A DNA stretch of 64,000 nucleotides. Origin: an uncultured Actinomycetes bacterium. Its GTDB lineage: Bacteria; Actinomycetota; Thermoleophilia; Gaiellales; JAICJC01. This document shows, piece by piece, positions 1 to 64,000 of the stretch. The notes under the pieces were generated by a model. The model saw only the letters and a list, made by a program, of their open reading frames with translations, did not search any database and was not told where the DNA came from. The stretch spans positions 96,226 through 160,225 of the forward strand of contig CAVPTL010000006.1 of NCBI GenBank assembly GCA_963708725.1, in the 5' to 3' direction. The number at the start of each line of letters is the position of its first letter. The stretch's first letter is position 1. The position numbers were made by a program, and so were the translations under genes.

Positions 1-914
1 GGTTCCTGCTCGCGGGTCTCGATCTGCGATTCGGCTTCTGGCCGGCCGCCGTCGCCTCGTCGCTGGTGTGGGCGGCACTGCATGGGGTCGGCGGGGTGCT
101 GATCCCGTTCGTGGCGGAGGGCGTTGTCCTCTGCTGGATCCGCCGCCGCACCGGCTCGGTGCGCACCGGCATCGCCCTGCACGGAGCCCAGAACATCGTG
201 GCCACCATCGTCACCGGCGCGGGGGTGTTTGCCGCCCCGCCTGCGATCCTGCTCGTGATCAGCTTGATCGCGACTCGCGCGGGCTCACACGATCGGGTGG
301 GTATCACCGCGCGCCGGGCTGTGGGGCGCGTGGGAACGGCAGCACAGTCGGGTGCTTGGCGCCTGCGCGGGATCCCGGTGCCGGCGCTTGGGGTGTGGAT
401 CGTGGCCGGTGTCAGTCTCGGAATCGGAGTGTCGCTGGTGGCCGTGTATGCCGCGTTTGACGCCGGAGGCAGCGGGTTCGAAACTGTCGGCCGGGTGATC
501 ACCGCGGTGGTGGCGATGCCGCTGATCGCCTGGCTGCTCGTGACCGCGACCAGGGGATGGGGGGCGCCTGCGACCACCTGCCTGCTCGGCGGCCTGGGCG
601 CGGTGATCGTGACCGTCATGCGGCTGGCTCAGCTGGGCTTCGACTCGACCGCTCTGGTGACGCTGGTCGTCCTCGGCTACGCGCTGATCAGCTTTGGCCT
701 GTGTGGGCTGATGGCAACCACGGTGGATGTGCGACCACGAGTTGCCGCCGGGGTCGCCGGAATCAGTCTCGTCTTCACCGTGACACCGTTTCCGTACCTC
801 ACGACCACCCGGTCGGCGCTCCTGAACCAGTCGCTGGTCGCGTTTCTGGTGACGGCGATTGCACTGGTTGCGGTTGGTGTGGCGGCGGCACGAGCTTCTG
901 AATCGCAAGCGTGA
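1..914 (+). CDS. CPBP-family (CAAX-type) intramembrane protease-like domain fused to a polytopic membrane region; 5' end lies outside the window
   Basis: The frame of ORF 66..914 is open back to nt 3. The visible N-terminus (..SSLVWAALHG.., ..IALHGAQN..) resembles the C-terminal His motifs of CPBP proteases, and the rest is hydrophobic helices. The last 116 nt overlap convergent ORF 799..1770. Confidence 0.5.
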   Translation, partial: FLLAGLDLRFGFWPAAVASSLVWAALHGVGGVLIPFVAEGVVLCWIRRRTGSVRTGIALHGAQNIVATIVTGAGVFAAPPAILLVISLIATRAGSHDRVGITARRAVGRVGTAAQSGAWRLRGIPVPALGVWIVAGVSLGIGVSLVAVYAAFDAGGSGFETVGRVITAVVAMPLIAWLLVTATRGWGAPATTCLLGGLGAVIVTVMRLAQLGFDSTALVTLVVLGYALISFGLCGLMATTVDVRPRVAAGVAGISLVFTVTPFPYLTTTRSALLNQSLVAFLVTAIALVAVGVAAARASESQA

Positions 915-1770
915 TCGTGCCACCGATCAACAGCATCGCAACGTTGGTGCCCAGCACCTTGAGCGAGCCCAAAGCGCGGCTGTCGGAGCCCAGCGCGATG
1001 GCGACACCTGCGAGTGCGGCCGCCGGGATCGTCGTCACCGAGATGGCAACACCCACCGCCTGACCCGCGCGGGTTTCGAACGCGAGCATGCCCGCGACCC
1101 CGGCGACCAATGCAACCACCACCGTCTCGGTGTTGACGGTGGCGACCGCACCCAGACCGGCGGAGCTGTGGGACAGGTCGTGCGGGAGCCGGCTGGTGGA
1201 ATCGAGAAACATGGTCATCAGGCACGCCGAGACAACCGAAAGACCCAGCCCGATTGCGAGCGTTATGGTGGCTCGCGCCGCGAGGTTGAAGCGCAGGCTG
1301 ACCAGGCCGACGCAGGCCGCGGACACCGGCAGCAGGTCGGGGCTGAGCGCCATCGCGCCGACGGTCAGGATGGGGTCGGAGTCGATCACGCCGAAGGCGG
1401 CGATGATCCCGGCGATGGCCATGAAGATGAGGTAGCGCACCACCGTTCGCGCTTGCACCCGGGCCTCGCCGAGCAGATCGGCCCAGATCAGGGTGTCGTT
1501 GGTCAGAGATGCGCGGCTGCCCTTGCGCCACCCGACCGGCGCGATCAGCGACATCCGCTGCATCAGCACGTCGGTTTCGGGGATCTCCAGGTGATCGAAG
1601 ATGGCGACCGCCGCGTCGGCCCGGTCGGGTCGCACGTCGCAGCTGACGACCTCTCTGCCGGGTTCGATCAGGGGCGTGCGGGCGATGTGATCGACGCCCT
1701 CGATCTCGTGCAGCTGCCGTACGACCTCATCGGCTTGGGTCGAAGTCAGGAAGGCTCGGACGAACAGCAC
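799..1770 (-). CDS. DUF389-family integral membrane protein
   Basis: 323-aa ORF with a soluble N-terminal domain followed by a Gly/Ala/Val-rich multi-helix region (LSPDLLPVSAACVGL.., VTTIPAAALAGVAIALG), typical of DUF389/TIGR00341 proteins. Confidence 0.6.
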   Translation of the reverse strand: MLFVRAFLTSTQADEVVRQLHEIEGVDHIARTPLIEPGREVVSCDVRPDRADAAVAIFDHLEIPETDVLMQRMSLIAPVGWRKGSRASLTNDTLIWADLLGEARVQARTVVRYLIFMAIAGIIAAFGVIDSDPILTVGAMALSPDLLPVSAACVGLVSLRFNLAARATITLAIGLGLSVVSACLMTMFLDSTSRLPHDLSHSSAGLGAVATVNTETVVVALVAGVAGMLAFETRAGQAVGVAISVTTIPAAALAGVAIALGSDSRALGSLKVLGTNVAMLLIGGTITLAIQKLVPPPHQPQPVQSPSPETRPATGSGAPTGWS

Positions 1771-1772
1771 CG

Positions 1773-1856
1773 CGCGATTTTCGCACGCCTCGGGGCACGG
1801 CGTTGGTGAACGTCCGGCGCGATTTGGATAACAGGTGGTGAAGAATCGCGATTTGG
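1773..1856. promoter_or_regulatory. Three direct repeats CGCGATTT(T/G)(C/G) in the divergent DUF389/pit intergenic region
   Basis: CGCGATTTTC at 1773-1782, CGCGATTTGG at 1818-1827 and CGCGATTTGG at 1847-1856. The last two are 29 nt apart, directly upstream of the pit start at 1878. Confidence 0.25.
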
Positions 1857-1877
1857 TGCTATTTCCCTGCTCAGACG

Positions 1878-3044
1878 GTGGTACATATTGCCCTAATGCT
1901 GGCGCTTGTCATTCTCACGGTCGCTACCGCCCTGGTGTTCGACTTCACCAACGGGTTCCACGACACCGCGAACGCGATGGCGACGACGATCGCCACCCAC
2001 GCACTGCGACCCCGCATCGCGGTTGGCCTCGCCGCCGTCCTGAACCTGATCGGCGCGTTCCTCTCGGTGACGGTCGCCGCGACCATCGCCAGCGGCATCG
2101 TGGATCAGACCACGATCACCGTGCCGATCATCTTCGCGGGACTCGTCGGAGCCATCGTCTGGAACGTCATCACCTGGTACATGGGCATTCCGTCCTCATC
2201 GTCCCACGCGCTGGTGGGTGGCGTGATCGGGTCGGTGCTCGCCGCCGAGGGCTCCGCAGGCGTGATCTGGAGCGGCGTGGGTGAGAAGGTGCTGATTCCG
2301 GCGCTGATCGCCCCGTTTGTGTGCGGTCTCGCCGCGTTTGGCGCCACCCGGCTCGCGTATCGGCTGACCCGCTCGTTGAACGGCGCCAATGCCACCCGCG
2401 GGTACCGTTCCAGCCAGATTCTTTCGAGCTCCCTGGTGGCGCTCGCCCACGGCACGAACGACGCCCAAAAGACGATGGGAGTGATCGTTCTGACGCTCGT
2501 CGCCGGCGGTCAGCTCTCGGCCGGCTCCGGGGTCCCGACCTGGGTCAAGGTGACCTGCGCTGTCGCCGTCGCGCTGGGCACGTTCTCGGGCGGCTGGCGC
2601 GTGATCCGCACGCTCGGGAGCAAGGTGACCGACATCGCCGCGCCTCAGGGCTTCTCGGCCGAGACGGCGAGCTCGACGACGATCCTGGCCTCCTCGTACT
2701 TCGGCTTCTCGCTCTCGACGACCCAGGTGGTCTCCGGCGGTGTGATGGGCGCCGGACTGGGACGCGAAGGTGGATTCATCCACTGGCCGGTTGTCCGGCG
2801 GATGGTGTTCGCGTGGATTCTGACCATGCCCGCCGCGGCCGTGATGGGAGCAATCGCCGAGGAGACCGTCGCCGCGTTCCCGAGTGACACGACGGGCTCG
2901 GTCTTCGTCGGAATCGTCGCGGCCGTGATCCTGGCGTTCATCTTCATGAAGGCGCGGCGCAACAACGTGAATGCCGACAATGTGATGGACGAAGACGTAC
3001 CGCCCACCGAGGACTCCCTGCGACCGGTGCTGGCGTCCGTATGA
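1878..3044 (+). CDS. pit: Inorganic phosphate transporter, PiT family
   Basis: 388-aa ORF with the PiT/PHO4 signature FDFTNGFHDTANAMATTI and the second repeat ALAHGTNDAQKTMGVI. Polytopic membrane profile. Confidence 0.9.
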   Translation: MVHIALMLALVILTVATALVFDFTNGFHDTANAMATTIATHALRPRIAVGLAAVLNLIGAFLSVTVAATIASGIVDQTTITVPIIFAGLVGAIVWNVITWYMGIPSSSSHALVGGVIGSVLAAEGSAGVIWSGVGEKVLIPALIAPFVCGLAAFGATRLAYRLTRSLNGANATRGYRSSQILSSSLVALAHGTNDAQKTMGVIVLTLVAGGQLSAGSGVPTWVKVTCAVAVALGTFSGGWRVIRTLGSKVTDIAAPQGFSAETASSTTILASSYFGFSLSTTQVVSGGVMGAGLGREGGFIHWPVVRRMVFAWILTMPAAAVMGAIAEETVAAFPSDTTGSVFVGIVAAVILAFIFMKARRNNVNADNVMDEDVPPTEDSLRPVLASV

Positions 3045-3271
3045 CACTGCTCTCGTTCAGCGACGTGTTGCCGGTTTCCGATCTGATCAAGATCATCGTG
3101 GTGGTGCTCGCGGTGGCCGTGATCGCCCCGTCGGCGGTGTCCGTCGCGGTGGTGGGGCTCGACCGCCGCGACAGCGGCTCGACCGGCGTCGGCAATGCGC
3201 TGGTCGCCGCGGGTGCAGCGGTGCTGTTCGTGCTGGTCGCGGTCGGGCTCTACGCCCTGGTCTCTCGGTGA
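3041..3271 (+). CDS. Small two-helix membrane protein, translationally coupled to pit
   Basis: 76-aa ORF whose ATG overlaps the pit stop (ATGA at 3041-3044). Two hydrophobic stretches. No recognisable family. Confidence 0.4.
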   Translation: MTLLSFSDVLPVSDLIKIIVVVLAVAVIAPSAVSVAVVGLDRRDSGSTGVGNALVAAGAAVLFVLVAVGLYALVSR

Positions 3272-3275
3272 CCAT

Positions 3276-3770
3276 GTGGCGTTCGTCTCCCCAATTCTGA
3301 TCTGTTACGACGGGTCCGACGGTGCCCGGACGGCGCTCGAAACCGCGGCGGTGACGTTCGACCGCCCGATGGTCGTGGCCTGCTACTGGCAGTCGTTTGC
3401 CGAGTCGCAGAAGCCGCTGGGGATCGACCTGCTCGAGGTGATCCAGGATCCCACGAGCATCAACGAGCGTGAGCACGCCCTGGCCGAGCAGTTTGCACAC
3501 GAGGGAAAGCAGCTCCTGGAAGCGGCCGGATGCACCGTCGATTGCGTCGCAGTCAAGGTGACCACGCCGATCGATGGCGCCATCCTGAGCCACGCCGACG
3601 AGCTCGACGCCCACGCGATCGTGCTCGGCTCTCGCAGCCGATCCGGGCTGGGGTCGGTGCTGCTGGGCGACGTGGCCGGAGATGTGGTGGAACTTTCTGA
3701 CCGCCCGGTGTTCGTGGTGCCCTCGGTGACGCTCGCAGAGCGACGCAAGGCCGGTCGCGCCAGCCTCTAG
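3276..3770 (+). CDS. Universal stress protein (UspA family)
   Basis: ILICYDGSDGARTALE.. and ..HAIVLGSRSRSGLGSVLLGDVAGDVVELSDRPVFVVP are USP motifs. I chose the GTG at 3276, just after the stop of the preceding gene, rather than the ORF-track start at 3195. Confidence 0.8.
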   Translation: MAFVSPILICYDGSDGARTALETAAVTFDRPMVVACYWQSFAESQKPLGIDLLEVIQDPTSINEREHALAEQFAHEGKQLLEAAGCTVDCVAVKVTTPIDGAILSHADELDAHAIVLGSRSRSGLGSVLLGDVAGDVVELSDRPVFVVPSVTLAERRKAGRASL

Positions 3771-3809
3771 TTTCGGGTTTGTGCTTTGTGGTAGCGTCGC
3801 GGGGCTCCG

Positions 3810-5237
3810 ATGGCAACGGCAGTCACCCAACCGGCAGCAAGTGCACCGCGCAGGCGATCACTGGTCGTCAAAGTCGCGGTTGTCACGATGCTTGCGGGCT
3901 TGCTCTTCGGTTATGACCAGGGAGTGATTTCGGGCGCGCTCGGCCTGATCAAGGCCGACCTGCACCTCGGCACGTTTGCGACCGAGGTGATCACGAGCTG
4001 GGTCACGCTTGGCGCCCTCGGCGGTGCGCTGGTCGCCGGTGGCCTGGCCGACAAGATCGGGCGCCGTCACACCGCGATGATCGCCGGGCTCCTGTTTGCG
4101 ATCGGGGCGCTGCTCGAGGCCGTCGCCCCCGGGGTTTTCGTGCTCACCACCGGGCGAGTGCTGACCGGGGTGGCCGTCGGGTTCGCGTCCACCGTCGCCC
4201 CGCTGTATGCCGCTGAGATGGCGCCGGCAGCGGTGCGCGGACGGATCGTCTCGGGCTACCAGCTGGCGATCACGATCGGCATCTTCCTGGCCTACCTCGT
4301 CAACGACGCGCTTCAGGACTCGGGCCAGTGGCGGCTGATGTTCGCCGTCGCGGTGATCCCGGGAGTGCTACTGATCCTGGGATTCATGATCGTGCCCGAG
4401 TCGGTGCGGTTCCTGGTCAAGGCCGGACGGCGAGACGAAGCCCGGGCGGTGGTGGAAGAGATCGAGGGCCCCGACGACGCGCCGCAGGTGCTGGCCGATA
4501 TCGAGCAGAGCCTTGCCCAGGAACAGGCCGAGCAGGCCGATTGGAGCGAGCTGATCACCCCGGGTCTTCGGCGGCCGCTGATCATCGGCATCGGTCTGAG
4601 CGTGATCCAGCAGATCACCGGCATCAACGCCATCATCTATTACGCCAACGACATCTTCGCCAAGGCCGGCTTCGAAAGCGCTCAGGCGCAGTCGCGGGCC
4701 ACCCTCTTTGCGATCGGCCTGGTGAACGTGCTTGCGACCTTCATCGCGGTTGCCTACGTCGATCGGTTCGGGCGAAAGCCGCTGCTCAAGTACGGCCTGA
4801 TCGGGATGACCATCAGCCTTGTGATCGTCGGTATCTCGTTCGCGAGCTTCGACACCTCGGGCGGCGGCTTCAGCACCGGCGGGGCGCTCACCCTGCTGGG
4901 CCTTGTGGTGTTCATCATCTCGTTTGCGTTCTCGCTCGGACCGGTGGTGTGGACTGTCATCTCGGAGATCTATCCCAGCCGCATCCGCGGCCGTGCGGTG
5001 TCGGTTGCGACTGCCGCGAACTGGGGCGCGGCCTTTCTGGTGACCCAGTTCTTCCTCTCGATCGTGGATGCCATCGGCGAGGCCGAGACGTTCTTCTTGT
5101 TCGCCGGGATCTGTGTCGTGTCGTTCTTCTGGATCGCGCACTGGGTGCCCGAAACCAAGGGCCGCACGCTCGAGGATATTCAGGCCATGTTCGACTCGGA
5201 TCTGGCGGCCGCGAACGCCGCTGCGGGTGGGATCTGA
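3810..5237 (+). CDS. MFS sugar porter family transporter (sugar/inositol:H+ symporter-like)
   Basis: 475 aa with GYDQGVISGAL, GRR, PESVRFL and PETKGRTLEDI sugar-porter motifs and a 12-TM profile. Confidence 0.9.
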   Translation: MATAVTQPAASAPRRRSLVVKVAVVTMLAGLLFGYDQGVISGALGLIKADLHLGTFATEVITSWVTLGALGGALVAGGLADKIGRRHTAMIAGLLFAIGALLEAVAPGVFVLTTGRVLTGVAVGFASTVAPLYAAEMAPAAVRGRIVSGYQLAITIGIFLAYLVNDALQDSGQWRLMFAVAVIPGVLLILGFMIVPESVRFLVKAGRRDEARAVVEEIEGPDDAPQVLADIEQSLAQEQAEQADWSELITPGLRRPLIIGIGLSVIQQITGINAIIYYANDIFAKAGFESAQAQSRATLFAIGLVNVLATFIAVAYVDRFGRKPLLKYGLIGMTISLVIVGISFASFDTSGGGFSTGGALTLLGLVVFIISFAFSLGPVVWTVISEIYPSRIRGRAVSVATAANWGAAFLVTQFFLSIVDAIGEAETFFLFAGICVVSFFWIAHWVPETKGRTLEDIQAMFDSDLAAANAAAGGI

Positions 5238-5242
5238 CAAAC

Positions 5243-5275
5243 CGTAAGTTGCGACTTACGTAAGAGTGTGCTTAC
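5243..5275. promoter_or_regulatory. Two overlapping inverted repeats upstream of arsR-like gene (candidate operator; could also act as terminator of the MFS gene)
   Basis: CGTAAGT-TGCG-ACTTACG at 5243-5260 and GTAAG-AGTGTG-CTTAC at 5260-5275. They lie between the MFS stop (5237) and the ArsR ATG (5278). Confidence 0.35.
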
Positions 5276-5277
5276 AT

Positions 5278-5604
5278 ATGGGCATGGAGGCAGCACTCAA
5301 AGCGATCGCTGAGCCTCGTCGGCGCCAGATCCTCACGCTCGTGCGTGACGGGGAGCTGTCCGCCGGTGAGATCGCGGCTCAGTTCGACGTCAGCCGCCCA
5401 GCCGTATCGCAGCACCTGGCGGTTCTGAAGGAGGCGGGATTGGTGGACGAGCGACGCAACGGCACGAGGCGTCTCTACCGCGCGCGCCCGGAGGGGCTCG
5501 CAGACGTGCGAGCGTTTCTCGACGAGTTCTGGGGCGAGCGGCTGCAAGCACTCAAAACTGAAGTGGAAATGGAGGAGGGCAAGAAGCATGAGCGAGATAA
5601 CTGA
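5278..5604 (+). CDS. ArsR/SmtB-family transcriptional regulator
   Basis: LKAIAEPRRRQILTLV..LSAGEIAAQFDVSRPAVSQHLAVLKEAGLV..RRNGTRRLY is a winged-HTH ArsR signature. The ATG at 5278 is preferred over the GTG at 5266. Confidence 0.85.
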   Translation: MGMEAALKAIAEPRRRQILTLVRDGELSAGEIAAQFDVSRPAVSQHLAVLKEAGLVDERRNGTRRLYRARPEGLADVRAFLDEFWGERLQALKTEVEMEEGKKHERDN

Positions 5605-6061
5605 AACGATTGCTGTGACCCGCGAGGTCACGATTGCGGCATCGCCGGAGACGGTGTGGGAGTTTCTGGTCGATCCGCAGAAGGTGATGCTGTGGATGGG
5701 GGAGTCGGTGGAGTACGACGTTCGTCCCGGCGGCGAGTATCGGATCGGCGTTGTGCCCGGCAACATTGCGCGCGGTGAGTTCGTCGAGATCGATCCGCCC
5801 CGGCGCTTGGTCTACACGTTCGGGTGGGAGAGCGTCCGCAGGGCTGATTCGCCGTCGATACCGCCCGGCACGAGCACGGTGGAGTTCGATCTCGAGCCGG
5901 AGGGTGACTCGACCCGGGTGCGGTTCGTGCATCGCGATCTGCCCAGCGCGGAATCGGCCGAGTCGCACTCGGAGGGCTGGGATCACTACATCGGGCGGCT
6001 GGCGATCGCCGCCGCCGGCGGAGATCCGGGCCGCGACTCCTGGCTCGACCCCAGGGAGTAG
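5588..6061 (+). CDS. SRPBCC/AHSA1-domain protein (ArsR partner)
   Basis: 157 aa with ..ASPETVWEFLVDPQKVMLWMG.. and ..GEFVEIDPPRRLVYTFGW.., typical of the Aha1/START-like family. It overlaps the ArsR 3' end. Confidence 0.8.
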   Translation: MSEITETIAVTREVTIAASPETVWEFLVDPQKVMLWMGESVEYDVRPGGEYRIGVVPGNIARGEFVEIDPPRRLVYTFGWESVRRADSPSIPPGTSTVEFDLEPEGDSTRVRFVHRDLPSAESAESHSEGWDHYIGRLAIAAAGGDPGRDSWLDPRE

Positions 6062-6062
6062 G

Positions 6063-6620
6063 TCAGTCTCGGTCGAGACCGGCGACCAGCGTTGCGATCA
6101 GCCGGTCGTAGGAGGCGTCGAGGTCGCGAGGGATCGCGAAACCGCCGCATCGCTCGAGGGTGACGAACCCGTGCAGTCCGCTTCGGATCACGCGGATTGC
6201 GTCGACCAGTTCGTCACCTTCGAGCCGCCACTCGGTGAGAATCGCAGACATCAAGCCGAGCAGTCGCTCGGCGGCGGCCTGGAGTTCGGGGTCGTCGCCG
6301 GGCGGTGCGGCCAGGGTCGCCTCGTACAGGCCAGGGCTCCGGCGGGCGAAATCGCGATAGGCGAGGGCGGCCGCCCGGAGCGCCGCGACGCCCGACCGCC
6401 CGACAGCAGCCGTGGAGATCGCGTCGGTGAGCTGCGCCAGGCCGCGGAGGCTGATCAGGCGCAGCAGCCCGGGACGGCCGTCGACGTGGTTATAGAGCGA
6501 AGGGGCCTTGACGTCGAGTTCCTGGGCCAGCCGGGCGAGCGTGACCGTCTCGAGGCCGTCGTCGGCGAGTCGAGCGGCCGCGTCGACGACCTGTTCGGTG
6601 TTGAGGCCACGGCGTGGCAC
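6063..6620 (-). CDS. TetR/AcrR-family transcriptional regulator
   Basis: The N-terminal HTH is VVDAAARLADDGLETVTLARLAQELDVKAPSLYNHV. The C-terminal helical domain resembles the WHG-type TetR C-domain. Confidence 0.85.
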   Translation of the reverse strand: MPRRGLNTEQVVDAAARLADDGLETVTLARLAQELDVKAPSLYNHVDGRPGLLRLISLRGLAQLTDAISTAAVGRSGVAALRAAALAYRDFARRSPGLYEATLAAPPGDDPELQAAAERLLGLMSAILTEWRLEGDELVDAIRVIRSGLHGFVTLERCGGFAIPRDLDASYDRLIATLVAGLDRD

Positions 6621-6622
6621 CG

Positions 6623-7291
6623 TTACGCCGCCCGGGCGATCGCCGCGTCCATCGCCGCCCCTGGATTCTCGACGATCCGTCCATGTCCGGGAGCCAACCG
6701 GGCCGGGTCGAGCTGTCGGAGCCGGCGTGCGCTCTCGAGTTCGGTGGGGCGATGCCAGGTCGCCATGCTCGGAAGCGGGAACTTCCAGTTCGTATGCGCC
6801 GTGGTCTCGGTTCCGCCGAGTGTCGAGAACGCGTCGCCGGCGATCAGGGTGCCGTCGCGCGAGTCGAGAAACGAGACGTGGCCGGGGGTGTGGCCCGGGC
6901 TCGCGATCACCTCGAGCGACCCGATCCGATCGCCCGGCTCGACGGTGCGGGTGGGCCGGGTGGCCGCCCCCGGGTAACCCCCGCGGAGCTTGACCTGCGG
7001 CTCGTCGGGGTCGAGCGTCATGTCCTTGGCCAGAAACCGCGCGTCGCGGGTCGAGATGATCACCTCGGCATCGGGCAGCTCGGCCGCGAGCGCATCCAGC
7101 GAGCCGATGTGGTCGCCGTGGGCATGGGTCAGCGCGATCCGCACGATCGGGGCGCCGGCCGCGTGCGCGGCGGCAAGTATCCCCTTGGTGCTGCGCGGCA
7201 CCATGGTGTCGACCAGGGTGATGCCGTCGTCCTCGCGGACGAGGTAGGCGTTGACGAAGCCGAAACGGCTGATCCGGGTGATATCTGACAT
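6623..7291 (-). CDS. MBL-fold metallo-hydrolase
   Basis: THAHGDHIG and SPGHTPGH metal-binding motifs. The start at ATG 7291 is preceded by AAGGAGG 6 nt upstream. The ORF-track start at 7315 is probably too long. Confidence 0.85.
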   Translation of the reverse strand: MSDITRISRFGFVNAYLVREDDGITLVDTMVPRSTKGILAAAHAAGAPIVRIALTHAHGDHIGSLDALAAELPDAEVIISTRDARFLAKDMTLDPDEPQVKLRGGYPGAATRPTRTVEPGDRIGSLEVIASPGHTPGHVSFLDSRDGTLIAGDAFSTLGGTETTAHTNWKFPLPSMATWHRPTELESARRLRQLDPARLAPGHGRIVENPGAAMDAAIARAA

Positions 7292-7314
7292 GAGTCGCCT
7301 CCTTATTACTGGCA

Positions 7315-7330
7315 ATAGTTTTTAAACTAT
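7315..7330. promoter_or_regulatory. AT-only palindrome ATAGTTT-TT-AAACTAT upstream of the MBL-TetR operon (candidate TetR operator)
   Basis: A perfect 7+7 inverted repeat in an AT-rich island (7296-7332). It lies 24 nt upstream of the MBL start and 3 nt downstream of the cNMP-protein stop. Confidence 0.35.
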
Positions 7331-7332
7331 GG

Positions 7333-7746
7333 TCAGTAGTGTACAGAAGCGGAGCGCACGCGGCGACTCAGTGCCTTCAGCATCGCGATCCCGATCGTCG
7401 GCTCGCTCTCGAGCAGCTTGATGAACCGCCGGCGGGTCACGATCATGACGTCCACCTCGCTCTCGGCAGTCACCGTCGCCGATCGCGGAAAGCCGTCCAG
7501 AAGCGCCATCTCGCCGAAGAAGTCGCCCGCGCCGAGCACGACTGCGGTGAAGTCCCCGGCGCTGACGAGCGCGGTTCCCTCGAGCAGCACAAAGAACGAC
7601 TCACCCTGGTCGCCGGCGATCACCATCTTCGCGTCCTGGGCGTAGCGCTTGGTAACGGCGATCTTCGCGATCTTCTCGAGATGCCGCTTCGAGAGTCCGG
7701 CGAAGATCGGCACATCGGCGAGGGCGGCGGCAGCCTGCCGCTCCAT
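7333..7746 (-). CDS. Stand-alone cyclic-nucleotide-binding domain protein (Crp/Fnr-type cNMP domain, no DNA-binding domain)
   Basis: 137 aa starting at MERQAAAAL. FAGLSKRHLEKIA.., GDQGESFFVLLEG and FFGEMALLDGFPRSATV are cNMP-binding motifs. The upstream part of ORF 7333..8325 overlaps gene 7779..8471 in another frame and was rejected. Confidence 0.8.
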   Translation of the reverse strand: MERQAAAALADVPIFAGLSKRHLEKIAKIAVTKRYAQDAKMVIAGDQGESFFVLLEGTALVSAGDFTAVVLGAGDFFGEMALLDGFPRSATVTAESEVDVMIVTRRRFIKLLESEPTIGIAMLKALSRRVRSASVHY

Positions 7747-7778
7747 CTTCTGCGGGAGCAATGTCACAGGCCCCGATC

Positions 7779-8471
7779 CTACGCGATCAGGTCGTACAGC
7801 GCCTTGGCGATCACAAGCAGCCCGATGATCGTGAGCGCGACCACGCCGATCGCGCGAGAGTTGACCGTCAGCCAGCGTTTCCACACATACAGCGTTCGCT
7901 CCACGTGGTGGGGCCGGAGGATCGCGAAGATCACGGGCGTCGCCACCGTCACGATCGACGTCACCGCGAACACCGCCATCGCGACTGTGCGATCGACGCT
8001 GCTGACGTGGGCTTTCACCACCTCGGAGGCGGCGATGATGGTGACCGAGTAGGTCAGCATCAGGCTGCCTGCCAGGGCGGCCACGCTCCAGTGTCGCCCG
8101 ATCAGGCGCACCAGCCATTCGGGAGTCGGATCCTTGTACTCGCGATCGCCGGTCGCAAGCGCCGGGGGCCGGCGCTGGATCACGCCGGCGCCGACAACGA
8201 GTCCGATTCCGAGCAAAAGCTCGAGGCTCGAGACTGCGCGGGACGGCGTCGATCGCGAGGTCGCGAAGTTCTTCGTCGGGAAGGCCAGGACCACCGCGGT
8301 GATAACCGCGATCGCGGCGATCCACCCGACAATGAAGGTGACCCCCCGGCGCCGTCCCTTGGGCATGCCGAGCAGTGCGATCACTGCGATCACGGAGACG
8401 GGACTTGAAAACGCGACCGCGAGACCCAAAATCGCGACCGTCAGTAGGAGGTTCGACACCGCCGACACCAT
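7779..8471 (-). CDS. GAP-family (Sap-like) integral membrane protein
   Basis: 230-aa polytopic ORF with a central charged loop (RRPPALATGDREYKDPTPEWL). The layout resembles the GAP/Sap membrane family. This is a motif-level call only. Confidence 0.5.
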   Translation of the reverse strand: MVSAVSNLLLTVAILGLAVAFSSPVSVIAVIALLGMPKGRRRGVTFIVGWIAAIAVITAVVLAFPTKNFATSRSTPSRAVSSLELLLGIGLVVGAGVIQRRPPALATGDREYKDPTPEWLVRLIGRHWSVAALAGSLMLTYSVTIIAASEVVKAHVSSVDRTVAMAVFAVTSIVTVATPVIFAILRPHHVERTLYVWKRWLTVNSRAIGVVALTIIGLLVIAKALYDLIA

Positions 8472-8496
8472 AGTGCCGGACGGGGGTACCGCTGCG

Positions 8497-9396
8497 TCAG
8501 ATGCGGCCCTTGAACGTGTCGCATGCTCCCGGCGAGCCAGCGTTGTAGCCGGTCACGAACCAGTGCTGGCGCTGTGCCGAGGATCCGTGTGTCCACGTCT
8601 CGGGGGTGATCTTGCCCTGAAACTCTTTCTGGATGCGGTCGTCTCCAACCGCGGCCGCGGCATCGAGGCCGTCGTTCACGTCGGCCCGCGTGAGGTTGGT
8701 GATGAAGCCGGTGTCGACGGCGTTGGCCGCCCACACACCCGCGTAGCAGTCGGCCTGCAGCTCGACCCGGACCGCGCCGCTCTGCGGGCCCTGGCGGTCG
8801 CTGCTCGCCCGATCCAGGACACCGGTCAGATCCTGGATGTGGTGGCCGTACTCGTGGGCGAGGATGTAGGCCTCGGCGAACGGCCCGCCTCTGGCCCCGA
8901 ACTTCGTCTGGAGGTCGGAGAAGAAGCCGAGATCGATGTACACCCGGTGATCGCTCGGGCAGTAGAACGGGCCGACCGCGGAGGAGGCCGGGCCGCAGCC
9001 GGTCTGCACCTGGCCCGAGAAGAACAAGGTCTTGGCCGGCGTATACCGCGATCCGAGCTGCGTGGTCCAGTACGCCTGGATGCTGTTGACGTCGGCGACG
9101 ATCCGGCATTCCTGCTTGTCATTGGCGTCGGCTCCCGTGCGGCACGACTGGGTCAGCTCGCTTCCCGAACCGCCTCCGAGCGATTGGTTATCGAGCCCGC
9201 CGATGTTGCCCAGACCGCTTCCGCCAGAGAATGGATCGACGCCCAGCAGCAGCGCGACCACCACCACGATCAGCCCGATTCCGCCCCCGCCGATCGCCAT
9301 CGGGCCGCCGCCCAACCCACCTCCCCGACCGCCGCCCGCTCCTCGGCGGTCGTCGATCTGGGAGGTGTCGAGGCGGGCGTTTTTGCGAAACTTCAC
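8497..9396 (-). CDS. Neutral zinc metallopeptidase (YpfJ-like) with N-terminal Gly-rich/TM anchor
   Basis: N-terminus [18 protein letters not shown], then a Gly-rich stretch and a TM helix. HEYGHHIQ is the zinc site, and ..[11 protein letters not shown].. is typical of the YpfJ family. Confidence 0.85.
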
Positions 9397-9641
9397 CCGT
9401 CGTGCTTGGGCTTGGCCTTGGGTTCGTGGTCGCCGGGTGTCTTCAGCGCTTCGGCCGCGTCCTTGGCCTTGTCGGTCAGGCTCTCCTTGCTGCCCACGAT
9501 GTCCTTGAGCTCCTTGGCGTCACCCTCCAGAGAGTCCATCCCGCCGCGCTCGTCGACCATTTTCTTGGCCTGAGAGACCAGCTTGTCCAGATCCACTTCG
9601 ACCTCCTCGATCGGCGGTGTGCTGGCTTTCGTGCGCGCCAT
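9393..9641 (-). CDS. Rv0909/MT0933-like small hydrophilic protein
   Basis: 82 aa. ..[38 protein letters not shown].. matches the MT0933-like motif. Its stop overlaps the peptidase start (9393-9396). Confidence 0.6.
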
Positions 9642-9655
9642 GATACCGGGCGATA

Positions 9656-10141
9656 TTGTTCAGCACCGTGAACGAGGCCGAAATGTTGGAGCGAACGCAA
9701 GCCGCCGTCGAGGCCGCAGGTCACGACGACAAGCTGGTGGCCGCTGCGATCTTTTTCCCGCGTGGGCATTTCGGCGGAGCGTTCGCCGGCGGCATGATCG
9801 GGGACTCCCTCCTCCCAGGCGGGGTCGGTACCACCGGGGGTGCGCTGGCGGGCATGAAAGCGGTCGACGCGGCCTCGCCGATGCCGGAGCGGTGCTTCGT
9901 GGGCGTGTCTGCCACGAAGGTGTACGGCTTCGACTCCGAGCGTGAGCACGGCGGTCGGGAGCCCACCGAGCTCGTGTTCGCGGTCGACCGGTCAGGACTC
10001 GAGGTCAAAGTCCACCAGCGCGTCAACGTGCGGGTGCTCGAGCTGATTGACGGATCGTCGGGTGCGGCGATCGAGCTGGAGGGGCCGCGGCTACCCGGCT
10101 TCCATGCCGGCTCGGTGATCGACGCACTCCACCGACCCTGA
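9656..10141 (+). CDS. Hypothetical protein
   Basis: 161-aa ORF with G/C-rich third codon positions. I recognise no family. It ends 6 nt before a REP copy. Confidence 0.4.
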   Translation: MFSTVNEAEMLERTQAAVEAAGHDDKLVAAAIFFPRGHFGGAFAGGMIGDSLLPGGVGTTGGALAGMKAVDAASPMPERCFVGVSATKVYGFDSEREHGGREPTELVFAVDRSGLEVKVHQRVNVRVLELIDGSSGAAIELEGPRLPGFHAGSVIDALHRP

Positions 10142-10147
10142 ATACCG

Positions 10148-10178
10148 GTGAATAACGGTGCCAGGCACCGTTATTCAC
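10148..10178. repeat. REP-like palindromic element, 31-nt subfamily (centre A)
   Basis: GTGAATAACGGTGCCAGGCACCGTTATTCAC is a perfect 15+1+15 palindrome. It lies between the convergent gene ends at 10141 and 10175. Confidence 0.9.
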
Positions 10179-11614
10179 AGACCGGTGAGCGCGGTTATGC
10201 GACCGCTCTCCACAGCCTGCTGGAGCGCGTGGTAGTCACGTTCGTTCTGGTCGGCGTAGGCCTCGGAGAACTCGGCGATCGCCTGGTCGAACACGTCGCC
10301 CGTGCCGAGGTATGACGCGATTGCGATCCGGTCGCCCGAGCGGGCATGCGCTCGTGCCAGAGTCCACCCACACAGCTCGGCGTACATCGCCAGGCCGTCG
10401 ACCGCGAGCGTATCGACCTCGATCGAGCCCTTCCAGTCCTTGAGCTGGCGGCCGTAGAAGTCGCGATGCTGGCCGTCGAGATTGCTCTGGGCATGCAACC
10501 ACCCGAGAAAGATGTCGCTGCTGGCCTGGATGAGATGCTGGCCGGCGACCACCCGCTGGCTGTGGCATGAGTACTCGCTCGGCTGGAGGTACTCCTCCAG
10601 AACCGAAGCCTGTGCTTCCTTGAACTGCAAGAACAGCGGATCGTCACCGTCCTTGCCCATCAGCAGCACGATCCACGCGCGCGTGCCGACGCTGCCCACC
10701 CCGACCACCTTGAAGGCGATGTCCACGAACCGAAACTGCTCGAGCAAGAGCCGGCGGTCGCTTTGCAGCGAATCCCGATACCCGCGGATGATCTGCCGCA
10801 GCTGGGCCCATGCGGCCTCGCCGGGCTCTCCGTGGAGGATGTCGCGGGCCGGTTGGATCAGCGGTGGGGCGCTGATGATGCGGAGCTTCCCGTCCACCGT
10901 CTCGGTCAGCCGGGAGAACTCGTGCAGGCTGTCTCGCGTGCGGGTCTTTGCGATGTTTCGTTCGAGCAGCCGCACGCGCTTTGCGTCGAGCTGGGATCGC
11001 AACGCGTCGAAGGTCGTATCGACCTCCTGGCGGGCGTACCACACGGCCAGATTCGTCATGGTGGCGAACTCGCGCATCGCTCTGCGATAGCTCGCGGCCG
11101 TCCGGCGCACCGCGGTCGTGCGCTGCTTGAGAGTGAGGCCGTTTTCCCGCCCGGAGACCGCCACACTCGCAGCCAGCCGCTTGACGTCCCACTCCCAGGG
11201 GCCGGGGAGCGTCTCGTCGAAGTCGTTGGCGCCGAACACCAAGCGCCGGTCGGTCGATGCGAACATGCCAAAGTTCGAAAGGTGTGCATCGCCGCATAGC
11301 TGGGCGTTGAGTCCGGAGCTGGGCGTGGCGGCAAGATCGCAGGCCATGATCCTGGCCGCGCCGCGGTAGAAGGCGAATGGCGAGTTGAGCATCCGGCCGT
11401 AGCGAATCGGCACCAGCTCGGGCACGCGTGTGGCTGCCTGCTCCTCGAGCAGCGTCACGGGATCCGGGCGATCGGCCGCCGGGGCAAACTCACCGTGGCG
11501 TGAACGCGGCACCCGCTGGCGGGCGAGCTTGCCGTGACGGAGTCGCTCGTCGACCGTCGAGTGGTGCACGGTCGTCCCGAACTTGAGGTGGCCCTCGCCC
11601 GGCACGTCGCTCAT
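10175..11614 (-). CDS. DUF2252-domain protein
   Basis: 479 aa. ..RYGRMLNSPFAFYRGAA.., ..CGDAHLSNFG.. and ..NDFDETLPGPWEWDVKRLAAS.. are characteristic DUF2252 motifs. Its ATG overlaps the stop of the upstream methyltransferase (ATGA at 11611-11614). Confidence 0.8.
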   Translation of the reverse strand: MSDVPGEGHLKFGTTVHHSTVDERLRHGKLARQRVPRSRHGEFAPAADRPDPVTLLEEQAATRVPELVPIRYGRMLNSPFAFYRGAARIMACDLAATPSSGLNAQLCGDAHLSNFGMFASTDRRLVFGANDFDETLPGPWEWDVKRLAASVAVSGRENGLTLKQRTTAVRRTAASYRRAMREFATMTNLAVWYARQEVDTTFDALRSQLDAKRVRLLERNIAKTRTRDSLHEFSRLTETVDGKLRIISAPPLIQPARDILHGEPGEAAWAQLRQIIRGYRDSLQSDRRLLLEQFRFVDIAFKVVGVGSVGTRAWIVLLMGKDGDDPLFLQFKEAQASVLEEYLQPSEYSCHSQRVVAGQHLIQASSDIFLGWLHAQSNLDGQHRDFYGRQLKDWKGSIEVDTLAVDGLAMYAELCGWTLARAHARSGDRIAIASYLGTGDVFDQAIAEFSEAYADQNERDYHALQQAVESGRITALTGL

Positions 11615-12756
11615 GTCGCGACGATGACCTGTTCGTAGAACTCGCCGCCGCGCCGGCCCGTGCGCCGGTTGACGTGGCGACGGCGCCGCTCGATCACCCT
11701 CAGACCCGCGTTTTCGAGGATGCCGGCGTACAGGTCGCGGGCATCGTCGATCACGATGACGAACACCCCGCCGGGCCGCGTGTGGGCGAGTGCGTGCGTG
11801 AACACGGCGGTCATGTCGGCCACGTAGTCGGCGGTCACGCGGCGCGACACTCCCCGCACCGCAGCGCCGATCTCCTCGTCGCGCTGATCGTCGAGGCCGA
11901 GCAGCTCGAACGCGTAGCGATGCTGCTCGTGGTAATCGATGCGTCCGGGGTAGGGGGGAGAGGTGATCACACCGTCGAACCGGAGATCGCCGAAGTCGAC
12001 GGTGCGCGAGTCATCGTGCAGCACCGTCGCCGAGACGTCGGTGCGGATGCGCGCGTACTCCCGTACCCGAACGATCGTGTCGAGGCTGTAGCGGCGCAGA
12101 AACTTGAGCGCCTCCGAGGTCGGGTGACATGTGCGCTTGTGTTTGTGGCAGTCATAGGGGCCGGTGACCGGCTTGCGCGGAAACTCGAGGTCGTGGTGGG
12201 CGGTTCGCCGCGCAGAGCGGGCAGCGCGTGACAACACCACGCTCATCAACTCCCGGGTTTGGGGATAGTCGTCGAGCAGGCTGCGGTAGAACAGCAGCTC
12301 CTCGAGTGCGCGGGGTGCATACCACTCGGTGAGATACGCGCCGGCTGGGGGCAGCGCCCGGTGCGGCGGGGCCGCTGGCTGGTAGCGCTCCATGCGGGTC
12401 AGCGCGGCTCGCAGGTCGTGTTCCACCACGAAGGGGTTGTGAACGCCGCTCTTGACCCGGCCGAGGAGCGCGTTGAAGGCCGAGATGTCCACTCCCACGC
12501 TGGGACAGCCGTAGACGCTGGCCTCGACCAGCGTGGTCCCGCTGCCCGAGAACGGATCGAGAATCACCTCTCCGCGGGTGAAGTGCCGGTCCAGAAAGAC
12601 CTCGACGAGCTGCGGGACGTACTTGCCGAGATACGGGTGCAGGCGATGCATGTGCTTGGTGCGTTCGCGCTCCGGAAGCTCGGTTTCGGCCCACGAAATC
12701 TCGGGATCGACATCGGTTTCGAGCAGCGCCTTGGAGATCTCTGCCTGGGTGGCCAT
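11611..12756 (-). CDS. SAM-dependent N6/N4-type methyltransferase (DNA, possibly RNA) with unusual motif order and large insertion
   Basis: Motif I-like HPYLGKYVPQLV..VILDPFSGSGTTLVEA lies at aa ~40-78. Catalytic motif IV ITSPPYPG lies at aa ~265-272, separated by ~190 aa. No restriction endonuclease gene is adjacent. Confidence 0.75.
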   Translation of the reverse strand: MATQAEISKALLETDVDPEISWAETELPERERTKHMHRLHPYLGKYVPQLVEVFLDRHFTRGEVILDPFSGSGTTLVEASVYGCPSVGVDISAFNALLGRVKSGVHNPFVVEHDLRAALTRMERYQPAAPPHRALPPAGAYLTEWYAPRALEELLFYRSLLDDYPQTRELMSVVLSRAARSARRTAHHDLEFPRKPVTGPYDCHKHKRTCHPTSEALKFLRRYSLDTIVRVREYARIRTDVSATVLHDDSRTVDFGDLRFDGVITSPPYPGRIDYHEQHRYAFELLGLDDQRDEEIGAAVRGVSRRVTADYVADMTAVFTHALAHTRPGGVFVIVIDDARDLYAGILENAGLRVIERRRRHVNRRTGRRGGEFYEQVIVAT

Positions 12757-12808
12757 GGGCGTCGACCTTAGCGACCGGTGCGGACGATCTGATCGCTACT
12801 CTGAATCC

Positions 12809-13234
12809 ATGTCCAACAACGTCAAACCCCTCTACGGCGCCGAGCACGTGCGCCGATACCGCGAGACCGATGGTGAAGTCGGTCACGACTGGAACGGTAC
12901 CCAGGCGCTGATTCTCACCACCGTCGGGCGCAAGTCTGGCAAGCGCCACGACACACCGCTGATCTACGCACCCTACGGCGATGCGTTTGTGATCGTGGCC
13001 TCCAAGGGTGGGACGCCGAAACACCCAGCCTGGTATCTCAACCTCACGTCTAACCCTGAAGTAGAGGTTCAGGTTGGGCCCGATCGGTTCTCCGCGAAAG
13101 CGCGCACAGCGACCGGGAACGAGCGGCAAGAGCTGTGGGGTCGCATGACCCACGAATGGCCCGCCTACGACTCGTACCAGGCAAAGACCGATCGCGAGAT
13201 TCCGATCGTCGTGCTCGACCGCCTCGACACCTAG
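12809..13234 (+). CDS. Deazaflavin (F420)-dependent nitroreductase family protein (Ddn/DUF385-like)
   Basis: Starts at MSNNVKPLYGAEHVRRYRETDG. ..TTVGRKSGKRHDTPLIY.., ..VIVASKGGTPKHPAWYLNL.. and ..ERQELWGRM.. are hallmark motifs of this family. Confidence 0.8.
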   Translation: MSNNVKPLYGAEHVRRYRETDGEVGHDWNGTQALILTTVGRKSGKRHDTPLIYAPYGDAFVIVASKGGTPKHPAWYLNLTSNPEVEVQVGPDRFSAKARTATGNERQELWGRMTHEWPAYDSYQAKTDREIPIVVLDRLDT

Positions 13235-15117
13235 GCGGCCAACGCCGCCCGTGCTCGGGCGAGCTTGACCGCGGCCGTCAACGTGGGCAGGTCGTAGGCG
13301 CCGTTGTGGCGCAGCCCGTTGATGAAGAACGTCGGCGTTCCAGAAACCCCGCTCATGTCGGCCGTGTCGACGTCCTCGGAGATACGGCCGACACGGGCGT
13401 GGGTGCGCAGATCTTCGGCAAACCGTTCGCGGTCGAGATCGAGCACATCGGCGTAGCGCAACAGGTCTCGCACCTTGAGGGCATGCTGGTGGTCGAGCAG
13501 GACGTCGTGCATCTCCCAGAACTTGCCCTGCGCCGCAGCCGCCTCGGAGGCTTCCGCCGCCAGCTGTGCGTTGGGATGCACGTCGTTGAGCGGAAGGTGG
13601 CGCCACACATACCGCGCGTCCCCGAAATCGGCCAGCAGGTCGCGTACGACCGACTCGGCCTGGCCACAGAACGGGCACTCGAAATCGCCGTACTCGACCA
13701 CGGTCACCGGGGCGTCGTGAGGCCCGCGGATGTGATCACGATCGGGATCCACATCGGCCGCGAGGTCGATGATGACATCGGCCGAGCCCAGAAGCGCGCG
13801 GATCTGGAGCCGCTTGGGAAGCCTGGCCGTTGCCCGGAAAACGACCCATGTGATCACCGACGAGAGCAACGCTGCGGTCAGGACTCCGAGCTTTGCCTGC
13901 TCGAGCTGCGTCCCGCTGAAGACGAGGGTGGCGATCAGGATCGAGACCGTGAACCCGATCCCGGCAATGGTGCCACCACCGGCGACGGCGGCCCAGCCAA
14001 CCGGCGGCCGTAGCCGACCCCGAGACACCATGGTCACGAGCCACGCCGTGCCGGCGATCCCGACGGGTTTGCCGACCACGTAGCCGACCATGATCCCGAG
14101 TGTGATCGGCGAGGTGAAGGCGCCCGAAAGGAAGCTCCAGTTGAGGACGATTCCTGCGTTGGCCAGGGCGAACAGCGGGACGATCACGTAGCTCGTCCAC
14201 GGGTGAAACTGCTGCTGAAGGCGGACGTTTGGTGAGATCGCCGACCTGACACCCGCGGTCGCGGTGGCCGCGAGCTCCGCGGTTGGCTGCTCTCGGAACT
14301 CCCGGAACAGATCGGAGGCCCGCTCCAGATCCACGCGGGCGGCGGGATAGGCCGAGACGACCAACCCCATCACCAGTCCCACCACCACCGGGTCGACCCC
14401 GGACTGCTCCATGAAAAGCCAGGCGCCGCCCCCGAGGAGGACGTACACCGCGCCGTAGTGGATGCCAAACGATCGGGCGGCCAGGGCAACGGCGAGCACG
14501 ATCACGGCCATCGCCAACTGGGCGGTCTGGATGTGCTCTGCGTAGACGATGGCAATCACGGCCAACGCGACCATGTCGTCGACGATCACCACGGTCAGCA
14601 TGAAGGCCTGGAGCCGGTCCGGGAATGACGGGCCGACCAGCGCGAGCATCCCGAGCGCAAACGCGGTGTCGGTCGACATCGCGGTGCCCCAGCCGTGTGC
14701 AGAGGAGTGCCCGGCGTTGAACAGCAGATAGATCGCGATCGGCACCAGGATCCCGCCGAGCCCTGCCAGCGCCGGAAGCGCCACCCGCCGCCGCTCACGC
14801 AGCTCGCCCATGTCGAACTCGCGACGTGCCTCCAGGCCGACGACGAAGAAGAAGAACGTCATCAGTCCGGCGTTGATCCATTCCTGGAGCTCGAGCGCGA
14901 TGCCGTGATCGCCCACGTGGATCGAGAGCACCGTGTCCCAAAGTGAGTTGTAGGAGGAGCTGTCGATGTTGACCCACGCAAGCGCCGCCAGGGTCGCTGC
15001 GAGCAGCACCGCAGCTCCTCCGGTCTCGGTGCCGAGGAACTCGCGCAGCGGCGTCGGCACGTTACGGGCCCACGCGGTGGTGCCGGCGAGTGTCCGCCCA
15101 TTCGTCGACTCGGCCAT
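13231..15117 (-). CDS. nhaA: Na+/H+ antiporter NhaA fused to a C-terminal DsbA-like thioredoxin domain
   Basis: N-terminus PLREFLGTETGGAAVLLAATLAALAWVN and the following polytopic region are NhaA-like. The C-terminus VTVVEYGDFECPFCGQAE.. is DsbA/thioredoxin-like with CPFC. Start chosen at ATG 15117 (MAESTNGR). Confidence 0.85.
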   Translation of the reverse strand: MAESTNGRTLAGTTAWARNVPTPLREFLGTETGGAAVLLAATLAALAWVNIDSSSYNSLWDTVLSIHVGDHGIALELQEWINAGLMTFFFFVVGLEARREFDMGELRERRRVALPALAGLGGILVPIAIYLLFNAGHSSAHGWGTAMSTDTAFALGMLALVGPSFPDRLQAFMLTVVIVDDMVALAVIAIVYAEHIQTAQLAMAVIVLAVALAARSFGIHYGAVYVLLGGGAWLFMEQSGVDPVVVGLVMGLVVSAYPAARVDLERASDLFREFREQPTAELAATATAGVRSAISPNVRLQQQFHPWTSYVIVPLFALANAGIVLNWSFLSGAFTSPITLGIMVGYVVGKPVGIAGTAWLVTMVSRGRLRPPVGWAAVAGGGTIAGIGFTVSILIATLVFSGTQLEQAKLGVLTAALLSSVITWVVFRATARLPKRLQIRALLGSADVIIDLAADVDPDRDHIRGPHDAPVTVVEYGDFECPFCGQAESVVRDLLADFGDARYVWRHLPLNDVHPNAQLAAEASEAAAAQGKFWEMHDVLLDHQHALKVRDLLRYADVLDLDRERFAEDLRTHARVGRISEDVDTADMSGVSGTPTFFINGLRHNGAYDLPTLTAAVKLARARAALAA

Positions 15118-15145
15118 GGGGGCATTATGCAGATAGCCTGCGCTG

Positions 15146-16321
15146 ATGATCCCTGCGACCGTCCTTCGGCGCCGCAACGAGGGCGAAGCTCCACCGGTCA
15201 CGAACATGGAGTTGTTCTTCGACCTCGTGTACGTGTTCGCGGTCACGCAGCTCTCCCACACGCTGCTGCACCACCTCTCGGCCCGCGGCGCGGTGGAGGC
15301 GCTGGTGTTGTTCGCCGCGGTGTGGTGGGCGTGGAACTACACCGCCTGGGCGACGAACTGGATCGACCCCGATCGGCCGCAGGTGCGGGTGCTGATGGTG
15401 GTGCTGATGCTGATCAGCCTGATCATGTCGGCCGCCATCCCGGAGGCGTTCACGACCCGCGCCGCCGCGTTTGCGATCGCCTACGTCGCGATCCAGGTGA
15501 TCCGAAGCGGATTCATGGTGGCCGCCCTGCGGGGCCAGGTGATGGGCCGAAACTACGCCCAGTTGCTGGCGTACTCATGTTTTGCCGGCGTGTTTTGGGT
15601 GGCGGGTGCATTCGTGGGCGGCGACGCCCGGCTCGCGCTTTGGATCGTTGCGTTGGTGATCGACCTGTCGGCGCCACTCCACGGCTTTTGGCTTCCCCGT
15701 CTGGGCAGCACGCCACTCAAGGACTGGACGCTCGCCGGTGGACATCTGGCCGAGCGCTGTCAGTTGGTGCTCCTGATCGCCCTCGGCGAGTCGATTCTCG
15801 CCGCCGGGGCGACGTTCAGCGAGCTGGCCGACGTGACCGGGTCGATCGTCGTGGCGTTCGGTGTTGGCTTCCTCCAGATCGTGTCGCTCTGGGCGATCTA
15901 CTTTGCCCGGCATGCGGAGCTGGCCGCCCGCGCGATCTCCCACTCACTCGACCCGGCTCGCATCGGTCGTGCCGGCTATGCCTACGGACACGCGGTGATG
16001 GTCGCGGGCGTGATCGTCGCCGCCGTTGGTATCGATCTCGCGATCGCCGATCCCGGGGGCCAATCGTCAACGACCAGCGCGGCGGTGATCCTCGGCGGCC
16101 CGGCGATCTTCGTGGCCGGTAACGCGCTCTTCAAGTACGCGCTGACGGGCCGGATCCCTCGCGACCGCGCGATCGCGATCGCGCTTTTAGCCGCGCTCTC
16201 GGCGCTCACCGGCTCGGTCAGCCTGCTCGAACTGATCGCCTCGGCCACCGCCGTCACCGTTGGGCTGGCGGTGGTTTCGGCTGCGACTCCGATCGACGAG
16301 GCCGAACTCGAACTCAGTTGA
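15146..16321 (+). CDS. Low-temperature-requirement A (LtrA)-family membrane protein
   Basis: ..ELFFDLVYVFAVTQLSH.. is the N-terminal motif of this family. 391 aa, polytopic. Confidence 0.75.
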   Translation: MIPATVLRRRNEGEAPPVTNMELFFDLVYVFAVTQLSHTLLHHLSARGAVEALVLFAAVWWAWNYTAWATNWIDPDRPQVRVLMVVLMLISLIMSAAIPEAFTTRAAAFAIAYVAIQVIRSGFMVAALRGQVMGRNYAQLLAYSCFAGVFWVAGAFVGGDARLALWIVALVIDLSAPLHGFWLPRLGSTPLKDWTLAGGHLAERCQLVLLIALGESILAAGATFSELADVTGSIVVAFGVGFLQIVSLWAIYFARHAELAARAISHSLDPARIGRAGYAYGHAVMVAGVIVAAVGIDLAIADPGGQSSTTSAAVILGGPAIFVAGNALFKYALTGRIPRDRAIAIALLAALSALTGSVSLLELIASATAVTVGLAVVSAATPIDEAELELS

Positions 16322-16751
16322 GGGTCGCGGTGACCGTGATCTCGACGTTTCCGCGCAGGGCGTTCGAGACCGGACAGCCCTTGTCGCCTTCAACAGCAAG
16401 CCGGGCGAATTCTGCCTGGTCGATGCCCGGCACCACGCCTTCGACTGTCAGCGCGATCGATCGGATCTCGAACCCTCCGCCCGATTTGGGGTGAAACGTA
16501 CAGACGGCGCCGACCTCGAGCGACTCGGCCGTCGACCCCGCCTGGGCAAGGGTGTTCGAGAACGCCATCGCATAGCACGCGGCATGGGCCGCTGCGATCA
16601 GCTCTTCGGGGCTGGTCGTACCCTCCACGCGCTCGGTCCGCGTCGCCCATGACACCGGAAGATGCCCGAACACTCCGCTTCCGGCCGCCACCGAGCCGCT
16701 GCCTTCGAGCAGGCTCCCCTGCCAGTGTGCGTGTGCGGTTGAGTCCGCCAT
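16314..16751 (-). CDS. osmC: OsmC-family peroxiredoxin
   Basis: 145 aa. ..GTTSPEELIAAAHAACYAMAFS.. and ..DKGCPVSNAL.. contain the two conserved Cys motifs of OsmC. Confidence 0.85.
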   Translation of the reverse strand: MADSTAHAHWQGSLLEGSGSVAAGSGVFGHLPVSWATRTERVEGTTSPEELIAAAHAACYAMAFSNTLAQAGSTAESLEVGAVCTFHPKSGGGFEIRSIALTVEGVVPGIDQAEFARLAVEGDKGCPVSNALRGNVEITVTATLN

Positions 16752-16797
16752 TTCAGCCCCCTTCGTCGTCAGTTTTGGGCGGAAGGGTAGCGAGTGT

Positions 16798-17289
16798 TCA
16801 GACTGTGGGGTTCGCCTGTTCGTCGGCGAAGCGCTTCTGCCGGTCTCGGCTGTAGCCCTTGCCTGAAGGGATCACTTCGAGGCTCGAGAAGAGGCCCGGC
16901 CCGACCGGCGTGGCGTCGGGTGTAAACACCGCCTCGGCGGCTTTGGCCTGGTAGATCTCGTGGTAGAAGGCGATGCCGCGGCCCTCGTTGTCGACCAGCC
17001 ACTTCCACCACAGAGAGTGCGGCTGTCGCCTCGCCCAGCGGTCGAGATCGGCATACGAGCTCCAGTACACCATCACCAGTGAGCCCTCGTCGCTCTGCAG
17101 CCGACGTGCGAGCAACAGCCCGTCGTCGGCGGAGGTTGCGAGCGATTCCATCAGCTGATCCTGAATCCCCGATTCGGCGTACAGCCGCTCGCCGTCTTCA
17201 CTCAGGACTTGGAGTCCGAAGATGCCGACGCACAGGTCGGGGTGCTCCCACAGCGCCGCCATGTATGTGCCTTCAGGTGCCTCCGGCAT
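16798..17289 (-). CDS. DUF4188-like (monooxygenase/dehydratase-like) protein
   Basis: 163 aa. ..LVMVYWSSYADLDRWARRQPHSLWWKWL..GIAFYHEIY.. resembles the DUF4188 core. This is a motif-level call. Confidence 0.5.
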   Translation of the reverse strand: MPEAPEGTYMAALWEHPDLCVGIFGLQVLSEDGERLYAESGIQDQLMESLATSADDGLLLARRLQSDEGSLVMVYWSSYADLDRWARRQPHSLWWKWLVDNEGRGIAFYHEIYQAKAAEAVFTPDATPVGPGLFSSLEVIPSGKGYSRDRQKRFADEQANPTV

Positions 17290-17298
17290 GGGCCCACT

Positions 17299-17877
17299 CT
17301 AGGCCACTCGCATCGTGGCGCGAACGTGGTCGCAGGCGGCCAGCGTCGACTGCTGGTCGGAGTTCGAGCTCCACTGGCAGTTCATGAGCACGATCGAGTC
17401 ACTTCCAAAGATCAGCACTTTGCGCGCGCGGGCGGTCGACCCACCGGGTAGGGGTACCCCCTCGACGTCGAAGATGACCGCAGGGTCGTTGCCGACCAGC
17501 GCCGCGCTACCCGCCTGGATCGACATGCCCAGTTGTTTCAGCGAGCGCTCGTACTGCGCTGCGAGGGTGTGCACGCTGGCGGTACCCCGGTCGGTGGCCG
17601 CCACGTAGATCAATCCCGATTTGCGGACGATCACCGACCGGTCGCGAGTCTTCGGCGACGGGTCGCCGATCGCAAAGTGAGCGAGGCTGTGCCACCCGGG
17701 CGGGATTCGGTAGCTGTATGGAGCACCCGGCGGGGCCATGCGGTGCGATCCGGGAATTGCAGTCGCCCCGCTGAGAAGCTGGGTGCCCGCGTCTGAGCCG
17801 CCCGAGCTTTGGTGGCCGCATCCGGCGAGCAGCGCCGCGAGCACGACCATGAGCCCGAGGGGTGGGGGAACGCGCAT
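17299..17877 (-). CDS. Putative lipoprotein, unknown function
   Basis: The N-terminus MRVPPPLGLMVVLAALLAGCGHQ carries a signal peptide and lipobox (LLAGC). Confidence 0.55.
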   Translation of the reverse strand: MRVPPPLGLMVVLAALLAGCGHQSSGGSDAGTQLLSGATAIPGSHRMAPPGAPYSYRIPPGWHSLAHFAIGDPSPKTRDRSVIVRKSGLIYVAATDRGTASVHTLAAQYERSLKQLGMSIQAGSAALVGNDPAVIFDVEGVPLPGGSTARARKVLIFGSDSIVLMNCQWSSNSDQQSTLAACDHVRATMRVA

Positions 17878-17917
17878 GCGGCCATCATAGGGATGGGGGT
17901 GACGTTAGGATCGCAGC

Positions 17918-18715
17918 ATGGATCTGGCCGGAGTCCGCGCCCGTTACGACCGTTCACTCATCCGCGAGATCGCCGATGAGCTGATCAGGATCGAGATTGT
18001 CGACCGCGCGCTGGCGCTCGCATCGAAGCTGTTTGTCGCGGTGATCCCGCTGAGCATCATTCTGAGCGCAACCGTCCCGGGTTCTGAATCGTTCGGCGAG
18101 AACCTGGTGTCGCGATTCAGTCTGACCGGAGCCGGGGCGGCGGCCACCCGTTCGCTGTTCGCCACCCGCGGGACGGTGCGCGGTGCGGTCAGCATCATTG
18201 GGCTCGTGATCCTGTTCTACTCGTTGTTCAGCTTCACCCGCGGGCTGCAGCGGGTGTACACCGACATCTGGCGACTCGTCCCTCAGAAGTTCGAGGCGGT
18301 CTTGCGCCGTGCTACCTGGATCGTCGGTTTCGTGATCTACAGCTCGGTGCTCACGCCGATCCAGGACTATGACAAGAACCACCACGTCCCCTATCTGTAC
18401 GCCGGGGCGGCACTCGTGCTGGGGTCGGTGTTTTGGATCTGGACGCCGTACATCCTGCTGGGGCGGCGGGTTCCGTGGAGGCGGCTCCTGCCCACCGGGG
18501 TGATCACCGCGGCGGGGATCGCGCTGTATACGATCGGCTCGTCGCTCTATCTGCCGACGATCTTCACCCACAACGCCGAGCGGTACGGCACCATCGGGAT
18601 CGCCTTCGGCCTGGTCACCTGGCTGTTCGCCTACGCCGGCGTGGCGATCGCCTGCGCCGTGGTGGCGCATAGCTGGGATATCCACCACAACCGCCACCTC
18701 TACCCAGATGAATGA
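17918..18715 (+). CDS. YihY/BrkB-family membrane protein
   Basis: 265 aa, polytopic, with ..FYSLFSFTRGLQRVYTDIW.. typical of the YihY/virulence factor BrkB family. Confidence 0.6.
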   Translation: MDLAGVRARYDRSLIREIADELIRIEIVDRALALASKLFVAVIPLSIILSATVPGSESFGENLVSRFSLTGAGAAATRSLFATRGTVRGAVSIIGLVILFYSLFSFTRGLQRVYTDIWRLVPQKFEAVLRRATWIVGFVIYSSVLTPIQDYDKNHHVPYLYAGAALVLGSVFWIWTPYILLGRRVPWRRLLPTGVITAAGIALYTIGSSLYLPTIFTHNAERYGTIGIAFGLVTWLFAYAGVAIACAVVAHSWDIHHNRHLYPDE

Positions 18716-18893
18716 CCCATCTCCCCGCCGGCTGCTCTGTTGCGGCTGGCCCGCGGGTGGTGTGGCGGCGTCCCACGCGACGTGCGGTGCTCAACGTGCC
18801 TTCTAGGCACGCCTGCGCTCCGCTCGTCGCTCGATCCTTGCCACACCACCCGCGTTCTGCGCCTCACAGACGAGCAGCCGGCGGGGAGATGGG
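18716..18893. repeat. 178-nt long imperfect palindrome (nested inverted repeats) adjacent to a REP copy
   Basis: Outer arms CCCATCTCCCCGCCGGCTGCTC (18716-18737) and GAGCAGCCGGCGGGGAGATGGG (18872-18893) are a perfect 22-bp pair. Inner arms: CGCGGGTGGTGTGGC (18751-18765) pairs perfectly, 15 bp, with GCCACACCACCCGCG (18840-18854). The centre is GTGCC-TTCTA-GGCAC (18796-18810). Confidence 0.8.
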
Positions 18894-18895
18894 TC

Positions 18896-18928
18896 GTGAA
18901 TAAATGGTGCCAGGCACCATTTATTCAC
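18896..18928. repeat. REP-like palindromic element, 33-nt subfamily (centre A), 3' flank of RAYT pseudogene
   Basis: GTGAATAAATGGTGCCAGGCACCATTTATTCAC is a perfect 16+1+16 palindrome. It overlaps the last 8 nt of the RAYT ORF. Confidence 0.9.
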
Positions 18929-19596
18929 GGAGGCGGCGGACGACTGTTGATTGACTGACTCCGAGCTCTGCCGCGATCTCGTGCTGGGTGTAACCGTGTG
19001 CGATAGCGAGCCGAAGTTTGTTGCTGCGCACGAGATCGGCCAGCGGCGGGCGCTCGGGAAGGTCTCTGCCCTCGGCCACGAATTCGCGGTAGCGGTCGCT
19101 GGATCCGTCGAAATACTCAAGCGCCGAGTCGCGGTCAAGCGCCGGGTGTGCCGGGCCAAGCCCCGCGAGCGCCGCGTGGGCAGACCACGGCCAGCGATCG
19201 TGGTCTGCCACGAGTCCCGCCCGCCACGGGTTGAGGGCGATGTAGCGAAACGTCTGGGTGAGATGCTCGTCGTACTCGATCACCTTGGCGTAATAGCGGT
19301 CGCCGAAGAGGTGGCCGGCGCGGTCGTGCAACGCGTTGAACCGATGCGAGTGCGTCGTCCCGATCGCATGCATCCCGAGTGCCAGATTCCTGGCCCGCGA
19401 CGCACGCAGCATGTGGATGTGGTTGCGTGAGCAGGCAGTACGAGAGCAGCCGCCAATTAGCAGCTGCCCGGCGTGACCCATGAGGCGAGAAACGACCGCC
19501 GGTCATGGTCATCGACGAACGACGGGGATGCCGTCGTTCCCGCGCAGGGTGACGTGGTGCAGGGACCGGGTTCCTGACGTCGCGCGGCCGAGGCAT
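18921..19596 (-). pseudogene. REP-associated tyrosine transposase (RAYT; IS200-like Y1/HUH transposase), disrupted by frameshifts and in-frame stops
   Basis: ORF 18921..19481 carries NHIHML (HUH) and GHLFGDRYYAKVIEYDEHLTQTFRYIALNPWRAGLV. The upstream motifs MPRPRDVRNP, SLHHVTLRGN, FVDDHDRRSFL and LLSYCLL are present but split over all three frames. Two in-frame TGA codons lie at 19503-05 and 19509-11. Confidence 0.75.
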
Positions 19597-19665
19597 GGCA
19601 CCACAATAGGTGCCCGCATCGAAGAAGTCCCCGCAAATGTCAACAAACTGCACCGAGTCACACCC

Positions 19666-19697
19666 ATGAAGAAATGGAGCCTGGCACATCTATTCAT
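19666..19697. repeat. Degenerate REP-like element (33-nt subfamily, centre T), 5' flank of RAYT pseudogene
   Basis: ATGAAGAAATGGAGCCTGGCACATCTATTCAT differs from the 33-nt consensus GTGAATAAATGGTGCCTGGCACCATTTATTCAC by about six substitutions and one deletion. It overlaps the stop of the APH-like gene. Confidence 0.6.
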
Positions 19698-20628
19698 GCA
19701 GGAGGGAGTCGATCAGGGTGCGGGTGAGGGGGCGTTCGACGAACTCGGATACTCGGTCCACGGTGTGGTCGCGTTCCGCATCCGAGAGCGTGGGGTCGAG
19801 CCAGTCGGCGCAGGAGATCTCGAGGATGTGCCCCAGCTGGGCAATCGTCATTGAGAAGCTGCCGCGGCCGGAGATGCGGCCGCTGCCGCCAGCGTCGGAG
19901 TAGCTGCGAACAAGCGCCCGAGCGCGATCGGCGTCGCCGGTTGCGAACTCGAACAGCGCGTTTGCCAGCTCGTGCGATGGGTCGGCCGCTCCGCAGTTGT
20001 CCCAGTCGATCACACACAGCCCGCCGTCGGCCGTGAGTCGCAGATTGTCGGCCCACAGGTCGCGATGGCAGGTGCGAAGCGCGGCCGCCGGCTCGATCCA
20101 TGCCTCCAGCGCCACCAACTCGTCGCGCATTGCCGCCAACTCCGCTGCAAACGGAGCTCCACCAGCGGTCAGGTCTGCCACCAGCTCGTCCCAGCGAGCC
20201 GCTCCGACCGGCTCTGTGTACCACGGATCCTCGCCTCGGCTGCCTTCGAACGCCACGCAGTGGAGCTTCGCCAAAAGCGCCCCGACCGCGGCCGGATCGA
20301 GCCCCACGTCGGGCTCGTTCATCTCGACCCACTCGTGCACTCTCACCTGGGTGTCGCCGACCGCCGCGATCACATCACCCGCGGCCGTTCGCACCGCCCT
20401 TGGGGTGGGCACGCCCGCCAGCCGGGCCGCTTCCTGGAAGTCGGTATCCTCACGCACCTCGTCCTCGGTCTGAGGTTCGAACGGTTCTCGCACGGCCCAC
20501 GATCCGCGTGAGGATTCGAGTCGCCAGATCTGGCCCTGCTCGCCGCGGGCAACGGGACCCTCGAACTGCTGCGGGTCACCGAGCCCAAAAGCGCGCGCGA
20601 TCTCGGCGGCGGCGTGAGGTTCCAGCAT
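19690..20628 (-). CDS. Aminoglycoside phosphotransferase (APH)/protein-kinase-like family protein
   Basis: ..CHRDLWADNLRLTADGGLCVIDWDNCGAADPSHELA.. is the Brenner/HxDxxxxN plus DxD catalytic loop of APH-type kinases. Confidence 0.8.
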   Translation of the reverse strand: MLEPHAAAEIARAFGLGDPQQFEGPVARGEQGQIWRLESSRGSWAVREPFEPQTEDEVREDTDFQEAARLAGVPTPRAVRTAAGDVIAAVGDTQVRVHEWVEMNEPDVGLDPAAVGALLAKLHCVAFEGSRGEDPWYTEPVGAARWDELVADLTAGGAPFAAELAAMRDELVALEAWIEPAAALRTCHRDLWADNLRLTADGGLCVIDWDNCGAADPSHELANALFEFATGDADRARALVRSYSDAGGSGRISGRGSFSMTIAQLGHILEISCADWLDPTLSDAERDHTVDRVSEFVERPLTRTLIDSLLHE

Positions 20629-20639
20629 TCGGGCGAGTA

Positions 20640-20945
20640 TCAGCCGCCGCGCTGGTAGCGCTGTTCTTCCTCGACCGTGCGCTCGGCCGTCGGCATCGCC
20701 TCGAGCCGCCCGTCGGGGATCGGCTCGCCGCTTTCGATCGAGCGGCCGTAACTGCCGGCTGCGAGCCGTTCCTCCGCGCGTGCCACCGCTTCGAGCTCTC
20801 GTCGCAGATCGCCGATGCGCCCGTGATCGATCTCGGTCTGATGGAGATCGGGCTCGTCCTCGTCAGGTGCCGCCAGATCTTGCAGCTCACCCTCGATCCG
20901 CTGCCTCACCTGGGCGAGGAGTTCGGTCGCGCGCGCATTGTCCAT
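20640..20945 (-). CDS. TraR/DksA-like protein lacking the C4 zinc-finger cysteines
   Basis: 101 aa with a coiled-coil N-terminus. ..LAAGSYGRSIESGEPIPDGRLEAMPTAERTVEE.. aligns by eye to the DksA zinc-finger segment (G.YG.C..CG..I...RL.A.P.A..C..C), but all four Cys positions are non-Cys. Confidence 0.6.
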   Translation of the reverse strand: MDNARATELLAQVRQRIEGELQDLAAPDEDEPDLHQTEIDHGRIGDLRRELEAVARAEERLAAGSYGRSIESGEPIPDGRLEAMPTAERTVEEEQRYQRGG

Positions 20946-20987
20946 CTGGTCCTCTTTCGCTTGGGGCGTGCGCGCATGAGTCTAGTG

Positions 20988-21019
20988 GCCGGGGGCCCCG
21001 TGCGAGCGGGGCCCCCGGC
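20988..21019. terminator. GC-only hairpin between SRPBCC pseudogene and dksA-like gene
   Basis: GCCGGGGGCCCCG-TGCGAG-CGGGGCCCCCGGC is a 13-bp perfect stem with a 6-nt loop, 10 nt downstream of the stop at 21029. No U-tract on either strand. Confidence 0.45.
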
Positions 21020-21028
21020 AGATCGTGG

Positions 21029-21521
21029 CTATCGATCGAGTGCGGAGCCGGTCTCGAGCAGCGTCTTGAGGTCGCTCAGAATCCAGGCCCAGCCGCCGCC
21101 GGCGTCGGCATCCTCACCCGAGGTCACGCGCGCCGTGGCCGGTGCGTCGGTCAGTTCGTGGACGACGGTCAGCTTGGAGATGCCGTCCCCGGCCTCGGTG
21201 ATCTCCCACGTGAGCCGGGTCGCGGGCTCGGCCGACATCACGTCGTCGAACAACGCATGCCAGGTCTGCACCAGCCGGTGCGGAGGGTCGGATTCGAGCA
21301 CTTCGCCCTCCACGATGACGTTGGGCGAGCCGTACTCGGTCATCGCCTGCCGATGCAAACACCCGGTAGGCGCCGCCGGGTCGCAGGTCATATTCGGTCG
21401 GCGCCCGATAGCCATACCTCTCCGACCAGTCGCGGGCGGTGATCGCCTCCCAGATCCGCTCCGGGGTGGCCTTGATCCACACCTGATAGACGCGGGTGGT
21501 GGTGTCGGTGGTGGTGCTCAT
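21029..21521 (-). pseudogene. SRPBCC/AHSA1-domain protein with a single frameshift
   Basis: The N-terminal half MSTTTDTTTRVYQVWIKATPERIWEAIT..DLRPGGAYRVFASA is in the frame of ORF 21114..21593. The C-terminal half ..AMTEYGSPNVIVEGEVLESDPPHRLVQTW.. is in the frame of ORF 21029..21415. The switch lies near 21330-21365. The start ATG at 21521 has GGAGGA upstream and overlaps the ArsR stop. Confidence 0.7.
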
Positions 21522-21868
21522 GCCTTGTCCTCCAAATCGTGTTTGAGATCGAGCAGCGCTGAGACACGCCGCTCGGTGTACTTGTCGATCCACCGATCGT
21601 GGATCTGCCGAATCGGGACCGGGTTGAGGTAGTGCAGCTTCTCCCGGCCCGACCGGCGGGCGACGACCAAGCCCGCGGCTTCGAGCACCTTCAGATGCTT
21701 CATCACGCCAAACCGTGTCATGTCCAGCTCGGATTCCAGCTCGCTGAGCGTTCGGCCGTCACGCTCGAAGAGCAGGTCGAGAAGGAACCGACGGTTGGGG
21801 TCAGCGAGGGCTTTGAATGCCAGGTCGTCGTCGGTCATGGCCTCCACTATAGGTGACCTTATGGTCAC
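21518..21868 (-). CDS. ArsR-family transcriptional regulator
   Basis: ..FKALADPNRRFLLDLL..RTLSELESELDMTRFGVMKHLKVLEAAGLV..RSGREKLHYLNP.. is an ArsR signature. The GTG start at 21868 overlaps the upstream gene's stop (GTGA). An alternative ATG lies at 21838. Confidence 0.8.
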   Translation of the reverse strand: MTIRSPIVEAMTDDDLAFKALADPNRRFLLDLLFERDGRTLSELESELDMTRFGVMKHLKVLEAAGLVVARRSGREKLHYLNPVPIRQIHDRWIDKYTERRVSALLDLKHDLEDKA

Positions 21869-22581
21869 ATGTCAATCCGATCGTTCCAGAGTGCAGCCCA
21901 CTGGTGAGAGTCGAGTTCGCGTGCCGTCGCGCGCACCGGCGCCACGGCGCGCACGCCGTGGCGAAAGCCGCGCGCGACGAAGGAGCGGTACCGGCCGTGA
22001 TCGGACGGGTCGATCAACGGCGTGATCCGTCGCCGGAACACCAACATGCCGGCGTCGACGCTGGGGGGCGGCTGGAACGCCGATGGAGGGAGGCGGCGGG
22101 TGATGCTGACCTCGTACAGGGCGCCCCAGATCACGCTGTTCGCGCTGCTCGGCCAGGGCACGCCGCGTTTTCGGGCAACGCCCCACTGCACGATCAGGTC
22201 GGCGCGCTGGAGCGGTGTCTCGGCGTTGTCCAGCAGATGATGGAGCAGGTCGTTGGTGCGACTGAACGGCAGGTTTGCCACCACCCGGAACGGTTCTCCC
22301 GGCAGCGCCACCGTGGCGGCGTCGGCCTCGATCACCTCGACGTTCGGCCAGCGTCCGCGCAGCCGGGCCGAGAGCCGCGGATCGAGCTCGATCGCGACGA
22401 CCCGCCGCGCCACCCGCGCGAGCGGAGCGGTCAGGCGGCCGCTGCCGGCGCCGAGATCGACGACGACATCGGCCGCGGATATCGCGGCATCATGCACGAC
22501 CTCGGCGGCCCACTCGGGGCGCAGGAAGTGTTGGCTACGGGCGCGCGGAGGCGACGCGCGGTGCGCACGCCGGCCGGCCAC
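21865..22581 (-). CDS. rRNA adenine N6-methyltransferase family protein (Erm/KsgA-like)
   Basis: 238 aa. SQHFLRP.., VVDLGAGSGRLTAPLA (SAM motif), VVAIELDPRL and VVANLPFSRTNDLLHHLL (NLPF in place of N[IL]PY). The size is closer to Erm-type than to KsgA. Confidence 0.75.
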   Translation of the reverse strand: MAGRRAHRASPPRARSQHFLRPEWAAEVVHDAAISAADVVVDLGAGSGRLTAPLARVARRVVAIELDPRLSARLRGRWPNVEVIEADAATVALPGEPFRVVANLPFSRTNDLLHHLLDNAETPLQRADLIVQWGVARKRGVPWPSSANSVIWGALYEVSITRRLPPSAFQPPPSVDAGMLVFRRRITPLIDPSDHGRYRSFVARGFRHGVRAVAPVRATARELDSHQWAALWNDRIDM

Positions 22582-22621
22582 GGAAGACGAAGGTCGTGGT
22601 CATGTGGCGTAGCCTAACCCG

Positions 22622-23764
22622 ATGTCGAATGTTTTGGAAACCGGGGAGTGGGACGAGCACCTGGCGCGCGACACCGTCCGCGCGATCGTGGGTGACGCCC
22701 GGGCCCACCGGTCGTCCGCCGGACTGTGGCCGCTACATCCCAGTGATCGCGAGAGCAACGACGATCCCGACGCGTTCACCGGGCTCTACATGGGAGCCGC
22801 CGGGATGGAGTGGGCGTTGCGTGAGCTTGGTGATCCCACCCCCGATCGACCCAGTTCGCAGGCGCTCTACGTCCGATCGCCCGACACCGGCGAGGTCGTC
22901 CCGGGCCTGTGGCTCGGGGAATCGGGCCCGCTTCTGGTCGACTGGTTGGAGGCGCGCGATGCCGAAAGTGCCGACCGGCTGCTGGCCCGTATCCGCACCA
23001 ACGCCGGCCACGTATCGAACGAGATCATGTGGGGCGCACCCGGCACCATGCTTGCCGCCGAGGTCGTCCACGCCGAGTCCGGGGATGAGCGGTTCGCCGA
23101 GGCGTGGCGGCAGAGCGCCGACCGGCTATGGGGCGAGTGGCGGTACGACCCAGAGGCCGGGTACCTGTGGACCCAGGATCTGCACGGCTCCATCCAGCGG
23201 ATCCTCGGCCCCGCACACGGATTCGCGGGAAATGTGCGCGTGTTGTGGCGGGGGCGGCGGCTGCTCGACCCCGACCGTGCGGCGCAGCTCGAGCAACGCG
23301 CTGTGGCGACGGCCACAGGCTGTGCGATCCACTCCGGTGGGCTCGTCAACTGGCCTCCCGCTCCAGGCAGCGAGGCCAGCCGGCTGCAGTGGTGTCACGG
23401 CGCGCCGGGGATGATCTGCTCGCTTGCCGATGTCGCCACCGGCGACGCCGCCTTCACCGCGTTGCTGTGCGGCGGCGGCGAGCTGGTGTGGCAGGCAGGC
23501 CCGCTCGAGAAGGGCCACGGGTTGTGTCACGGTACCGCCGGGAACGGTTACGCACTGCTCGCCCTTCACCGCCGTACCGGCGATGTCCGCTGGCTCGAGC
23601 GAGCGCGGGCGTTTGCGATGCAGGCGATCGCTCAGTACCGAGGCGCCCTCGACCGATACGGGATCGGCCGCTACTCGCTGTTCACCGGCGACATCGGGCT
23701 TGCCCTGTACCTCGAGAGCTGCGTTTCGGCCGACCCCGGATTTCCGATGATCGATCGCTTCTGA
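22622..23764 (+). CDS. LanC-like (lanthionine synthetase C family) protein, stand-alone
   Basis: 380 aa. IMWGAPGTML, LQWCHGAPGMI and GHGLCHGTAGNGYALL contain the GxxG repeats and the Cys/Cys-His zinc ligands of LanC. Confidence 0.85.
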   Translation: MSNVLETGEWDEHLARDTVRAIVGDARAHRSSAGLWPLHPSDRESNDDPDAFTGLYMGAAGMEWALRELGDPTPDRPSSQALYVRSPDTGEVVPGLWLGESGPLLVDWLEARDAESADRLLARIRTNAGHVSNEIMWGAPGTMLAAEVVHAESGDERFAEAWRQSADRLWGEWRYDPEAGYLWTQDLHGSIQRILGPAHGFAGNVRVLWRGRRLLDPDRAAQLEQRAVATATGCAIHSGGLVNWPPAPGSEASRLQWCHGAPGMICSLADVATGDAAFTALLCGGGELVWQAGPLEKGHGLCHGTAGNGYALLALHRRTGDVRWLERARAFAMQAIAQYRGALDRYGIGRYSLFTGDIGLALYLESCVSADPGFPMIDRF

Positions 23765-23765
23765 C

Positions 23766-24425
23766 TCAGCCGAAACGGCGGCGGGGCGGCTCGGCCGACG
23801 GGCCAACCTCGGACTTCAGCCAATCCATGAGCGGCTCTGTGGTGGCGAGTAGCTCGACCACCCGGTCCTTCGCCCTGGCGGTTGCCAGCCACGGCTCGAT
23901 CGGCCAGCGTTTCCACGCGATCACGCCCTTGTAGCGCAAGAGTTCGATCCGAGCATGGTCGGGGGAGTAGCCGCGTGGCGCGGTCTTGAGAGGGTCGGCG
24001 CCGGAGACCTCGATGTCGTTTCGCCGAACCTCGGCGATCACCGACTCGAGCCGGATCCCGCTCGATTCCCGATCCACGGCTTCGCGGTAGCGAGTGAGCT
24101 GGTCGGGAGCGAGGTGGTAGTAGCCGCTGCCGGCGCGCAGGCCCGCCGCCGAGATCTGGACGTACCCGTCACCGATCCTCGAGCCGAGCCCGGTGCGATA
24201 TGGGCTCTTGTCCTTGGAGAAGCGGATGTCGCGGTAGGGCCGCATGATCCGGGCCTCGCCGAGCTGCGGCTCGAGTTCCGAGACCAGCGCTTCCATCGGG
24301 GCGTACACGTACTCGTCGAACTCGTGCTTGTGGGCGGTCCAGTACGTCTTCGAGTTGTCGGCCTCGAGGCCGCGGTAAAACGCGAGCGCCTCGTCACCCC
24401 AGCCGCGAAACGGCTGGTCAGACAC
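23766..24425 (-). CDS. DUF2461 (TIGR02453) family protein
   Basis: ..FRGWGDEALAFYRGLEADNSKTYW.. and ..MRPYRDIRFSKDKSPYRT.. are DUF2461 motifs. The start is set at GTG 24425 (219 aa), overlapping the upstream small ORF's stop. The upstream extension of ORF 23766..24605 was rejected. Confidence 0.8.
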   Translation of the reverse strand: MSDQPFRGWGDEALAFYRGLEADNSKTYWTAHKHEFDEYVYAPMEALVSELEPQLGEARIMRPYRDIRFSKDKSPYRTGLGSRIGDGYVQISAAGLRAGSGYYHLAPDQLTRYREAVDRESSGIRLESVIAEVRRNDIEVSGADPLKTAPRGYSPDHARIELLRYKGVIAWKRWPIEPWLATARAKDRVVELLATTEPLMDWLKSEVGPSAEPPRRRFG

Positions 24426-24633
24426 CCACGGAGTGGCGTCGGCCCTTGCGATCGACGAGCACGAGCTCGGAGTCGCTTCGGCTCTCGACCCGGCCGCCGT
24501 CGCGCAGTACCTGCTCGGTGAAGGCGCGATCGAACTCGGCCTGCCAGTGCGCGGAGTTGCCGCAGCAGCCCTGCATCTTGAATGAGAATCGCCCAGATTC
24601 GTCACGCTTGATCTGAAAACCGGCCATACCCAA
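24418..24633 (-). CDS. Small hypothetical protein (71 aa), coupled to DUF2461 gene
   Basis: MGMAGFQIKRDESGRFSFKMQGCCGNSAHW.. has G/C-rich third codon positions. It is wedged between the agmatinase stop (24637) and the DUF2461 start with overlap. No family recognised. Confidence 0.4.
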   Translation of the reverse strand: MGMAGFQIKRDESGRFSFKMQGCCGNSAHWQAEFDRAFTEQVLRDGGRVESRSDSELVLVDRKGRRHSVGV

Positions 24634-24636
24634 AAA

Positions 24637-25608
24637 CTAGCGCATACCGACGCGCTTGACCGTGATCCCCGTCAGGATCTCGCGCACGATCCGCTCGGCC
24701 ACCAGCGCGGTGATGTCGGCCGATCCCACGGCCGTGGGAGCCACCTCGACCACGTCGGCGCCGACCAGTTCGACCTGGGAGGCGATCAAGCGGCAGGCCA
24801 GCAATAGCTCGGTGGGGGTGAGACCGCCCGGCTCGGGCGTGCCGGTGCCCGGAGCGAAGGCGGGATCCAGCACGTCGACGTCGACTGTCAGCATCACGGG
24901 CCCCTCGCCCACGATCGCAAGCGTCTGTTCGACGATGGCGCGGATCCCCTGGTCGCGTACGTCGTGGGCGAAAAAGCTGGTGATGCCACGGTCGCGCTGC
25001 CACCCAAACTCGTCCTCGCCCGGCCAGTAGCCGCGCAGCCCGATCTGGACGTAGCGGGTGGGGTCGACGTGGCCGTCCTCGACCATCCGGTACATCGGCG
25101 TCCCGTGGGAGAGTTTCTGGCCCCAAAGCTCGGCGGCGGTATCGGTGTGAGTGTCGAAGTGGATCAACCCCACCGGCCCATGGTGAGCCGCGAGGGCGGC
25201 CACCTCGGGCAGGGTGATCGAGTGATCGCCACCGAGCAGAAATGGCATCACGCCGGCCGCCACCACGGTCGCGGTGATGTCACGAATCGCGGCGTGGGAC
25301 GCAACCGGGTCGGCGGGGATCACCGCCGCGTCGCCGAAGTCGACCAGTTTCAGCTCGGTGAAGGCATCGACCCCGGCTTCCAGGTGCGGACCGCCGGGGG
25401 CACTCGCCGACCGGATCGCACGTGGCCCGAACCGCGTGCCCGGGCGATCGGACACGAGCTCATCCATCGGCGCGCCGACGATTGCCACGTCGAATCCGTC
25501 GAGCTCCGCGGGATCCTCCGTGTACGGCAAGCCGGCGAAGGTCAGAAGCCCGGCATAGTCGGGCTTCTTGTCGACGAGGTGCGCCCAGCGCTTGTCCGGA
25601 TCGATCAC
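24637..25608 (-). CDS. Agmatinase/ureohydrolase (arginase family)
   Basis: GGDHSITLP, IHFDTHTD and DVDVLDPAFAPGTGTPEPGGLT are Mn-binding motifs of the arginase/agmatinase family. Confidence 0.85.
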   Translation of the reverse strand: MIDPDKRWAHLVDKKPDYAGLLTFAGLPYTEDPAELDGFDVAIVGAPMDELVSDRPGTRFGPRAIRSASAPGGPHLEAGVDAFTELKLVDFGDAAVIPADPVASHAAIRDITATVVAAGVMPFLLGGDHSITLPEVAALAAHHGPVGLIHFDTHTDTAAELWGQKLSHGTPMYRMVEDGHVDPTRYVQIGLRGYWPGEDEFGWQRDRGITSFFAHDVRDQGIRAIVEQTLAIVGEGPVMLTVDVDVLDPAFAPGTGTPEPGGLTPTELLLACRLIASQVELVGADVVEVAPTAVGSADITALVAERIVREILTGITVKRVGMR

Positions 25609-25632
25609 CCGCCTAGGCTACATCGCCGGGCG

Positions 25633-26049
25633 TCAGCCCATCTGTGCCATCCGGATCTGGTTGCCCGTGGGATCGCGGAATCCGGCGTCGATGCCGTACG
25701 GCTGCTGGGTCGGCTCCTGTGTGAACTCGACTCCGCGCGCCTTCAGGTCCTCGTATGTCGCCTGGCAGTCGTCGACCGAGAAGAACAGCCCGCCGGCCGC
25801 GCCTTTGGCGATGATCGCGTGCAGCTGGGAGCGGGTCTCCTCGTCGAACACCGGCGGGCCGGGGACGGGAAGCAGCGCGAGCGCGACGTCGCTCTGGCCG
25901 GGCAGGCCGACGGTCAGCCAGCGGAAGTTCCCCATCTCGGGGACGGTGACGTCCTCGCGGATCTCCAGACCGAGCTTGTTGGTGTAGAAGTCGAGCGCCT
26001 CGTCCTGATCGTTCACCCAGACGTTGACGTGGGTCAGGTTCTTGAGCAT
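25633..26049 (-). CDS. VOC-family (glyoxalase/bleomycin-resistance fold) protein
   Basis: 138 aa. MLKNLTHVNVWVNDQDEALDFYTNKLGLEI.. and ..PYGIDAGFRDPTGNQIRM.. are VOC motifs. Confidence 0.8.
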   Translation of the reverse strand: MLKNLTHVNVWVNDQDEALDFYTNKLGLEIREDVTVPEMGNFRWLTVGLPGQSDVALALLPVPGPPVFDEETRSQLHAIIAKGAAGGLFFSVDDCQATYEDLKARGVEFTQEPTQQPYGIDAGFRDPTGNQIRMAQMG

Positions 26050-26095
26050 GTGGTCTCCCGTGTGGTTGGTGGGTTGAGACCACGCTAGCCGGGGG

Positions 26096-26521
26096 TTACG
26101 GCGCTGTCTTCTCCAAAACTGCTGTGCTGGGTCGCGACCACGCGAGCAGGACGCAGGTCGGCACGCGTGCGTGGGTCGCCGCCGGCGGGAACCTGGCCCG
26201 ATAGGCCGTCGGGCTCATGCCGTATGCCCGACCGAAGCTGGTCGTGAACGATCCGACGCTGCGAAGCCCGACGGTCAGGCAGATCTCGGCGACCGTGCGA
26301 TCGGTGTTTCGCAGAAGCGCCGAAGCCCGCTCGAGGCGCCGGGTCAGCAGGTACTGGTGGGGAGTGGTGCCAAAAGCGCGCCGAAACTGCCGGCTGAAGT
26401 GCGCGGGAGAGACGTGCGCGACCCTGGCGAGTGCCCGGACGTCCAGCGGATCGCGATAGCGCGCATCGCAGAGATCCTTCGCGCGCAGCAGATGGCGGGT
26501 CGGGGGAGCGGGCGTGGCCAT
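26096..26521 (-). CDS. AraC-family transcriptional regulator (short, HTH-only)
   Basis: 141 aa from [10 protein letters not shown]. ..LARVAHVSPAHFSRQFRRAFGTTPHQYLLTRRLERA..VAEICLTVGLRSVGSFTTSFGRAYGMSPTAYR is an AraC double HTH. The ATG overlaps the sigma-factor stop (ATGA at 26521-26524). Confidence 0.8.
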   Translation of the reverse strand: MATPAPPTRHLLRAKDLCDARYRDPLDVRALARVAHVSPAHFSRQFRRAFGTTPHQYLLTRRLERASALLRNTDRTVAEICLTVGLRSVGSFTTSFGRAYGMSPTAYRARFPPAATHARVPTCVLLAWSRPSTAVLEKTAP

Positions 26522-27684
26522 CACCCGAGCTCCGCGACCCGCCTGGCCAGGAACCGCCGCTCGGGATCGGTCTGGGCCAGCTCGAGCGCGCGTTGGTAGG
26601 CGAGCCGGGCATCGTCGGTGCGGCCGAGCCGTCGCAGCAGGTCGGCTCGGGTCGAATGCAGGTACTGGAAGTCGTCGAGGTCGAGCCCCTCGACCAGCGT
26701 GAGGCCGGCATCCGCACCCTCGGCCTCGCCCACGGCGATGGCGTGGTTCAGCTCGACCACCGGGGAGTGGGTGAGTTCGGCCAGCCGCCCGTAGAGCGCG
26801 GCGATCTCGCCCCAGTCGGGGTCGTCGTCGACGTGCAGCGATGCGATCGCGGCCTGGAGCACGTAGGGCCCGTGGCCGTGGAGCGCGATCGCACGCTCGA
26901 GCAGTTCGCGGCCCTCGGCGATCTCGGTGCGGTTCCAAAGCCCTCGGTCCTGGTCGTCGAGGAGGACGAGCTCGCCGGCTCGAAACCGGGCGTCACGGCG
27001 CGCGTCATGCACCAGCATCAGCGCCAGCAGGCCGTGTACCTCGGGCTCGTCGGGCATGAGCTCAGACAGCGATCGGCCCAGCCGGATCGCCTCGTTCGCG
27101 AGGTCGGTACGGCCGCCATAGCCCTCGTTGTAGATCAGGTAGACCACCGCCAACACCGCGGCGAGCCGGTCGGGGAGGAGGTGCTCGGGCGGCACCCGAA
27201 ACGGGATTCCCGCGTCGCGGATCTTGCGCTTGGCCCGCGCGAGCCGCTTGGTCATCGTCGGGCCGGGCACCAGAAACGCGCGGGCGATCTCGTCGGTGGT
27301 GAGCCCGCCCAGGGTTCGCAACGTCAGCGCCACCTGGGCATCGACCGCGAGCGCGGGGTGGCAGCAGGTGAACACCAGCTCGAGCCGTTCGTCGGGAAAG
27401 GTCGTGATCTCCTCCATCGTGTGCTCGTGCGTTCGCTCCAGCTCCAGCAGATGGGTCTTGGCGGCCAGCGTGCGCTCGCGCCGGAGCCGGTCGACAGCCC
27501 GGTTTCGGGCGGTCACCACCAGCCACCCGCCGGGGTTGGCCGGCACCCCATCGCGTGGCCACCGCTCGGCAGCGGCGGCAAACGCCTCCTGGGTGGCTTC
27601 CTCGGCGAGGTCGAAGTCGCCGAGGAAGCCGACCAGCGACGCGAGCACGCGCCCCCACTCATCGCGGAAGAGCTGCTCCAGCAA
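26521..27684 (-). CDS. ECF sigma factor with long C-terminal TPR-like extension (ECF42-like)
   Basis: Sigma-2 region: ..[30 protein letters not shown]... Sigma-4 region: ..[26 protein letters not shown]... A ~200-aa helical C-terminal extension follows. A YciI/DGPF gene lies immediately upstream. Confidence 0.85.
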
Positions 27685-27687
27685 TCC

Positions 27688-28029
27688 CTACATCTCCACC
27701 AGCGGGCGGACCTCGACCGAACCGCCGAGCCGCGCCGCGGGAATCCGCGCCGCCAACTCGATCGCCGAATCCAGGTCGCCGGACTCATACAGGTAGTACC
27801 CGCCGAGCTGCTCCTTCATGGCGGCAAACGGGCCGTCGGTCGTCAGCGTCTGCCCGTTTTGGACGCGCACGGTGGTGGCGGTGTCGGAGGGCTGGAGCTG
27901 GGCGCCACCGACGACGCCGGGAGTCTCTGAGATCGCGTAATACTCGGCGGTGACCGCCTTCTGCTCGTCTTCCGAGAGCCGGCTCCACCCATCCATTCCG
28001 CCGGTGTTGATCAAGAGCATGTACTTCAT
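27688..28029 (-). CDS. YciI-family (DGPF-motif) protein
   Basis: 113 aa from MKYMLLINTG. It contains ..TDGPFAAMKEQLGGYYL... AGGAGG lies upstream of ATG 28029. Confidence 0.85.
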   Translation of the reverse strand: MKYMLLINTGGMDGWSRLSEDEQKAVTAEYYAISETPGVVGGAQLQPSDTATTVRVQNGQTLTTDGPFAAMKEQLGGYYLYESGDLDSAIELAARIPAARLGGSVEVRPLVEM

Positions 28030-28091
28030 GGTTCCTCCTTTTGGAGAGCGTAGACGTGAAGACAACGAACGGGACAGGCGAAAACGGACAC

Positions 28092-28757
28092 CTATCCCGG
28101 ACGGGCGGTGAACTCGACCACCACGGGCGCGAGCACGTCGGGGTATCCGTCTGACCGAAACCCGACCACGACCTCGCTGAGGGCGGGCACGCTCAGCGGC
28201 CATGGCGAGAGCGTCACGCCGCCGTGACCGTCCACCGAATACCGAACCTCCACCGGCTCGGCACCCGGCGCGGGCACGATCGCGACGCTGCCCGATGTCG
28301 CCTCTTCCTCGCAGAAGTCGAACGAGACCAGGTCGCAGAGATTGGTGATCCGATCGGCGTCGGCGGCGGTGGCCTCATCGACCCCGGCAGCCACTCGCAG
28401 GCGCTGGAGCGCTTCGGCCATGTGGGCGGCGGCCCCTTCGCGGACATCACCGCCACCGTAGGAGACCAGCCGGTGCACGTGCATCGCGACCACCAGATCG
28501 ACGACCGCGTCCTCGCCGGCGGGTGCAAACCCGGCTTCCTGGATCTCGATCCAGCGATCGCCGGCAACCTCACCAATCGCGTCGTCGTCGAGCTGACCGT
28601 AGCCACGATCATGCAGCGCCACGCCGGTGACGAACGACCGGAACGGAAGCTCCGGCCGGGCAAACTGATCGTTCCCCCAGTGAAGCGCGAGCACCGCCGC
28701 CAGCCGCGCATGCTCTGCCTGCGGGTACACCACCTGTCGCCGGGCCGACCGAAACAC
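28092..28757 (-). CDS. DUF3891-like protein
   Basis: 221 aa. ..EHARLAAVLALHWGN.. and ..VALHDRGYG.. resemble DUF3891. This is a motif-level call. Confidence 0.5.
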   Translation of the reverse strand: MFRSARRQVVYPQAEHARLAAVLALHWGNDQFARPELPFRSFVTGVALHDRGYGQLDDDAIGEVAGDRWIEIQEAGFAPAGEDAVVDLVVAMHVHRLVSYGGGDVREGAAAHMAEALQRLRVAAGVDEATAADADRITNLCDLVSFDFCEEEATSGSVAIVPAPGAEPVEVRYSVDGHGGVTLSPWPLSVPALSEVVVGFRSDGYPDVLAPVVVEFTARPG

Positions 28758-28826
28758 TCCGTCACTGTAGCCCTGCGGCGCCAGACCGATCCAAACCGCT
28801 CTCGTCGTCGTACCGTGGAGTAGCCT

Positions 28827-29444
28827 GTGCCAACCCAGTTAGCGACGTTTGAGGTAGTGCCGATGCGGAAGCTCCAAAGCCAGGGTGTGCATCACATCAC
28901 GATCACCGGAGCCGACAGGCAAACGTCGATCGATTTCTGGGAGGGCGTGCTCGGCATGCCGTTCGTATTCGAGCAGCCGAACCTCGATAACGCGGCCGAG
29001 AGTCACCTGTACTTCGATCCTGGCGACGGGCGTCTGATCACGATCTTCACCAACGAGCAGCGGGTCGCCGATCCCACCCGCACGCCGACCGATCCCGGCT
29101 GTGTGCATCACGTCGCCTTCTCGCTTTCGCAGGCGACGTTCAAGCAGGCGGTCGAGCGGCTCGACGAGCGCAACATTCGCCATAGCGGCGTCAAGGATCG
29201 CGGCTTCATGGACTCGATCTACTTCGAGGATCCGTTGGGCCTTCTGATCGAGCTCGCCTCCTACCGCTTCGAGCCGCCGTTTGGCTACACGCATTCGGAT
29301 GTACTGCTCGAGGCCCACAAGATCCGCGTCGCGCGTGGCGACGACCACATCGCCGAGATTCACGTCGCCGACGCGCTCGAGCAGCTCATCCTGCGCTCAC
29401 GACCGTCACTGTCCGACGATCGATCGTCCAAAGACCCGTACTGA
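28827..29444 (+). CDS. VOC-family protein (ring-cleaving dioxygenase-like)
   Basis: ..GVHHITITGADRQTSIDFWEGVLGMPFV.., ..VHHVAFS.. and ..FMDSIYFEDPLGLLIELA.. are VOC motifs. An alternative start lies at 28863. Confidence 0.75.
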   Translation: MPTQLATFEVVPMRKLQSQGVHHITITGADRQTSIDFWEGVLGMPFVFEQPNLDNAAESHLYFDPGDGRLITIFTNEQRVADPTRTPTDPGCVHHVAFSLSQATFKQAVERLDERNIRHSGVKDRGFMDSIYFEDPLGLLIELASYRFEPPFGYTHSDVLLEAHKIRVARGDDHIAEIHVADALEQLILRSRPSLSDDRSSKDPY

Positions 29445-29453
29445 GGGGGAGAC

Positions 29454-30140
29454 ATGGCAGAGATCGCACTTCATGTTTTGAAGCCGAGCGTCAACAACCT
29501 GACCGCACGGGTGTTCGTGCGCGCCGCCGGCCTCGACTTCGAAGAGATCGACGTGTACGGCAAGACCACCACTCCCGAGTTTCTGAAGATGAACCCGGCG
29601 CATCTGACGCCGATGCTGGAGGAGCAGGGACTCCCCAAGGCGACGCTGTGGGAGAGCTGCGCGATCATGCAGTACCTCTGTAACAAGCACGGCCTGGACG
29701 AGCTCTACCCGAGCGATCCAGCGCAGCGGGCGATGGTCGATAGCGCGATGTTCTATCTCGTCGGCACGCTCTATCCACTGGTCGCCCGCGCCACCTATCC
29801 GGTGCTCGCGTTTCCGCAGTATCCCGGTGAGGTGGGCTGGTCCGACCTGCACGACGAGGCCAAGGCCGACGCCCAGCAGGCGGCGATCACCGCGCTGGCC
29901 GAGCCGCTCGACGTGTATCGCCAGTTCTTCATCGGTGACAGGGCGTTCATCGGGGGCGCCAATCCATCGATTGCCGACATCCGGCTGGCGGCCACGCTCG
30001 AGTTCCTGCACTCGATCGACTACGACTTTCCCGCATGGACGATCGACTACATGGGACGGGTCGAAACGGCGCTCGGCGAGGCCTACACCGAGCCGGTGGC
30101 CGACGTGCGCGGCTACATCGAGTACGTGCGTTCGCAGTAG
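29454..30140 (+). CDS. Glutathione S-transferase family protein
   Basis: 228 aa. The N-terminal thioredoxin-like domain includes ..EFLKMNPAHLTPMLEE..LWESCAIMQYLCNKHG... A helical C-domain follows. Confidence 0.8.
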   Translation: MAEIALHVLKPSVNNLTARVFVRAAGLDFEEIDVYGKTTTPEFLKMNPAHLTPMLEEQGLPKATLWESCAIMQYLCNKHGLDELYPSDPAQRAMVDSAMFYLVGTLYPLVARATYPVLAFPQYPGEVGWSDLHDEAKADAQQAAITALAEPLDVYRQFFIGDRAFIGGANPSIADIRLAATLEFLHSIDYDFPAWTIDYMGRVETALGEAYTEPVADVRGYIEYVRSQ

Positions 30141-31393
30141 CCGCCTTCAAGGTTCCCGGCCCAGATGCCGATGGGCGGAGTATGCAGATGGAATGGGAAG
30201 TCGTCAGCGAGGAGATCGAGAAGTGCGCGCAGTGCAAGCGCTACCTCTCGTGGTGGACCGAGCCACCTCGCCACGGAAAGCACGCATCGGTGCGCCACGC
30301 AATCTGCTCCTGTCAGGCGCGCTACACGTCTGACCCTGACGGCTCCGCCAACTAGCCCTCGGGTGCGCACAGTCGCCGCGCCGGCGACCAGCGACTCGAG
30401 CTTGCCGTAGGCGACATCGCGCGGCAGATACTTCATGCCGCAATCCGGCGCCGCGACCAGTTCCTCGGCACGCTTGTACGGCAGCGCCCGCCGGATCCGC
30501 CCAGCGATCGTCTCGGGAGATTCGACCTCGAGGTCGTCCAGGTCGATCACGCCCAGGATGATGTGCTTGCCCGGAAGCGTCTCGAGGATCGCGGTGTCGA
30601 TGCCCGACTGGCCGGTCTCGATCGAGATCTGATCGCACGAGCACGCGGCCAGCTCGGGAAGGAATGAGTAGGCCGACGGTCGGTCGTGGATGATCGCCGC
30701 ATATCCGAAGCAGATGTGGACGGCGGTCGTGCCGTGGACGCCGTCGAGCGCCCGCTCGAGCGCGGCCACCCCGAACTCGCGGGCCTTCTCGGGCCGCGCC
30801 TGCATGTACGGCTCATCGATCTGCACGATGTCGGCTCCGGCGGCGAACAGATCGACGATCTCGTCATGGACGGCGCCGGCGTAGGCCAACGCCAGTTCGG
30901 CGGGGCTTTCGTAGTAGTCGTTCTGGGCCTGCTGGGACATCGTGAACGGCCCCGGCACCGTGATCTTGATCGGACGGCTGGTGTTGGAGCGCAGGAACTC
31001 GACGTCGCGGATCTGTACCGCGTGCTTTCGCTCGACCGGGCCGACGACGCGCGGCACCGGGTTGGGCTCGCCGCTTCGATCCAGCGCCGTGCCCGGGTTA
31101 TCGATATCGACTCCCGAGAGCGCGGTTGCGAACCGGTTCGAGTAGCTCTCGCGCCGGGCCTCGCCGTCGGTGATGATGTCGAGCCCCGCCCGTTCCTGGT
31201 CGCGGATGGCGATCAGCGTCGCATCGTCCTGGGCCTGTTCGAGGTATTGAGGGTCGACGCGCCACAGTTCGGTCGCCCGCACGCGGGGCGGAAACCGGTG
31301 TCGCAGTCGCTCTCGGTCGATCAGCCAATCCGGTTGGGCGTAGGAGCCAACGAGGCTGGTGGGGATCGCGGAGGGGATCGGTTCTGTGGGCAC
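30113..31393 (-). CDS. Cobalamin-independent methionine synthase-like (MetE C-terminal/Meth_synt_2 family) protein with an unexplained ~80-aa 3' extension
   Basis: ..PTSLVGSYAQPDWL.., ..ITDGEARRESY.. and ..APDCGMKYLPRDVAYGKLESLVAGAATVR.. are family motifs. The conserved part ends near 30356. The ORF then reads on to 30113 through the small + strand ORF and into the GST gene. Confidence 0.8.
   Translation of the reverse strand: MPTEPIPSAIPTSLVGSYAQPDWLIDRERLRHRFPPRVRATELWRVDPQYLEQAQDDATLIAIRDQERAGLDIITDGEARRESYSNRFATALSGVDIDNPGTALDRSGEPNPVPRVVGPVERKHAVQIRDVEFLRSNTSRPIKITVPGPFTMSQQAQNDYYESPAELALAYAGAVHDEIVDLFAAGADIVQIDEPYMQARPEKAREFGVAALERALDGVHGTTAVHICFGYAAIIHDRPSAYSFLPELAACSCDQISIETGQSGIDTAILETLPGKHIILGVIDLDDLEVESPETIAGRIRRALPYKRAEELVAAPDCGMKYLPRDVAYGKLESLVAGAATVRTRGLVGGAVRVRRVARLTGADCVAHRCVLSVARWLGPPREVALALRALLDLLADDFPFHLHTPPIGIWAGNLEGGYCERTYSM
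30182..30355 (+). CDS. Candidate small Cys-rich (zinc-ribbon-like) protein, 57 aa
   Basis: MQMEWEVVSEEIEKCAQCKRYLSWW..HAICSCQARY.. contains CxxC and CxC. Third codon positions are strongly G/C. It lies entirely antisense to the 3' tail of ORF 30113..31393. Confidence 0.4.
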   Translation: MQMEWEVVSEEIEKCAQCKRYLSWWTEPPRHGKHASVRHAICSCQARYTSDPDGSAN

Positions 31394-31506
31394 GGCGACA
31401 CGCTACATCACCTGATCAGCGAGGTCGGTATGACCGGCGCGATGGCTAATGTGACCAGCGGGTTGGTGCTCAGATAACTTGTGAAGCTCTGACGTAAGAA
31501 AGTTCG

Positions 31507-31535
31507 TTGACGGGCCGATCGCTGGGAGGTACCGT
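31507..31535 (+). promoter_or_regulatory. Candidate sigma-70-type promoter for LamG-like gene
   Basis: TTGACG (31507-12), a 17-nt spacer, then TACCGT (31530-35, TAnnnT). It lies in a relatively AT-rich intergenic stretch ~80 nt upstream of ATG 31612. Confidence 0.25.
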
Positions 31536-31611
31536 CCAAAACAGCTGGCTCCAACCAGACACGCCGCGCACGCGGCGTCCTCAAGTCACGTATCGACCAC
31601 GGGGGAACGAT

Positions 31612-32310
31612 ATGAGGATACGGTGCGGAACGTCTTTGACCGTTGCGTTGGTGGTTGGGGTCGCGCTCGCGGCGCCTGCATCGGCCGCGACTCTCGCCGA
31701 CTGGGAAATGAACGAAGCGCCCGGCGCCCACACCATGGTGGATTCGAGCGGCCATGTGAACGGCACCATCGGATCGGCGATCCAAACGGGCGTGAGTGTG
31801 ATGGGCGCAACCGTCTACCGGTGGCCGTTCACGAGCCCGACGATGCCGCCTCCCAAGCCGGAGCGCCTCGCCCAGGCAAACAGTTCGACGCTCAACCCGG
31901 GATCGGGCAACTACACGGTGGAGATGCGATACCGAACGACCCAGCACTTCGGAAACATGGTGCAAAAGGGCCAGGCCGGATCGAAAACCGGCTACTGGAA
32001 GATCGAGAACCCCAACGGCCGCATCAATTGTGTGTTCCGGGGGCTGGTCAACGGCACGCTCAAACGGAAGGCCGTTGAGTCACCCACGGTATTGAGCGAT
32101 GGCAATTTCCATATTGCAAAATGTGCACGAACGTCGAACGCGCTCACGCTGAGCATCGACGGTCATGTCGTCGATACAGCGTCGGGCAAGACCGGGAGCA
32201 TCTCGAACTCGCGGCCGCTGACCATTGCCGGCAAGCTTGACTGCAATCAGATGGACGTCACCTGTGATTACTACACGGGCGACATCGACTACATCAAGAT
32301 CTCAAACTGA
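31612..32310 (+). CDS. Secreted LamG/concanavalin-A-like lectin-fold protein
   Basis: Signal peptide MRIRCGTSLTVALVVGVALAAPASA. ..DSSGHVNGT.., ..NYTVEMRYRT.. and ..GDIDYIKISN resemble the Laminin_G_3 fold. The gene is visibly less G+C-rich than its neighbours. Confidence 0.7.
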   Translation: MRIRCGTSLTVALVVGVALAAPASAATLADWEMNEAPGAHTMVDSSGHVNGTIGSAIQTGVSVMGATVYRWPFTSPTMPPPKPERLAQANSSTLNPGSGNYTVEMRYRTTQHFGNMVQKGQAGSKTGYWKIENPNGRINCVFRGLVNGTLKRKAVESPTVLSDGNFHIAKCARTSNALTLSIDGHVVDTASGKTGSISNSRPLTIAGKLDCNQMDVTCDYYTGDIDYIKISN

Positions 32311-32325
32311 CGATATGTGCGGTTG

Positions 32326-32356
32326 GTGAATAACGGTGCCAGGCACCGTTATTCAC
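32326..32356. repeat. REP-like palindromic element, 31-nt subfamily (centre A)
   Basis: GTGAATAACGGTGCCAGGCACCGTTATTCAC. The palindrome extends 3 nt further on each side (TTG...CAA). Confidence 0.9.
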
Positions 32357-32441
32357 CAACGCATCCACGCGCTACGCTGGTCCCGCTGACCGAAACCAGA
32401 GGGGGACCGGTGGATCAACGACGCGATGCGAGCTCACAACG

Positions 32442-33281
32442 CTTCGGCTGGCCAACCACGGCTACGGGCCGGTGGAGATCGGCGAGATGATCGAGCTGCC
32501 GGAGGAACTCGACCACCACTGGGCGTTGCGTGGCTACTACGGCACCGTGAACCACAACGTCAAGGCCACCTACGTCAAGTACCTGGGCTGGTTCGACGGG
32601 AACCCTGCGACGCTTCATACGCTCCCACCAGAGGAGGCGTCGAAGCGCTACGTCGAGTTCATGGGCGGGGCGGATGCGATCCTCGAGAAGGCTCGCGCCG
32701 AGTACGAGAAGGGCGAGTACCGGTGGGTCGCCGAGGTCGTGAACCACGTCGTGTTCGCCGATCCCTCCAACGCCGACGCCAGGGCGCTTCAAGCAGACAC
32801 GCTCGAGCAGCTCGGCTACCAGTCCGAGGCCGGCACCTGGCGAAACCTCTACCTGACGGCAACTCAGGACTTACGGCAGGGCGTGGCCAAGATCCCGTTC
32901 GGCGGCACCGCGAGTCCCGACACCATCAAGGCGATGACGCTCGAGCTCCTGTTCGACTACATGGGGGTGCGGCTGAACGGCCCCGATGCCGCGGCCGCCA
33001 CGATCACGCTTAACTTGAACGTGTCCGACACCGGCGAGCGGGCCGTGCTGGAGCTGACCAATGGCTCACTGAACCACTCGATTGGCCGCCAAGACGCCGA
33101 TGCCGACGCCACGCTCACCATGGACAGGCCCGTGCTGAGCGCCGTCGTCCTGGGTGAGATGTCGTCGGCCGACGCGATCGCGCAGGGGGTGCTCACGGCA
33201 GATCCCGACGCCAAGGCGCTTGATCAGCTGCTCGGATTCCTCGACAGCTTCGATTTTTGGTTCAACATCGTGGAGCCGTGA
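32442..33281 (+). pseudogene. 5'-truncated alkyl/aryl-sulfatase (only dimerisation + SCP2-like C-terminal domains; MBL catalytic domain missing)
   Basis: ..LRLANHGYGPVEIGEMIELPEEL..RGYYGTVNHNVKATYVKYLGWFDGNPATLH..GEYRWVAEVVNHVVFADPSN..QLGYQSEAGTWRNLYL.. matches the C-terminal two-thirds of SdsA1/YjcS-type sulfatases. The frame closes at a TAA inside the REP copy (32331-33). Confidence 0.7.
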
Positions 33282-33317
33282 GCCAACACCCCTGGTGACT
33301 TGAGAAAACCGTAGATC

Positions 33318-34607
33318 GTGCCGATGTCGTTCTCGATTGTGAGCACCCTGGACGACACGATCGGATCGCTGCGAAGCGCGCTTCTGGTTTCGCCGGACAA
33401 CTCGCCGTTGCGACGGCACCTTGCCGACACGCTGGTCTCGGCGGGGCGCTTCGGCGAGGCCGAGGTCGAGTATCGCGAGGGCCTTCGGATCACACCGGGC
33501 GACGACGAGCTGTCGATCGCGCTGGCAGAGTGCTTCTACTACCAGGGCCGTGTGGCCGAGGCGATGGTGCTCGCCGAGCAGCTCGATCAGGACGAGGTGC
33601 CTGGGGGCCGGCCCCAGCTGCTCTTGATGAAGCTTCATCTGGTCGCCGGCGAGGAGGATGAGGCGCGCACCGCTTACCTGCGCGCGATCGAGGCCGATCG
33701 CAGCCTCGCCAGCCGCGATCTGGAATCTCGCCTGGGATTGTTCGAGAAGCCCCGGGAGTCGATCGCCTTCGACGACGTCGGCGGCATGGAGGCGATCAAG
33801 GAAGAGATCCGTATGAAGGCGATCCACCCGATCGCGCACCCCGAACTGTTCCAAAGCTACGGCAAGGGAGTCGGCGGCGGCGTGCTCCTGTATGGGCCGC
33901 CCGGTTGCGGCAAGACGTATCTGGCTCGCGCCACCGCCGGTGAGATCGAAGGCACCTTCATCTCGGTCGGTCTCAGCGATGTGCTCGACATGTGGGTCGG
34001 GTCGAGCGAGCGAAACCTTCACCGCGTGTTCGAAGACGCCCGCCAGAATGCGCCGGCGGTGCTCTTCTTCGACGAGGTCGACGCGCTCGGCGCGAAGCGA
34101 TCCGACATGCGCATGAGCGCCGGCAAGCACGTCATCAACCAGTTTCTCGCCGAGTTCGACGGTGCCGACGCCAGTAACGATGGCGTGGTGATCATCGGCG
34201 CGACCAATGCACCGTGGAATCTCGACTCGGCGTTCCGGCGACCCGGGCGGTTCGACCAGGTCGTGTTCGTGCCGCCGCCCGACACATTGGCCCGGGCCGC
34301 GATTCTGGCGGTGCAGCTCGAGGGCAAGCCGCTCGCCGACATCGACCTCGACCGCGTCGCTGAACGGGCCGATGGGTTTTCGGGTGCCGATCTGATGGGC
34401 GTCGTCGACCGTGCTGTCGAGGCCAGGTTACGGCTCGCGATGCGAAGCGGAGAGACCGAGCCGATCACCGAGCGGGATCTGATCGACCAGGTCGAGCGCC
34501 TGCGCCCGTCCACCGATGAGTGGTTTGTCGGCGCGAAGAACTACGTCAAGTTCGCCAATGACGGTGGGTTGTACGACGAGCTGGCCGCCTATCTGAACGG
34601 CCGATGA
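33318..34607 (+). CDS. TPR-domain AAA+ ATPase (single CDC48/FtsH-type AAA module)
   Basis: N-terminal TPR-like helices (..AGRFGEAEVEYREGLRITPGDDE..). AAA motifs are VLLYGPPGCGKTYLA (Walker A), VLFFDEVDAL (Walker B) and ..ATNAPWNLDSAFRRPGRFD (SRH). Confidence 0.85.
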   Translation: MPMSFSIVSTLDDTIGSLRSALLVSPDNSPLRRHLADTLVSAGRFGEAEVEYREGLRITPGDDELSIALAECFYYQGRVAEAMVLAEQLDQDEVPGGRPQLLLMKLHLVAGEEDEARTAYLRAIEADRSLASRDLESRLGLFEKPRESIAFDDVGGMEAIKEEIRMKAIHPIAHPELFQSYGKGVGGGVLLYGPPGCGKTYLARATAGEIEGTFISVGLSDVLDMWVGSSERNLHRVFEDARQNAPAVLFFDEVDALGAKRSDMRMSAGKHVINQFLAEFDGADASNDGVVIIGATNAPWNLDSAFRRPGRFDQVVFVPPPDTLARAAILAVQLEGKPLADIDLDRVAERADGFSGADLMGVVDRAVEARLRLAMRSGETEPITERDLIDQVERLRPSTDEWFVGAKNYVKFANDGGLYDELAAYLNGR

Positions 34608-35812
34608 ACTCGACCTACGAACGGGCGGTGGCGCTGTTCAACACTCAGCGCTACGCAGACGCCGAACTCGAGCTTCGCCGGGTGATCGGCGACATGCCCG
34701 GTCACCTGCGGGCAAACGCGCTTTTGTCGCAGACGCTTGGGCGGCTCGGGCGTCACCAGGAGGCGATCGAGCAGGGACGGGTGGCGGTCGGCTGCGATCC
34801 CCAGCAGGCCGTCGGCTATTACGTGCTCGGCCTCGCGCTGGTGGCGGTGTATCGCGATCTCGAGGGGCTCGAAGTGCTCGATCGTGCGCTTGCGATCTCT
34901 CCGGCGATGGCGGCGACGTGGTCGGTGCGCGCGCTCGCAGAGCTCCACCTCAAGCGCTTCGACGAGGCGCTGGCACACGCTCAACACGCGCTCGGTCTCG
35001 ACCCGCGCAACCGCACCGCCGCGAGGGTGCAGGGCATGGCGTTGCGGGGTCTTGGCCGAAACGATGAGTCGGCCGCGGCAATCTCCGACGCTCTCGGGCA
35101 GGAACCCAACGATGCCCTCTCACACGAGTCGCTTGCCCGTACCCACCTTGCCAACCACGAGTACGAGGCGTCGCGGGATGCGTTTCGCGAGGCGCTGCGG
35201 CTCAACCCGCAGTCGAACAGCGCGCGTACCGGGCTGCGCGCGACCCTGCTTGCAAACCACCTCGCGTATCGGCTCTTGCTTCGCTACAACATGTGGTTCG
35301 CGCGCCGGTCGGATCGCGCGAAAAAGGCCGTGTCCTTTACGTCGCTGGTGTCACTGTTTTTGGTCACCCAGATCACCGCGCTTGCCCCGGCAACTCATGC
35401 GCTGATCGTGGTTGCGGCGGTGCTGCTGACGGGGCTCGTGTGGATGTCGCCGACGTGGAGTGCGCTGGTGTTGATGGCCGACCGGTTCGGCCGCGAGGTC
35501 ACGACCCAGCGGGAGCGGTGCGAGGCCATTGGCCTGGCCGCCGTGCTCGTGTGCGCGACGGTGTTCGCATTCTGGGGCGCCCTCACGCAACATCTAAGCG
35601 CTCTCCAGCTGCTGCCGTTTGTGATCGCCGGTTCGGTGGTGATCGTGAAGCGGCTTCGCATCCGGGAGTCGAAGCGGGTGCTCGCTACCCGGTGTCCACG
35701 GTCGAGGTGGCGGCTCATCGCCCACGCGCCGTCCGTCCAGTTGGACATCACCGTGTGGGTGGTGTGCGTCTCGGGGTTGTGGACGCTCCGAAACGAGACT
35801 CCCGGGTCGTAG
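34604..35812 (+). CDS. TPR-repeat protein with C-terminal multi-pass membrane domain
   Basis: The ATG overlaps the AAA gene stop (ATGA at 34604-07). About 6 TPR-like repeats (aa 1-215) are followed by 4 predicted TM helices. The last ~40 aa are antisense to the conserved part of gene 35395..36687. Confidence 0.7.
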   Translation: MNSTYERAVALFNTQRYADAELELRRVIGDMPGHLRANALLSQTLGRLGRHQEAIEQGRVAVGCDPQQAVGYYVLGLALVAVYRDLEGLEVLDRALAISPAMAATWSVRALAELHLKRFDEALAHAQHALGLDPRNRTAARVQGMALRGLGRNDESAAAISDALGQEPNDALSHESLARTHLANHEYEASRDAFREALRLNPQSNSARTGLRATLLANHLAYRLLLRYNMWFARRSDRAKKAVSFTSLVSLFLVTQITALAPATHALIVVAAVLLTGLVWMSPTWSALVLMADRFGREVTTQRERCEAIGLAAVLVCATVFAFWGALTQHLSALQLLPFVIAGSVVIVKRLRIRESKRVLATRCPRSRWRLIAHAPSVQLDITVWVVCVSGLWTLRNETPGS

Positions 35813-36687
35813 CCTTCGAGCTCGACACCCCTGTTCGACCTGTTCAGCCAGAACCCGAGGCCGTAGCGTCTCGATTCGCTCGGCACGTCACTGCGCGGCC
35901 GGGTCATCTCGGTCACCCAACGTTCCGACACGATGCTCGCGTCGAAAAACGCGATCCACAAGGCGTGGATGTCCGCCAGCGTCGAGTAGATGCCGCCGTC
36001 GCCGCTGCCTCGGACGGGGAGATGAAACACGTTGGTGCGCTGCCCGTCGGCTGTGATGTAGCCAACCGCTGCCCGCCCCGGTAGGTCGTCGGATCGCAGA
36101 AACACGGTGTCGACCATTCCCGCCCGCGCGAGCACCTCTCGCCGCACCAGCTCGTGAAACGGAGTTGCGGTCGTGCGTTCGGCGATCAGCGCGAGCACCA
36201 CGTAGCCGCTGTTGCAGTACTCGAACCGCTCACCGGGGGCAAACTTGGTCTCAAAGCCGCCGAGCACGCGCAGGTAGTCCTCGGTGTCGGCCAGCTCTTG
36301 CACAGGAACCGGCATCGCGTAGGCGGTGATATCGGAAGCCGTGTTCTCGTCGAGGTAGTCGCCGATGCCCGATCGGTGTGACAGCAGGTGCTCGACGGTC
36401 ACGTCATCTCGGATCAACGGCAGGTCGGGGCCGAGCGCCGAGCGCGCGGTCGTCGTCAGCTCGAGCGCGCCGGCCTCGATCAGCCGCACGACCGTGAGCG
36501 CGGTCAGGCCCTTGGTGCCGCTGGCGAGCGCGAACTGGGTATCGATCGTGTTGGGGATCTGGTGTCGGCGATCGGCGAATCCGTACGCCCTGGCACTCTC
36601 GATCCGGCCGTCGCGATCGACGCGCACCGCCCCCGAGAATCGCTCCCGTTCGGCAACCGTGTCGAGGTCGTGCTCCATGACGGGCAA
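35395..36687 (-). CDS. Serine hydrolase, beta-lactamase (class C/PBP4*-like) family, with unexplained ~95-aa 3' extension
   Basis: ..FALASGTKGLTALTV.. is the SxxK motif. ..HLLSHRSGI.. and ..YCNSGYVVLA.. are also present. The conserved region ends near 35690 (..SNWTDGAWAMSRHL). The ORF continues to 35395, antisense to the TPR-membrane gene. Confidence 0.8.
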   Translation of the reverse strand: MPVMEHDLDTVAERERFSGAVRVDRDGRIESARAYGFADRRHQIPNTIDTQFALASGTKGLTALTVVRLIEAGALELTTTARSALGPDLPLIRDDVTVEHLLSHRSGIGDYLDENTASDITAYAMPVPVQELADTEDYLRVLGGFETKFAPGERFEYCNSGYVVLALIAERTTATPFHELVRREVLARAGMVDTVFLRSDDLPGRAAVGYITADGQRTNVFHLPVRGSGDGGIYSTLADIHALWIAFFDASIVSERWVTEMTRPRSDVPSESRRYGLGFWLNRSNRGVELEGYDPGVSFRSVHNPETHTTHTVMSNWTDGAWAMSRHLDRGHRVASTRFDSRMRSRFTITTEPAITNGSSWRALRCCVRAPQNANTVAHTSTAARPMASHRSRWVVTSRPNRSAINTSALHVGDIHTSPVSSTAATTISA

Positions 36688-36719
36688 TGCTACGCGACGG
36701 TGCTACCGTGACCGGCGTG

Positions 36720-37559
36720 ATGGAGAGCCCTGCATGGGAGTGGGACGAGACGCTGTTTGCCGGAAGCGCCGCCTACTACGCTCGCGGTCGCCTTCCCTAC
36801 CCGCCGACGATGGTGGATGCAGCCCGCGACGCGCTGGGACTCGACGGGTCCGGGCGGCTGTTGGACGTCGGCTGTGGCCCGGGGCTGGTGGGCCTGCTGC
36901 TGGCCGGGTTGTTCGCCGAGGTGGTGGGGGTGGACGCTGACCCCGCGATGGTCGCCGAAGCCGAGCACCAAGCCGCGATCCGCGGGCTCGCGCACACCCG
37001 TTGGCTCAATCTCCGGGCCGAGGCGCTGCCGGCGGGCCTCGGGACGTTTCGGGTTGCGAGCTTTGGCCGGTCGTTTCACTGGATGGATCGTCCCCGCGTG
37101 GCGGCGTTGGTGGGCGAGATGCTGGAGCCTGGTGGCGCATGGCTGCATGTGAGCGCCCCGATCGCGCGCGAGGCCGACCCCTCCGACAAGTTGCCGGCGC
37201 CGGCACCGCCGCGCGAGGCGATCTCCGAGCTCGTTCGGGGCTACCTCGGCCCCGACCGGCGGGCGGGCCAGGGAGTGCTTCCCGGCGGAACGCGGTCTGG
37301 GGAGGAGGGCGTGATGGTGAAGGCCGGTTTCAAGGGGCCCAAACGCGTGCCGGCGGGAGGTGGCGAGGTTTTCGACCGCTCCGAAGACGACATCGTGGCA
37401 CTCGTGTTTTCGCTCTCCTCGTCGGCGCCCCACCTGTTTGGCGAGCGTCTCGGTGAGTTCGAAGCCGACCTTCGCAAGCTCCTGCGCCTGACCTCACCGT
37501 CCGGCCGCTTCAGCGAACGCCAACGCCCCATCGAACTGGTCATCTGGACCCGTGAATAA
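36720..37559 (+). CDS. Class I SAM-dependent methyltransferase
   Basis: ..RLLDVGCGPGLVGLLLAGLFAEVVGVDADPAMV.. is SAM motif I. Start set at ATG 36720 (MESPAWEW). The last two codons and the TAA stop lie inside a REP copy. Confidence 0.75.
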   Translation: MESPAWEWDETLFAGSAAYYARGRLPYPPTMVDAARDALGLDGSGRLLDVGCGPGLVGLLLAGLFAEVVGVDADPAMVAEAEHQAAIRGLAHTRWLNLRAEALPAGLGTFRVASFGRSFHWMDRPRVAALVGEMLEPGGAWLHVSAPIAREADPSDKLPAPAPPREAISELVRGYLGPDRRAGQGVLPGGTRSGEEGVMVKAGFKGPKRVPAGGGEVFDRSEDDIVALVFSLSSSAPHLFGERLGEFEADLRKLLRLTSPSGRFSERQRPIELVIWTRE

Positions 37560-37584
37560 ATGGTGCCTGGCACCATTTATTCAG
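37552..37584. repeat. REP-like palindromic element, 33-nt subfamily (centre T)
   Basis: GTGAATAAATGGTGCCTGGCACCATTTATTCAG. The last base is G instead of C. It lies between the convergent gene ends at 37559 and 37660. Confidence 0.9.
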
Positions 37585-37659
37585 AGCGGGGCGAGGTCGG
37601 CGACGACGGTCATGCGAACTGCCACTCTCGTCGCCGCCGCCAACCTCGCCACGATCGGG

Positions 37660-38736
37660 TTACGGGCGCGCCTCGAACACGAGGTTGAAGGGCGTCTCGG
37701 CCGCGATCCGGAAGCGAGTGAACCCGCCGGCCGAAACGACGTCGCGGATCCGTGCCGGCCCCGCCTGCGCCCCCAACGCCAGCCCGACCTCCTGCGACAG
37801 CGACGCGGGCGTGCACAGCAACGTGGAGAAGCCGTAATACGCCCGGCCAACCGGGTTGAGATTGTCCTCGACACGGTCGCCCGCTTTGGGCTCGACGATC
37901 ATCCAGGTGCCGTCGTCGGCGATCGCCTGGCGGACGCGCTTGGCGGCCCCGACCGGGTCGCCCATGTCGTGCAGGCAGTCGAACATCGTCACCAGGTCAT
38001 AGCCCTCGGCAGGGATGTCTGCGGCCGCCAGCGCATCGAACCGCACGCGGTCGGAGACGCCGGCCGCGGCCGCCCGCTCGCGCGCCGTGTCGATCGAGCC
38101 CTGGTGGTAGTCGGTGCCGACGAACGTCGACCGTGGGTAGGCCTCAGCCATGAGAATCGTGGAGGATCCATGTCCGCAGCCGATATCCGCGACCTTCGCG
38201 CCCTGCTCGAGCTTGGTGGTGACACCGGTGAGGGCGGGCAGCCACGCCGGCATCAGGTTGGCGTTATAGCCCGGCCGGAAGAACCGCTCCGTCCCATCGA
38301 ACACATCGTGGTTGTGCTCGTGCCAGCCCACGCCGTCGCCATTCCGGGCCGATTCGACGATCCGAGGTGAGTCGATGACCGACCCCAGCGCGATCTGAAA
38401 GAACCCCGGCAGATAGGCCGGGCTGTTCTCGTCGGTGAGCGCCACCGTCTGCTCGGGCGGCAGCGTGTAGGTACCGGCGGCGGGGTCGTACTCGACATAC
38501 CCGCCCGCGGCCTGGGCGTTGAGCCATTCACGCACGTACCGCTCGTTCGCTCCCGCCCGTCGCGCGAGCTCCACCGGGGTCAGGCCGCCTGCACCGGCCA
38601 TCGCCTTGTACAGGCCGAGCTTGTCGCCCATCACCACCAGCGCGGTGTTGAGCGTCGCGCCGACTTCGGATACCGCGCCGAAGACGAACGCCTGGAGCTT
38701 TTCCCCGTCGACCGGAGTTTCGGTTGTCGCCATCAC
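37660..38736 (-). CDS. SAM-dependent methyltransferase with N-terminal winged-helix domain (Rv2258c-like)
   Basis: 358 aa. ..VADIGCGHGSSTILMAEAYPRSTFVGTDYH.. is SAM motif I. The N-terminal ~100 aa are a helical dimerisation/wHTH-like domain. Confidence 0.8.
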   Translation of the reverse strand: MMATTETPVDGEKLQAFVFGAVSEVGATLNTALVVMGDKLGLYKAMAGAGGLTPVELARRAGANERYVREWLNAQAAGGYVEYDPAAGTYTLPPEQTVALTDENSPAYLPGFFQIALGSVIDSPRIVESARNGDGVGWHEHNHDVFDGTERFFRPGYNANLMPAWLPALTGVTTKLEQGAKVADIGCGHGSSTILMAEAYPRSTFVGTDYHQGSIDTARERAAAAGVSDRVRFDALAAADIPAEGYDLVTMFDCLHDMGDPVGAAKRVRQAIADDGTWMIVEPKAGDRVEDNLNPVGRAYYGFSTLLCTPASLSQEVGLALGAQAGPARIRDVVSAGGFTRFRIAAETPFNLVFEARP

Positions 38737-38769
38737 ACTCTCCTCTGTTATTGGACGATACGACGGTAG

Positions 38770-41547
38770 GTGGGCGAATCTCCGTTCGCCTCAGGGGGCC
38801 CCCTGGTCCGTCACACTGTGCAGATGCTGCTCGGCCGCGAACAGGAACGACTTGCCATCGACCGTGTGCTCACCGACGCCCGAGCGGGGCGAAGCGGGGT
38901 GCTCGCGCTGGTGGGGGAGCCGGGCATCGGCAAGACCGCACTTTTGGAGCACGCGGTCACGAGCGCCGAGGGGATGCAGGTGCTCCGCGCACGCGGCGTG
39001 GAATCCGAGGCCGAGGTGCCGTTCGCAAGCCTCGCGGAGCTGCTGCGGCCCGCGCTCGCCGGCATCGATCGGATCCCGGCGCCACAGGCCAGGGCGCTTT
39101 CGGGGGCGCTCGCGCTCAGTCCTGCGACGGCGCTTGACCGGTTCGCCATCGGGGCGGCGACGCTCAGCCTGATCTCCGCCTACGCGGATGAGCGGCCGGT
39201 GCTCCTCGTGATCGACGACGCCCACCTGCTCGATCGCTCGAGCGCTGCCGCCCTGCTGTTTGCATTCAGGCGGCTGATCGACGACCCGATCGCGGTGGTG
39301 CTGGCGATCAGAGAGGGTGAGCCCTCGTTGCTGGACGGCGCCGATCTGCGGATTCTGCGGCTCGCGGGCCTCAGCCGCCTACAGGCTGGAGAACTGCTCG
39401 GGAGCCTTCCCGCAGACAGTGTCGACCGCGTTTTTCGCGCCACCGGCGGCAATCCGCTGGCGCTGCTGGAGCTGGCCGACGACGCCGAGGCGATGGTCGA
39501 CGAACCGGTCGTCGCCCCTGCGCCGCTTTCCACCAGTCTCACGATGGCGTTCAGCCGACGGCTGGAACGCTTGCCCGATGCGACCCGCCGGATGCTGCTG
39601 GTGGCGGCCGCCGGCGACTCGCGCGACCTCGCGGTGCTGGCCCGCGCCGCCGGTCAAGTGGGCGTCGGCGTCGAGGATCTGTCCGCCGCCGAGGACGCGG
39701 GGTTGATCGAGCTCTCCGACGGCGGGGCCGGCTTCACCCACCCGCTGATCCGGGCTGCGGCGTATGCGGGTGCGAGTGCGCCGGAGCGCCGCGAAGCCCA
39801 TGCGGCGCTCGCCGCTGCCTTACCCGATCAGGAGCTTGATCGCCGCTCCTGGCACCTGGCAGCGGCGGCCGTCGGTCCCGACGACGGCGTCTCGGCCGCT
39901 CTCGAGGCGGCCGGTCAGCGCGCACAGGATCGCAGTGCCTACGCCGTTGCCGCCGGTGCCTACGAGCACGCCGCCAGGCTCGCGATCGCCGACGACTCCC
40001 GCGCCCGGCTGCTGTGCGACGCCGCGGACGCGGCATGGCTGGCCGGCGACGCGGTTCGCACGTGGCGGCTGTTGGATGATGCCCGGCTCCAGACCTCCGA
40101 CCCGCGGTTGCTCGCTCGCGCTGATCAGCTGCGCGGTCATCTGCTTCTGCGCCGCGGCCCGGTGTCGGAGGGCTATCCGCTGCTGGCCGAGGCCGCCGAG
40201 CGGGTCGCGGCGGTCGATCCCGAGCGGGCCGTGGTGATGCTGGCCGAATCGGTGTTTGGAGCCTTCTACGCCGGGCACACCGCGGCGATGGTCACCGCCG
40301 CCGAGCGGGCGGCCGAGATCCGGGCGACCACCGACTCAGACCGGGCCGCATTCTTCGCCGAAATGGCCGCCGCCATGGCGATGGTCGGGCAGGGCCGGGG
40401 TGAGGACGGTGCCGCCCATGCGCGCCGGGCCGACGTCATCCTCCAGGCATCCGGTCAACTTCGGGACGATCCTCGGCTGGTGATGTGGGCCACGTTCCCG
40501 TCGATGTGGCTGCGCGAGGCAGGAGGTGTGCGAGACCCGATCGAGCGCGCGTCCGAGCAGGCTCGGGCGCGCGGAGCCGCCGGCAGTCTTCCGGTGCTGC
40601 TGCATTTGCTCGCGCGCGACGAAGCAACGACCGATCGGTGGCCGGCCGCGACCGCGAACTTCGCCGAGGCGATCGAGCTTGCCGACGAGCTTGGTCAGCG
40701 CTCCGAACTTGCGGTCGCGCTCGCTGGCGTTGCGTGGCTCGAGGCCCGTCAAGGACGTGAACAGGACTGCCGCCGGCATGCGGATCAGGCCGTGGCGCTT
40801 TGCGACGAGCTCGGCATGGGCACGTTCGGGGTTTGGGCAGTGCAGGCGCTCGGTGATCTCGAGCTCGGGCTCGGGCGACCGTCCGACTCGGTGATCCATC
40901 ACGAGGCCCAGGTCGCCGCGATGCGTGACCGAGCCATCGCCGACGTCGATCTTTCACCGGCCCCCGAGCTTGTCGATGCCTATCTGCGGCTCGGCGACCG
41001 GCGGCGGGCGGACGAGGTGACGGCGCAGTACGTTGCCGCCGCCGAGGCCAAGGGGCAGCCCTGGGCGCTTGCCCGCGCTGCCCGCTGCCGCGGCATGATC
41101 GCGGTGGACGACAGCTGGGAGCGGGCGTTCGCAGAGGCGCTCGAGCTTCACGAACGCGGTCTCGACGTGTTCGAACACGCCCGCACCAGGCTGGCGCTCG
41201 GCGCGCGGCTTCGTCGCGAAAAGCAGCGATCCCGAAGCCGCGCCGAGCTTCGCCTCGCGCTCGAGACGTTCGAGCGGCTGGGAGCCGACCCGTGGGCCGA
41301 GCAGGCTCGAGTCGAGCTGGCCGCCACCGGCGAGCACGCCCGGCGCCGCGACCCCAGTACGCTCGACGACCTCACGCCGCAGGAGTTCCAGATCGCGCGG
41401 CTGCTGGCCGGGGGAATGACCACGCGGGAGGCGGCAGCGGCCGCCTTCCTCAGCCCCAAAACCGTTGAGTACCACCTGCGAAATACCTACCGAAAGCTCG
41501 GCATCCGCACCCGGGACGACCTCGCAGCGGCGCTGCGCGACCAGTGA
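38770..41547 (+). CDS. Large ATP-binding LuxR-family regulator (LAL type)
   Basis: N-terminus ..[31 protein letters not shown] (Walker A), a long helical/TPR-like middle, and a C-terminal LuxR HTH LTPQEFQIARLLAGGMTTREAAAAAFLSPKTVEYHLRNTYRKLGI. An alternative start lies at 38824. Confidence 0.85.
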   Translation: MGESPFASGGPLVRHTVQMLLGREQERLAIDRVLTDARAGRSGVLALVGEPGIGKTALLEHAVTSAEGMQVLRARGVESEAEVPFASLAELLRPALAGIDRIPAPQARALSGALALSPATALDRFAIGAATLSLISAYADERPVLLVIDDAHLLDRSSAAALLFAFRRLIDDPIAVVLAIREGEPSLLDGADLRILRLAGLSRLQAGELLGSLPADSVDRVFRATGGNPLALLELADDAEAMVDEPVVAPAPLSTSLTMAFSRRLERLPDATRRMLLVAAAGDSRDLAVLARAAGQVGVGVEDLSAAEDAGLIELSDGGAGFTHPLIRAAAYAGASAPERREAHAALAAALPDQELDRRSWHLAAAAVGPDDGVSAALEAAGQRAQDRSAYAVAAGAYEHAARLAIADDSRARLLCDAADAAWLAGDAVRTWRLLDDARLQTSDPRLLARADQLRGHLLLRRGPVSEGYPLLAEAAERVAAVDPERAVVMLAESVFGAFYAGHTAAMVTAAERAAEIRATTDSDRAAFFAEMAAAMAMVGQGRGEDGAAHARRADVILQASGQLRDDPRLVMWATFPSMWLREAGGVRDPIERASEQARARGAAGSLPVLLHLLARDEATTDRWPAATANFAEAIELADELGQRSELAVALAGVAWLEARQGREQDCRRHADQAVALCDELGMGTFGVWAVQALGDLELGLGRPSDSVIHHEAQVAAMRDRAIADVDLSPAPELVDAYLRLGDRRRADEVTAQYVAAAEAKGQPWALARAARCRGMIAVDDSWERAFAEALELHERGLDVFEHARTRLALGARLRREKQRSRSRAELRLALETFERLGADPWAEQARVELAATGEHARRRDPSTLDDLTPQEFQIARLLAGGMTTREAAAAAFLSPKTVEYHLRNTYRKLGIRTRDDLAAALRDQ

Positions 41548-41554
41548 ACCGGTC

Positions 41555-42346
41555 TTAGAGCCGATCCCAGGGCACGTCGGTGTACAGCCGTTGGAGCCGC
41601 GACATCAGGTCTCCGTCCACGGGCACGTCGACGGCGTCGATTCGACCGACGGGCGCGATACCGCGGGCGTTGGTGATGATCGCCGCCTCACATCCTGCGA
41701 TGTCCGAGAGCCTGACCGGCCCGCGGCGGGTCGGGATACCCGCTGCCGCGAGGCGCGGCTCGAGCAGCTGCATCGTGATCCCCCGAAGCGCCGGGGCGTC
41801 AGGCCATATGAGTTCCCCTTCGAGCATGAATCCGACGTTGGCGACGCTGGCCTCGGAGATCACACCGTCGTTGTCGGTGAAGAGCGCGTCGTCGAAGCCC
41901 GCGTGGCGCGCCATCCGGGCGTGGTGTCCCTGCCCGAAGCCGCCGAGGTGCTTCACATGGGCGAGCGTGCGTTGGTAGGTCACCGATTGAAGCGCCTGGG
42001 GGGTATTCGAGACGCCGCCGGGGGGCCGCAGCGTGACCATCACCCAAAGCTCGCCCGGGCGGTGCGATTGGTACACCATTACTCGAAGCGAAGCGTCTCG
42101 AACATCTCGGAGCGCGTGGCGGGCGGCATGACAAACGCGCTTGCCGTCGAGCCCGACCCCGAACAGCTCGCGCGAGCCCTCGTCCAAGCGCGCCAGGTGG
42201 GCATCGAGACCGCGCACCCGCGCGTCGCGCACCTGCATGGCGGTGAAGTGGCCGCCGTTTGCCAGCGCGATTTGCTGCAGCGCCTCCAACGTCGGCGGCC
42301 GCTGGTCGATCTCGATCCGAAAGACGCCGTGCGCCGCCACTATCAC
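41555..42346 (-). CDS. Aminotransferase class IV family protein
   Basis: 263 aa. ..LDAHLARLDEGSRELFG.., ..VKHLGGFGQ.. and ..LRGITMQLL.. resemble fold-type IV PLP enzymes. This is a motif-level call. Confidence 0.65.
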   Translation of the reverse strand: MIVAAHGVFRIEIDQRPPTLEALQQIALANGGHFTAMQVRDARVRGLDAHLARLDEGSRELFGVGLDGKRVCHAARHALRDVRDASLRVMVYQSHRPGELWVMVTLRPPGGVSNTPQALQSVTYQRTLAHVKHLGGFGQGHHARMARHAGFDDALFTDNDGVISEASVANVGFMLEGELIWPDAPALRGITMQLLEPRLAAAGIPTRRGPVRLSDIAGCEAAIITNARGIAPVGRIDAVDVPVDGDLMSRLQRLYTDVPWDRL

Positions 42347-42349
42347 TCC

Positions 42350-42832
42350 CTATCTGAGGATCTCGACCAGCAATACCCACGCGTCCACGATGCCGGCGAA
42401 CAGGCAGAGGAGGGTGCCGGCCGCCACCCAGTCAAGGCCGCTGCTGTTGCCCCCGGCCAAGAGCAGGCCGGCCACCACCGTGGGGGCAACCGCCACCAGC
42501 GCGATTGGCCGCATGGCGACTTCCTTGAACTCGCGCTCGCGGTCGTCGTCCGGCGCTCCGCGCAGTACCTGGATGACGATCCCGGCCGCGCCCACGCCGA
42601 TCACGAGGTACTCGAGCCCGAGGGTGCGCAGCCCCTGGGTCGGTACCAGCGCTGTCAGCCCGGTGAACACCGGCAGCACCATCAGCGTGATCGCCTCGGC
42701 GGCACGGCCCGGCAAACCGGGCATCGAGATGATCTTCTCGAGATTGATCGAGAGCGCCACCACCACCAGGCCGGCGAGCGCCGCGAACGCCCCGGTCTGC
42801 GCGACGAAGAATGATTCCCACTCGCCGATCAC
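42350..42832 (-). CDS. Hypothetical four/five-helix membrane protein
   Basis: 160-aa hydrophobic ORF tightly packed between neighbouring genes (gaps of 3 and 1 nt). No family recognised. Confidence 0.5.
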   Translation of the reverse strand: MIGEWESFFVAQTGAFAALAGLVVVALSINLEKIISMPGLPGRAAEAITLMVLPVFTGLTALVPTQGLRTLGLEYLVIGVGAAGIVIQVLRGAPDDDREREFKEVAMRPIALVAVAPTVVAGLLLAGGNSSGLDWVAAGTLLCLFAGIVDAWVLLVEILR

Positions 42833-42833
42833 C

Positions 42834-44507
42834 TCAGCCGCCGGGGACGGCTTGTCGGGCGGCTTCGTCTTTCATGTACTGGTGGACGAAGGCGATGGCC
42901 ATGCTTCCTTCGCCAACAGCGGCTGCGACGCGTTTCACCGGCCCGAGCCTGACGTCGCCGCAGGCAAACACACCGGGGACGCTGGTCTCGAGCAGGTAGG
43001 GGTCGCGGTCGACCTGGCCGCGGGCCTCCTCGGGCACGTCGCTGCCGGTGAGCACGAAACCGTGATGGTCGAGTGCGATCTCGGGCGGCAGCCATTCGGT
43101 TTGGGCGTCGGCGCCGATGAAGATGAACAGTCCGCCGGACTCGACCCGCGTGGTTTCTCCCGATTCGCCGTTCGAGACGTCGATCGCCTCCAACACCGTG
43201 TCGCCGTGTACCTCCACGACCTGGCTGCGGGTCTGCACGTGGATGTTGGAGCGCGCTGCGATCTGATCGACCAGGTAGCGCGACATGCTCCGGTCGATCC
43301 GCTCGCCGCGGCAGAGGATCGTGACCGTGCGGGCGTAGGTCGAGAAGAACAGGGCGGCCTGCCCCGCCGAGTTACCCGCCCCCACGATGTGGACGTCGAG
43401 GCCATGGACGCTCGAGGCTTCGCTTCGGGCGGCGCCGTACGAGATGCCCTTGCCGACCAGTCGTTCGAATCCCGCGATCGGCAGGTGGCGCCAGCTCACA
43501 CCGCAGGCCAGGATGATGGTGCGCGCCTTGAGCACGTCGCCGCCGTCGAGGTGAACCTGGCGCGCGGTGGCGTCGAGTCGCCCGATCGACCGGGTTACGA
43601 GGATCTCTGCGCCCAGTCGCCGCGCCTGCTGGAAGGCGCGGCTTGCCAACTCGTCACCGGAGACCCCCGATGGAAAGCCGAGGTAGTTCTCGATCCGCGA
43701 CGACGTCCCCGCCTGGCCACCGGGCGCTTCGCGCTCGATCACGATCGTGCTCAACCCCTCCGATGCTCCGTACACGGCGGCCGCGAGGCCCGCCGGCCCG
43801 GCGCCCACGATCACGGTGTCGTACTCGGCCAGCGAGGCCTCGGTGTCGAGGCCAAGCAGCTTGGCGACCCGGCTCAGCTGGGGCCGCACCACGGTCTTTC
43901 CGCCGACCACCCGGATCACGGGACAATCCTCGGCGGCCGGCAGGGCTTCGCCCCAAAGCTCATCGGCATCCGGGGAGTCGGGCGTGATCCATGTGAACGT
44001 GACCTGGTTTCGGTCGAGGAAGCGCCTCAGCTGCGAGCACGACTCTTCCCAGCGCTGTCCCACCACGATCGCGCGCGGTGGCGGCTGGTCGGCGGTGATG
44101 CCCTGCAAGCCGCCGATCCGCTCGCGCGCGAGCATCCCCAGTTTGACCCCGACCTCGGGCGTCGAGGACGCGATCGCGTGGTAGTGCTGGGCCGAGACGC
44201 GCATCACCCGCGCCGGCTCGGTCGCGCGAAATCCAAACGGGAACGTGGTTCCAAGGGCGATCGGCACTTCCCCGATCAGGTCGCCGGCACACCGTCCGCC
44301 CACGATCCGCTCGACGCCGTCGACGTGCGCGACGGTCTCGAGGCATCCTTCGAGCACGGCGTAGAGCGCGCGCTCGTCCCCCTCATGAATGACGTACTCG
44401 CCGGGATTTACGCGGATATCCGCGACCAGCGGCGCCAGCCGCTCACGCTCTTTGGGACTGAGAATCTCGAAGATCGAGACGCCGGCAATCTCGTCCGCGG
44501 TGACCAT
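42834..44507 (-). CDS. cNMP-binding-domain-containing thioredoxin-reductase-like flavoprotein (no redox CxxC)
   Basis: 557 aa from MVTADEIAGVSIFEIL. The cNMP domain has ..IHEGDERALYAVLEG..GDLIGEVPIA... The FAD motif is VIVGAGPAGLAAAVYGASEG and the NAD(P) motif is HIVGAGNSAGQAALF. The TrxB CATC position reads SYGAARSE. The longer ORF 42834..45824 was rejected. Confidence 0.85.
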   Translation of the reverse strand: MVTADEIAGVSIFEILSPKERERLAPLVADIRVNPGEYVIHEGDERALYAVLEGCLETVAHVDGVERIVGGRCAGDLIGEVPIALGTTFPFGFRATEPARVMRVSAQHYHAIASSTPEVGVKLGMLARERIGGLQGITADQPPPRAIVVGQRWEESCSQLRRFLDRNQVTFTWITPDSPDADELWGEALPAAEDCPVIRVVGGKTVVRPQLSRVAKLLGLDTEASLAEYDTVIVGAGPAGLAAAVYGASEGLSTIVIEREAPGGQAGTSSRIENYLGFPSGVSGDELASRAFQQARRLGAEILVTRSIGRLDATARQVHLDGGDVLKARTIILACGVSWRHLPIAGFERLVGKGISYGAARSEASSVHGLDVHIVGAGNSAGQAALFFSTYARTVTILCRGERIDRSMSRYLVDQIAARSNIHVQTRSQVVEVHGDTVLEAIDVSNGESGETTRVESGGLFIFIGADAQTEWLPPEIALDHHGFVLTGSDVPEEARGQVDRDPYLLETSVPGVFACGDVRLGPVKRVAAAVGEGSMAIAFVHQYMKDEAARQAVPGG

Positions 44508-44627
44508 GACGACAAGCCTATCGAGTGGCCGCCGGGCGAGGTGGGGGATCCGTTGGGACGATCCGCCATAATGCGTCGGTCTGCATGGCGCCCAGCGGCG
44601 CCTATCGCCACAAGAAAGGCTTGCCAC

Positions 44628-45632
44628 ATGTCTGTGAAACGACGCCTCCTGCCGGCGGCTGCGCTGGTCGCGCTTGCGCTCCCGGCCACCGCGGCAGTAG
44701 CGGCCGCGCCCACGGTGCAGACGATCGGGGTTGGAAGTAATCCGGCCGCGATCACAATTTCTGCCGCCCGGGCACAGGCCTACGTTGCCAACGACGGCAG
44801 CGTCTCTGTTGTGAACCTGCGAAACACCACCCAGACCGCCGAGGTCAGCACCGGCGTCAATCACGGGCAGACGGCGATCGCGTCGTTCCAAAACGGGTTC
44901 AAGGTCTACATCGGCGACTTCGCCCGAAACACCATGGTCGCGTTCAACCCCAAGACCCAGGCGATCACTCCCAACATCAAGGTCGGCCCCGGCGCGACCG
45001 ACATCGTCAACCCCAGCAACGGGTACGCATACGTGACGTCCTTCACGCAGCAGGGCGCAAAGGGCCGCATCCAGGTGGTCAAGGTCACCGGCAACACGCT
45101 CACCCGAAGCATCCCGCTGAACCAGGGCGCGGCGACCGCCACGGTGCTTCCCGGGACGCGTCACCTCTGGGCGGGCAGCGCGATCAGCGGCCGCGTATGG
45201 GTCGTGGACACGCGCACCGACACGGTCGTGAACCGCTTCATGGCGACCAGGTCCGGCCCGGTTGCCGGCATCGCCTTTAGCCCCGACAAGAAGCAGGCGT
45301 GGATCTCGGGCATCGGCGGGGTCACGGTGATGGATCGGGCCTCGGGCAAGATCCTCAAGTTCATCCCGATCACGAGCATCTTCTCGGGCAGCCTCGAGGC
45401 CGGCCCGATCGCGTTCAACCAGGCCGGCACGCGGGTGCTCGTCGTCAACTCCACCGATCCCGGCACTCCCGCGACAGGCACTGTTGCCGCGATCAACCCC
45501 CGCACCTGGAAGGTGACCGAGCGCATTCAGGTCGGCACCGAGCCGCTGGCAATGGCACTCGACTACAAGCGCGGTATGACCTACACCGCCAACTATCAGG
45601 ACGACACGCTGTCGTATTTCGCGACGCCGTAG
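44628..45632 (+). CDS. Secreted YVTN/YncE-like beta-propeller repeat protein
   Basis: Signal peptide MSVKRRLLPAAALVALALPATAAVAAAP. Repeated ~40-aa units follow (..VGSNPAAITIS..AYVANDGSVSVVN..). This is the 3' part of the 1163-aa ORF 42141..45632, whose upstream part is antisense to the TrxR-like gene. Confidence 0.75.
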   Translation: MSVKRRLLPAAALVALALPATAAVAAAPTVQTIGVGSNPAAITISAARAQAYVANDGSVSVVNLRNTTQTAEVSTGVNHGQTAIASFQNGFKVYIGDFARNTMVAFNPKTQAITPNIKVGPGATDIVNPSNGYAYVTSFTQQGAKGRIQVVKVTGNTLTRSIPLNQGAATATVLPGTRHLWAGSAISGRVWVVDTRTDTVVNRFMATRSGPVAGIAFSPDKKQAWISGIGGVTVMDRASGKILKFIPITSIFSGSLEAGPIAFNQAGTRVLVVNSTDPGTPATGTVAAINPRTWKVTERIQVGTEPLAMALDYKRGMTYTANYQDDTLSYFATP

Positions 45633-45746
45633 CGTCGTTTGAGGTGAGTGCGGGGATCGGCGTCGTCGCGGGCGGCGCCGGTTCCCGCGTTCCCGGTCGT
45701 GGGGAGCGGTCCAGAGTTGCCGAAAGAAGGCTGCTATGGTCGAGAA

Positions 45747-46151
45747 GTGCGTCTGCTCCTGGCGATCAGCTGTTGTCTGGCGGCTCTGTTGGCATGTGGT
45801 TGGTGGTGGACGCATCGCACCCACGACGGCCAGCTCGACGCGCAGGTGTCGCTGGGGCCGTCATGTCAGCACAAGAACCCGCCGCGAGCCTGCCGCCGGC
45901 TCCAGGGCCATCCGCTTCAGGTCGCGCTCTTCGGCGTCCACAACAACACCTTTTTCCGGGTCTATACGACTGACGGGTCGGGGCATCTTCATGTGCGTGT
46001 TCCCGAGGGCAAATACTGGATTGAGTTCGAGTACGGCAACACGGGGATGTTGACCAACCGCGCGCAGAAGCCGTTCACGGTCACCGGCCACGGCGTCGAC
46101 ATCGGCCCGGTCTGGCCGCGAGTATTCCGTCCCTACAACGGTTTGGGATAG
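45747..46151 (+). CDS. Putative small lipoprotein with a prealbumin/carboxypeptidase-regulatory-like beta domain
   Basis: The GTG start gives VRLLLAISCCLAALLACGWWW (lipobox LLAC). ..FRVYTTDGSGHLHVRVPEGKYWIEFEY.. follows. The start is uncertain. Confidence 0.4.
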   Translation: MRLLLAISCCLAALLACGWWWTHRTHDGQLDAQVSLGPSCQHKNPPRACRRLQGHPLQVALFGVHNNTFFRVYTTDGSGHLHVRVPEGKYWIEFEYGNTGMLTNRAQKPFTVTGHGVDIGPVWPRVFRPYNGLG

Positions 46152-46205
46152 CGACAGCCGTGGCGCGAATCCAAGCGGTCTTCCCGGCCGTACCTTGGAA
46201 CATCG

Positions 46206-46895
46206 ATGCGTGAACGCCCGTACACCCTGCTCAGCTGCAGCATGTCGATGGACGGCTACATCAGTAGCGCCAGCTCGCGGCTGCTGCTTTCGAACGACGC
46301 CGACTTCGATCGAGTGGACGCCGTTCGTGCCTCGTGCGATGCGATCCTGGTCGGTGCGACGACTGTGCGGGTGGATGATCCGAGGCTTCTGGTGCGGTCA
46401 CGGGAGCGTCGCGATGAGCGCACGGCACGCGGACTCGGGTCGTCGCCGATCAAGGTGACGGTCACCCGGCGCGGCGAGCTCAGCCCACAGGCGAACTTCT
46501 TCACCGCCGGCGACGTCGAGAAGCTGGTGTACTGCCCGAGCTCGGGGGTGCATGATGCCTGCGCGCGACTCGAGCCTGCGGCCGCGGTTGTGGACGGCGG
46601 CCGCGCGGTGGATATGAGCAGGGTCGGCAGCGACCTTGCGTCCCGCGGCGTGCAGCGGCTGATGGTTGAGGGCGGCGGCAACGTGCACACCCAGTTTTTG
46701 ACCGACAATCTCGTGGACGAGCTGCAGTTGGTTGTCGCTCCCGTGTTCGTCGGCGACTCCAAGGCTCCCAGGTTCGTACGTGACGGGTGCTTTCCCTGGA
46801 GCACCGGGCACCGCGCGACGCTGGCCGAGGTGACCCAGATCGGAGACGTCGTGCTGCTGCGCTACGCGCTGTCGTCGCGGTTTGAGACCGACTGA
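46206..46895 (+). CDS. RibD C-terminal-domain reductase family protein (diaminohydroxyphosphoribosylaminopyrimidine reductase-like)
   Basis: ..LLSCSMSMDGYIS.., ..VRASCDAILVGATTVRVDDPRLLVR.. and ..RLMVEGGGNVHTQFL..DELQLVVAPVFVG.. are RibD_C/DHFR-like motifs. Confidence 0.8.
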   Translation: MRERPYTLLSCSMSMDGYISSASSRLLLSNDADFDRVDAVRASCDAILVGATTVRVDDPRLLVRSRERRDERTARGLGSSPIKVTVTRRGELSPQANFFTAGDVEKLVYCPSSGVHDACARLEPAAAVVDGGRAVDMSRVGSDLASRGVQRLMVEGGGNVHTQFLTDNLVDELQLVVAPVFVGDSKAPRFVRDGCFPWSTGHRATLAEVTQIGDVVLLRYALSSRFETD

Positions 46896-46899
46896 CCGG

Positions 46900-49329
46900 T
46901 CATGGCGAGCCGCCGGCTCGTGCATCCGGGCTGAACGCCCCCAGGAAGCGGTCTCGGAATGCGCTCATCCGCCACACGGGCGCCGCGGGAGCCGGGCGCA
47001 TGCCGTCGCCCCAACCCCAGCTCGAGATCCGGCGCAGCACTTCTGGGTCGTGGGCGATGATCGACACCGGCACGTCGTGGTTGGTGCCGAATCCTGTGAC
47101 GCCGTGCGACGGCTGGTGGTCGCCAAGCACGATCAGCACCAGGTTCTTGTTGCCATAGTGGCGGACGAACGAGAAGAGTGCGCGCATCGAGTACTCGATC
47201 GAGTGGGCGTACCCCTGCTGCTGGTCGGCGAGTCCGCTCTGGTCGACCGGCAGCGTGTTGAAGATGGAGCCGTTGCCGACCTTGTTCCACGGGACCATCG
47301 GCGGTATCCGGGTCCATGGAAAGTGGCTGGACACGGTGTCGACCTCGGCGAACACCGGGCGCCGGTGGGGCTTTGCCAGCTCCAGGCGCTGAAGGGCGAG
47401 ATAGGTGTACTGGTCGGGCATGGAGGCATACGCGTATGTCGGGCCGTGATAGCCCACGTCGGTTCGGTTGTACACCCGGTCGTAGTGGTAGAAGGCCATC
47501 CCCTGCGGCCAGGGGCGGTTGTCGGGCGGCACGTCGTCGATGACCCTCCACCCGGCGCGGTTGAACGCCTGGCTGAGCGTGAACCGGTGGCTCGCCATGA
47601 GCTGGTCGTAGCGACTTGGAAAGTCGACCCAGACGCCCGCCTGCATCGTGGAGTGGGCCAGCCAGCTGATCCCGCCGAAGGTGGGCGAGGTGAGCCAGCC
47701 GCTTCGAGACCCGAAGCCGGCGGCGTTCAGTTGCTGGGTACCGCTGTCCAGGACGTCATCCACCCGCGGCGAGTAGGACGACCCCTCGACCGCCACCTGG
47801 CCGTAGCTCTCGACGAACACCAGCAGGACGTCCTTGCCGCGGAGAGCGGTCAGCAGCCGGTTGCCGGGCGTCGAGCGGTAGGGGTCGTGGCGGATCTGGG
47901 CGGCGAAGATCGCCCCGTCGTTGAGGTCGGTGTTCACCGTCCGCACCTCCTGCACCACGAGGGAGGCTGCGCTCATGGAGGCGATGGGCGTCCCGGAGAC
48001 GAACTGCGCGCCCAGCGCCCAGAACACCAGCCATGCGCCGCCGAGCGCGGTGACCACGCGCAGCGACCACAGGCGGTGGCCGGTGGAAACGCGCACCATG
48101 CGCCGCAGCGCCAGCGTCGGAAGCGCGAGCGCGACGATCACCAAAAGCGCCAGCCCGACCTCGACCAGATCGGCGCGCGTGCTTCCCACCGTCTCGCGCA
48201 GCGTCTCGGCCCCGATCGAGGCGTAGCCCCAGTCCTCCACGGGGTTGAACGGGCGGTCGAACGCCGTCAGGAAGCCGGCGTCGAGCAGCTTCACCACCAC
48301 CAGCAATCCCAGCAGAGGACCGGCGACGAACGGTACGAACCGCCGAAACCGGTCCGGCAGGGCGAGCGCCAGCGCGACGATCACCAGGGCCTCGATCGGG
48401 AGCCTCACGAACGCGTCGACATGCACACGTTGCGGCTGGATCGGAGCGAGCAGCGCGACCCACACGATCAGGAGCGCCACGATGGTGAGCGCGACCCCGG
48501 TGCCCGCCCGCAGTCGTTGGTGCGGGCTGCCGGCCGGCCGGACCGGGGGCAGATCGGGATCGGGGCTCCGCTGCTCGCCGGTCGACGCACTCTCGGCGGA
48601 CGCGTGTCGGTGGCGCCAGAGCCAGTACACGTCGCGGCCAAACGACTCGGCCAGCAGGGCCAGCACCGTCGCCAGCCCGAGGCGCTCGAGGGCCAGAGGC
48701 AGGACGCCCGCCGCGGCGATCACCAGCGCGATGCCCACCGCCGCGGTCACGACCTTCCGCCAGTCACGCCTGGGAAGCTGCCCGCGCATCCATGGGAACG
48801 GCCAGCCCGCCGCCAGGAATGCGTATCGAGCTGCGCCGATGGCGAGCACCCACCAGCCGACCGTGGGGGCGACGTACAGGCTGAGCGTCAGGATCAGAAA
48901 CGCGTCGACCTCGCCGTCAAGCGCAGCGCCAAACCGCGACTCGGTGTGGGTGTTCCGTGCGACCCGGCCGTCGACGAAGTCCAGGCACAGCGCGGTGGTC
49001 GCGAGCGCCACCAAAGCCGCCACCGACGTGTGACTGGCGAAGGAGTCCGCGGTCAGCGCCGCCACGTCGACCACCAGCGCCGCTCTGACCACGGTGACCC
49101 AGTCGGCCGGGCCCAGCCCTTCCCAGCCGTCGAGGGCGAGGCTGCGCGCGAGCAGCGTGTACAGGAGGACTCCACAGACCAGGCCAACCACCCATCCCGT
49201 ACTGCTCAGCCCGACCGTCGCAGCAAGCGCCGTGAGCATGAGCAGCTGGACGACCGGCATCACGGCCAGACCGACGTGAACCGTTCTCAGCGTCCTGTCA
49301 TACTCGGCCATGTGAAGGGTACCGGGCAC
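46900..49329 (-). CDS. Fusion protein: CDP-alcohol phosphatidyltransferase (N-terminal) + multi-TM linker + sulfatase/alkaline-phosphatase-superfamily domain (C-terminal)
   Basis: N-terminus: ..DFVDGRVARNTHTESRFGAALDGEVDAF.. is the DG(x2)AR(x8)G(x3)D(x3)D motif. C-terminus: ..VLLVFVESYG.., ..GGISWLAHSTMQ.., ..VDTVSSHFPW.. and ..VLIVLGDHQP.. are sulfatase-type motifs. 809 aa. Confidence 0.8.
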   Translation of the reverse strand: MPGTLHMAEYDRTLRTVHVGLAVMPVVQLLMLTALAATVGLSSTGWVVGLVCGVLLYTLLARSLALDGWEGLGPADWVTVVRAALVVDVAALTADSFASHTSVAALVALATTALCLDFVDGRVARNTHTESRFGAALDGEVDAFLILTLSLYVAPTVGWWVLAIGAARYAFLAAGWPFPWMRGQLPRRDWRKVVTAAVGIALVIAAAGVLPLALERLGLATVLALLAESFGRDVYWLWRHRHASAESASTGEQRSPDPDLPPVRPAGSPHQRLRAGTGVALTIVALLIVWVALLAPIQPQRVHVDAFVRLPIEALVIVALALALPDRFRRFVPFVAGPLLGLLVVVKLLDAGFLTAFDRPFNPVEDWGYASIGAETLRETVGSTRADLVEVGLALLVIVALALPTLALRRMVRVSTGHRLWSLRVVTALGGAWLVFWALGAQFVSGTPIASMSAASLVVQEVRTVNTDLNDGAIFAAQIRHDPYRSTPGNRLLTALRGKDVLLVFVESYGQVAVEGSSYSPRVDDVLDSGTQQLNAAGFGSRSGWLTSPTFGGISWLAHSTMQAGVWVDFPSRYDQLMASHRFTLSQAFNRAGWRVIDDVPPDNRPWPQGMAFYHYDRVYNRTDVGYHGPTYAYASMPDQYTYLALQRLELAKPHRRPVFAEVDTVSSHFPWTRIPPMVPWNKVGNGSIFNTLPVDQSGLADQQQGYAHSIEYSMRALFSFVRHYGNKNLVLIVLGDHQPSHGVTGFGTNHDVPVSIIAHDPEVLRRISSWGWGDGMRPAPAAPVWRMSAFRDRFLGAFSPDARAGGSP

Positions 49330-49337
49330 CTGGTGTT

Positions 49338-50166
49338 TTGGATTGTTCGCGCTGCACCTCGAGCCCGGGCGGTCCGCCCGCAGACGGTCGCGATTTGAGC
49401 AGGGACACGCCAGCGCCCGACGTCGAGCCCCTCCGGCGAGCGCAGGAGGCGGCGTACGCCCCGGGCGAGTACGTCGGCCAACAGAGCTTCATGCGCGCCA
49501 GCGAGATCCGGGCGCTGGCCGGGCGGGCCGGCATCGCCGAGGGCACCTCCGTGCTCGACCTGTGCTGCGGGATCGGTGGGCCGGGGCGGCTGATCACGCG
49601 GGAGCTGCGGTGTGTGTATCTGGGAATCGATCGCGACCCCGACGCGATCGCGATCGCCCGCACTCGGGCTGACGGCCTACCGTGCCGGTTCGAGGTCGGC
49701 GAAGTGCCGCCCCTGCCGCGAGGCCCATACGACGTGGTGCTGATGCTGGAGACCATGCTCGCTTTTGCGGATAAGGAGCTGCTGCTTGGTGAGATCTCCG
49801 GCGCGCTCGGCGCCGGAGGCCGGTTTGCCTTCACGATGGAGGCGGGGCGGCCGCTGAGCGCCGCGGAGCGGGAGCGGATGCCCAACTCCGGCACGGTATG
49901 GCTAACGCCGCTCGCGACCATGAGCCGGATGCTGGAGCGGGCCGGGTTGGTCGTGCGCGGGGTGGATGACTGCACCGAAGCCCACGGCGCGGCGGCGGCC
50001 TCCCTCCTGGATGCCTACGCGGCCGACGCGCCGGCGATCGCGTGCGCAGATCGGGCAACCAGCGCTGGATGATCTGCTGGCCGCACACCGGTTGTGGGTG
50101 CAGTGGCTGGACAGCGGGCGCGTGCGCAAGGTCTCGGTGGTCGCCGAGAAATCCGAAGCCGGGTAA
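49338..50166 (+). pseudogene. Class I SAM-dependent methyltransferase with probable +1 frameshift near its 3' end
   Basis: ..VLDLCCGIGGPGRLITREL..YLGIDRDPDAIAIA.. is SAM motif I. The annotated frame stops at 50072. A well-coded continuation AQIGQPALDDLLAAHRLWVQWLDSGRVRKVSVVAEKSEAG* runs in the frame of ORF 49966..50166. Confidence 0.6.
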
Positions 50167-50176
50167 GGGTTGGCGC

Positions 50177-51136
50177 TCACGCATCGGCGGCGCTTTCGGG
50201 CCGGTAGATGAGGCGCCCGCGCCTCGCCGCCCGCCACCCGGCGAGCCACCCCGCGACCAGCACGAGCCCTCCGGGGAGGCTGGCTGCGATCACCATCACG
50301 CCATAGACGACGGCGGTCGCGGCGCCACGACCCGCGCCCAGGCCGGCCGCGGCGAACACCCATGCGGTGGCGCCCTCGCGCGGTCCCCAGCCGCCGATGC
50401 TCGGCAGCACCATGCCCAGCATCGCCAGCAGCGCCAGCGGCAGGAGCCGCGAGACCGGTGCGGTGACGCCGGCCGTCCGCGCGGCGATCAGGAACATGAC
50501 CGCGTAGCCCAGTACGGCCACGGTCGATGCAAACGCGACCGCGATCAACGCGTTCCTGCGAACCAGACCGTCGCGGATGTCGGCCACCACCCGGCTCCGG
50601 GCTCGCGCCCAGCGCGAACGCCCTCGTCCCCCGTGCATGCGGTCAACGAGAATGACGCAGCCGGCCGTTGCGACCAGCGCAACCGCCACCAGCGGCATGT
50701 ATGAGCGCACCGGTGAGGGCAGCACCAGGAGGACGGAGATCGTCAGCACCACCTGGACGACCTGTCCGGCAGTTCGCTCCCAGGCAACGGCCCGCAGCCC
50801 GCGGCCGACGTCTTGCACGTCGCGACCGTGGCTGACGCCGCGATGGATGTCACCGGCGACGCCACTCGGGAGCGTGACGTTGAGGAACAGCGCCCGGTAG
50901 TAGGCCGCGACGGCGGCGGGGAGGGAGAGATCCACGCCCAGGCCGCGGGCAACGATCTTCCATCGCCACGCACAGCAGACGGTGCTGACGAGACAGACGG
51001 CCGCCGCGGCCAGGAGGGAACGACCGTCGAGCGCGCGCACGCCGTCGAGGAACGGGCCGCTGCCGAGACGCCAGATCACCACCACGAGCGCGGCGGCTGC
51101 GATCACCGGACGGGCCCACCGAAGGCTGCCCCTCAC
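50177..51136 (-). CDS. UPF0104 / lysylphosphatidylglycerol-synthase-TM-region-like (flippase-like) membrane protein
   Basis: 319 aa, polytopic. ..CCAWRWKIVARGLGVDLSLPAAVAAYYRALFLNVTLPSGVAGDIHRG.. is the family's core motif. Its start overlaps the upstream gene's stop (51133-36). Confidence 0.8.
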   Translation of the reverse strand: MRGSLRWARPVIAAAALVVVIWRLGSGPFLDGVRALDGRSLLAAAAVCLVSTVCCAWRWKIVARGLGVDLSLPAAVAAYYRALFLNVTLPSGVAGDIHRGVSHGRDVQDVGRGLRAVAWERTAGQVVQVVLTISVLLVLPSPVRSYMPLVAVALVATAGCVILVDRMHGGRGRSRWARARSRVVADIRDGLVRRNALIAVAFASTVAVLGYAVMFLIAARTAGVTAPVSRLLPLALLAMLGMVLPSIGGWGPREGATAWVFAAAGLGAGRGAATAVVYGVMVIAASLPGGLVLVAGWLAGWRAARRGRLIYRPESAADA

Positions 51137-51954
51137 GGCAACACCAGCAGGTCGGCGTGGTCGATCGTGACGGCCAGGCAGCCGGCCCTGGCCTCCCGCA
51201 GACGCCGGCTTTGGTAGCGGCCGGCGTCAGTGGTCAGCGCGGGCTCCTGCTCACACGCAGCGCCCACCCAGCCGGCGAGCCACTCGACGGCCAGGGCCGT
51301 ATCGGCGACTCCCAGGCGCCACGGGCTCGGCCTGACGATGACCTCGGCCCCGAGCCGGCGAAACGCGTCTGCGGCGGCCTCGGCGGCATCCGGGCCGAGC
51401 AGGCGCCCGCGCCGCGTCGTGCGGCGCTGGTGCGCATCGAACGCTGCCGCCAGGCGTGAGTCGAGCGGATCCTCCGCGAGCCACTGGACGCGGCCGGTGA
51501 CCGAGAGTGTGAGGAGCACCGGGCACCCAGCTCCCGCACACGTCTGCACCAGCCTGCCCAGCTCGTCGGCCGTCAGCAGGTCGAGCAGCGCCGAGGAGGT
51601 GATGAGCGCCGCGCCGGCCAGCTGGTCGCGGCCGAGTCGTGTGACGTCGGAGAGCCTCGTCTCGACGGTGACCGCCGACCCGTCGGCGGCGGGGCCGGGC
51701 CGGTCGGTCTCGGCGACCGTCAACAGGTCAGGGTCGCGGTCGTGGAGGACCCACCGCTGCGGCCCGGCCAGGAGCGGGGCGAGCCACCGGCCCATCCCGC
51801 CGCTGCCGCAGCCGAGGTCGTGGATGACCAGCCGGTCGCCGGCCGGCAGGCGGGGGAGAAGGTGCGAGACGAGCTGCCGGGATCGGGCGACAGCGTCTGC
51901 CCGCTCGCGCAGGTCGAGCCAGGCGGGGCTGACCGGGATCGTCTCGACGGTCAT
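51133..51954 (-). CDS. Class I SAM-dependent methyltransferase
   Basis: 273 aa from [13 protein letters not shown]. ..LVIHDLGCGSGGMGRWLAPLL..WVLHDRDPDLL.. is SAM motif I. The ATG overlaps the GT stop (ATGA at 51954-51951). The upstream part of ORF 51133..52416 was rejected. Confidence 0.75.
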   Translation of the reverse strand: MTVETIPVSPAWLDLRERADAVARSRQLVSHLLPRLPAGDRLVIHDLGCGSGGMGRWLAPLLAGPQRWVLHDRDPDLLTVAETDRPGPAADGSAVTVETRLSDVTRLGRDQLAGAALITSSALLDLLTADELGRLVQTCAGAGCPVLLTLSVTGRVQWLAEDPLDSRLAAAFDAHQRRTTRRGRLLGPDAAEAAADAFRRLGAEVIVRPSPWRLGVADTALAVEWLAGWVGAACEQEPALTTDAGRYQSRRLREARAGCLAVTIDHADLLVLP

Positions 51955-53012
51955 CACGCCACTGCCGCGATCACGTCTGCGACGGCGGACACGGTGGTCG
52001 GCCAACCCGCGAGCGACTCGCGCCGCTCGCGCGCCGCCCGCCGCAGCCGCCGGCGCAGGTCGCTGTCCTCGAGCCAGGATCGCAACGCGTCGCTGAGCGC
52101 CGCGGCATCGCCGGGCGGCACGAGGAGGCCCGGTCGGACGCTTTCGGCGCCATGACCGAGAGCCTCCGGCACCCCGCCGACCGCGGCGGCCACCACCGGC
52201 AGTCCTCGTGCCAGCGCTTCGGTGACGACCATCCCGTACGTCTCGAAGCGCGACGACAGCACCAGCACATCCGCGGCGCTGTAGCTGCCGGCGAGCTCGG
52301 CTCCCGCCTGTGGACCCGGGAAACGCACCCGGCCGCTCAGCCCCCCAGCGGCGACGGTGTGACGCAGACGTTCGACGAATATCGGGTCGCGTTCCAGGCT
52401 GCCGACACACAGGCACTGCCAGTCAAGGTCATTCAGGGTCGCCAGTGCCTCGAGCAGCACGTCATGCCCCTTGCCGGGTATGACCGCCGCGACCGAGAGC
52501 AGAGAACCGGCGGTTGGGGTGCCCGGCGCGAGCCCGGCGGCGTCGACGCCGGGTTCGGCGACGTGGACGCGTTCGACCGGCAACCGGTAGAGCTGGAGGA
52601 GGACTCGCCGGGCCCACGCGCTGGTGGTGACGACCGACGCGGCGGCGGTGAGCACCGCCCCCTCCCGTTCCCGCGGGCCGTCATCCGCGGTGCCTTCGCC
52701 CAGCGGCATGTGCACCAGCACGACCAGCCGCAGACGGCGAGCCGCCGGGACGAGCACGTCGGGAGAGGGCGAGGCGACCAGACCGTCGACGAGGACGATG
52801 GCGCGATCGGGGATCCGGCAAAGGACATCCGCCAGCGCGGCGTGCGATGGTGCATCGGGCCACGGCCACGACCCGGCGACTTCGTGGATATGCACCGCCC
52901 AGCCCGCGGCGGCGAGGCCGTCGCACACCTGGCGGTCGTAGGCGTTGCCCCCGCTCGGCCGCGCCCGGTCGCCGATCCCTGCCGGGACGACAACGTGCAC
53001 TTCGGCGGTCAC
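51954..53012 (-). CDS. Glycosyltransferase, GT4 (group 1) family
   Basis: 352 aa. ..[11 protein letters not shown].. and ..[39 protein letters not shown].. form the E-x7-E region of retaining GT-B enzymes. Confidence 0.85.
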
Positions 53013-53407
53013 AACCCGCGCTCGTAGCTCGCCGAGGCGATGTGCGACTCGTGCAGCGTGACGACCAGCCCGTCGAGCTCGCGCGCGGCATCCCCGAGGG
53101 CACCGGCATGCGCGCGCTCCGCCAGCCGATCCGCGATCAGCCGGGCGAGTGCCTCCGTTGTGGTGTTGATGCCGGCGAGCGCCGGTTCGTCATCGAGATT
53201 GCGGTAGCTGAACGCCGAGAGCACCGCATGCAGCTCCTCGGTCGCTCGGCCGATGTCGACGACGATGCCATCGGCGTCGAGCTCCGCGCGCCTGAACGTG
53301 GCGTCGACGACATAGGTCGCACCGTGGAGCCGCTGTGCGGGCCCGAACGCCTCGCCTCGCAGGCTGTGGGCGATCATCATGTGGTCACGGACGGTCACGC
53401 TGAACAC
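53009..53407 (-). CDS. 6-pyruvoyl-tetrahydropterin synthase (PTPS/QueD)-fold protein, non-canonical active site
   Basis: 132 aa. ..DHMMIAHSL.. aligns to the QueD F.AAHRL motif. ..[12 protein letters not shown].. aligns to KCGRLHGHSF, so the catalytic Cys and the second His of HGH are both Ala. It overlaps the GT start by 4 nt. Confidence 0.8.
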
Positions 53408-53411
53408 GGCT

Positions 53412-54392
53412 CTAGCCCCCGCCGTAGGTGATCGTGTGACACACGGCCGGGAGGCTCCCCGAAGCCAGCTGGGCCATCACCTCGGGAAGCTCGTCGAACT
53501 GCGACTCGCCGGTGAGGAGCGCATCGAAGGCGGGGTCGCGCAGCAGCTCGAGGGCGATCGCCATGCGGTCGGCGGCCGTGCGGCGCAGGGCCCGTGCGGG
53601 GGAGACGACGCCGACCTGGCTCGAGCGGATGCCGAGGCGGCCGGAGTGGAACGCTCCTCCCAGCGACAGCCGCACCTCGGTGTCGCCGTACCAGCTGAGG
53701 TCGAGCACGGTGCCCTCGGCAGCGAGCAGGTCGAGCGCGCGCTGAAGGCCCGCTGATGTTGCACTCGTGTGTACGGCGAGATCGCAGCCGCCGTCGGCCT
53801 CCTCCGGGAGGGCGAAATCGACCCCGAGCGCAGCCGCGATCTCTGCCCGCTGCGGATCGACATCCACGAGGGTGACGCGCATCGCCGGAAACCGTTGGAG
53901 CAGCCGCGCCACGCAGCAGCCGAGCATCCCCGCGCCGACGACGACAACCCGGTCGCCGACCAGCGGGGCAGCGTCCCACAGGGCGTTGACCGCCGTTTCG
54001 ACGGTGCCGGCGAGGACAGCGCGAGCGGGTGGGATGTCCTCCGGCACGATCGATACGGCACCGTCCGGAACGACATACACGGTCTGGTGCGGGTAGAGGC
54101 AGAACACGGTACGGCCGCGCAGGTCGGGCGGCCCTTCCTCGACAACGCCGACGTTCAGATAGCCGTACTTGACCGGGCCCGGGAAAGCCCCATCCTGGAA
54201 CGGCGCCCGCATCCTCACACGCTGGTCCGGCGGCACGCCGCCGCGGAACACGAGCGTCTCGGTGCCGCGGCTGATCCCCGATCGTACGGTGCGAACCAGA
54301 ACGTCGGCCGGCCCGGGTTCGGGCAGTTCGACCGGACGGATCTCGCCACAACCGGGCGCTCGCAACCAGAACGCGTGTGCCTCCCTACTCAT
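53412..54392 (-). CDS. Zinc-type/MDR-family alcohol dehydrogenase-like oxidoreductase
   Basis: 326 aa from [10 protein letters not shown]. ..[15 protein letters not shown].. and ..[17 protein letters not shown].. (Rossmann) are MDR motifs. The ATG at 54392 overlaps the upstream methyltransferase stop by 8 nt. Confidence 0.8.
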
Positions 54393-55095
54393 GGCCGCTC
54401 GCCTGCTGTGGTTCGTCGCCGGTGCAAGCGGCGCGGGACCCGGCCGCCAGGAACGTCGTCCCAAAGACCAGCTCCGTCCAGGAGCAATCCGCCAGCGTCT
54501 CCTGCATGGCTGTACGAATCACCTCCCACGGACGGCGCATGATCCACTCGTCGATGGAACCGAATGGCCGCACAACCGCGGTTCCGAGCTGCGCCAGCCA
54601 CCAGGGAGCGTTGTCGGGAGCCTTCAGATCCAGCACGACCCAGCGCCCACCGGCGGAGAGCGCGGCGGCGCCGCGGGTGATGACGTCTCCGCATTCAGGC
54701 ACCTGTGTGAGGGCGTAGGTGGAGAGGATCGCGTCGACCTCGGGTGGGAAGTCGAACTCGGCCGCGTCGGCGTGTACGAGGGTGATGTTGCGCCAGCCAT
54801 GGGCATCCATCCGCTGCCGGGCTTGAGCGAGCATCGCGTCGGTCAGATCGACGCCGACGATTCGGCCCCCGGGACCGATCAATCGCTCGATCAGCGAGAA
54901 GTTCAGCCCGGTGCCGCAGGCGATGTCGACCACGTTGTCACCCGGGCGAAGCCCGAGTGCTTGGAGGGCCCGGAGGCGGTGTGACCGCTGCGGGTATCCG
55001 GGAGCGGGGTAGAACCGGGAGGTGAGGTCGTAGTGCTTTGCCTTCTTGCGGTATGTCCCGATCAGGCGCTCTCGCCTATGGTCGGTCGTGCTCAC
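54385..55095 (-). CDS. Class I SAM-dependent methyltransferase (first gene of six-gene operon)
   Basis: 236 aa. ..VVDIACGTGLNFSLIERLIGPGGRIVGVDLTDAMLAQAR.. is SAM motif I plus the post-I acidic residue. Confidence 0.8.
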   Translation of the reverse strand: MSTTDHRRERLIGTYRKKAKHYDLTSRFYPAPGYPQRSHRLRALQALGLRPGDNVVDIACGTGLNFSLIERLIGPGGRIVGVDLTDAMLAQARQRMDAHGWRNITLVHADAAEFDFPPEVDAILSTYALTQVPECGDVITRGAAALSAGGRWVVLDLKAPDNAPWWLAQLGTAVVRPFGSIDEWIMRRPWEVIRTAMQETLADCSWTELVFGTTFLAAGSRAACTGDEPQQASGHE

Positions 55096-55212
55096 GGTGT
55101 CTCCTCGAAATTGGGCGAGCCGCTCACCCGGTCTGTACCCGATACCTGCGGGCTCACTGTCTCGTACGGCCGGTGGGCCTGAACGGATCGGCCAGAGGCC
55201 CCTACCCGTCGC

Positions 55213-55680
55213 CTACGAATTGGATCCGGCCGGCGTCGCGGACTCGACCGCGGCCTTGATCGCCACCATCTCACGATCCATGACACGCTTGATCCTGCCG
55301 TTGAGAACGCTTCCCGGGATCGCGCGCATGATGCTCTCGAGGTCGACCTCAACCCACATCATCGCCTCGGTCTCCCGCTCGTCTATCGGCTCGAACTTCA
55401 TTCCCCAGCGCGCCGCGGAGGTGCCCATCGGCCCGGCGAACGCCAGGCGGCGCTGCGCGTCGACCACGGTCACGTTCTGGCTGCGGTGGCGACTGGATCC
55501 GAGTATTCCCTTCGCCCGCTGCTCGATTCGCGACCCGGGCCGAAGCGCGGCCCCGTCGCTGACCCAACACTCACGCACCGTTGGCGCCCACTCTGGCCAG
55601 CGTCCGACGTCGCAGATGTACGTCCACACTTCCGGGAGGCTGCTACGGATTGTCAGGCGGCTCTCTGATCTAATCGCCAT
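55213..55680 (-). CDS. SRPBCC-family (polyketide cyclase/dehydrase-like) protein
   Basis: 155 aa. ..IRSSLPEVWTYICDVGRWPEWAPTV.. is typical of the SRPBCC ligand-binding fold. Confidence 0.75.
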   Translation of the reverse strand: MAIRSESRLTIRSSLPEVWTYICDVGRWPEWAPTVRECWVSDGAALRPGSRIEQRAKGILGSSRHRSQNVTVVDAQRRLAFAGPMGTSAARWGMKFEPIDERETEAMMWVEVDLESIMRAIPGSVLNGRIKRVMDREMVAIKAAVESATPAGSNS

Positions 55681-55779
55681 TCGCGGGCGACGCTACATGC
55701 TGACCGAGACGCCCGCAAGCGCAGTCCTGCGGCGAGCCGGGCGCCCGCCCCATCAGCGTACGTCAGCGGTCAGCGCAGG

Positions 55780-56445
55780 TCAGCAACAGCCGCAGGTGTC
55801 TTCGCCCCGCCAGGCTTCGCGGCCCTCGCGCACGGCCACGGCGGCGATAACCAGCCCGGCGACTGGGTCGGCCCACCACCAGCCGTACAGAGCGTTTGCG
55901 CCCAGGCCGATGAGAAGCGCGACGGACAGGTAGGCGCAGATCATGTTCTGCTGTCCCTCGCTCTGCGTCGCTTGGGAACCGAGTTGGCGGCCGACCTTGC
56001 GTTTTGCGCGGGCGAGCATCGGCATCGTCGGGGCGGTCACCAGCGCCAGCCCGATCCCGACCCAGCTTGCTTTTGGGTGTGTGCCGGTAAAGGCCCCAAG
56101 CGACTCGACCACGACATATCCGGCGAGCAGGAAGAATGACCCAGCGATCAGCTGCTGCGCCCGGCGTTCAGCGACCGGCGATTGGCCGCGACCCCCGCTG
56201 AAGAGCCAGACGATCACGCCTCCGGCCAGCACTTCGATCAGGCTGTCGATTCCAAATGCGACCAGCGCCACCGAACCCGCGACCACGCCCGCTCCGACGG
56301 CGATGGCGAACTCGATCACGTGCCACGCGTTCCCACCCCAGGCGAGCATCTTCGCACGGCGTTCCAGCCGGGCGCGCTCAACCTCAGAGAGCGCGGGGAG
56401 TCGCCGGATCGTGTGAAGCTTCAGTGGCGTCGCGTCGGTACTCAT
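55780..56445 (-). CDS. Cation-diffusion-facilitator-like membrane protein (TM domain only) with C-terminal CGCC
   Basis: 221 aa. ..GSVALVAFGIDSLIEVLAG.. is the CDF TM2 metal-site motif. The protein ends ..EDTCGCC. Its start overlaps the ArsR stop (56442-45). Confidence 0.7.
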   Translation of the reverse strand: MSTDATPLKLHTIRRLPALSEVERARLERRAKMLAWGGNAWHVIEFAIAVGAGVVAGSVALVAFGIDSLIEVLAGGVIVWLFSGGRGQSPVAERRAQQLIAGSFFLLAGYVVVESLGAFTGTHPKASWVGIGLALVTAPTMPMLARAKRKVGRQLGSQATQSEGQQNMICAYLSVALLIGLGANALYGWWWADPVAGLVIAAVAVREGREAWRGEDTCGCC

Positions 56446-56801
56446 GCGATCACCGTGGTCGCGGTGGGCGCCAGTGCGTGAAGCAGATCGACGCCTTCAT
56501 CGAGGAGCCGGTACATGACCATCTTTCCGTCGCGGCGTGACGCGACCAGCCCCGCGGTTCGCAGTTGCCTCAGGTGGTGGGAGACGAGCGCGTCGGAGCG
56601 CTCCACGATCCAGGCGAGGTCGCACACGCAGAGCTCGTTTCCGTCCCGAAGTGCGTATGCGATCTGAAGCCGGGTCGGATCACTCAATGCTCGGGCTTGG
56701 GCTGCCAGCCCCTCGGAGATCGCGATGCTGAGACGGTTCGTTCGCAGCTCCTCAGCCCTCGCGAGATCAAGGCAAAGCAGGTCACATCGATCGTTTGCCA
56801 T
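56442..56801 (-). CDS. ArsR/SmtB-family metalloregulator with alpha3 Cys site
   Basis: ..LSDPTRLQIAYALRDGNELCVCDLAWIV..SHHLRQLRTAGLV.. is an ArsR signature. The ELCVCDL thiolate site resembles that of CadC/ArsR-type metal sensors. Confidence 0.85.
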   Translation of the reverse strand: MANDRCDLLCLDLARAEELRTNRLSIAISEGLAAQARALSDPTRLQIAYALRDGNELCVCDLAWIVERSDALVSHHLRQLRTAGLVASRRDGKMVMYRLLDEGVDLLHALAPTATTVIA

Positions 56802-56858
56802 ACAGTCACTCTAACACGCATTTGAATGTGCGAATGATCGGCGGGCTAGCATCGGGGG

Positions 56859-57293
56859 ATGTTGACCAATCGTTCGGCACCTCCCGCGACTGTGACGCCG
56901 GTGCTCGTCTACCCCGACGTGCGCGCCGCGGTGGCGTGGCTCGAGGCGGCCTTCGGGTTCGAGGAGCGAGTGCGCATCGGCGACGCGCACCGCGCACAGC
57001 TACGGATCAATCCCGACGCGGCGCTGGTCGTCGCCGACGTACACGGCGCCCAGGTCGCGCCGACCGCGGGCGTCGTGACTCACATTCTCAAACTGCGCGT
57101 CGCCGATGTTGATGCCGCGGTCGCCCGCGCAACCGGTCATGGGGCGCGGATCGTGAGCGAGCTCGAGACGCACGTGTACGGCGAGCGCTCGTGCATGGTC
57201 GAGGATGTCGGCGGTCACCGGTGGGAGTTGAGTCAGACCGTGCGCGACGTCGAACCCGAGGAGTGGGGCGGTGTCAGCACCGGCCAGTGGTGA
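56859..57293 (+). CDS. VOC-family (glyoxalase/bleomycin-resistance) protein
   Basis: 144 aa. ..VTPVLVYPDVRAAVAWLEAAFGF.. and ..CMVEDVGGHRWELSQ.. are VOC motifs. The TGA stop lies inside a REP copy. Confidence 0.8.
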   Translation: MLTNRSAPPATVTPVLVYPDVRAAVAWLEAAFGFEERVRIGDAHRAQLRINPDAALVVADVHGAQVAPTAGVVTHILKLRVADVDAAVARATGHGARIVSELETHVYGERSCMVEDVGGHRWELSQTVRDVEPEEWGGVSTGQW

Positions 57294-57320
57294 ATAACGG
57301 TGCCAGGCACCGGTATTCAC
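57290..57320. repeat. REP-like palindromic element, 31-nt subfamily (centre A), one arm mismatch
   Basis: GTGAATAACGGTGCCAGGCACCGGTATTCAC (GGT instead of GTT in the right arm). It fills the gap between the convergent gene ends at 57293 and 57322. Confidence 0.9.
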
Positions 57321-57321
57321 G

Positions 57322-57825
57322 TCAGTGCGGTGGGGGCGGGATGGAGCCGACCCCGGGCGCTTCGTCGGGCCACACCAGCAACACCGCGCATGGTGCGTGA
57401 TCCACGACAAACCGGGTTACGTGACCGAGGCTGTGCGGTCCCAGGCGTGACCGGTCGCCGTCGCGCGCGGCCACCAGCAGATCGACATCGCCGGCCAGCG
57501 CCGCGACGATCTCCCGCTCGATCCGACCGCCGCGAATCGTGATCTGCTCGACGTTCGCGCGGCCCAGCCGATCCGCCGCGGCGGCCAACAGCTCCGTACC
57601 CTCGGCGTCGGCCACGTCCTGCATATGGGGCGGCGGCCTGTGGCCCAACCGCGCGCGGCCCAGCAGGTTGGCCGAAGCGGCCTCGGCGGTCGCCGCCGCG
57701 TCGCTCGGCGTGTAGTGCAACACCGCGACGCTGGCATCGGGCGGGATGGCGGCTGCCGCCGCGTCAATGCACCCCTGCCATGTTCCTTCGACGATCCAGA
57801 TGACGACGCGCACGCCTCCCATCAT
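57322..57825 (-). CDS. Universal stress protein family protein
   Basis: ..VVIWIVEGTWQGCIDAA.. and ..LLVAARDGDRSRLGPHSLGHVTRFVVDHAPCAVLLV.. are USP motifs. The start ATGATG at 57825/57822 overlaps the permease stop. Confidence 0.75.
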   Translation of the reverse strand: MMGGVRVVIWIVEGTWQGCIDAAAAAIPPDASVAVLHYTPSDAAATAEAASANLLGRARLGHRPPPHMQDVADAEGTELLAAAADRLGRANVEQITIRGGRIEREIVAALAGDVDLLVAARDGDRSRLGPHSLGHVTRFVVDHAPCAVLLVWPDEAPGVGSIPPPPH

Positions 57826-59072
57826 GTCACCACTTTCAGCGAAATCCACAGCGCGACGGTGGCTGTGATCAGCACCGGGGGGACGGTGATCGCGCCAAGC
57901 CGGAGAAACTCGGTGGTCGACGGGTCAAGGCCGCGCCGCTGCAGCACCCGCCGCCAAAGCAGCGTCGCCAGCGAGCCAACGTAGGTCAGATTGGGGCCGG
58001 CGTTCACGCCGATCAGCACCGCGAGCACCGGACCCGGCCCGGCTGCCGCGACCGCTGGGAGCATCAGCAGCACCGCCGGCAGGTTGTTCACGAGGTTGGC
58101 CAGGACGGCAGCCACGAACGCGATCGCCAGAAGCGCCGCAAGCGAACTCCCGCCGGGCACGAGGTGGACAATCACCGATCCCAGCCCGTGGATCGAGACG
58201 GCCTCCACGACCAGCCCCAGGGCGAGCACGAAGGCGAGGAACGGCAGGTCGACGGCTGCTGCAATCTGTCGCGTCGAGACCTTGCCCTGGGCGAGCGCGG
58301 GGACGGCCAGCACCACCGCACCCGTCAGCGCCGCAAAGGCGGGGCTGATCCCGGCGATCGACGTGACGAAGAATCCCACCAGGGTCAATCCCACCACAGC
58401 CAGCGCGAACATCGGCACGGGCGCCCGTGGACCGGTGACCCGTTCACCGCGACCCACCAGATCCGAGCCGAAGAACCGTCGCATCACCACCCACTCGACT
58501 GCGATTGCAGCGAGCCACGGCAGCGCCATCAGCGCCCCGAACCGGGCGAACGAGAGCCCACTTGCCTTGAACGCGAGCAGGTTGGTCAGGTTCGAGACGG
58601 GGAGCAAGAGCGAGGCAGAGTTCGCGAGGTGGGTGCATGCGTACACGTGTGGTTTGGCCCGTAACCGCAGTCGCGTGACGGTCGTGAACACCACCGGGGT
58701 GAGCAGCACGACGGTGGCGTCGAGGCTGAGCACCGCCGTCACGGTGCTCGCCACCACGAACACCAGAGCAAACAGCTTGATCGGCTCGCCGCGCGATCCC
58801 GCCGCCATCCACTGTCCCGCCGCGTCGAACAGCCCGTAGCGGTCGCAGAGATCAGCGAGCACGAGCACCGCGGCCAGGAATGCGATGGTCGGAAGCAGGC
58901 TGCGGGTCTCGGATTTCGCCTGATCGAACGGCAATACACCGATTGCGATCGCAAACACCGCGGCAGGTACTGCGACCAGCGCCTCGGGCAGGCCACGGGG
59001 TCGAACGACCGCGAACCCGAGCGTCGCCATCAGCAGCGCGAGCCCAACGACCTCCGAACCGAGGCTTGGCAT
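57822..59072 (-). CDS. ArsB/NhaD-superfamily (SLC13-like) anion permease
   Basis: Polytopic. ..ANSASLLLPVSNLTNLLAF.. and ..GVNAGPNLTYVGSLATLLW.. are the duplicated hairpin motifs of this family. Start set at ATG 59072. The ORF-track N-terminus (MPGTVIH..) is encoded by the REP copy. Confidence 0.75.
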   Translation of the reverse strand: MPSLGSEVVGLALLMATLGFAVVRPRGLPEALVAVPAAVFAIAIGVLPFDQAKSETRSLLPTIAFLAAVLVLADLCDRYGLFDAAGQWMAAGSRGEPIKLFALVFVVASTVTAVLSLDATVVLLTPVVFTTVTRLRLRAKPHVYACTHLANSASLLLPVSNLTNLLAFKASGLSFARFGALMALPWLAAIAVEWVVMRRFFGSDLVGRGERVTGPRAPVPMFALAVVGLTLVGFFVTSIAGISPAFAALTGAVVLAVPALAQGKVSTRQIAAAVDLPFLAFVLALGLVVEAVSIHGLGSVIVHLVPGGSSLAALLAIAFVAAVLANLVNNLPAVLLMLPAVAAAGPGPVLAVLIGVNAGPNLTYVGSLATLLWRRVLQRRGLDPSTTEFLRLGAITVPPVLITATVALWISLKVVT

Positions 59073-59099
59073 CACCACGACTTTACCCGCTCGGCGCCC

Positions 59100-59130
59100 G
59101 TGAATAACGGTGCCTGGCACCGTTATTCAC
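59100..59130. repeat. REP-like palindromic element, 31-nt subfamily (centre T)
   Basis: GTGAATAACGGTGCCTGGCACCGTTATTCAC is a perfect palindrome. It lies in the divergent intergenic region between the starts at 59072 and 59158. Confidence 0.9.
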
Positions 59131-59157
59131 CCCTCTCCTTTGGGTAGGATCGTGGGC

Positions 59158-59796
59158 ATGGCCTTCCAGGTCACACAACTCGACGAGATCGAGCAACACT
59201 CCGACGGCCGCTGCCCGTGGCGGTCGGTTGGACTCCATTTCGGGATCCAGTCTTTCGGCGTCAACGAGTGGACGGCGAAGACGGCCGGTGACCGCATCAT
59301 CAACGAACACGACGAGGCGGGCGAGCACGAGGAGCTGTACGTCGTGCTCCGCGGCCACGCCACCTTCGAACTCGACGGCGAGCGCGTCGACGCGCCCACC
59401 GGGACGCTGGTGTTCGCGGAGCCGGGGGTGAAGCGGACGGCGTTCGCCGAGCAGGACGACACCTCGATCATGGTGTTCGGAGGCCAGCCCGGTGCGGCGT
59501 ATGAGCCCGACGGCTGGCAGCTGTGGGAGCCCTACCGCCAGCTGTATGAAGATGGCAAGTACGCCGAGGCCGCCGACCGTGGCGCTGAGTCGATCGAAGC
59601 CTCGGGCTATCCCGCGCCGCTCTACAACCTCGCCTGCTGTGAGAGCCTCGCCGGTCGCCCCGACGACGCCATCAAGCACCTTGGCAGGGTGTTCGAGATG
59701 TCACCGGAGCGATTCCGGCAGTTCGCAGCGGGCGACTCCGACTTCGACGCGCTTCGCGACGATCCGCGGTTCCAGGAGCTCGTAACGGTCTCGTAA
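59158..59796 (+). CDS. Cupin-domain protein with C-terminal TPR-like helical region
   Basis: Starts at MAFQVTQLDEI. ..NEHDEAGEHEELYVVLRGHATFELDGE..GTLVF.. is a cupin motif. The C-terminus ..YNLACCESLAGRPDDAIKHL..DFDALRDDPRFQELV is TPR-like. Confidence 0.7.
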   Translation: MAFQVTQLDEIEQHSDGRCPWRSVGLHFGIQSFGVNEWTAKTAGDRIINEHDEAGEHEELYVVLRGHATFELDGERVDAPTGTLVFAEPGVKRTAFAEQDDTSIMVFGGQPGAAYEPDGWQLWEPYRQLYEDGKYAEAADRGAESIEASGYPAPLYNLACCESLAGRPDDAIKHLGRVFEMSPERFRQFAAGDSDFDALRDDPRFQELVTVS

Positions 59797-59895
59797 CCCG
59801 GAGAGTCGTGGTCTCGCGACAATCTGGCTGCGGACTCCGGATGAGAGTCGCTAGTCTGAGGCCTCGTAACGGGTCTCGGCAAAGGAGTTGTCACA

Positions 59896-60066
59896 ATGGG
59901 GCAGGCGATCGTCGACGCGGGCGTGCGCTACAAGCAGTTTCACACCACAGCGCTCTGCTCGCCGACGCGCTCGTGTCTTTTGACCGGCCGTAACCACACC
60001 CGAAACAGCATGGCATGCATCACCGAGGCACCGGGGGCGACCTCAAGCTGGTGGCGGTCAATGTGA
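59896..60066 (+). pseudogene. Arylsulfatase remnant (active-site segment only, 56 codons)
   Basis: [39 protein letters not shown].. contains the type-I sulfatase signature C-x-P-x-R..LTGR. An in-frame stop lies 39 nt upstream (59857) and the ORF ends at 60066. AAAGGAG lies 8 nt upstream of the ATG. Confidence 0.6.
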
Positions 60067-61003
60067 GCGGCGACATCCTGCCTTCCTGGCACGACACGCC
60101 CACCCGCGCGGCGATCATCGACTTCGTCACGCGGGTGACGGCGGAGGGCGGGCCGGACTACGTGCCACCGGTTGAGCGGATCGCCGTGTTCGACAACGAC
60201 GGCACGCTTTGGTGTGAGAAGCCGATGCCGGTCGAGGTGGGGTTCATCCTGAAGCGGTTCGCCGAGATGGCCAAGGACGATCCATCGCTGGCCGAGAAGC
60301 AGCCATGGAAGGCGGCGGTCGAGCACGACTACGCCTGGCTCGGTGGCGCTCTCACCAAGCACTACCACGGCGACGATACCGACGTGAAGCTGTTGATGGC
60401 CGGCATCATCCAGGCCTTCGCGGGGTCGACCGTCGACGAGTATGCCGCTTCGGCCCACGCCTACCTCCACGGGGGTGAGCACCCGACCCTCGGCCTGCCG
60501 TTCCATCAGGTCGGCTTCGTGCCGATGATCGAGCTGCTGGGCTACCTCGCCGACAACGGGTTCACCAACTACATCGCCTCGGGCGGGGATCGCGACTTCA
60601 TGCGTCCCGTGACCGAGAAGATGTACGGAATCCCCGCCGAGCGGATCATCGGAAGCTCAAACGGGCTGCGCTATCTCGACGACGAGCACGGCGGCAGCGT
60701 GACCTACGCCGCTGAGCCCGACGTGTTCGACGACGGGCCGATCAAACCGGTGCGGATCTGGAGCCGGATTGGTCGCCGCCCGATCATCGCGGGCGGTAAC
60801 TCCAACGGCGACATCGCGATGCTTCGCTATGCCGGCGGCAAGGGCCGCCCGGCGCTTCGGCTGTTGGTACTTCACGACGACGCCGAGCGCGAGTTCGACT
60901 ACGTGAAGGCGCCGAGAAGTCGCTCGAGCAGGCGGCCACCGACAACTGGACGGTGGTCAGCGTCAAGAACGACTGGTCGACCGTGTTCGCCGAACCCGAC
61001 TGA
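60015..61003 (+). pseudogene. HAD-superfamily hydrolase (HAD-IB-like) with -1 frameshift near the 3' end
   Basis: ..RIAVFDNDGTLWCEKP.. is the DxDxT motif, and ..IAGGNSNGDIAML.. is also present. After ..EFDYV (about 60905) the conserved-looking C-terminus GAEKSLEQAATDNWTVVSVKNDWSTVFAEPD* continues in another frame to TGA 61001-03. The listed ORF 60015..61157 runs into unrelated sequence. Confidence 0.7.
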
Positions 61004-61140
61004 GCTCGGGCGACGTCTCGGGCGAGTGCTAACCCCGCCTCGAGTCGGACACGGCGGCGAGCTTGTCGTCGAGGGAACCTGGTGCACGGCCGCCGTGGGG
61101 GATCCTGGGGCAGGCCGGCGCCGACGGATCCTCGGCGATG

Positions 61141-62037
61141 TCAGCCGGGCTCAGTGACCGCGGCCAGCCATCGCCGCGACTCCCGCACCAGCACCGGGTG
61201 GGTCTCATCGGTGTAGTACTCCAGCGCGATCACCGCCTGGGAGACCGCCCAGCCACGGCTTCTCGCCCAGGTCGCATCGTCGATCTCGAGCATCTGCCGA
61301 AAACGCTCCCTGGTGTCGGCTGAGAGCACCTTCCAGGCGACCATCACGTCACAGGCGGGGTCACCAACCGCCAACGTGCCGAAGTCGATCACACCACTCA
61401 GCCGGCCATCCACCACGAGCATGTTCTGGCGGTCGAGATCTCCATGGATCCAGACCGGCCGTCCCCGCCACGGGGAGGCGCGACACGCTTCGTCCCAGAC
61501 CGCCGCGATCGCCGGCCCATCGATGCTGTCTCGGAGTGTCGCGATCGCAGCGCGGGTGGCGGCGTCTCGCCGGGCAACTGCCTCGCCGCGAAAGCCGTTG
61601 TGCTCGCCGGGGCCGGGGGCTTCGGTGGTATCGATCCGCTGGAGCGCCGAGATGAAGCCGGCGAGGTCGGCGGTGAACACCCGCTCGTCGGCGATGCGAT
61701 CGGCGGTTGCGCGCTCACCCGGCAACCACGTGTTCACGAGCCAGTCGAACGGGTAGCCCTGGGCGGGCGATCCCTGTGCGACCGGGCGGGGGATGGCGAG
61801 GGGCAGGTGCGGCCCAAGCCGCGGCAACCAGCGACGTTCCTTCTCGAGGGTTGGGCCTGACCCCGACATTCTGGGAAGTCGCACGACCAGATCGTCGCCC
61901 AGCCGGTACAGCACATTCTCGGTTCCGGCCAGCTCGACCCGCTCGATTGGAAGCTCTGCCCACTGCGGGAACTGCCCATCGACGAGCCGCCGCACGAGCG
62001 AGGAGTCGATGGCAAACTCGTCGGCGTGCATGGTCAT
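61141..62037 (-). CDS. Aminoglycoside phosphotransferase (APH) family protein
   Basis: 298 aa. ..VWIHGDLDRQNMLVVDGRLSGVIDFGTLAVGDPACDV.. is the APH catalytic loop plus the DFG-like motif. Confidence 0.8.
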   Translation of the reverse strand: MTMHADEFAIDSSLVRRLVDGQFPQWAELPIERVELAGTENVLYRLGDDLVVRLPRMSGSGPTLEKERRWLPRLGPHLPLAIPRPVAQGSPAQGYPFDWLVNTWLPGERATADRIADERVFTADLAGFISALQRIDTTEAPGPGEHNGFRGEAVARRDAATRAAIATLRDSIDGPAIAAVWDEACRASPWRGRPVWIHGDLDRQNMLVVDGRLSGVIDFGTLAVGDPACDVMVAWKVLSADTRERFRQMLEIDDATWARSRGWAVSQAVIALEYYTDETHPVLVRESRRWLAAVTEPG

Positions 62038-62040
62038 CCG

Positions 62041-63360
62041 TCAGCCCAGACCGGCGAAGGTAATGCCGAGCAGCAGGATCGAGAGCGTCGAGGTCGCGAC
62101 CACGGTCAACCCGGCGATGACGTTGAAGGTGCGCCCGTTTCGATAGTCACCCATCAGCTCTTTGCTGGCGGCCAGTCTCCAGATGAAGATCAGGAGTATC
62201 GGGAGAAGCGCGCCGTTGATCACCTGCACGCCAATCAGCAGTGAGATCACCGGGAGGCCCGGGATGATCGCAACGATGGCGCCGATAGCTATCAACGCGG
62301 TGATCGTGGCCACGAACACCGGCGCTTCCTTCGGGTTTCGGCTGATGCCTTTCTCGAACCCGAACGTCTCGGAGATGACATACGCAGCGGTGGTGGGCAG
62401 GATCGCAGCGGCCAGCAGGCTGGCTCCGAGCAGGCCGATCCCGAACAACAGCTCGGCGTATTGACCCGCGAACGGCTCCAGAGCCTTCGCCGCCTGTGCA
62501 GCGCTCGAGATGTGATGTTCGCCGTGAACGTAAAGGGTGGCGCCGGTGGCGATGATGATCGACATCGCGATCACGTTGGCAAAGATCGAACCGGTCACGA
62601 CCTCCGAGCGTTCGGCGTTGAGCTCGTCGGTCGAGACGCCCCGCTCGACAACCGCGGACTGAACGTACAGCTGCATGAACGGTGTGATCGTGGTGCCGGC
62701 GGTCGCAATGAAGAGGAACAGATATGCATGTGATGAGTGAAGTTTCGGATCGATGATCGCCTTGCCGACGTGGCCCCATTCGGGCCGGGCGAGGATGGCC
62801 GCGACCGGATAGGCAAAGAACGGGAGTGTCATGAGTACGAACACCCGCTCGGCGACCTTGTAGGAACCGCGCATCAGGAGCAGCCACACGCCGACCGCGG
62901 CGATCGGTACCGACACCTGCACCGGCACTCCCGCCAGGCCCAGAGCGGCGCCGATGCCGATGAACTCCGAGATACAGATGCCGAAGTTCGCAACCAGTAC
63001 CGAGCTTGTCGCAAACAGCGACCAGCGCACGCCGTATTCCTCACGGATGAGTTCGGCCAGGCCCTTGCCGGTCACCGCTCCCATACGAGCCGCCATCTCC
63101 TGCACCACGATCAGCGAGATCGTGATCACGACCATCATCCACAGGAGGTCATAACCGTAGGTGGCTCCGACCGCGGAGTAGGTTGCGATACCGCCGGCGT
63201 CGTTGCCGGCGTTTGCTGCGATCAGCCCCGGCCCGAGAAAGGCCAGTGCGGCCAGGATGCGGCTGTTACGCCGGCCGGGCCAGTGCCGTGGGCGCAGCCG
63301 CGCGCCGCCGGCAAGCAGTCGGCCCGAAACCGCCTTGGCAGCCGATACTCGGCCCGCCAT
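62041..63360 (-). CDS. mntH: NRAMP-family divalent metal (Mn2+/Fe2+) transporter
   Basis: ..GPGLIAANAGNDAGGIATYS..GYDLLW..VVQEMAARMGAVTGKGLAELIRE.. are the DPGN-like and MPH-region NRAMP motifs. 439 aa, polytopic. Confidence 0.9.
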   Translation of the reverse strand: MAGRVSAAKAVSGRLLAGGARLRPRHWPGRRNSRILAALAFLGPGLIAANAGNDAGGIATYSAVGATYGYDLLWMMVVITISLIVVQEMAARMGAVTGKGLAELIREEYGVRWSLFATSSVLVANFGICISEFIGIGAALGLAGVPVQVSVPIAAVGVWLLLMRGSYKVAERVFVLMTLPFFAYPVAAILARPEWGHVGKAIIDPKLHSSHAYLFLFIATAGTTITPFMQLYVQSAVVERGVSTDELNAERSEVVTGSIFANVIAMSIIIATGATLYVHGEHHISSAAQAAKALEPFAGQYAELLFGIGLLGASLLAAAILPTTAAYVISETFGFEKGISRNPKEAPVFVATITALIAIGAIVAIIPGLPVISLLIGVQVINGALLPILLIFIWRLAASKELMGDYRNGRTFNVIAGLTVVATSTLSILLLGITFAGLG

Positions 63361-63405
63361 CGACAGTCACCGTGAGCGTCGAAATTGACATCAAATCCAG
63401 CGTAC

Positions 63406-64000
63406 CTATTCGCCACCAAACAGGTCGAACCTCCGCCGCCATCCGCGGGGGAGGACGAGTTCGAGCACATCGTCGACGGTGACGACTCCCAGCACGATCT
63501 GCTGGGGATCGACCACCGCCACGATGTTGAGGTCATAGTCGGTCATCACCCGCGCGATCTCTTCGACGTCGGTTTCGGGCGTAACGACTCGGGGGCTGAT
63601 GGTGACGATGTCTGCAAGCGTGGCCTCGTCGTCGGCGCGAATCAGATCGGCCAGCGGTACCTCACCCTGTAGCCGTCGATCCTGATTCATGCTGTAGATC
63701 GAGGTGATCGAGTTGGCCTTGATCGTTCCACGTCTGATCCGAGCCAGCGCCTCGAGCTTGGTGGCCGTCGAGTAGAGGCAGATGAAGTCGGGACTCATGA
63801 GCCCGCCGGCAGTCGCGGGGGCGTATCCCGCAAGCGCTCGCACCCGCCGAGCCTGAAGAGCGGGCAGCAGCCCGATGATCTCCTGGCGGCGGTCGTCGTC
63901 GAGTTCGCCAAGCATGTCGACCGCGTCGTCGGCCTCCATCCGGGCCAGGACGCCTGCGATCTCGGCGTCGGAGCGGGACTCGATGAACTCTCGTTGGTGC
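63406..64000 (-). CDS. MgtE-N-domain + tandem CBS protein without transporter domain; 5' end outside the window
   Basis: ..DDAVDMLGELDDDRRQEIIGLLP.. is MgtE_N-like. Two CBS motifs follow (..GGLMSPDFICL.., ..IARVMTDYDLNIVAVVD..). The protein ends at 63406 with no TM domain. The frame is open to nt 64000. Confidence 0.8.
   Translation of the reverse strand, partial: HQREFIESRSDAEIAGVLARMEADDAVDMLGELDDDRRQEIIGLLPALQARRVRALAGYAPATAGGLMSPDFICLYSTATKLEALARIRRGTIKANSITSIYSMNQDRRLQGEVPLADLIRADDEATLADIVTISPRVVTPETDVEEIARVMTDYDLNIVAVVDPQQIVLGVVTVDDVLELVLPRGWRRRFDLFGGE

Follow-up and report, generated by a model that had tools for sequence, protein, structure and literature searches.

Canonical REPs are defined by an unpaired GT[AG]G or CGTC tag (PMC3733652, PMC6006769). 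In Pseudomonas each REP subfamily has its own RAYT paralogue (PMC3116915, PMC3337134), and for a group of REPs with perfect-palindrome stems a co-evolution of RAYT and REP has been reported (PMC8266576). In the scheme of Bertels et al. the TnpA-Y1 subclass 2.1, or TIRYT, is RAYT group 1 (PMC6006769, PMC3733652, PMC5581495). REP-like sequences were found near its genes by neither automatic nor manual search (PMC6006769), and class-2 TnpA-Y1 genes were reported absent from Actinomycetota.

We analysed a 64-kb stretch of DNA (the window) carrying a family of short palindromes. With a probability of about 0.85, these are the REP family of a REP/RAYT (“REPtron”) system in an uncultured soil Actinomycetota lineage. 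The initial annotation had suggested that such a family may be undescribed in this phylum. In agreement, we found in the literature no report of a REP/RAYT system of such kind from Actinomycetota, and none of REPs for the HTH-carrying transposase subclass.

Palindrome structure and positions in the window

The window contained seven copies of the consensus GTGAATAA-(C|AT)-GGTGCC-W-GGCACC-(G|AT)-TTATTCAC, six intact and one decayed. Its exact core GGTGCCWGGCACC matched at 10157, 18906, 32335, 37562, 57299 and 59109, and was never found in 100 dinucleotide-preserving shuffles. This confirms that the palindromes are real, non-random repeats. The flanking arms are as initially described. Each element has a single central W, enclosed first by an inner stem rich in GC (GGTGCC/GGCACC), then by a variable slot of 1–2 nt and outermost by an AT-rich arm (GTGAATAA). 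The features are listed below, with strands for genes only and gene contexts from our own rough codon-usage gene caller.

10147..10179 (copy 10148): C-type REP, GGTGAATAAC GGTGCC A GGCACC GTTATTCACA, with a single mismatch in the outer part (-26.9 kcal/mol, z -5.8); fills the gap between the convergent genes 9656-10141(+) and 10175-11614(-, DUF2252), its right arm enclosing the TGA stop of the latter
18896..18928: AT-type REP, perfect palindrome, flanking the RAYT gene on its 3' side; lies between the convergent BrkB-like gene 17918-18715(+) and the RAYT gene(-), whose TAA stop is in its arm
18921-19596(-): gene for a Y1/HUH tyrosine transposase of RAYT type, frameshifted, with a sigma70-region-4-like HTH at the C-terminus
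19666..19697: decayed AT-type REP of 32 nt, with one deletion and substitutions, flanking the RAYT gene on its 5' side; ~70 nt upstream of the RAYT ATG and also where the APH-family gene 19690-20628(-) has its 3' end
32325..32357 (copy 32326): C-type REP, perfect 33-nt palindrome, its stem lengthened by the flanks (TGCGGTTG/CAACGCA; -35.1 kcal/mol, z -8.5); the Laminin_G_3 gene 31507-32310(+) has its stop 15 nt ahead of it, and a 5'-truncated alkyl-sulfatase remnant follows after ~115 nt
37552..37584: AT-type REP with one outer mismatch; between the convergent methyltransferase genes 36687-37559(+), whose TAA stop is in its left arm, and 37660-38736(-)
57289..57321 (copy 57290): C-type REP with one arm mismatch (GGTAT for GTTAT); fills the gap between the convergent genes for a glyoxalase, 56859-57293(+), whose TGA stop is in its left arm, and Usp, 57322-57849(-)
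59099..59131 (copy 59100): C-type REP; in a gap of 61 nt from which two genes start divergently, that of an ArsB/CitMHS-like transporter, 57822-59078(-), and that of a cupin/TPR protein, 59140-59796(+)

All window copies were singlets. Four of the seven (10148, 18896, 37552 and 57290) lay between convergent gene ends, as originally stated, and two (19666 and 32326) in tandem gene pairs, just 3' of a gene. The placement at gene termini was also right, though 59100, the sole window copy away from any gene 3' end, is at divergent starts.

The two length subfamilies of 31 and 33 nt proposed in the initial annotation were better described as one 33-nt palindrome (16+1+16), the “31-nt” form usually having an extra outer G...C pair. 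The slot was C or AT in the window and AA, TT, CC, AC or TC elsewhere. Our scan pattern demanded only one arm and left the second free, yet the opposite arm carried the complementary filling in 93 of the 138 copies listed, pointing to covariation between the arms; the remainder were hybrids or had one diverged arm. Conservation around the palindrome centre ended at ±16, and the profile revealed no conserved unpaired GT[AG]G or CGTC tag outside the palindrome. The central base was, as annotated, A at 10148, 18896, 32326 and 57290, and T at 19666, 37552 and 59100. It is, however, not a reliable mark of orientation, because W was A or T in a longer composite repeat from other MAGs, in which the orientation of the flanks is fixed.

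The six intact copies folded into stable hairpins on both strands (-21 to -35 kcal/mol, z -2.5 to -8.5). The initial count of seven includes one copy, 19666, that folded no better than shuffles (z +0.5/+0.25). Its counterpart in the 99.3%-identical locus L106 had an intact core.

A RAYT-type gene between two palindromes

The initial annotation had raised a possible REP/RAYT tie and overlooked the RAYT gene placed between copies 18896 and 19666. The ORF 18921-19481(-) gave a weak Y1_Tnp match plus an HTH, with the catalytic RYIALNP motif and the HTH intact. Three-frame translation recovered the missing N-terminal motifs LHHVTLRGNDG, FVDDHDRRSFL, WRLLSYCLLT and NHIHML (HUH). The window RAYT is either a pseudogene or situated in an assembly-error hot spot. 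With the reconstruction we found intact homologues of 203–231 aa in related uncultured Actinomycetes MAGs, the nearest being P0001 (85% identity) and P0002 (78%). These are single-copy, each 90%-identity cluster occurring on only one or two contigs. The HUH (NHxH) and the RYIxLNP tyrosine were invariant among them.

The best NCBIfam match was to the REP-associated tyrosine transposases of NF047646 (E 1e-15 to 1e-19), with 54–68 bits, under the equivalog cut-off of 80. A PDB sequence search returned solely 4ER8, the E. coli TnpA-REP. The AF2 model (pLDDT 91.8) had as top Foldseek match 4ER8_A, TnpA-REP bound to a REP (E 1.8e-7, TMt 0.75), followed by the TnpA of IS200, IS608 and ISDra2.

The layout REP, ~65–170 nt, gene, REP was present in all 12 loci examined (the window plus L106–L116, L118 and L119; 11 distinct homologues). 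The 3' REP overlapped the RAYT stop codon in 10 of the 12, and was just downstream in L111 and L118/L119. The two flanking palindromes were usually of one subtype, which followed the protein clade: AT for P0001/P0002, AA for P0003/P0005, TT for P0008 and C for P0006/P0007. Variant palindromes flanked P0004, P0009 and P0012, and the more distant homologue P0024 (36% identical) was flanked by a 17-bp TIR, GGGGTCAGGTCTTGCAT. Four MAGs carried C, AA and TT types (and AT) together. The RAYT for the four C-type window copies is expected outside the window. The Y1 gene flanked by copies 18896 and 19666, together with the flanked homologues, is decisive support for the REP/RAYT reading.

The same arrangement could be that of an insertion sequence of the ordinary IS200/IS605 type, in which case the solitary palindromes would be its MITE/PATE-like derivatives or excision footprints. 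The Y1_Tnp fold, the resemblance to IS200/IS608/ISDra2 TnpA and the hairpins at both gene ends would suit it, and if the cassette were excised from centre to centre, exactly one palindrome would be left. We consider this improbable. The gene is confined to one or two contigs per cluster and its synteny is conserved (the window and L106 share APH-RAYT-BrkB; L108, L109 and L116 share LeuD-RAYT-DUF8230-PhyH), no tnpB/OrfB neighbour was found at any locus examined, and the top sequence and structure matches are to TnpA-REP rather than TnpA-IS200. Its motifs, NHxH and YIALNP, differ from those of subclass 1.1, which has DH[VI]H and Y[IV]ENQ (PMC6006769 Table 1). That the motif is an IS terminal inverted repeat, a possibility that the initial annotation had advised checking, does not hold.

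Genomic placement and the remaining readings

Beyond the window, the motif was present in more than 105 eight-kb blocks among the matches listed, nearly all from uncultured Actinomycetes, Gaiellales or Thermoleophilia MAGs. By our rough gene caller, the copies were strongly extragenic and biased to 3' ends, with 63 convergent, 48 tandem, 11 divergent and only 5 genic among the 127 listed. Wide occurrence and intergenic enrichment, the two further checks that had been proposed, thus both favour a REP family. Background junctions numbered 121 convergent, 535 tandem and 123 divergent, so that convergent gaps held 52% of intergenic copies vs 15.5% of junctions. Divergent gaps held 9% vs 16% although they are much longer, a depletion. 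In tandem pairs the median distance of the REP centre was 16 nt to the stop upstream and 81 nt to the start of the following gene. Doublets, which the initial annotation had proposed to look for, were found in related MAGs (44–48 nt centre spacing) and not in the window. They usually joined unlike subtypes, C with TT or AT, over an unconserved linker of 11–15 nt. At one orthologous junction, the single presence/absence difference found, L051 had a C-type REP and the window none; the boundaries are blurred by 20% divergence.

Such placement could also mean that the chief role of the hairpins is bidirectional intrinsic termination or mRNA 3'-end stabilisation, maintained by selection, with the repeat likeness and the transposase neighbour incidental. 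The convergent excess, the short distance to upstream stops and the strong hairpins on both strands agree with this, and a copy was present in four of the five convergent window gaps >25 nt. As read from the sequence, GUUAUUCA, AUUUAUUC or UUUUAUUC comes next after the inner GC stem, likewise on the other strand. Canonical terminator-like sites were not enriched in the window (5 vs 5.0, 5 vs 3.8 and 1 vs 2.8 expected), and something else must therefore end transcripts. However, a simple terminator scan of the window flagged none of the REP copies and found no T-run past the full stem. Selection for termination also leaves unexplained the near-identical 33-mers at hundreds of places in several species, the way palindromes of particular subtypes flank a Y1 transposase gene at all 12 loci, and the copies between divergent starts (59100; 11 of the 127 listed). 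As the sole explanation termination is unlikely; as a secondary function of the REPs it is plausible, at somewhat less than even odds.

It is very unlikely that the palindromes are operators of a dimeric HTH regulator with a large regulon, possibly the RAYT-like protein itself through its HTH. The perfect dyad with AT-rich outer half-sites, the sigma70-r4/HTH_23-like domain of the associated protein and the 59099-59131 copy in a divergent promoter region would fit. However, copies are depleted from divergent, promoter-containing gaps and lie close to stops instead, the adjoining genes are functionally unrelated, and the invariance of the catalytic HUH and Tyr motifs indicates that the protein is kept as an enzyme. 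Least likely of all are DNA-uptake signal sequences in inverted pairs, as in Neisseria and Pasteurellaceae: high copy number and frequent terminator-like dyads after genes recall them, but uptake sequences are also dense inside genes, where our copies are rare, and the subtype-specific link to a Y1 transposase would be unexplained.

Under the REP/RAYT reading, a single-copy HUH/Y1 transposase of TnpA-REP (RAYT) type, with an extra C-terminal HTH, is encoded between two REPs, and different clades are paired with different slot fillings (AT, AA, TT, C). On the model of the homologous E. coli TnpA-REP and IS200/IS605 TnpA, the enzyme may recognise the REP in its hairpin form on single-stranded DNA before cleaving and rejoining it, by which copies would spread or turn over. 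They would persist at the least harmful sites, just past stops and between convergent genes, often providing the stop codon itself. Their transcript hairpins of -21 to -35 kcal/mol may act secondarily as 3'-end barriers or bidirectional terminators. The window would represent such a system with its AT-type RAYT frameshifted and the 5' REP of that gene decayed.

Comparison with described systems

The E. coli REP/TnpA-REP system (PDB 4ER8; PMC3479197, PMC2817692) is alike in its short, high-copy extragenic palindromes concentrated at gene 3' ends, and in having a single-copy HUH/Y1 gene with REPs of its own on both sides. The proteins share the fold, 4ER8 being top by sequence profile and Foldseek, and the HUH and YIxxNP-type tyrosine motifs. 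Identity is only 19% in the structural alignment, and the Actinomycetota protein has the extra C-terminal HTH. Its REP is a fully symmetric 33-mer without bulge or unpaired GTAG tag, the foot being GTGA paired with TCAC, and its host is not a gammaproteobacterium. Perfect-palindrome stems are shared with the REPtrons of Stenotrophomonas maltophilia and Marinomonas (PMC8266576), and the co-evolution reported there has a likeness in slot fillings that follow RAYT clades. Those REPs keep a GTAG for recognition and cleavage-site choice (PMC8266576), whereas none is conserved outside the Actinomycetota palindrome, and those RAYT proteins are without the HTH tail.

In Pseudomonas REPIN-RAYT systems (PMC3116915, PMC3337134), as here, genomes carry several REP subfamilies (four Actinomycetota MAGs), the RAYT gene is inherited in synteny, and doublets occur (in the related MAGs). 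However, a REPIN is two inverted REPs folding into one long hairpin, whereas the Actinomycetota unit is already a complete palindrome, its doublets being mostly of mixed subtype with an unconserved linker and its window copies singlets. IS200/IS605 elements (IS608, ISDra2), the second-best structural matches, probably share HUH/Y1 chemistry and DNA hairpin recognition; they differ from the Actinomycetota RAYT, which is not multi-copy, has no tnpB and carries other HuH/Y signatures, and whose hairpins are dispersed alone hundreds of times.

From motifs and domains, rather than a tree on the published reference set, the Actinomycetota RAYT resembles subclass 2.1. Both have a C-terminal HTH (HTH_23/Bac_DnaA_C-like), the HuH motif NHxH and the Y motif YIxLNP (YIELNP/Y[IV]HLNP in 2.1, YIALNP here), with 203–231 aa against a subclass median of 238 aa. 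The TIR of P0024 fits the published TIRYT consensus GGGG[AT][CG]A[CG]. In contrast to subclass 2.1, dispersed bona fide REPs stand on both sides of the gene in 12/12 loci. REP/RAYT is a known kind of system, from which this one departs in three respects: a REP that is fully symmetric and without the unpaired GTAG/CGTC tag, a host phylum reported to be without class-2 TnpA-Y1 genes, and a transposase resembling a subclass reported without REPs.

The palindromes and their positions relative to genes

The window contained six exact copies of the core GGTGCCWGGCACC, at 10157, 18906, 32335, 37562, 57299 and 59109, versus none in 100 dinucleotide-preserving shuffles, which bears out the repeat family proposed in the initial annotation; the palindrome itself is confirmed. 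The AT-rich arms, distinct against a window of 63-73% G + C, the degenerate copy at 19666 and all central bases assigned at that stage agreed with our reading of the flanks. The family had also been split by length into 31- and 33-nt forms. Both forms exist, but the "31-nt" one nearly always has an extra outer G...C pair, so that both are 33-nt palindromes (16 + 1 + 16), the sole difference being the variable slot that separates GTGAATAA from GGTGCC. In folding against shuffles, intact copies reached -21 to -35 kcal/mol (z -2.5 to -8.5) on both strands, and the decayed 19666 copy folded no better than shuffles. A scan of the whole window at Rfam gathering scores gave no match to any RNA family, and a tRNA scan of the window found none.

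Some copies had their own stem-extending flanks: ACCGG/CCGGT (10143-10183), TGCGGTTG/CAACGCA (32318-32364) and CCCG/CGGG (37549-37589). At least three extra flank pairs were present in 12 of 111 copies, versus about three expected. As the excess is only modest, we set these stems aside as proof of insertion into older hairpins; they could come from such insertion or from selection for longer stems.

Gene contexts were obtained with our own rough codon-usage gene caller, the window genes being backed by Pfam. The window copies were placed as follows:

10148, 18896, 37552 and 57290: between convergent genes
19666 and 32326: just downstream of the first gene in a tandem pair
59100: between divergent starts, the only such copy

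Four convergent copies is also the number reported initially, and a REP copy was present in all but one of the window's five convergent gaps that exceed 25 nt. The expected intergenic placement extended beyond the window. Among the matches listed, the classifiable copies in all fetched blocks were 63 convergent, 48 tandem, 11 divergent and 5 genic (5/127), against a junction background in these blocks of 121 convergent, 535 tandem and 123 divergent. In tandem pairs, the median distance from the REP centre was 16 nt to the stop of the upstream gene and 81 nt to the following start, with 39/48 copies closer to the stop. The arm GTGAATAA includes TGA and TAA, in two frames, and four window genes had their stop codon within a REP arm:

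10175-10177 (-), stop codon in REP arm
18921-18923 (-), stop codon in REP arm
37557-37559 (+), stop codon in REP arm
57291-57293 (+), stop codon in REP arm

Tandem copies, read in the sense direction of the upstream gene, had central A in 34 cases and central T in 14 (binomial p 0.0055). The A excess may reflect a strand-specific insertion or retention bias, and hints at strand specificity of the mechanism. An association of the central base with local GC skew was weak (Fisher p 0.028), and we did not rely on it as evidence.

A terminator or RNA-stabiliser role for the hairpins is plausible. They are strong whichever strand is transcribed, and the window showed no enrichment of canonical terminator-like sites (GC stem plus T-run), with 5 found versus 5.0 in shuffles (9000-21000), 5 versus 3.8 (31000-39000) and 1 versus 2.8 (55000-61000). 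No sigma-70-consensus promoters were found in these three intervals, and the source genome appears to make little use of classical L-shaped terminators. Terminator and promoter scans around all copies flagged no REP, and no T-run followed the full 16-bp stem; the inner GGUGCC/GGCACC stem alone, read from the sequence, had a tail with 4-6 U in 8 on both strands. However, one copy occupies a divergent promoter gap, which speaks against termination as the reason for the copies' existence.

A transposase gene flanked by REPs

Between the 18896 and 19666 copies we detected an ORF, overlooked in the initial annotation, with a sub-threshold Pfam Y1_Tnp match, to the C-terminal half of the profile, and a C-terminal HTH. 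Three-frame translation recovered, further upstream and in other frames, the N-terminal motifs that the ORF lacks (LHHVTLRGNDG, FVDDHDRRSFL, WRLLSYCLLT and NHIHML, the latter being the HUH motif), and for this reason we interpret the region as a frameshifted gene:

18921-19481 (-), ORF with partial Y1_Tnp match and HTH
18921-19596 (-), predicted frameshifted Y1 transposase gene (RAYT pseudogene)

The REP interpretation is strengthened by this RAYT pseudogene. Intact homologues of the reconstructed protein had 203-231 aa, were 45-85% identical and occurred each on one or two contigs. They, and with them the RAYT loci, were found via the protein database and not via the motif-matched loci: a tblastn search with the reconstructed RAYT against the 105 motif-matched loci listed gave no homologue outside the window. 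Two homologues had been named "REP element-mobilizing transposase RayT" by JGI.

The HUH (NHxH) and tyrosine (RYIxLNP) motifs were invariant in the homologue alignment. The best and only specific NCBIfam family was NF047646, REP-associated tyrosine transposase (E 1e-15 to 1e-19), with scores of 54-68 bits, below the equivalog cut-off of 80, which marks a divergent branch. Searched against PDB sequences, the family profile had a single match, 4ER8 (E. coli TnpA-REP). The AlphaFold2 model of the homologue P0006 (mean pLDDT 91.8) gave as top Foldseek match 4ER8_A, the RAYT-REP hairpin complex (E 1.8e-7, TM 0.75, 161/165 residues), followed by the TnpA of IS200, ISDra2 and IS608. The C-terminal ~40 residues were an HTH similar to sigma-70 region 4 / HTH_23 (Pfam Sigma70_r4 / HTH_23 matches).

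We inspected the flanks of 12 loci, the window and the DNA around 11 homologues (L106-L116, L118, L119), and found palindromes on both sides in 12/12. Because REPs occur only roughly once per 10 kb, this double flanking of a 0.7-kb gene cannot be chance. Measured to the annotated start, the 5' REP was ~65-170 nt upstream; with the true MPRPPR start as reference, this distance was ~65-70 nt. The 3' REP overlapped the stop codon in 10/12 loci, whereas in L111 and L118/L119 it came shortly after it. In ~10/12 loci the 5' copy had central A and the 3' copy central T, both read on the coding strand. The REP subtype, defined by the slot filling, tracked the protein clade, and subtype predictions for P0002, P0005 and P0007, made after the first four loci, were correct in three of three cases.

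Palindromes flanking the RAYT genes of the window and of homologues (P numbers)
P0001, P0002, window RAYT: AT
P0003, P0005: AA
P0008: TT
P0006, P0007: C
P0004: GTGCATAA...TTATGCAC variant
P0009: GTGACTAA...TTAGTCAC variant
P0012: GGAACAAAGGGGCC-W-GGCCCCTTTGTTCC, a related but distinct dyad

By analogy with E. coli TnpA-REP and IS200/IS605 biochemistry, the RAYT would bind a hairpin formed by the single-stranded REP DNA, and would cut and rejoin it through its HUH/Tyr centre (PMC3479197, PMC8266576). The clade-tracking slot is a likely specificity determinant.

The locus L106, which encodes P0001, was 99.3% identical to window 15923-22599 and had the same APH-RAYT-BrkB order. The 420 nt at 19300-19720, which cover the 5'-terminal third of the RAYT pseudogene together with the upstream sequence and the 5' REP, held 26 of the 51 differences found across 6.7 kb. 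About half of these 26 were single-base indels, not confined to homopolymers. The 3' 500 nt of the pseudogene differed from L106 by three substitutions and no indels. The P0001 frame was also locally shifted. The differences at 19300-19720 represent either localised decay or hypermutation beside the REP, or a consensus-error hot spot.

The family in related genomes

We scanned one genome per species (596 Gb) with the 18-base pattern GAATAA-N(1,2)-GGTGCCWGGCACC. The motif was abundant outside the window, as the initial annotation anticipated, with at least 105 matching eight-kb blocks; by our own estimate, about 35-70 matches are expected by chance. Among the matches listed, Gaiellales/Thermoleophilia MAGs and a few "uncultured Actinomycetes" MAGs (Microflora Danica MFD bins) accounted for ~90% of the blocks, and single MAGs contributed many blocks. 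A motif search of viral contigs gave no match, indicating that this is not a phage element.

Scattered matches in other phyla were uninformative, because 596 Gb should yield tens of matches by chance, and those in Syntrophomonas, Pirellulales, Allosphingosinicella and Proteobacteria were not counted as family members. Some single non-actinobacterial matches may be due to chance. In Syntrophomonas, Pirellulales, Allosphingosinicella and one unclassified MAG, GGTGCC-W-GGCACC hairpins with AT-rich arms lay as closely spaced inverted doublets, which suggests separate repeat families with a similar core:

L081 5186-5250, doublet in a non-actinobacterial MAG
L037 880-940, doublet in a non-actinobacterial MAG
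L079 3650-3750, doublet in a non-actinobacterial MAG
L002 4180-4270, doublet in a non-actinobacterial MAG

Slot fillings in the fetched blocks were C, AA, TT, AT, CC, AC and TC among the matches listed. The second arm, left unforced by a scan pattern that fixed one arm only, had the complementary filling in 93/138 of the copies listed, the remainder having a hybrid or diverged arm. Conservation dropped sharply at +-16; no position was conserved beyond, and there was no asymmetric tag. The C, AA and TT (plus AT) types occurred together in four MAGs, as in the window lineage, and CC types in others.

Ten REP doublets, with centres 44-48 nt apart, were found in related MAGs among the matches listed (in loci L010, L012, L021, L035, L049, L056, L061 and L075), and none in the window. 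Nearly always, one copy was C-type and the other TT- or AT-type, separated by a poorly conserved linker of 11-15 nt; the doublets did not form a single long hairpin. Such pairs resemble the BIMEs of E. coli (Y/Z REP pairs).

In CAVOFQ and a Gaiellales bin, the CC-type palindrome was part of a conserved composite repeat of ~150 nt, spaced every 159-330 bp, with the consensus ...GAACGGTCAGAACACCACGC...CCACCGCCAGGGTGG-[palindrome]-GGCCGCAGGCCGTGGACGCGGAAGGTCGACAAGACCG...GGGGACATTGCTCGTCCCC:

L047 2100-2650, composite repeat
L004 4350-4830, composite repeat
L044 250-410, composite repeat
L100 and L101, composite repeat

With its flanks in one orientation, the repeat had either A or T as central base, depending on the copy. 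As a strict rule, the earlier proposal that this base marks orientation therefore fails.

The locus L051 was ~80% identical to window 28599-31378. It had a C-type REP at the convergent junction that follows a short, conserved, Cys-rich ORF, and L104 had a CC-type copy near the same junction. Because the equivalent window junction lacks a REP, copies are gained or lost between related genomes, with the exact boundaries blurred by divergence. The loci L108, L109 and L116 shared a LeuD-RAYT-DUF8230-PhyH synteny. Neighbour proteins of L108 and L109 were 85-88% identical, versus 61% for their RAYTs, and the REP type was TT versus C. This contrast suggests either a fast co-evolution of RAYT and REP, or the replacement of paralogue cassettes at a fixed site.

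Two further ORFs were noted in this part of the window:

30182-30355 (+), small unannotated Cys/His-rich ORF (57 aa, MQMEWEVVSEEIEKCAQCKRYLSWWTEPPRHGKHASVRHAICSCQARYTSDPDGSAN) between GST-like and MetE-like genes, conserved in L051
32472-33281 (+), putative 5'-truncated alkyl sulfatase remnant

The first was covered by an over-extended minus-strand gene in our own ORF list. The second resembled alkyl sulfatases in their dimerisation and C-terminal domains alone; it is a predicted 5'-truncated remnant because the N-terminal metallo-beta-lactamase domain of ~330 aa is missing. Similarity to L051 and L044 ended at ~32301-32308, just before the REP at 32325-32357, which places this copy at a synteny breakpoint. 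The L051 contig stops ~20 nt short of the expected position of this REP.

Comparison with known REP systems

REP/RAYT is the best-studied case of a domesticated transposase maintaining a population of short repeats within a genome, and to our knowledge nearly all of what is known about it comes from Proteobacteria. Two surveys of tagged REPs and TnpA-Y1 proteins listed no Actinobacteria. In the 2018 survey of 1354 species, Actinobacteridae had only IS200-type (subclass 1.1) Y1 genes, and the HTH-bearing subclass 2.1 had no REPs (PMC6006769). In the literature, which we covered partially, the core sequence was in no relevant paper, and no paper linked RAYT or REPIN to Actinobacteria or Actinomycetota; this is absence of evidence and not proof of novelty. 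The initial suggestion of a REP-like family, possibly undescribed in Actinomycetota, is supported as to the REP reading, with no report found in this partial coverage.

An IS200/IS605 insertion sequence is unlikely: those elements have multi-copy, near-identical tnpA genes with DH[VI]H and Y[IV]ENQ motifs, often accompanied by tnpB, whereas the RAYTs here form clusters on one or two contigs each, at syntenic positions, with NHxH and YIALNP, and there was no tnpB in the neighbourhoods of the RAYT loci examined.

Our most far-reaching interpretation has a probability of about 0.45, slightly below even odds. It holds that HTH transposases like those of subclass 2.1 (TIRYTs) founded a tag-less, symmetric 33-nt REP family in an uncultured soil actinobacterial lineage, and that its mirrored 1-2 nt "address" slot co-diversifies with the RAYT paralogues (C, AT, AA, TT), differing even at one syntenic locus with neighbours 85-88% identical. 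If true, the family would provide a natural series for reading how RAYTs recognise REPs, and a link between TIR-flanked and REP-flanked Y1 transposases. The perfect dyad with a single clade-tracking slot is an unusually clean anatomy, which makes RAYT-REP specificity directly testable with 4-5 oligonucleotides and 2-3 proteins. As markers of gene ends, sources of stop codons and probable causes of breaks in assemblies, the palindromes merit annotation in soil Actinomycetota MAGs.

The likeness to subclass 2.1 (Bertels group 1), judged from length, HTH and motifs against Table 1 of PMC6006769, consists of ~238 aa there versus 203-231 aa here, the C-terminal HTH, NHxH and YIxLNP (YIALNP here). 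Subclass 2.1 has long TIRs (GGGG[AT][CG]A[CG]...) and no REPs, whereas homologues of at least 45% identity here have REPs on both sides. The distant homologue P0024 was the only one flanked by a TIR, GGGGTCAGGTCTTGCAT, which fits the published TIRYT consensus. An unpaired 5' GT[AG]G or CGTC tag at the hairpin foot is a defining feature of REPs (PMC3733652, PMC6006769), and the perfect-stem REPs already known are tagged (PMC8266576). In contrast, the GTGA at the foot here is paired with TCAC and there is no tag, so that the element is the same on both strands except for the central base. The window locus contradicts both statements of PMC6006769, for one uncultured actinobacterial group. In all structural respects the window family is a REPtron, a kind of system already known; new are its phylum, its REP-associated HTH-bearing subclass and its symmetric, tag-less REP.

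Follow-up and report, generated by a model that had tools for sequence, protein, structure and literature searches.

What is the long hairpin that separates a membrane protein gene from a convergent transposase gene in this stretch of 64 kb (the window)? The original prediction saw one long imperfect palindrome directly behind the first gene and offered several identities for it: a REPIN-like or MITE-like element, a structured sRNA or terminator, or a recognition structure for the transposase next to it. The two genes are:

17918-18715, forward strand: gene for a BrkB/YihY-family membrane protein (Pfam PF03631).
18921-19600, reverse strand: gene for a RAYT, a REP-associated Y1 transposase with a C-terminal HTH (Pfam Y1_Tnp and HTH).

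The second gene is convergent with BrkB and lies downstream of the hairpin. It is identified as a RAYT by its product, a Y1 transposase of the REP-associated clade, and by the REPs in inverted orientation on its two sides. The score against the NCBIfam model REP_Tyr_transpos (NF047646) was 73.5 bits, just under the cut-off of 80. PF01797 was matched in intact RAYT alleles, and several homologues carry the JGI name "REP element-mobilizing transposase RayT". The gene is bracketed by two copies of a 35-bp palindrome, (C/G)GTGAATAAATGGTGCC-N-GGCACCATTTATTCAC:

18895-18929, no strand: REP1, CGTGAATAAATGGTGCC-A-GGCACCATTTATTCACG, the insertion target; its inner arm holds the RAYT stop codon.
19665-19698, no strand: REP2, located upstream of the RAYT, where it overlaps the APH stop codon; degenerate or noisy in the window.

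The original prediction of one long imperfect palindrome was borne out. The stretch 18716-18893 forms a single nested hairpin with a DNA fold of -77.9 kcal/mol. Among 200 shuffles that preserve dinucleotides, the mean was -40.7 (sd 3.5), which puts the hairpin at z = -10.7, and none of them was equally stable. Folded as RNA together with its flanks, the hairpin reached z = -12.5 on the forward strand and -14.3 on the reverse strand, and the neighbouring REP formed its own, separate hairpin. The outer arms are perfect, as predicted, but 24 bp long (18714-18737 / 18872-18895) and not 22 bp, since they take in the last two bases (GA) of the BrkB stop codon. The inner 15-bp stem also pairs perfectly (18752-18766 / 18840-18854), with its left arm one base off the predicted coordinates. 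The perfect stems of 24 bp and 15 bp are separated by unrelated internal loops. The parts of the element are:

18714-18896, forward strand: E1, a non-coding foldback element of 183 bp; the segment missing from empty alleles.
18714-18737, forward strand: left TIR GACCCATCTCCCCGCCGGCTGCTC, 24 nt, 100% complementary to the right TIR.
18752-18766, forward strand: inner perfect stem, left arm CGCGGGTGGTGTGGC.
18796-18810, forward strand: apex GTGCC-TTCTA-GGCAC with the REP core motif, the only non-REP instance in the window.
18840-18854, forward strand: inner perfect stem, right arm GCCACACCACCCGCG.
18872-18895, forward strand: right TIR GAGCAGCCGGCGGGGAGATGGGTC, 24 nt, 100% complementary to the left TIR.

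At its right end, E1 has one extra G beyond the 24-bp TIR. The predicted match of the apex to the REP core (GTGCC/GGCAC) also stood. The pattern GTGCC-N(1-7)-GGCAC occurs 7 times in the window, in six REPs and in the hairpin apex. As only ~1.56 occurrences were expected and 0 of 100 shuffles of the window reached this count, the likeness of the apex to the REP core is notable. Apart from REPs and short local palindromes, the window contained no other inverted repeat of this size. An 18-nt inverted repeat at 746-763 / 1088-1105 (89% complementary, arms 324 nt apart) may be due to chance.

To see what the locus looks like in other strains, we compared ~12 metagenome assemblies of the same species with an identical BrkB protein; the 265-aa protein is found, identical, on >10 metagenome contigs. 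Contigs with the locus include ERZ25039457 contig_16455 (2.6 Mb), ERZ25039534 contig_13049 (1.06 Mb) and ERZ25039551 contig_76865. Fetched loci are numbered with an L, and a slash marks a junction. Empty alleles read CAGATGAAT/AAATGGTGCC and filled alleles CAGATGAAT(GACCC…GGGTCG)TGAATAAATGGTGCC. With longer context, this is …CCAGATGAAT/AAATGGTGCCAGGCACC… in the empty alleles (L001, L004, L005, L006 and L045) and …CCAGATGAAT(GACCCATC…GATGGGTCG)TGAATAAATGGTGCC… in the filled ones (window, L002, L003 and L041). The difference is 188 bp, namely the 183 bp of E1 (18714-18896) plus a second TGAAT. In the aligned junctions, this pentamer is present once in empty and twice in filled alleles:

18709-18713, forward strand: left 5-bp direct repeat TGAAT (target-site duplication), in the last codons of BrkB (GAA T/GA).
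18897-18901, forward strand: right 5-bp direct repeat TGAAT, at the start of the outer arm of REP1.

This is the typical mark of an insertion, and the hairpin is read as an inserted 183-bp element with a 5-bp target duplication. The insertion point lies in the AT-rich outer arm of the REP1 palindrome, between TGAAT and AAATGG. In empty alleles, this outer arm holds the BrkB stop codon and the gene ends with GAT GAA TAA. In filled alleles, it ends with GAT GAA TGA, where GA represents the first two bases of E1, and the protein is the same. The window, L002, L003 and L041 share an E1 without a single difference, the independent assemblies coming from at least four samples, and the short-read contig L007 contains the first 46 nt of E1. 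The presence or absence of the element segregates among strains whose flanks diverge by only 0.2-0.7%. SNP distances do not set the filled strains apart as a clade and fit a single insertion as well as several.

A long hairpin between short direct repeats is an ideal substrate for slippage deletion, and outgroups were checked for this reason. BrkB orthologues were located at 92%, 86% and 76% identity. Judging by gene content and by one distant BrkB hit with the label Gaiellales, the host is probably an actinobacterium. In L028 (86%, syntenic, no RAYT), BrkB ends with …CCG GAG GGT GAA TAA-CGGTGCC…, with the stop within a REP arm. No hairpin was present in L028 or in L027 (92%, with a REP cluster). 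As the BrkB stop of L028 lies in a REP arm without the hairpin, the empty state came first, and the element must have been inserted. An ancestral filled state, with empty alleles arising by hairpin deletion, was therefore rejected as the sole account; later precise losses of the element are also possible.

The spacer between BrkB and APH is a hot spot for REPs in different species. In L027, the closest BrkB outgroup, this spacer (L027:800-1010) consists of a three-REP cluster with no RAYT and also holds a different palindrome, GAGGTTATTCATCT-CA-AGATGAATAACCTC. REPs lie on both sides of all four RAYT homologues (86%, 72%, 71% and 59% identity), with the downstream REP overlapping the RAYT stop codon, and none of these homologues has the hairpin. 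The REP-RAYT-REP unit lies beside GGDEF/thioesterase genes in L024 (86%) and beside a MalK-type ABC transporter in L025 and L026 (71% and 72%), and it is missing from the BrkB-APH spacer of L028. As the neighbourhoods differ, the cassette was either relocated as a unit or gained and lost.

A second copy, E2, was found by BLAST of E1 on the fetched loci. It is inverted and 95.6% identical in L004, and a noisy version is present in L006. E2 sits in the outer arm of REP2 beside the APH gene (site 2), which is the mirror image of site 1. In L041, a RAYT remnant is bracketed by E2 and by an E1 that is 100% identical. There are thus four haplotypes: no element (L001, L005 and L045), E1 only (window, L002, L003 and, partial, L007), E2 only (L004 and L006) and both (L041). 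REP2 is empty in the window and occupied by E2 in L004, L006 and L041. The junction at site 2 reads CATGAATA/GACCCAGC…GAGCTGGGTC/TGGTGCC, compared with CATGAATAAATGGTGCC when empty. Here, there is no target duplication, and two to three target bases are missing; the same junction was seen in three assemblies. The first bases of E2 rebuild the APH stop (CAT GAA TAG). Both copies follow ATGAAT(A) in the same orientation (n = 2).

E2 was always linked to a ~260-nt deletion of the RAYT 5' end. This deletion and a mutated REP2 make up a haplotype of the population (L004:11268-11330; L041:4636-4690). At L041:5125-5175, the inner arm of REP1 is partly duplicated in tandem (16 nt, TGAATAAATGGTGCCT twice), which is either a real REP rearrangement or an assembly error.

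In the window, the 3' two-thirds of the RAYT gene are clean, and the 5' third (about 19400-19600) contains many single-base indels. The indels in this third and in REP2 are relative to L033, an accurate short-read JGI contig, and to L005. Within 19400-19700 of the window, the stop codon of APH is TAG, which is also the APH stop of the E2 haplotype. Given these indels and this stop, the consensus of the RAYT 5' third and of REP2 is probably a blend of mixed haplotypes, and the apparent RAYT frameshifts in the window may not be real. Such consensus noise, with traces of another haplotype so close by, would be the reason to regard E1 itself as an artefact of long-read metagenome assembly. We consider this extremely improbable: E1 is base-for-base identical in the window and in three independent assemblies from different samples (ERZ25039534, ERZ25039546 and ERZ25039551), its first 46 nt occur in a short-read Logan contig, and the junctions are exact.

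All substitutions between E1 and E2 fall into the 24-bp terminal arms or the apical loop, and the interior of ~125 nt is identical. The arm changes are T>G with partner A>C, C>T with partner G>A and one unpaired G>A, meaning that two of the arm differences are compensatory pairs. In the apical loop, TTCTA is replaced by TAT. The ends of a MITE are expected to be its most conserved part. The observed pattern is possibly the result of gene conversion between the two inverted copies, which are close together, if its tracts seldom extend to the edges, combined with correction of one arm by the other inside the palindrome. Alternatively, selection may have acted on pairing and not on sequence.

This divergence pattern, with an identical interior and diverged ends as conversion tracts between nearby inverted copies would leave them, is also what an origin without any transposon would predict. 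The palindrome would have been born once by fold-back or template switching on a mini-hairpin resembling the REP core, gene-converted between the two near-identical inverted REPs and lost by slippage between the TGAAT repeats. This account accommodates several features of the locus: the REP core at the apex, the missing duplication at site 2 and the restriction to two known sites of one REP-RAYT-REP unit, with ~30 bp of REP homology on one side and the ATGAAT microhomology on the other. The partial REP1 duplication in L041, if real, shows that local rearrangement takes place in this region. It does not accommodate the arms, which are not a decayed perfect palindrome but stems alternating with unrelated loops. 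Moreover, nothing similar to the element exists in the window, the loci or any searched database as a source, and the junction at site 1 is exactly what transposition with a 5-bp duplication predicts. We regard a locally born palindrome as quite unlikely.

Further copies and a parent element were searched for at several levels. Exact searches with the 22-mer arm (≤3 mismatches) and whole-element BLAST on the window and all fetched loci returned only the locus itself and site 2. No other copy was present in the rest of the 64-kb window or in ~40 kb more from the same genomes (about 105 kb read). The known copies of this genome occupy two sites, 0.8 kb apart, in ~105 kb of readable sequence. The BLASTN check proposed in the original prediction gave a second copy at site 2 and none elsewhere in the window or in the fetched loci of relatives. 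An interior 20-mer had 14 matches in 185,579 reference genomes, all of them chance matches in GC-rich DNA of unrelated phyla, and an interior 24-mer had 0 matches in JGI metagenomes. A degenerate TIR pattern covering both arm variants produced 4 matches, all coding or chance and with no paired arm. Viral contigs contained no real match to the element, and plasmids (blastn) contained none.

The concatenated six-frame translation had no homologue among 5.8 billion proteins and hence picked up no ORF called across a further copy; the element lacks coding capacity. The window and, searched with the TIR pattern, JGI metagenomes and viral contigs yielded neither an autonomous element nor a transposase with matching ends. 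Apart from the RAYT, no transposase was called in the 20-kb neighbourhoods. The other REPs were empty: the one at 10163 in 6 strains, the one at 37568 (AAAT type) in 3 strains, five other REPs of the window and three at a paralogous RAYT locus.

The further REP copies of the window are centred at 10163, 32341, 37568, 57305 and 59115. The REPs of the window belong to two sub-families, an AAAT type (centres 18912, 37568 and ~19681) and an AACG type (10163, 32341, 57305 and 59115). The sub-family GTGAATAAATGGTGCC flanks the RAYT described here, and GTGAATAACGGTGCC flanks a paralogous RAYT (P0006, 59% identical), which lies ~220 kb off on the same 2.6-Mb contig (REPs at L031:9886-9925 and 10690-10730). 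This suggests that two REP/RAYT pairs co-exist in one genome.

Flanking genes recurrently take their stop codon, in many cases together with the last Glu codon, from the REP arms GTGAATAA / TTATTCAC, and such stops often serve both genes of a convergent pair. Examples of gene ends supplied by REPs are GAT GAA TAA (BrkB), CGT GAA TAA (RAYT) and CAT GAA TAA (APH). Mechanical ORFs also end in REP arms at 37559, 59107, 57293, 57317 and 10175. The REPs concerned are located at 18897-18929, 19665-19698, 37553-37583, 59100-59130, 57290-57320 and 10150-10178 in the window, and at L028:3780-3815 and around 6600-6690 of L024-L026 outside it. As the REP motif contains TGA and TAA in two frames per strand, a REP at a gene end stops translation almost immediately.

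Another reading is a functional RNA, be it a long bidirectional terminator, an mRNA-stabilising 3' hairpin or an sRNA for the convergent BrkB and RAYT genes. The RNA fold is very stable on both strands, the location is the 3' region of two convergent genes, and the changes in the outer stem are compensatory. The structured sRNA or terminator of the original prediction nevertheless found no backing. Rfam 15 gave no relevant covariance-model match up to an E-value of 10, a tRNA/tmRNA scan gave nothing, and no promoter-like or terminator-like site and no T-tract were found in the element. Moreover, the element is missing in several strains with identical BrkB and intact RAYT genes and in all relatives; an intrinsic terminator was rejected on the same grounds, with no terminator-like site and with the hairpin missing beside an identical BrkB gene. 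Any effect on RNA would be a consequence of the insertion and not its origin. A functional RNA as the explanation of the element is very unlikely.

The REPIN-like identity was dismissed as well. The arms of the element (GACCCATCTCC…) are unrelated to the consensus of the RAYT-flanking REP, GTGAATAA(A/C)(T/G)GGTGCC, and only the 5-bp apex core is shared. The copy number also differs: the 64 kb contain at least seven REPs but a single copy of the element, which is not highly repeated. An IS200/IS605-type PATE has no TIRs and has subterminal hairpins, whereas this element has 24-bp perfect inverted ends and is one hairpin as a whole. Three further candidates were rejected. Ancestral terminal repeats of the RAYT cassette do not fit the homologues at 59-86% identity, which have REPs but no such element. 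By inspection, there was no AT-rich segment able to pair with the TGAATAAAT target, as a solo IS110 bridge-RNA-like module would need, and there were no R/L boxes of an integron attC site.

A conserved recognition structure for the RAYT, the remaining suggestion of this kind, did not hold up either: the homologues at 86%, 72%, 71% and 59% identity are flanked by REPs without the hairpin, and L005 and L045 have an intact RAYT without the element. A looser link of the element to the RAYT/REP system is possible, as both insertions lie in RAYT-flanking REPs and the apex has the REP core.

One such link would be that the neighbouring RAYT, an HUH/Y1 enzyme acting on single-stranded DNA, moved the element by cleavage 3' of TGAAT at the foot of the REP stem or of the element's own stem. 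In that case, a unit of 188 nt, GACCC…GGGTCGTGAAT, would move and be placed 3' of a TGAAT target without a true duplication, and its excision would be seamless and regenerate the empty allele. Several features speak for this reading. Both insertions hit the two REPs that flank the RAYT, and the other REPs looked at are empty; both copies follow ATGAAT(A) in one orientation; the junctions of E1 are TGAAT^ on both sides; the apex is the REP core, in its only non-REP instance in 64 kb; and the compensatory arm changes keep the hairpin. IS200/IS605 insertion 3' of a penta- or tetranucleotide offers a parallel. In vitro, RAYTs cleave single-stranded REP DNA and catalyse strand transfer on it (PMC8266576).

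However, the cuts of characterised RAYTs fall on CT/CA dinucleotides that lie outside the REP stem, with GTAG as the guide (PMC8266576), and the break here would be T^A within the stem. E2 lacks TGAAT on its 3' side. With E1 and E2 on opposite strands at a distance of 0.8 kb, the strand bias expected of single-strand transposition is not seen. Wherever E2 occurs, the RAYT beside it has lost part of its 5' end, and the RAYT homologues in relatives have no element. The sample of REPs is also very small, and the shared orientation can be explained by selection for stop codons. On balance, movement by the RAYT is rather unlikely, but it is the main rival of the reading favoured below. The related idea that the element is a hitch-hiker on the REP/RAYT system, with the RAYT cutting and pasting a non-REP hairpin at TGAAT^ after recognising its REP-core apex or the foot of the hairpin, is likewise doubtful, a shade more so. 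If it were true, the four haplotypes would document RAYT-catalysed insertion and seamless excision in vivo from nature for the first time.

The element is inserted, non-coding and foldback, has inverted ends, lies in REP arms and segregates in the population. The MITE-like identity of the original prediction is the one that these observations uphold, with presence and absence among strains, inverted ends of 24 bp, a target duplication of 5 bp at site 1, a lack of coding capacity and a second copy that has diverged. With moderate confidence, we favour a 183-bp non-autonomous foldback element of the MITE type, which a transposase acting in trans would move by cuts staggered by 5 bp and which would be drawn to the REP arm. 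The 5-bp duplication and the inverted ends fit a DDE transposase acting in trans.

Under this MITE-type reading, the transposase supplied in trans would bind the two inverted ends and make 5-bp staggered cuts in the REP arm, and gap repair would give the TGAAT duplication. The REP arm would attract the element because it is among the few AT-rich, structure-prone sites in a genome of ~67% GC. REPs are documented preferred targets of ISs from five families, namely IS3, IS110, IS4, IS256 and IS5 (PMC1525189). As the element starts with GA, insertion after GAA-T would rebuild a stop codon (TGA in BrkB, TAG in APH) and leave the host proteins unchanged, and the insertion would therefore be tolerated. 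Rebuilding of the stop codon may explain the shared orientation of both copies. Several observations speak against the MITE-type reading. Site 2 has no duplication. The ends of E1 and E2 have diverged and the interior is identical, which is the opposite of what is expected for transposase-binding ends. No parent element was found. The known copies are confined to two sites 0.8 kb apart, and the genomes, metagenomes, viral contigs and plasmids searched gave no others. Finally, the REP core at the apex hints at a link to the RAYT.

ERIC/IRU, Correia/NEMIS and RUP are bacterial MITEs that fold into one long hairpin. The element resembles them in its size class (100-250 bp), its TIRs, its lack of coding sequence and the imperfect hairpin formed by the whole element, as well as in its short target duplication (at site 1), its location at gene ends and its presence or absence among strains. 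However, these families have tens to hundreds of dispersed copies, whereas only two copies of this element are known, both in REP arms by one gene. They usually duplicate TA or another short target, in contrast to 5 bp at one site and none at the other here, and no parent IS of this element is known.

Like the REP-targeting ISs (IS1397/ISKpn1/ISPsy8 of IS3, IS621/ISPpu9/ISPpu10/ISPa11 of IS110 and ISRm22 of IS4), the element inserts into REP palindromes, and its removal restores the REP exactly, as is the case for these ISs (PMC1525189). In contrast to the element, which is 183 bp long, non-coding and placed in the AT-rich lower stem, they are autonomous, 1-1.5 kb long and encode a transposase, and several of them insert into the REP loop (PMC1525189).

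With REPINs and REPtrons, the element shares a hairpin of ~100-200 nt beside a REP-flanked RAYT and the core GTGCC/GGCAC at the apex (PMC3116915, PMC8266576). A REPIN consists of two inverted copies of the RAYT-flanking REP and is highly repeated (PMC3116915, PMC8266576); the element, in contrast, has arms unrelated to the REP, interrupts a REP, has a target duplication and is very low-copy. The insertion mode of PATEs and IS608/ISDra2 may be reflected in the position of both copies (n = 2) directly 3' of TGAAT, in one orientation and with a Y1 HUH neighbour. PATEs and IS608/ISDra2 have no TIRs, two subterminal hairpins on one strand, no duplication and a strand bias, whereas this element has 24-bp inverted ends and two copies on opposite strands. 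It is best read as a newly recognised, very low-copy, REP-targeting foldback element that is new within the MITE class.

The locus illustrates how stop codons are supplied to flanking genes, both by the REP arms GTGAATAA and by the first bases (GA) of the element. What has been demonstrated so far for RAYTs as movers of REPs and REPINs is in vitro cleavage and strand transfer (PMC8266576). The hairpin element described here is present or absent in wild populations at precisely those two REPs between which a RAYT lies, and both its filled and its empty junctions are known to the base. The four natural haplotypes and the exclusive tie to these two REPs make an involvement of the RAYT directly testable. 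Should the RAYT cut at TGAAT^, mobility driven by a RAYT would be seen here in a natural setting. Otherwise, this uncultured soil bacterium of high GC content would provide a clear case of a REP-targeting MITE family that is new.

Follow-up and report, generated by a model that had tools for sequence, protein, structure and literature searches.

Does a frameshifted transposase gene, lying between two inverted copies of a palindrome in an uncultured soil actinomycete, mean that a family of dispersed repeats has lost its enzyme and become a fossil, or is the gene broken only in the sequence as assembled? The original prediction, made on the window (by which we mean the whole 64,000-nucleotide stretch analysed here), favoured the first answer. 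We favour the second, and would put at roughly 60 % the probability that the RAYT/REP system is live and that the breakage of this copy is a consensus artefact.

The gene itself is as it had been described. It encodes a RAYT-family protein (Y1/HUH transposase domain plus C-terminal HTH) and runs on the minus strand, between the two REP copies, from an ATG at 19596-19594 to a TAA at 18923-18921 (18921-19596 overall). Its opening MPRPRDVRNP is in frame 1, followed by SLHHVTLRGN in frame 2, FVDDHDRRSFL in frame 0 and LLSYCLL in frame 1 again, so that the N-terminal motifs are indeed scattered over all three frames. The HUH motif NHIHML (19424-19407) and the block HLFGDRYYAKV..FRYIALNPWRAGLV are, as stated originally, in one frame (frame 2), which is open for 186 aa (18921-19481) up to the TAA and which contains the H-I-H codons (19421-19413), the catalytic Tyr codon (19244-19242, within RYIALNPWRAG) and the HTH (about 18924-19013); the two TGA codons at 19509-11 and 19503-05 belong to this HUH frame. 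Alignment to the intact allele of 225 aa found at the same locus on contig L007, which is 99.6 % identical to the window and served as reference for all lesions, places eight 1-nt indels in codons 5-70, at window positions 19585, 19566, 19521, 19487, 19462, 19426, 19406 and 19390 (net -2), and from Gly75 (...LALGMHAIG) to the C-terminus the two proteins are the same. By tblastn with intact homologues, this is the single RAYT copy in the 64-kb window.

The protein belongs to the Y1 family. Pfam Y1_Tnp (cut-off 23 bits) scores 25.5 bits against the frame-corrected window protein and 32.4 bits against the L007 allele. The NCBIfam model REP_Tyr_transpos (NF047646) gives about 68 bits (68.4, E 6e-19) with the reconstruction, which also shows the C-terminal sigma-70-region-4-like HTH, and the model gives 73.5 bits (E 1.6e-20) with the intact allele and 64-68 bits with the paralogues, all under the equivalog cut-off of 80. 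The intact homologues recovered by a protein search are 203-243 aa long and 50-87 % identical; an alignment of 20 homologues shows no variation at N59, H60 and H62 (the HUH motif), N123, P124, R126 and A127, and almost none at R118, Y119 and G128. A search of the PDB with the single sequence gave no match; with the family profile the top match is the E. coli TnpA-REP (RAYT, YafM; 4ER8, E 3e-6), with the HUH motif and the YxxxNP block aligned and with NHIHML and RYIALNP of the window facing HMH and YIYINP of 4ER8. The same structure comes first by fold: an AlphaFold model of the intact allele (pLDDT 90) retrieves 4ER8_A as best Foldseek match (E 1.2e-6, TM 0.68), above the IS608 and ISDra2 TnpA structures, second-tier matches with the same fold and catalytic residues. 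The RAYT-specific traits listed by Nunvar et al. 2010 (PMC2817692) are NP(L/V)(R/K)xG beside the tyrosine and a conserved N-terminal Thr. The E. coli enzyme and the present one share the HUH motif and the nucleophilic Tyr in a YxxxNPxRxG block; they differ in that the RAYT clade found here has NPWRAG, with W at the L/V position. In alignment A3, the more distant members have NPVRAG and most sequences have HVT.

The palindromes are also where they had been placed, although only one of them is undamaged. The 3' REP (18896-18928) is a perfect 16+1+16 palindrome, GTGAATAAATGGTGCC-A-GGCACCATTTATTCAC, which folds as single-stranded DNA at -17.6 kcal/mol (z -9.2) and whose right arm holds the RAYT stop codon. 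The 5' REP (19666-19697) matches the 22-nt left-arm-plus-core pattern with 3 mismatches; it is inverted relative to the 3' copy, because its centre is T rather than A on the plus strand, and it contains the TAG (19692-19690) with which the upstream APH-family gene ends. In the window it carries three substitutions and one deletion and no longer folds (z -0.3), whereas it is perfect in L007, L004, L038 and L046. A further copy, at 37552-37584, overlaps the stop codon of a plus-strand ORF and brings this type (AAATGG) to three copies in the window, for a pattern met 0 times in 100 shuffles, and the 29-nt core occurs in at least 19 exact copies at separate loci of the MAG MFD02134.bin.1.51 (uncultured Actinomycetes), and also in a second MAG. 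In L007, L002, L011 and L047 both flanking REPs are perfect and in the same orientation (sense-strand centre A upstream, T downstream), and the last codon and stop (GAA TAA) fall inside the downstream REP wherever an intact gene was inspected. The canonical RAYT arrangement that had been invoked to link repeat and enzyme is borne out. A search for sigma-70 promoters and intrinsic terminators at the REPs found none, and Rfam returned nothing at gathering score for the REPs or for the 182-nt hairpin discussed below (one generic miRNA-hairpin match, 35 bits against a cut-off of 168).

These data support the identification of a RAYT-type Y1/HUH gene that has on each side a copy of a dispersed palindromic repeat, the two copies being inverted relative to each other. 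Judged on sequence, the locus qualifies as a REPtron as Nunvar et al. 2010 and Ton-Hoang et al. 2012 use the term, since the intact allele matches both Y1_Tnp and TnpA-REP and the palindrome is dispersed. By analogy with E. coli TnpA-REP, a dimeric RAYT would bind the REP hairpin on single-stranded DNA and would cut beside it through a covalent tyrosine-DNA intermediate, a cleavage that would spread or rearrange REPs.

Is this enzyme really inactivated in the population? At least eight syntenic contigs, most of them from Microflora Danica ENA assemblies, were retrieved via the neighbouring proteins; they are 99.3-99.8 % identical to the window and have the same RAYT neighbours, APH and BrkB. 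The gene is fully intact in L007, open over its N-terminal 160 codons in L038 (where a +1 frameshift follows nearer the 3' end) and, in L046, which comes from an independent JGI metagenome, open for the 195 codons that precede the end of the contig. The open alleles differ from each other mainly by synonymous changes (five synonymous and no non-synonymous between L007 and L038), with a mildly raised synonymous diversity among clean alleles in the N-terminal third (codons 1-72), and dN/dS is 0.10 against the L002 orthologue. Outside the damaged interval, the window differs from its relatives by about one substitution per 200 nt, with three indels in 10.4 kb relative to L001.

Some of the differences outside this interval deserve a remark of their own. 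A window-private +1 T at about 21348 splits an AHSA1/SRPBCC-family gene, intact with 163 aa in five relatives (L003-L007), into overlapping minus-strand ORFs (21029-21415 and 21114-21593), and single- or double-base indels relative to L001 also occur at 14431 and 16413; as far as such comparisons go, these private indels suggest sporadic indel errors in the window assembly.

The damage to the RAYT gene is not distributed as decay would distribute it. It is confined to a hot spot at 19386-19700, which covers codons 1-71, the 5' UTR and the 5' REP and holds 11 indel events and 12 substitutions relative to L007; the indels, in a ratio of about 1:1 to substitutions, are single-base with a deletion bias. 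The lesions are nearly all private to the window by comparison with L007, L038, L046 and the other relatives. In the same interval, L003 and L005 have private indels of their own, different ones, and L004 has one.

This interval coincides with a structural variant. In L006 and L041 (and, noisily, in L008) the segment 19378-19690, which starts at the APH stop codon and ends immediately before GMH, is replaced by a variant REP and a copy of a long-hairpin element of about 180 nt; we call this arrangement haplotype B, and in L006 and L041 it removes RAYT codons 1 to about 72. Real loss of the RAYT gene occurs by this haplotype-B deletion and not by the frameshifts seen in the window. The Microflora Danica long-read assemblies are Nanopore-only, made with Flye --meta and one Medaka round from soils of high microdiversity (PMC12313526), the window's own platform being deduced only from its 99.3-99.8 % identity to these contigs. 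We propose that the sampled population holds two haplotypes, A, in which the gene is complete, and B, in which the hairpin element takes the place of the N-terminus, and that a Nanopore metagenome assembler would keep the A branch of the A/B bubble and polish it from few or mixed reads. Poor polishing would leave errors resembling those of raw reads strictly inside the bubble, in which case the eight frameshifts and the damaged 5' REP would be consensus errors, and the gene in the real genome would probably be intact (A) or deleted (B) rather than riddled with frameshifts. L008 is a fine-scale A/B mosaic, the pattern that mixed-read polishing produces. A k-mer test for leakage of haplotype B into the hot spot was significant for L003 and L008 and not for L004, L005 or the window itself (2.2 % against 0.8±1.1 %), so that direct leakage into the window consensus is without positive support.

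The main alternative is that of a genuine and very recent pseudogene, in which a burst of small indels and substitutions struck the first 70 codons and the 5' REP. It takes the lesions as they stand in the given sequence, RAYT genes are dispensable, and the population is losing the locus by haplotype B in L006 and L041; moreover, a few hot-spot variants (GA--TGCG, AATAG and GCGGGAAC) are common to the window and L005 or L004 and are probably real, because they are shared between independent assemblies. Neutral decay should, however, affect the whole gene, and 23 of the 24 differences from L007 are found within 315 of 805 nt (39 %), against a single synonymous substitution in the 490 nt that make up the rest of the gene (binomial p = 6.4e-9 for uniform decay). 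Flanks that differ by about 0.4 % leave no time for a divergence of about 7 %, lesions that are private are not inherited ones, and the three other contigs named above are open across the interval. The ratio of indels to substitutions does not help this explanation either, a 1:1 ratio being atypical of bacterial pseudogene decay. Lesions both spread along the gene and inherited, as expected of an evolutionary pseudogene, are not what we find. Given that near-identical genomes carry the gene intact, a local assembly error is likelier than decay, and we regard genuine decay as unlikely, at something like one chance in five. Of the earlier claim that the enzyme is inactivated, what stands is that the copy as written is disrupted; that it has decayed in evolution does not follow, with open alleles at the same locus and a hot spot located where Nanopore-only assemblies from this population show a structural variant.

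Two other origins for a divergent but real allele fare poorly. Gene conversion from an intact paralogue was rejected, as it cannot make frameshifts, and import of a diverged, already decayed allele by recombination is unlikely, as the flanks stay free of any corresponding divergence as far as the limits of the interval.

A more doubtful alternative takes the hot spot as real but mechanistic: the RAYT would nick its own 5' REP and so prime repair or error-prone synthesis into the first 300 nt or so of its gene, and the first 315 nt or so and the 5' REP would have a mutation rate at least 20 times that of the flanks and of the remaining gene. Nunvar et al. 2010 noted that rayt genes evolve faster than their neighbours and hypothesised REP-primed synthesis (PMC2817692). 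The hot spot does begin at the 5' REP and extends about 315 nt into the gene, independent lesions occupy the same interval in several contigs, the synonymous diversity of open alleles is concentrated in codons 1-72, and the changes favour sense-strand A, a bias that lies outside the predictions of our artefact model. Against this, the paralogous RAYT locus in the same genomes and samples has neither a structural polymorphism nor an N-terminal hot spot, the inner boundary of the hot spot is the haplotype-B breakpoint, a coincidence not expected from hypermutation, the alleles with most noise belong to contigs or samples that are noisier overall (L008, L044), and the independent JGI contig is clean. 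We consider both the mechanism and the elevated rate improbable. If they were true, one would expect a population in which many alleles have been broken independently and selection maintains intact ones next to them, and a real cluster would provide, for the first time at the population level, evidence that rayt genes mutate themselves by REP-primed synthesis. We have left some weight on this explanation and on the pseudogene because of the null k-mer test, the shared variants, the N-terminal synonymous diversity and the A bias.

The bias itself is as follows: of the 22 base changes that separate the hot spot from L007, 11 fall on a sense-strand A, a base with a share of 18 % (binomial p 6e-4), and they take the form of A>G, A>T, A>C or loss of the A. 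Such a bias brought to mind a diversity-generating retroelement, which was rejected: neither a reverse transcriptase signal nor a template repeat for the hot spot was found, the window contains no template copy of it, and indels are not a signature of these elements.

Consensus error remains our preferred explanation of the broken reading frame, and it bears on how such data should be read more generally, since a dense cluster of frameshifts limited to a structurally polymorphic interval of a long-read metagenome assembly should be taken neither for gene decay nor as a basis for declaring a repeat family extinct.

The suggestion that the REP family is a fossil unless another RAYT exists finds no support in the paralogues. 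At least one further intact RAYT is present in the species, P0006, a protein of 230 aa that is 56 % identical to the present one and is encoded about 220 kb away on the 2.6-Mb contig of L006. Each RAYT lineage is flanked by its own REP: the AAATGG/CCATTT variant flanks the window gene and P0002, AACGG/CCGTT flanks P0006 (on L011), and AAAAGG/CCTTTT, which also occurs in L025 and L031, flanks P0003 (L047). The three variants differ by compensatory changes in the stem, so that repeat and enzyme co-vary. The second subfamily, GTGAATAACGGTGCC-W-GGCACCGTTATTCAC (the AACGG type, cognate to the intact P0006), has four copies in the window (10148-10178, 32326-32356, 57290-57320 and 59100-59130) and is commoner there than the AAATGG type with its three. 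With open alleles of the window gene circulating under purifying selection, a co-varying REP for each paralogue and abundant REPs, the RAYT/REP system looks alive in this population, as far as genome comparison can tell.

How does this unit compare with those already known? The kind of element is already known; the host is new, and the variations are minor. The arrangement of one gene bracketed by two inverted dispersed palindromes, and a co-varying REP variant for each RAYT paralogue, are those of the REPtrons (Nunvar 2010; Ton-Hoang 2012; Messing 2012). Relative to E. coli TnpA-REP, the protein is about 60 residues longer and has a C-terminal sigma-70-region-4-like HTH, and its host is an uncultured high-GC actinomycete. 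Unlike canonical REPs, the repeat is a perfect, AT-rich palindrome with a 16-bp stem, it begins (C)GTGAATAA and has no GTAG tetranucleotide in or beside any of the approximately 35 copies listed, and at the loci seen it is mostly solitary rather than arranged in BIME or REPIN doublets. The combination of a Y1 domain and a C-terminal DNA-binding HTH recalls the long Y1 transposases of the COG1943 type ('REP element-mobilizing transposase RayT') and possibly the TIRYT class of Di Nocera 2013 (PMC3733652). P0002 is called 'RayT' in JGI naming, and more distant homologues have PF08299 (the DnaA C-terminal domain) at the HTH position. Those proteins are, however, of about 290-340 aa, against 225 here, with a DnaA_C-like rather than a sigma-70 r4-like HTH, and they are flanked by long terminal inverted repeats, in place of the short hairpin REPs that abound in the present genome.

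The weakest alternative, an autonomous IS200/IS605-type insertion sequence whose own ends would be the palindromes, rather than a domesticated RAYT, has in its favour the Pfam Y1_Tnp match, the score under the NCBIfam RAYT equivalog cut-off and a genomic context that varies by species (L002, L011 and L047 against the window), but we hold it to be very improbable, because the gene is single-copy (one per 64 kb, with within-genome paralogues just 56 % identical) at a locus fixed between APH and BrkB in at least eight contigs, and its flanks are identical to solitary dispersed REPs (the same palindrome at both ends, found at least 19 times without the gene, in place of distinct LE and RE hairpins), to which one may add that it has no TnpB partner and that its closest structure is TnpA-REP.

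RAYT/REP units being already well described, the present RAYT matters little in itself, beyond extending these units to a soil actinomycete, uncultured, whose enzyme bears an HTH and whose REPs are perfectly palindromic and of a non-GTAG kind. A more original lead may be the mobile hairpin of about 180 nt that repeatedly lands in REPs. In the window, this 182-nt element (18714-18895) interrupts the 3' REP within its left arm and is bordered at either end by (A/G)TGAAT; it has 24-nt perfect terminal arms and folds as single-stranded DNA at -96.9 kcal/mol (z -12.4). Further occurrences of the element or its core are in L006 (4323-4500), L041 (1320-1497), L017 (3268-3385) and L033-L037, and the element is present or absent among contigs that are 99.5 % identical. 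The copy that replaces the RAYT N-terminus in haplotype B shows compensatory changes in its arms, and in three independent contexts the element lies inside REP arms. It is possibly MITE-like, with REPs either as its targets or as partners in its mobilisation. A search of JGI metagenomes for the exact 24-nt arm gave 0 matches; the pattern of the conserved core matched five times, in unrelated JGI soil-metagenome contigs with different terminal inverted repeats.

Some details of these insertions are worth recording. The B allele (L006 4268-4500, L041 1320-1535) is more than allele A with a segment removed: besides a fourth REP variant, AATTGG/CCAATT, it has some 26 nt of unrelated sequence (TGCACGCATCGGACATCGGGATCGGG) fused to RAYT codon 73 or thereabouts, and its 150-aa C-terminal remnant (P0122) is found on four contigs, the most of any allele in the protein cluster. 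In L017 (3231-3425), a hairpin core has on either side one copy of a duplicated 27-nt segment (gcgtcggtcGTGAATAACGGTGCCAGG), in which half a REP and the adjoining flank are included; as a footprint of transposition, this duplication is unusually long.

The REP arms, which contain both TGA and TAA, supply stop codons to neighbouring genes at 18708-18715, 18921-18928, 19690-19697 and 37557-37559, which is partly what one expects of any AT-rich motif in a genome of 68 % GC. Where the hairpin is absent, the RAYT gene and the BrkB-family gene, which converge, each end in GAA TAA in opposite arms of one palindrome; where it is inserted, the BrkB protein is unchanged and its gene ends in GAA TGA. Finally, the unpaired base at the centre of the 5' REP, read on the sense strand, is T in L038 (about 1413) and A in L007 (about 4582), L004 and L046, so that between the otherwise near-identical alleles of L038 and L007 the sole asymmetric position of the palindrome is flipped.
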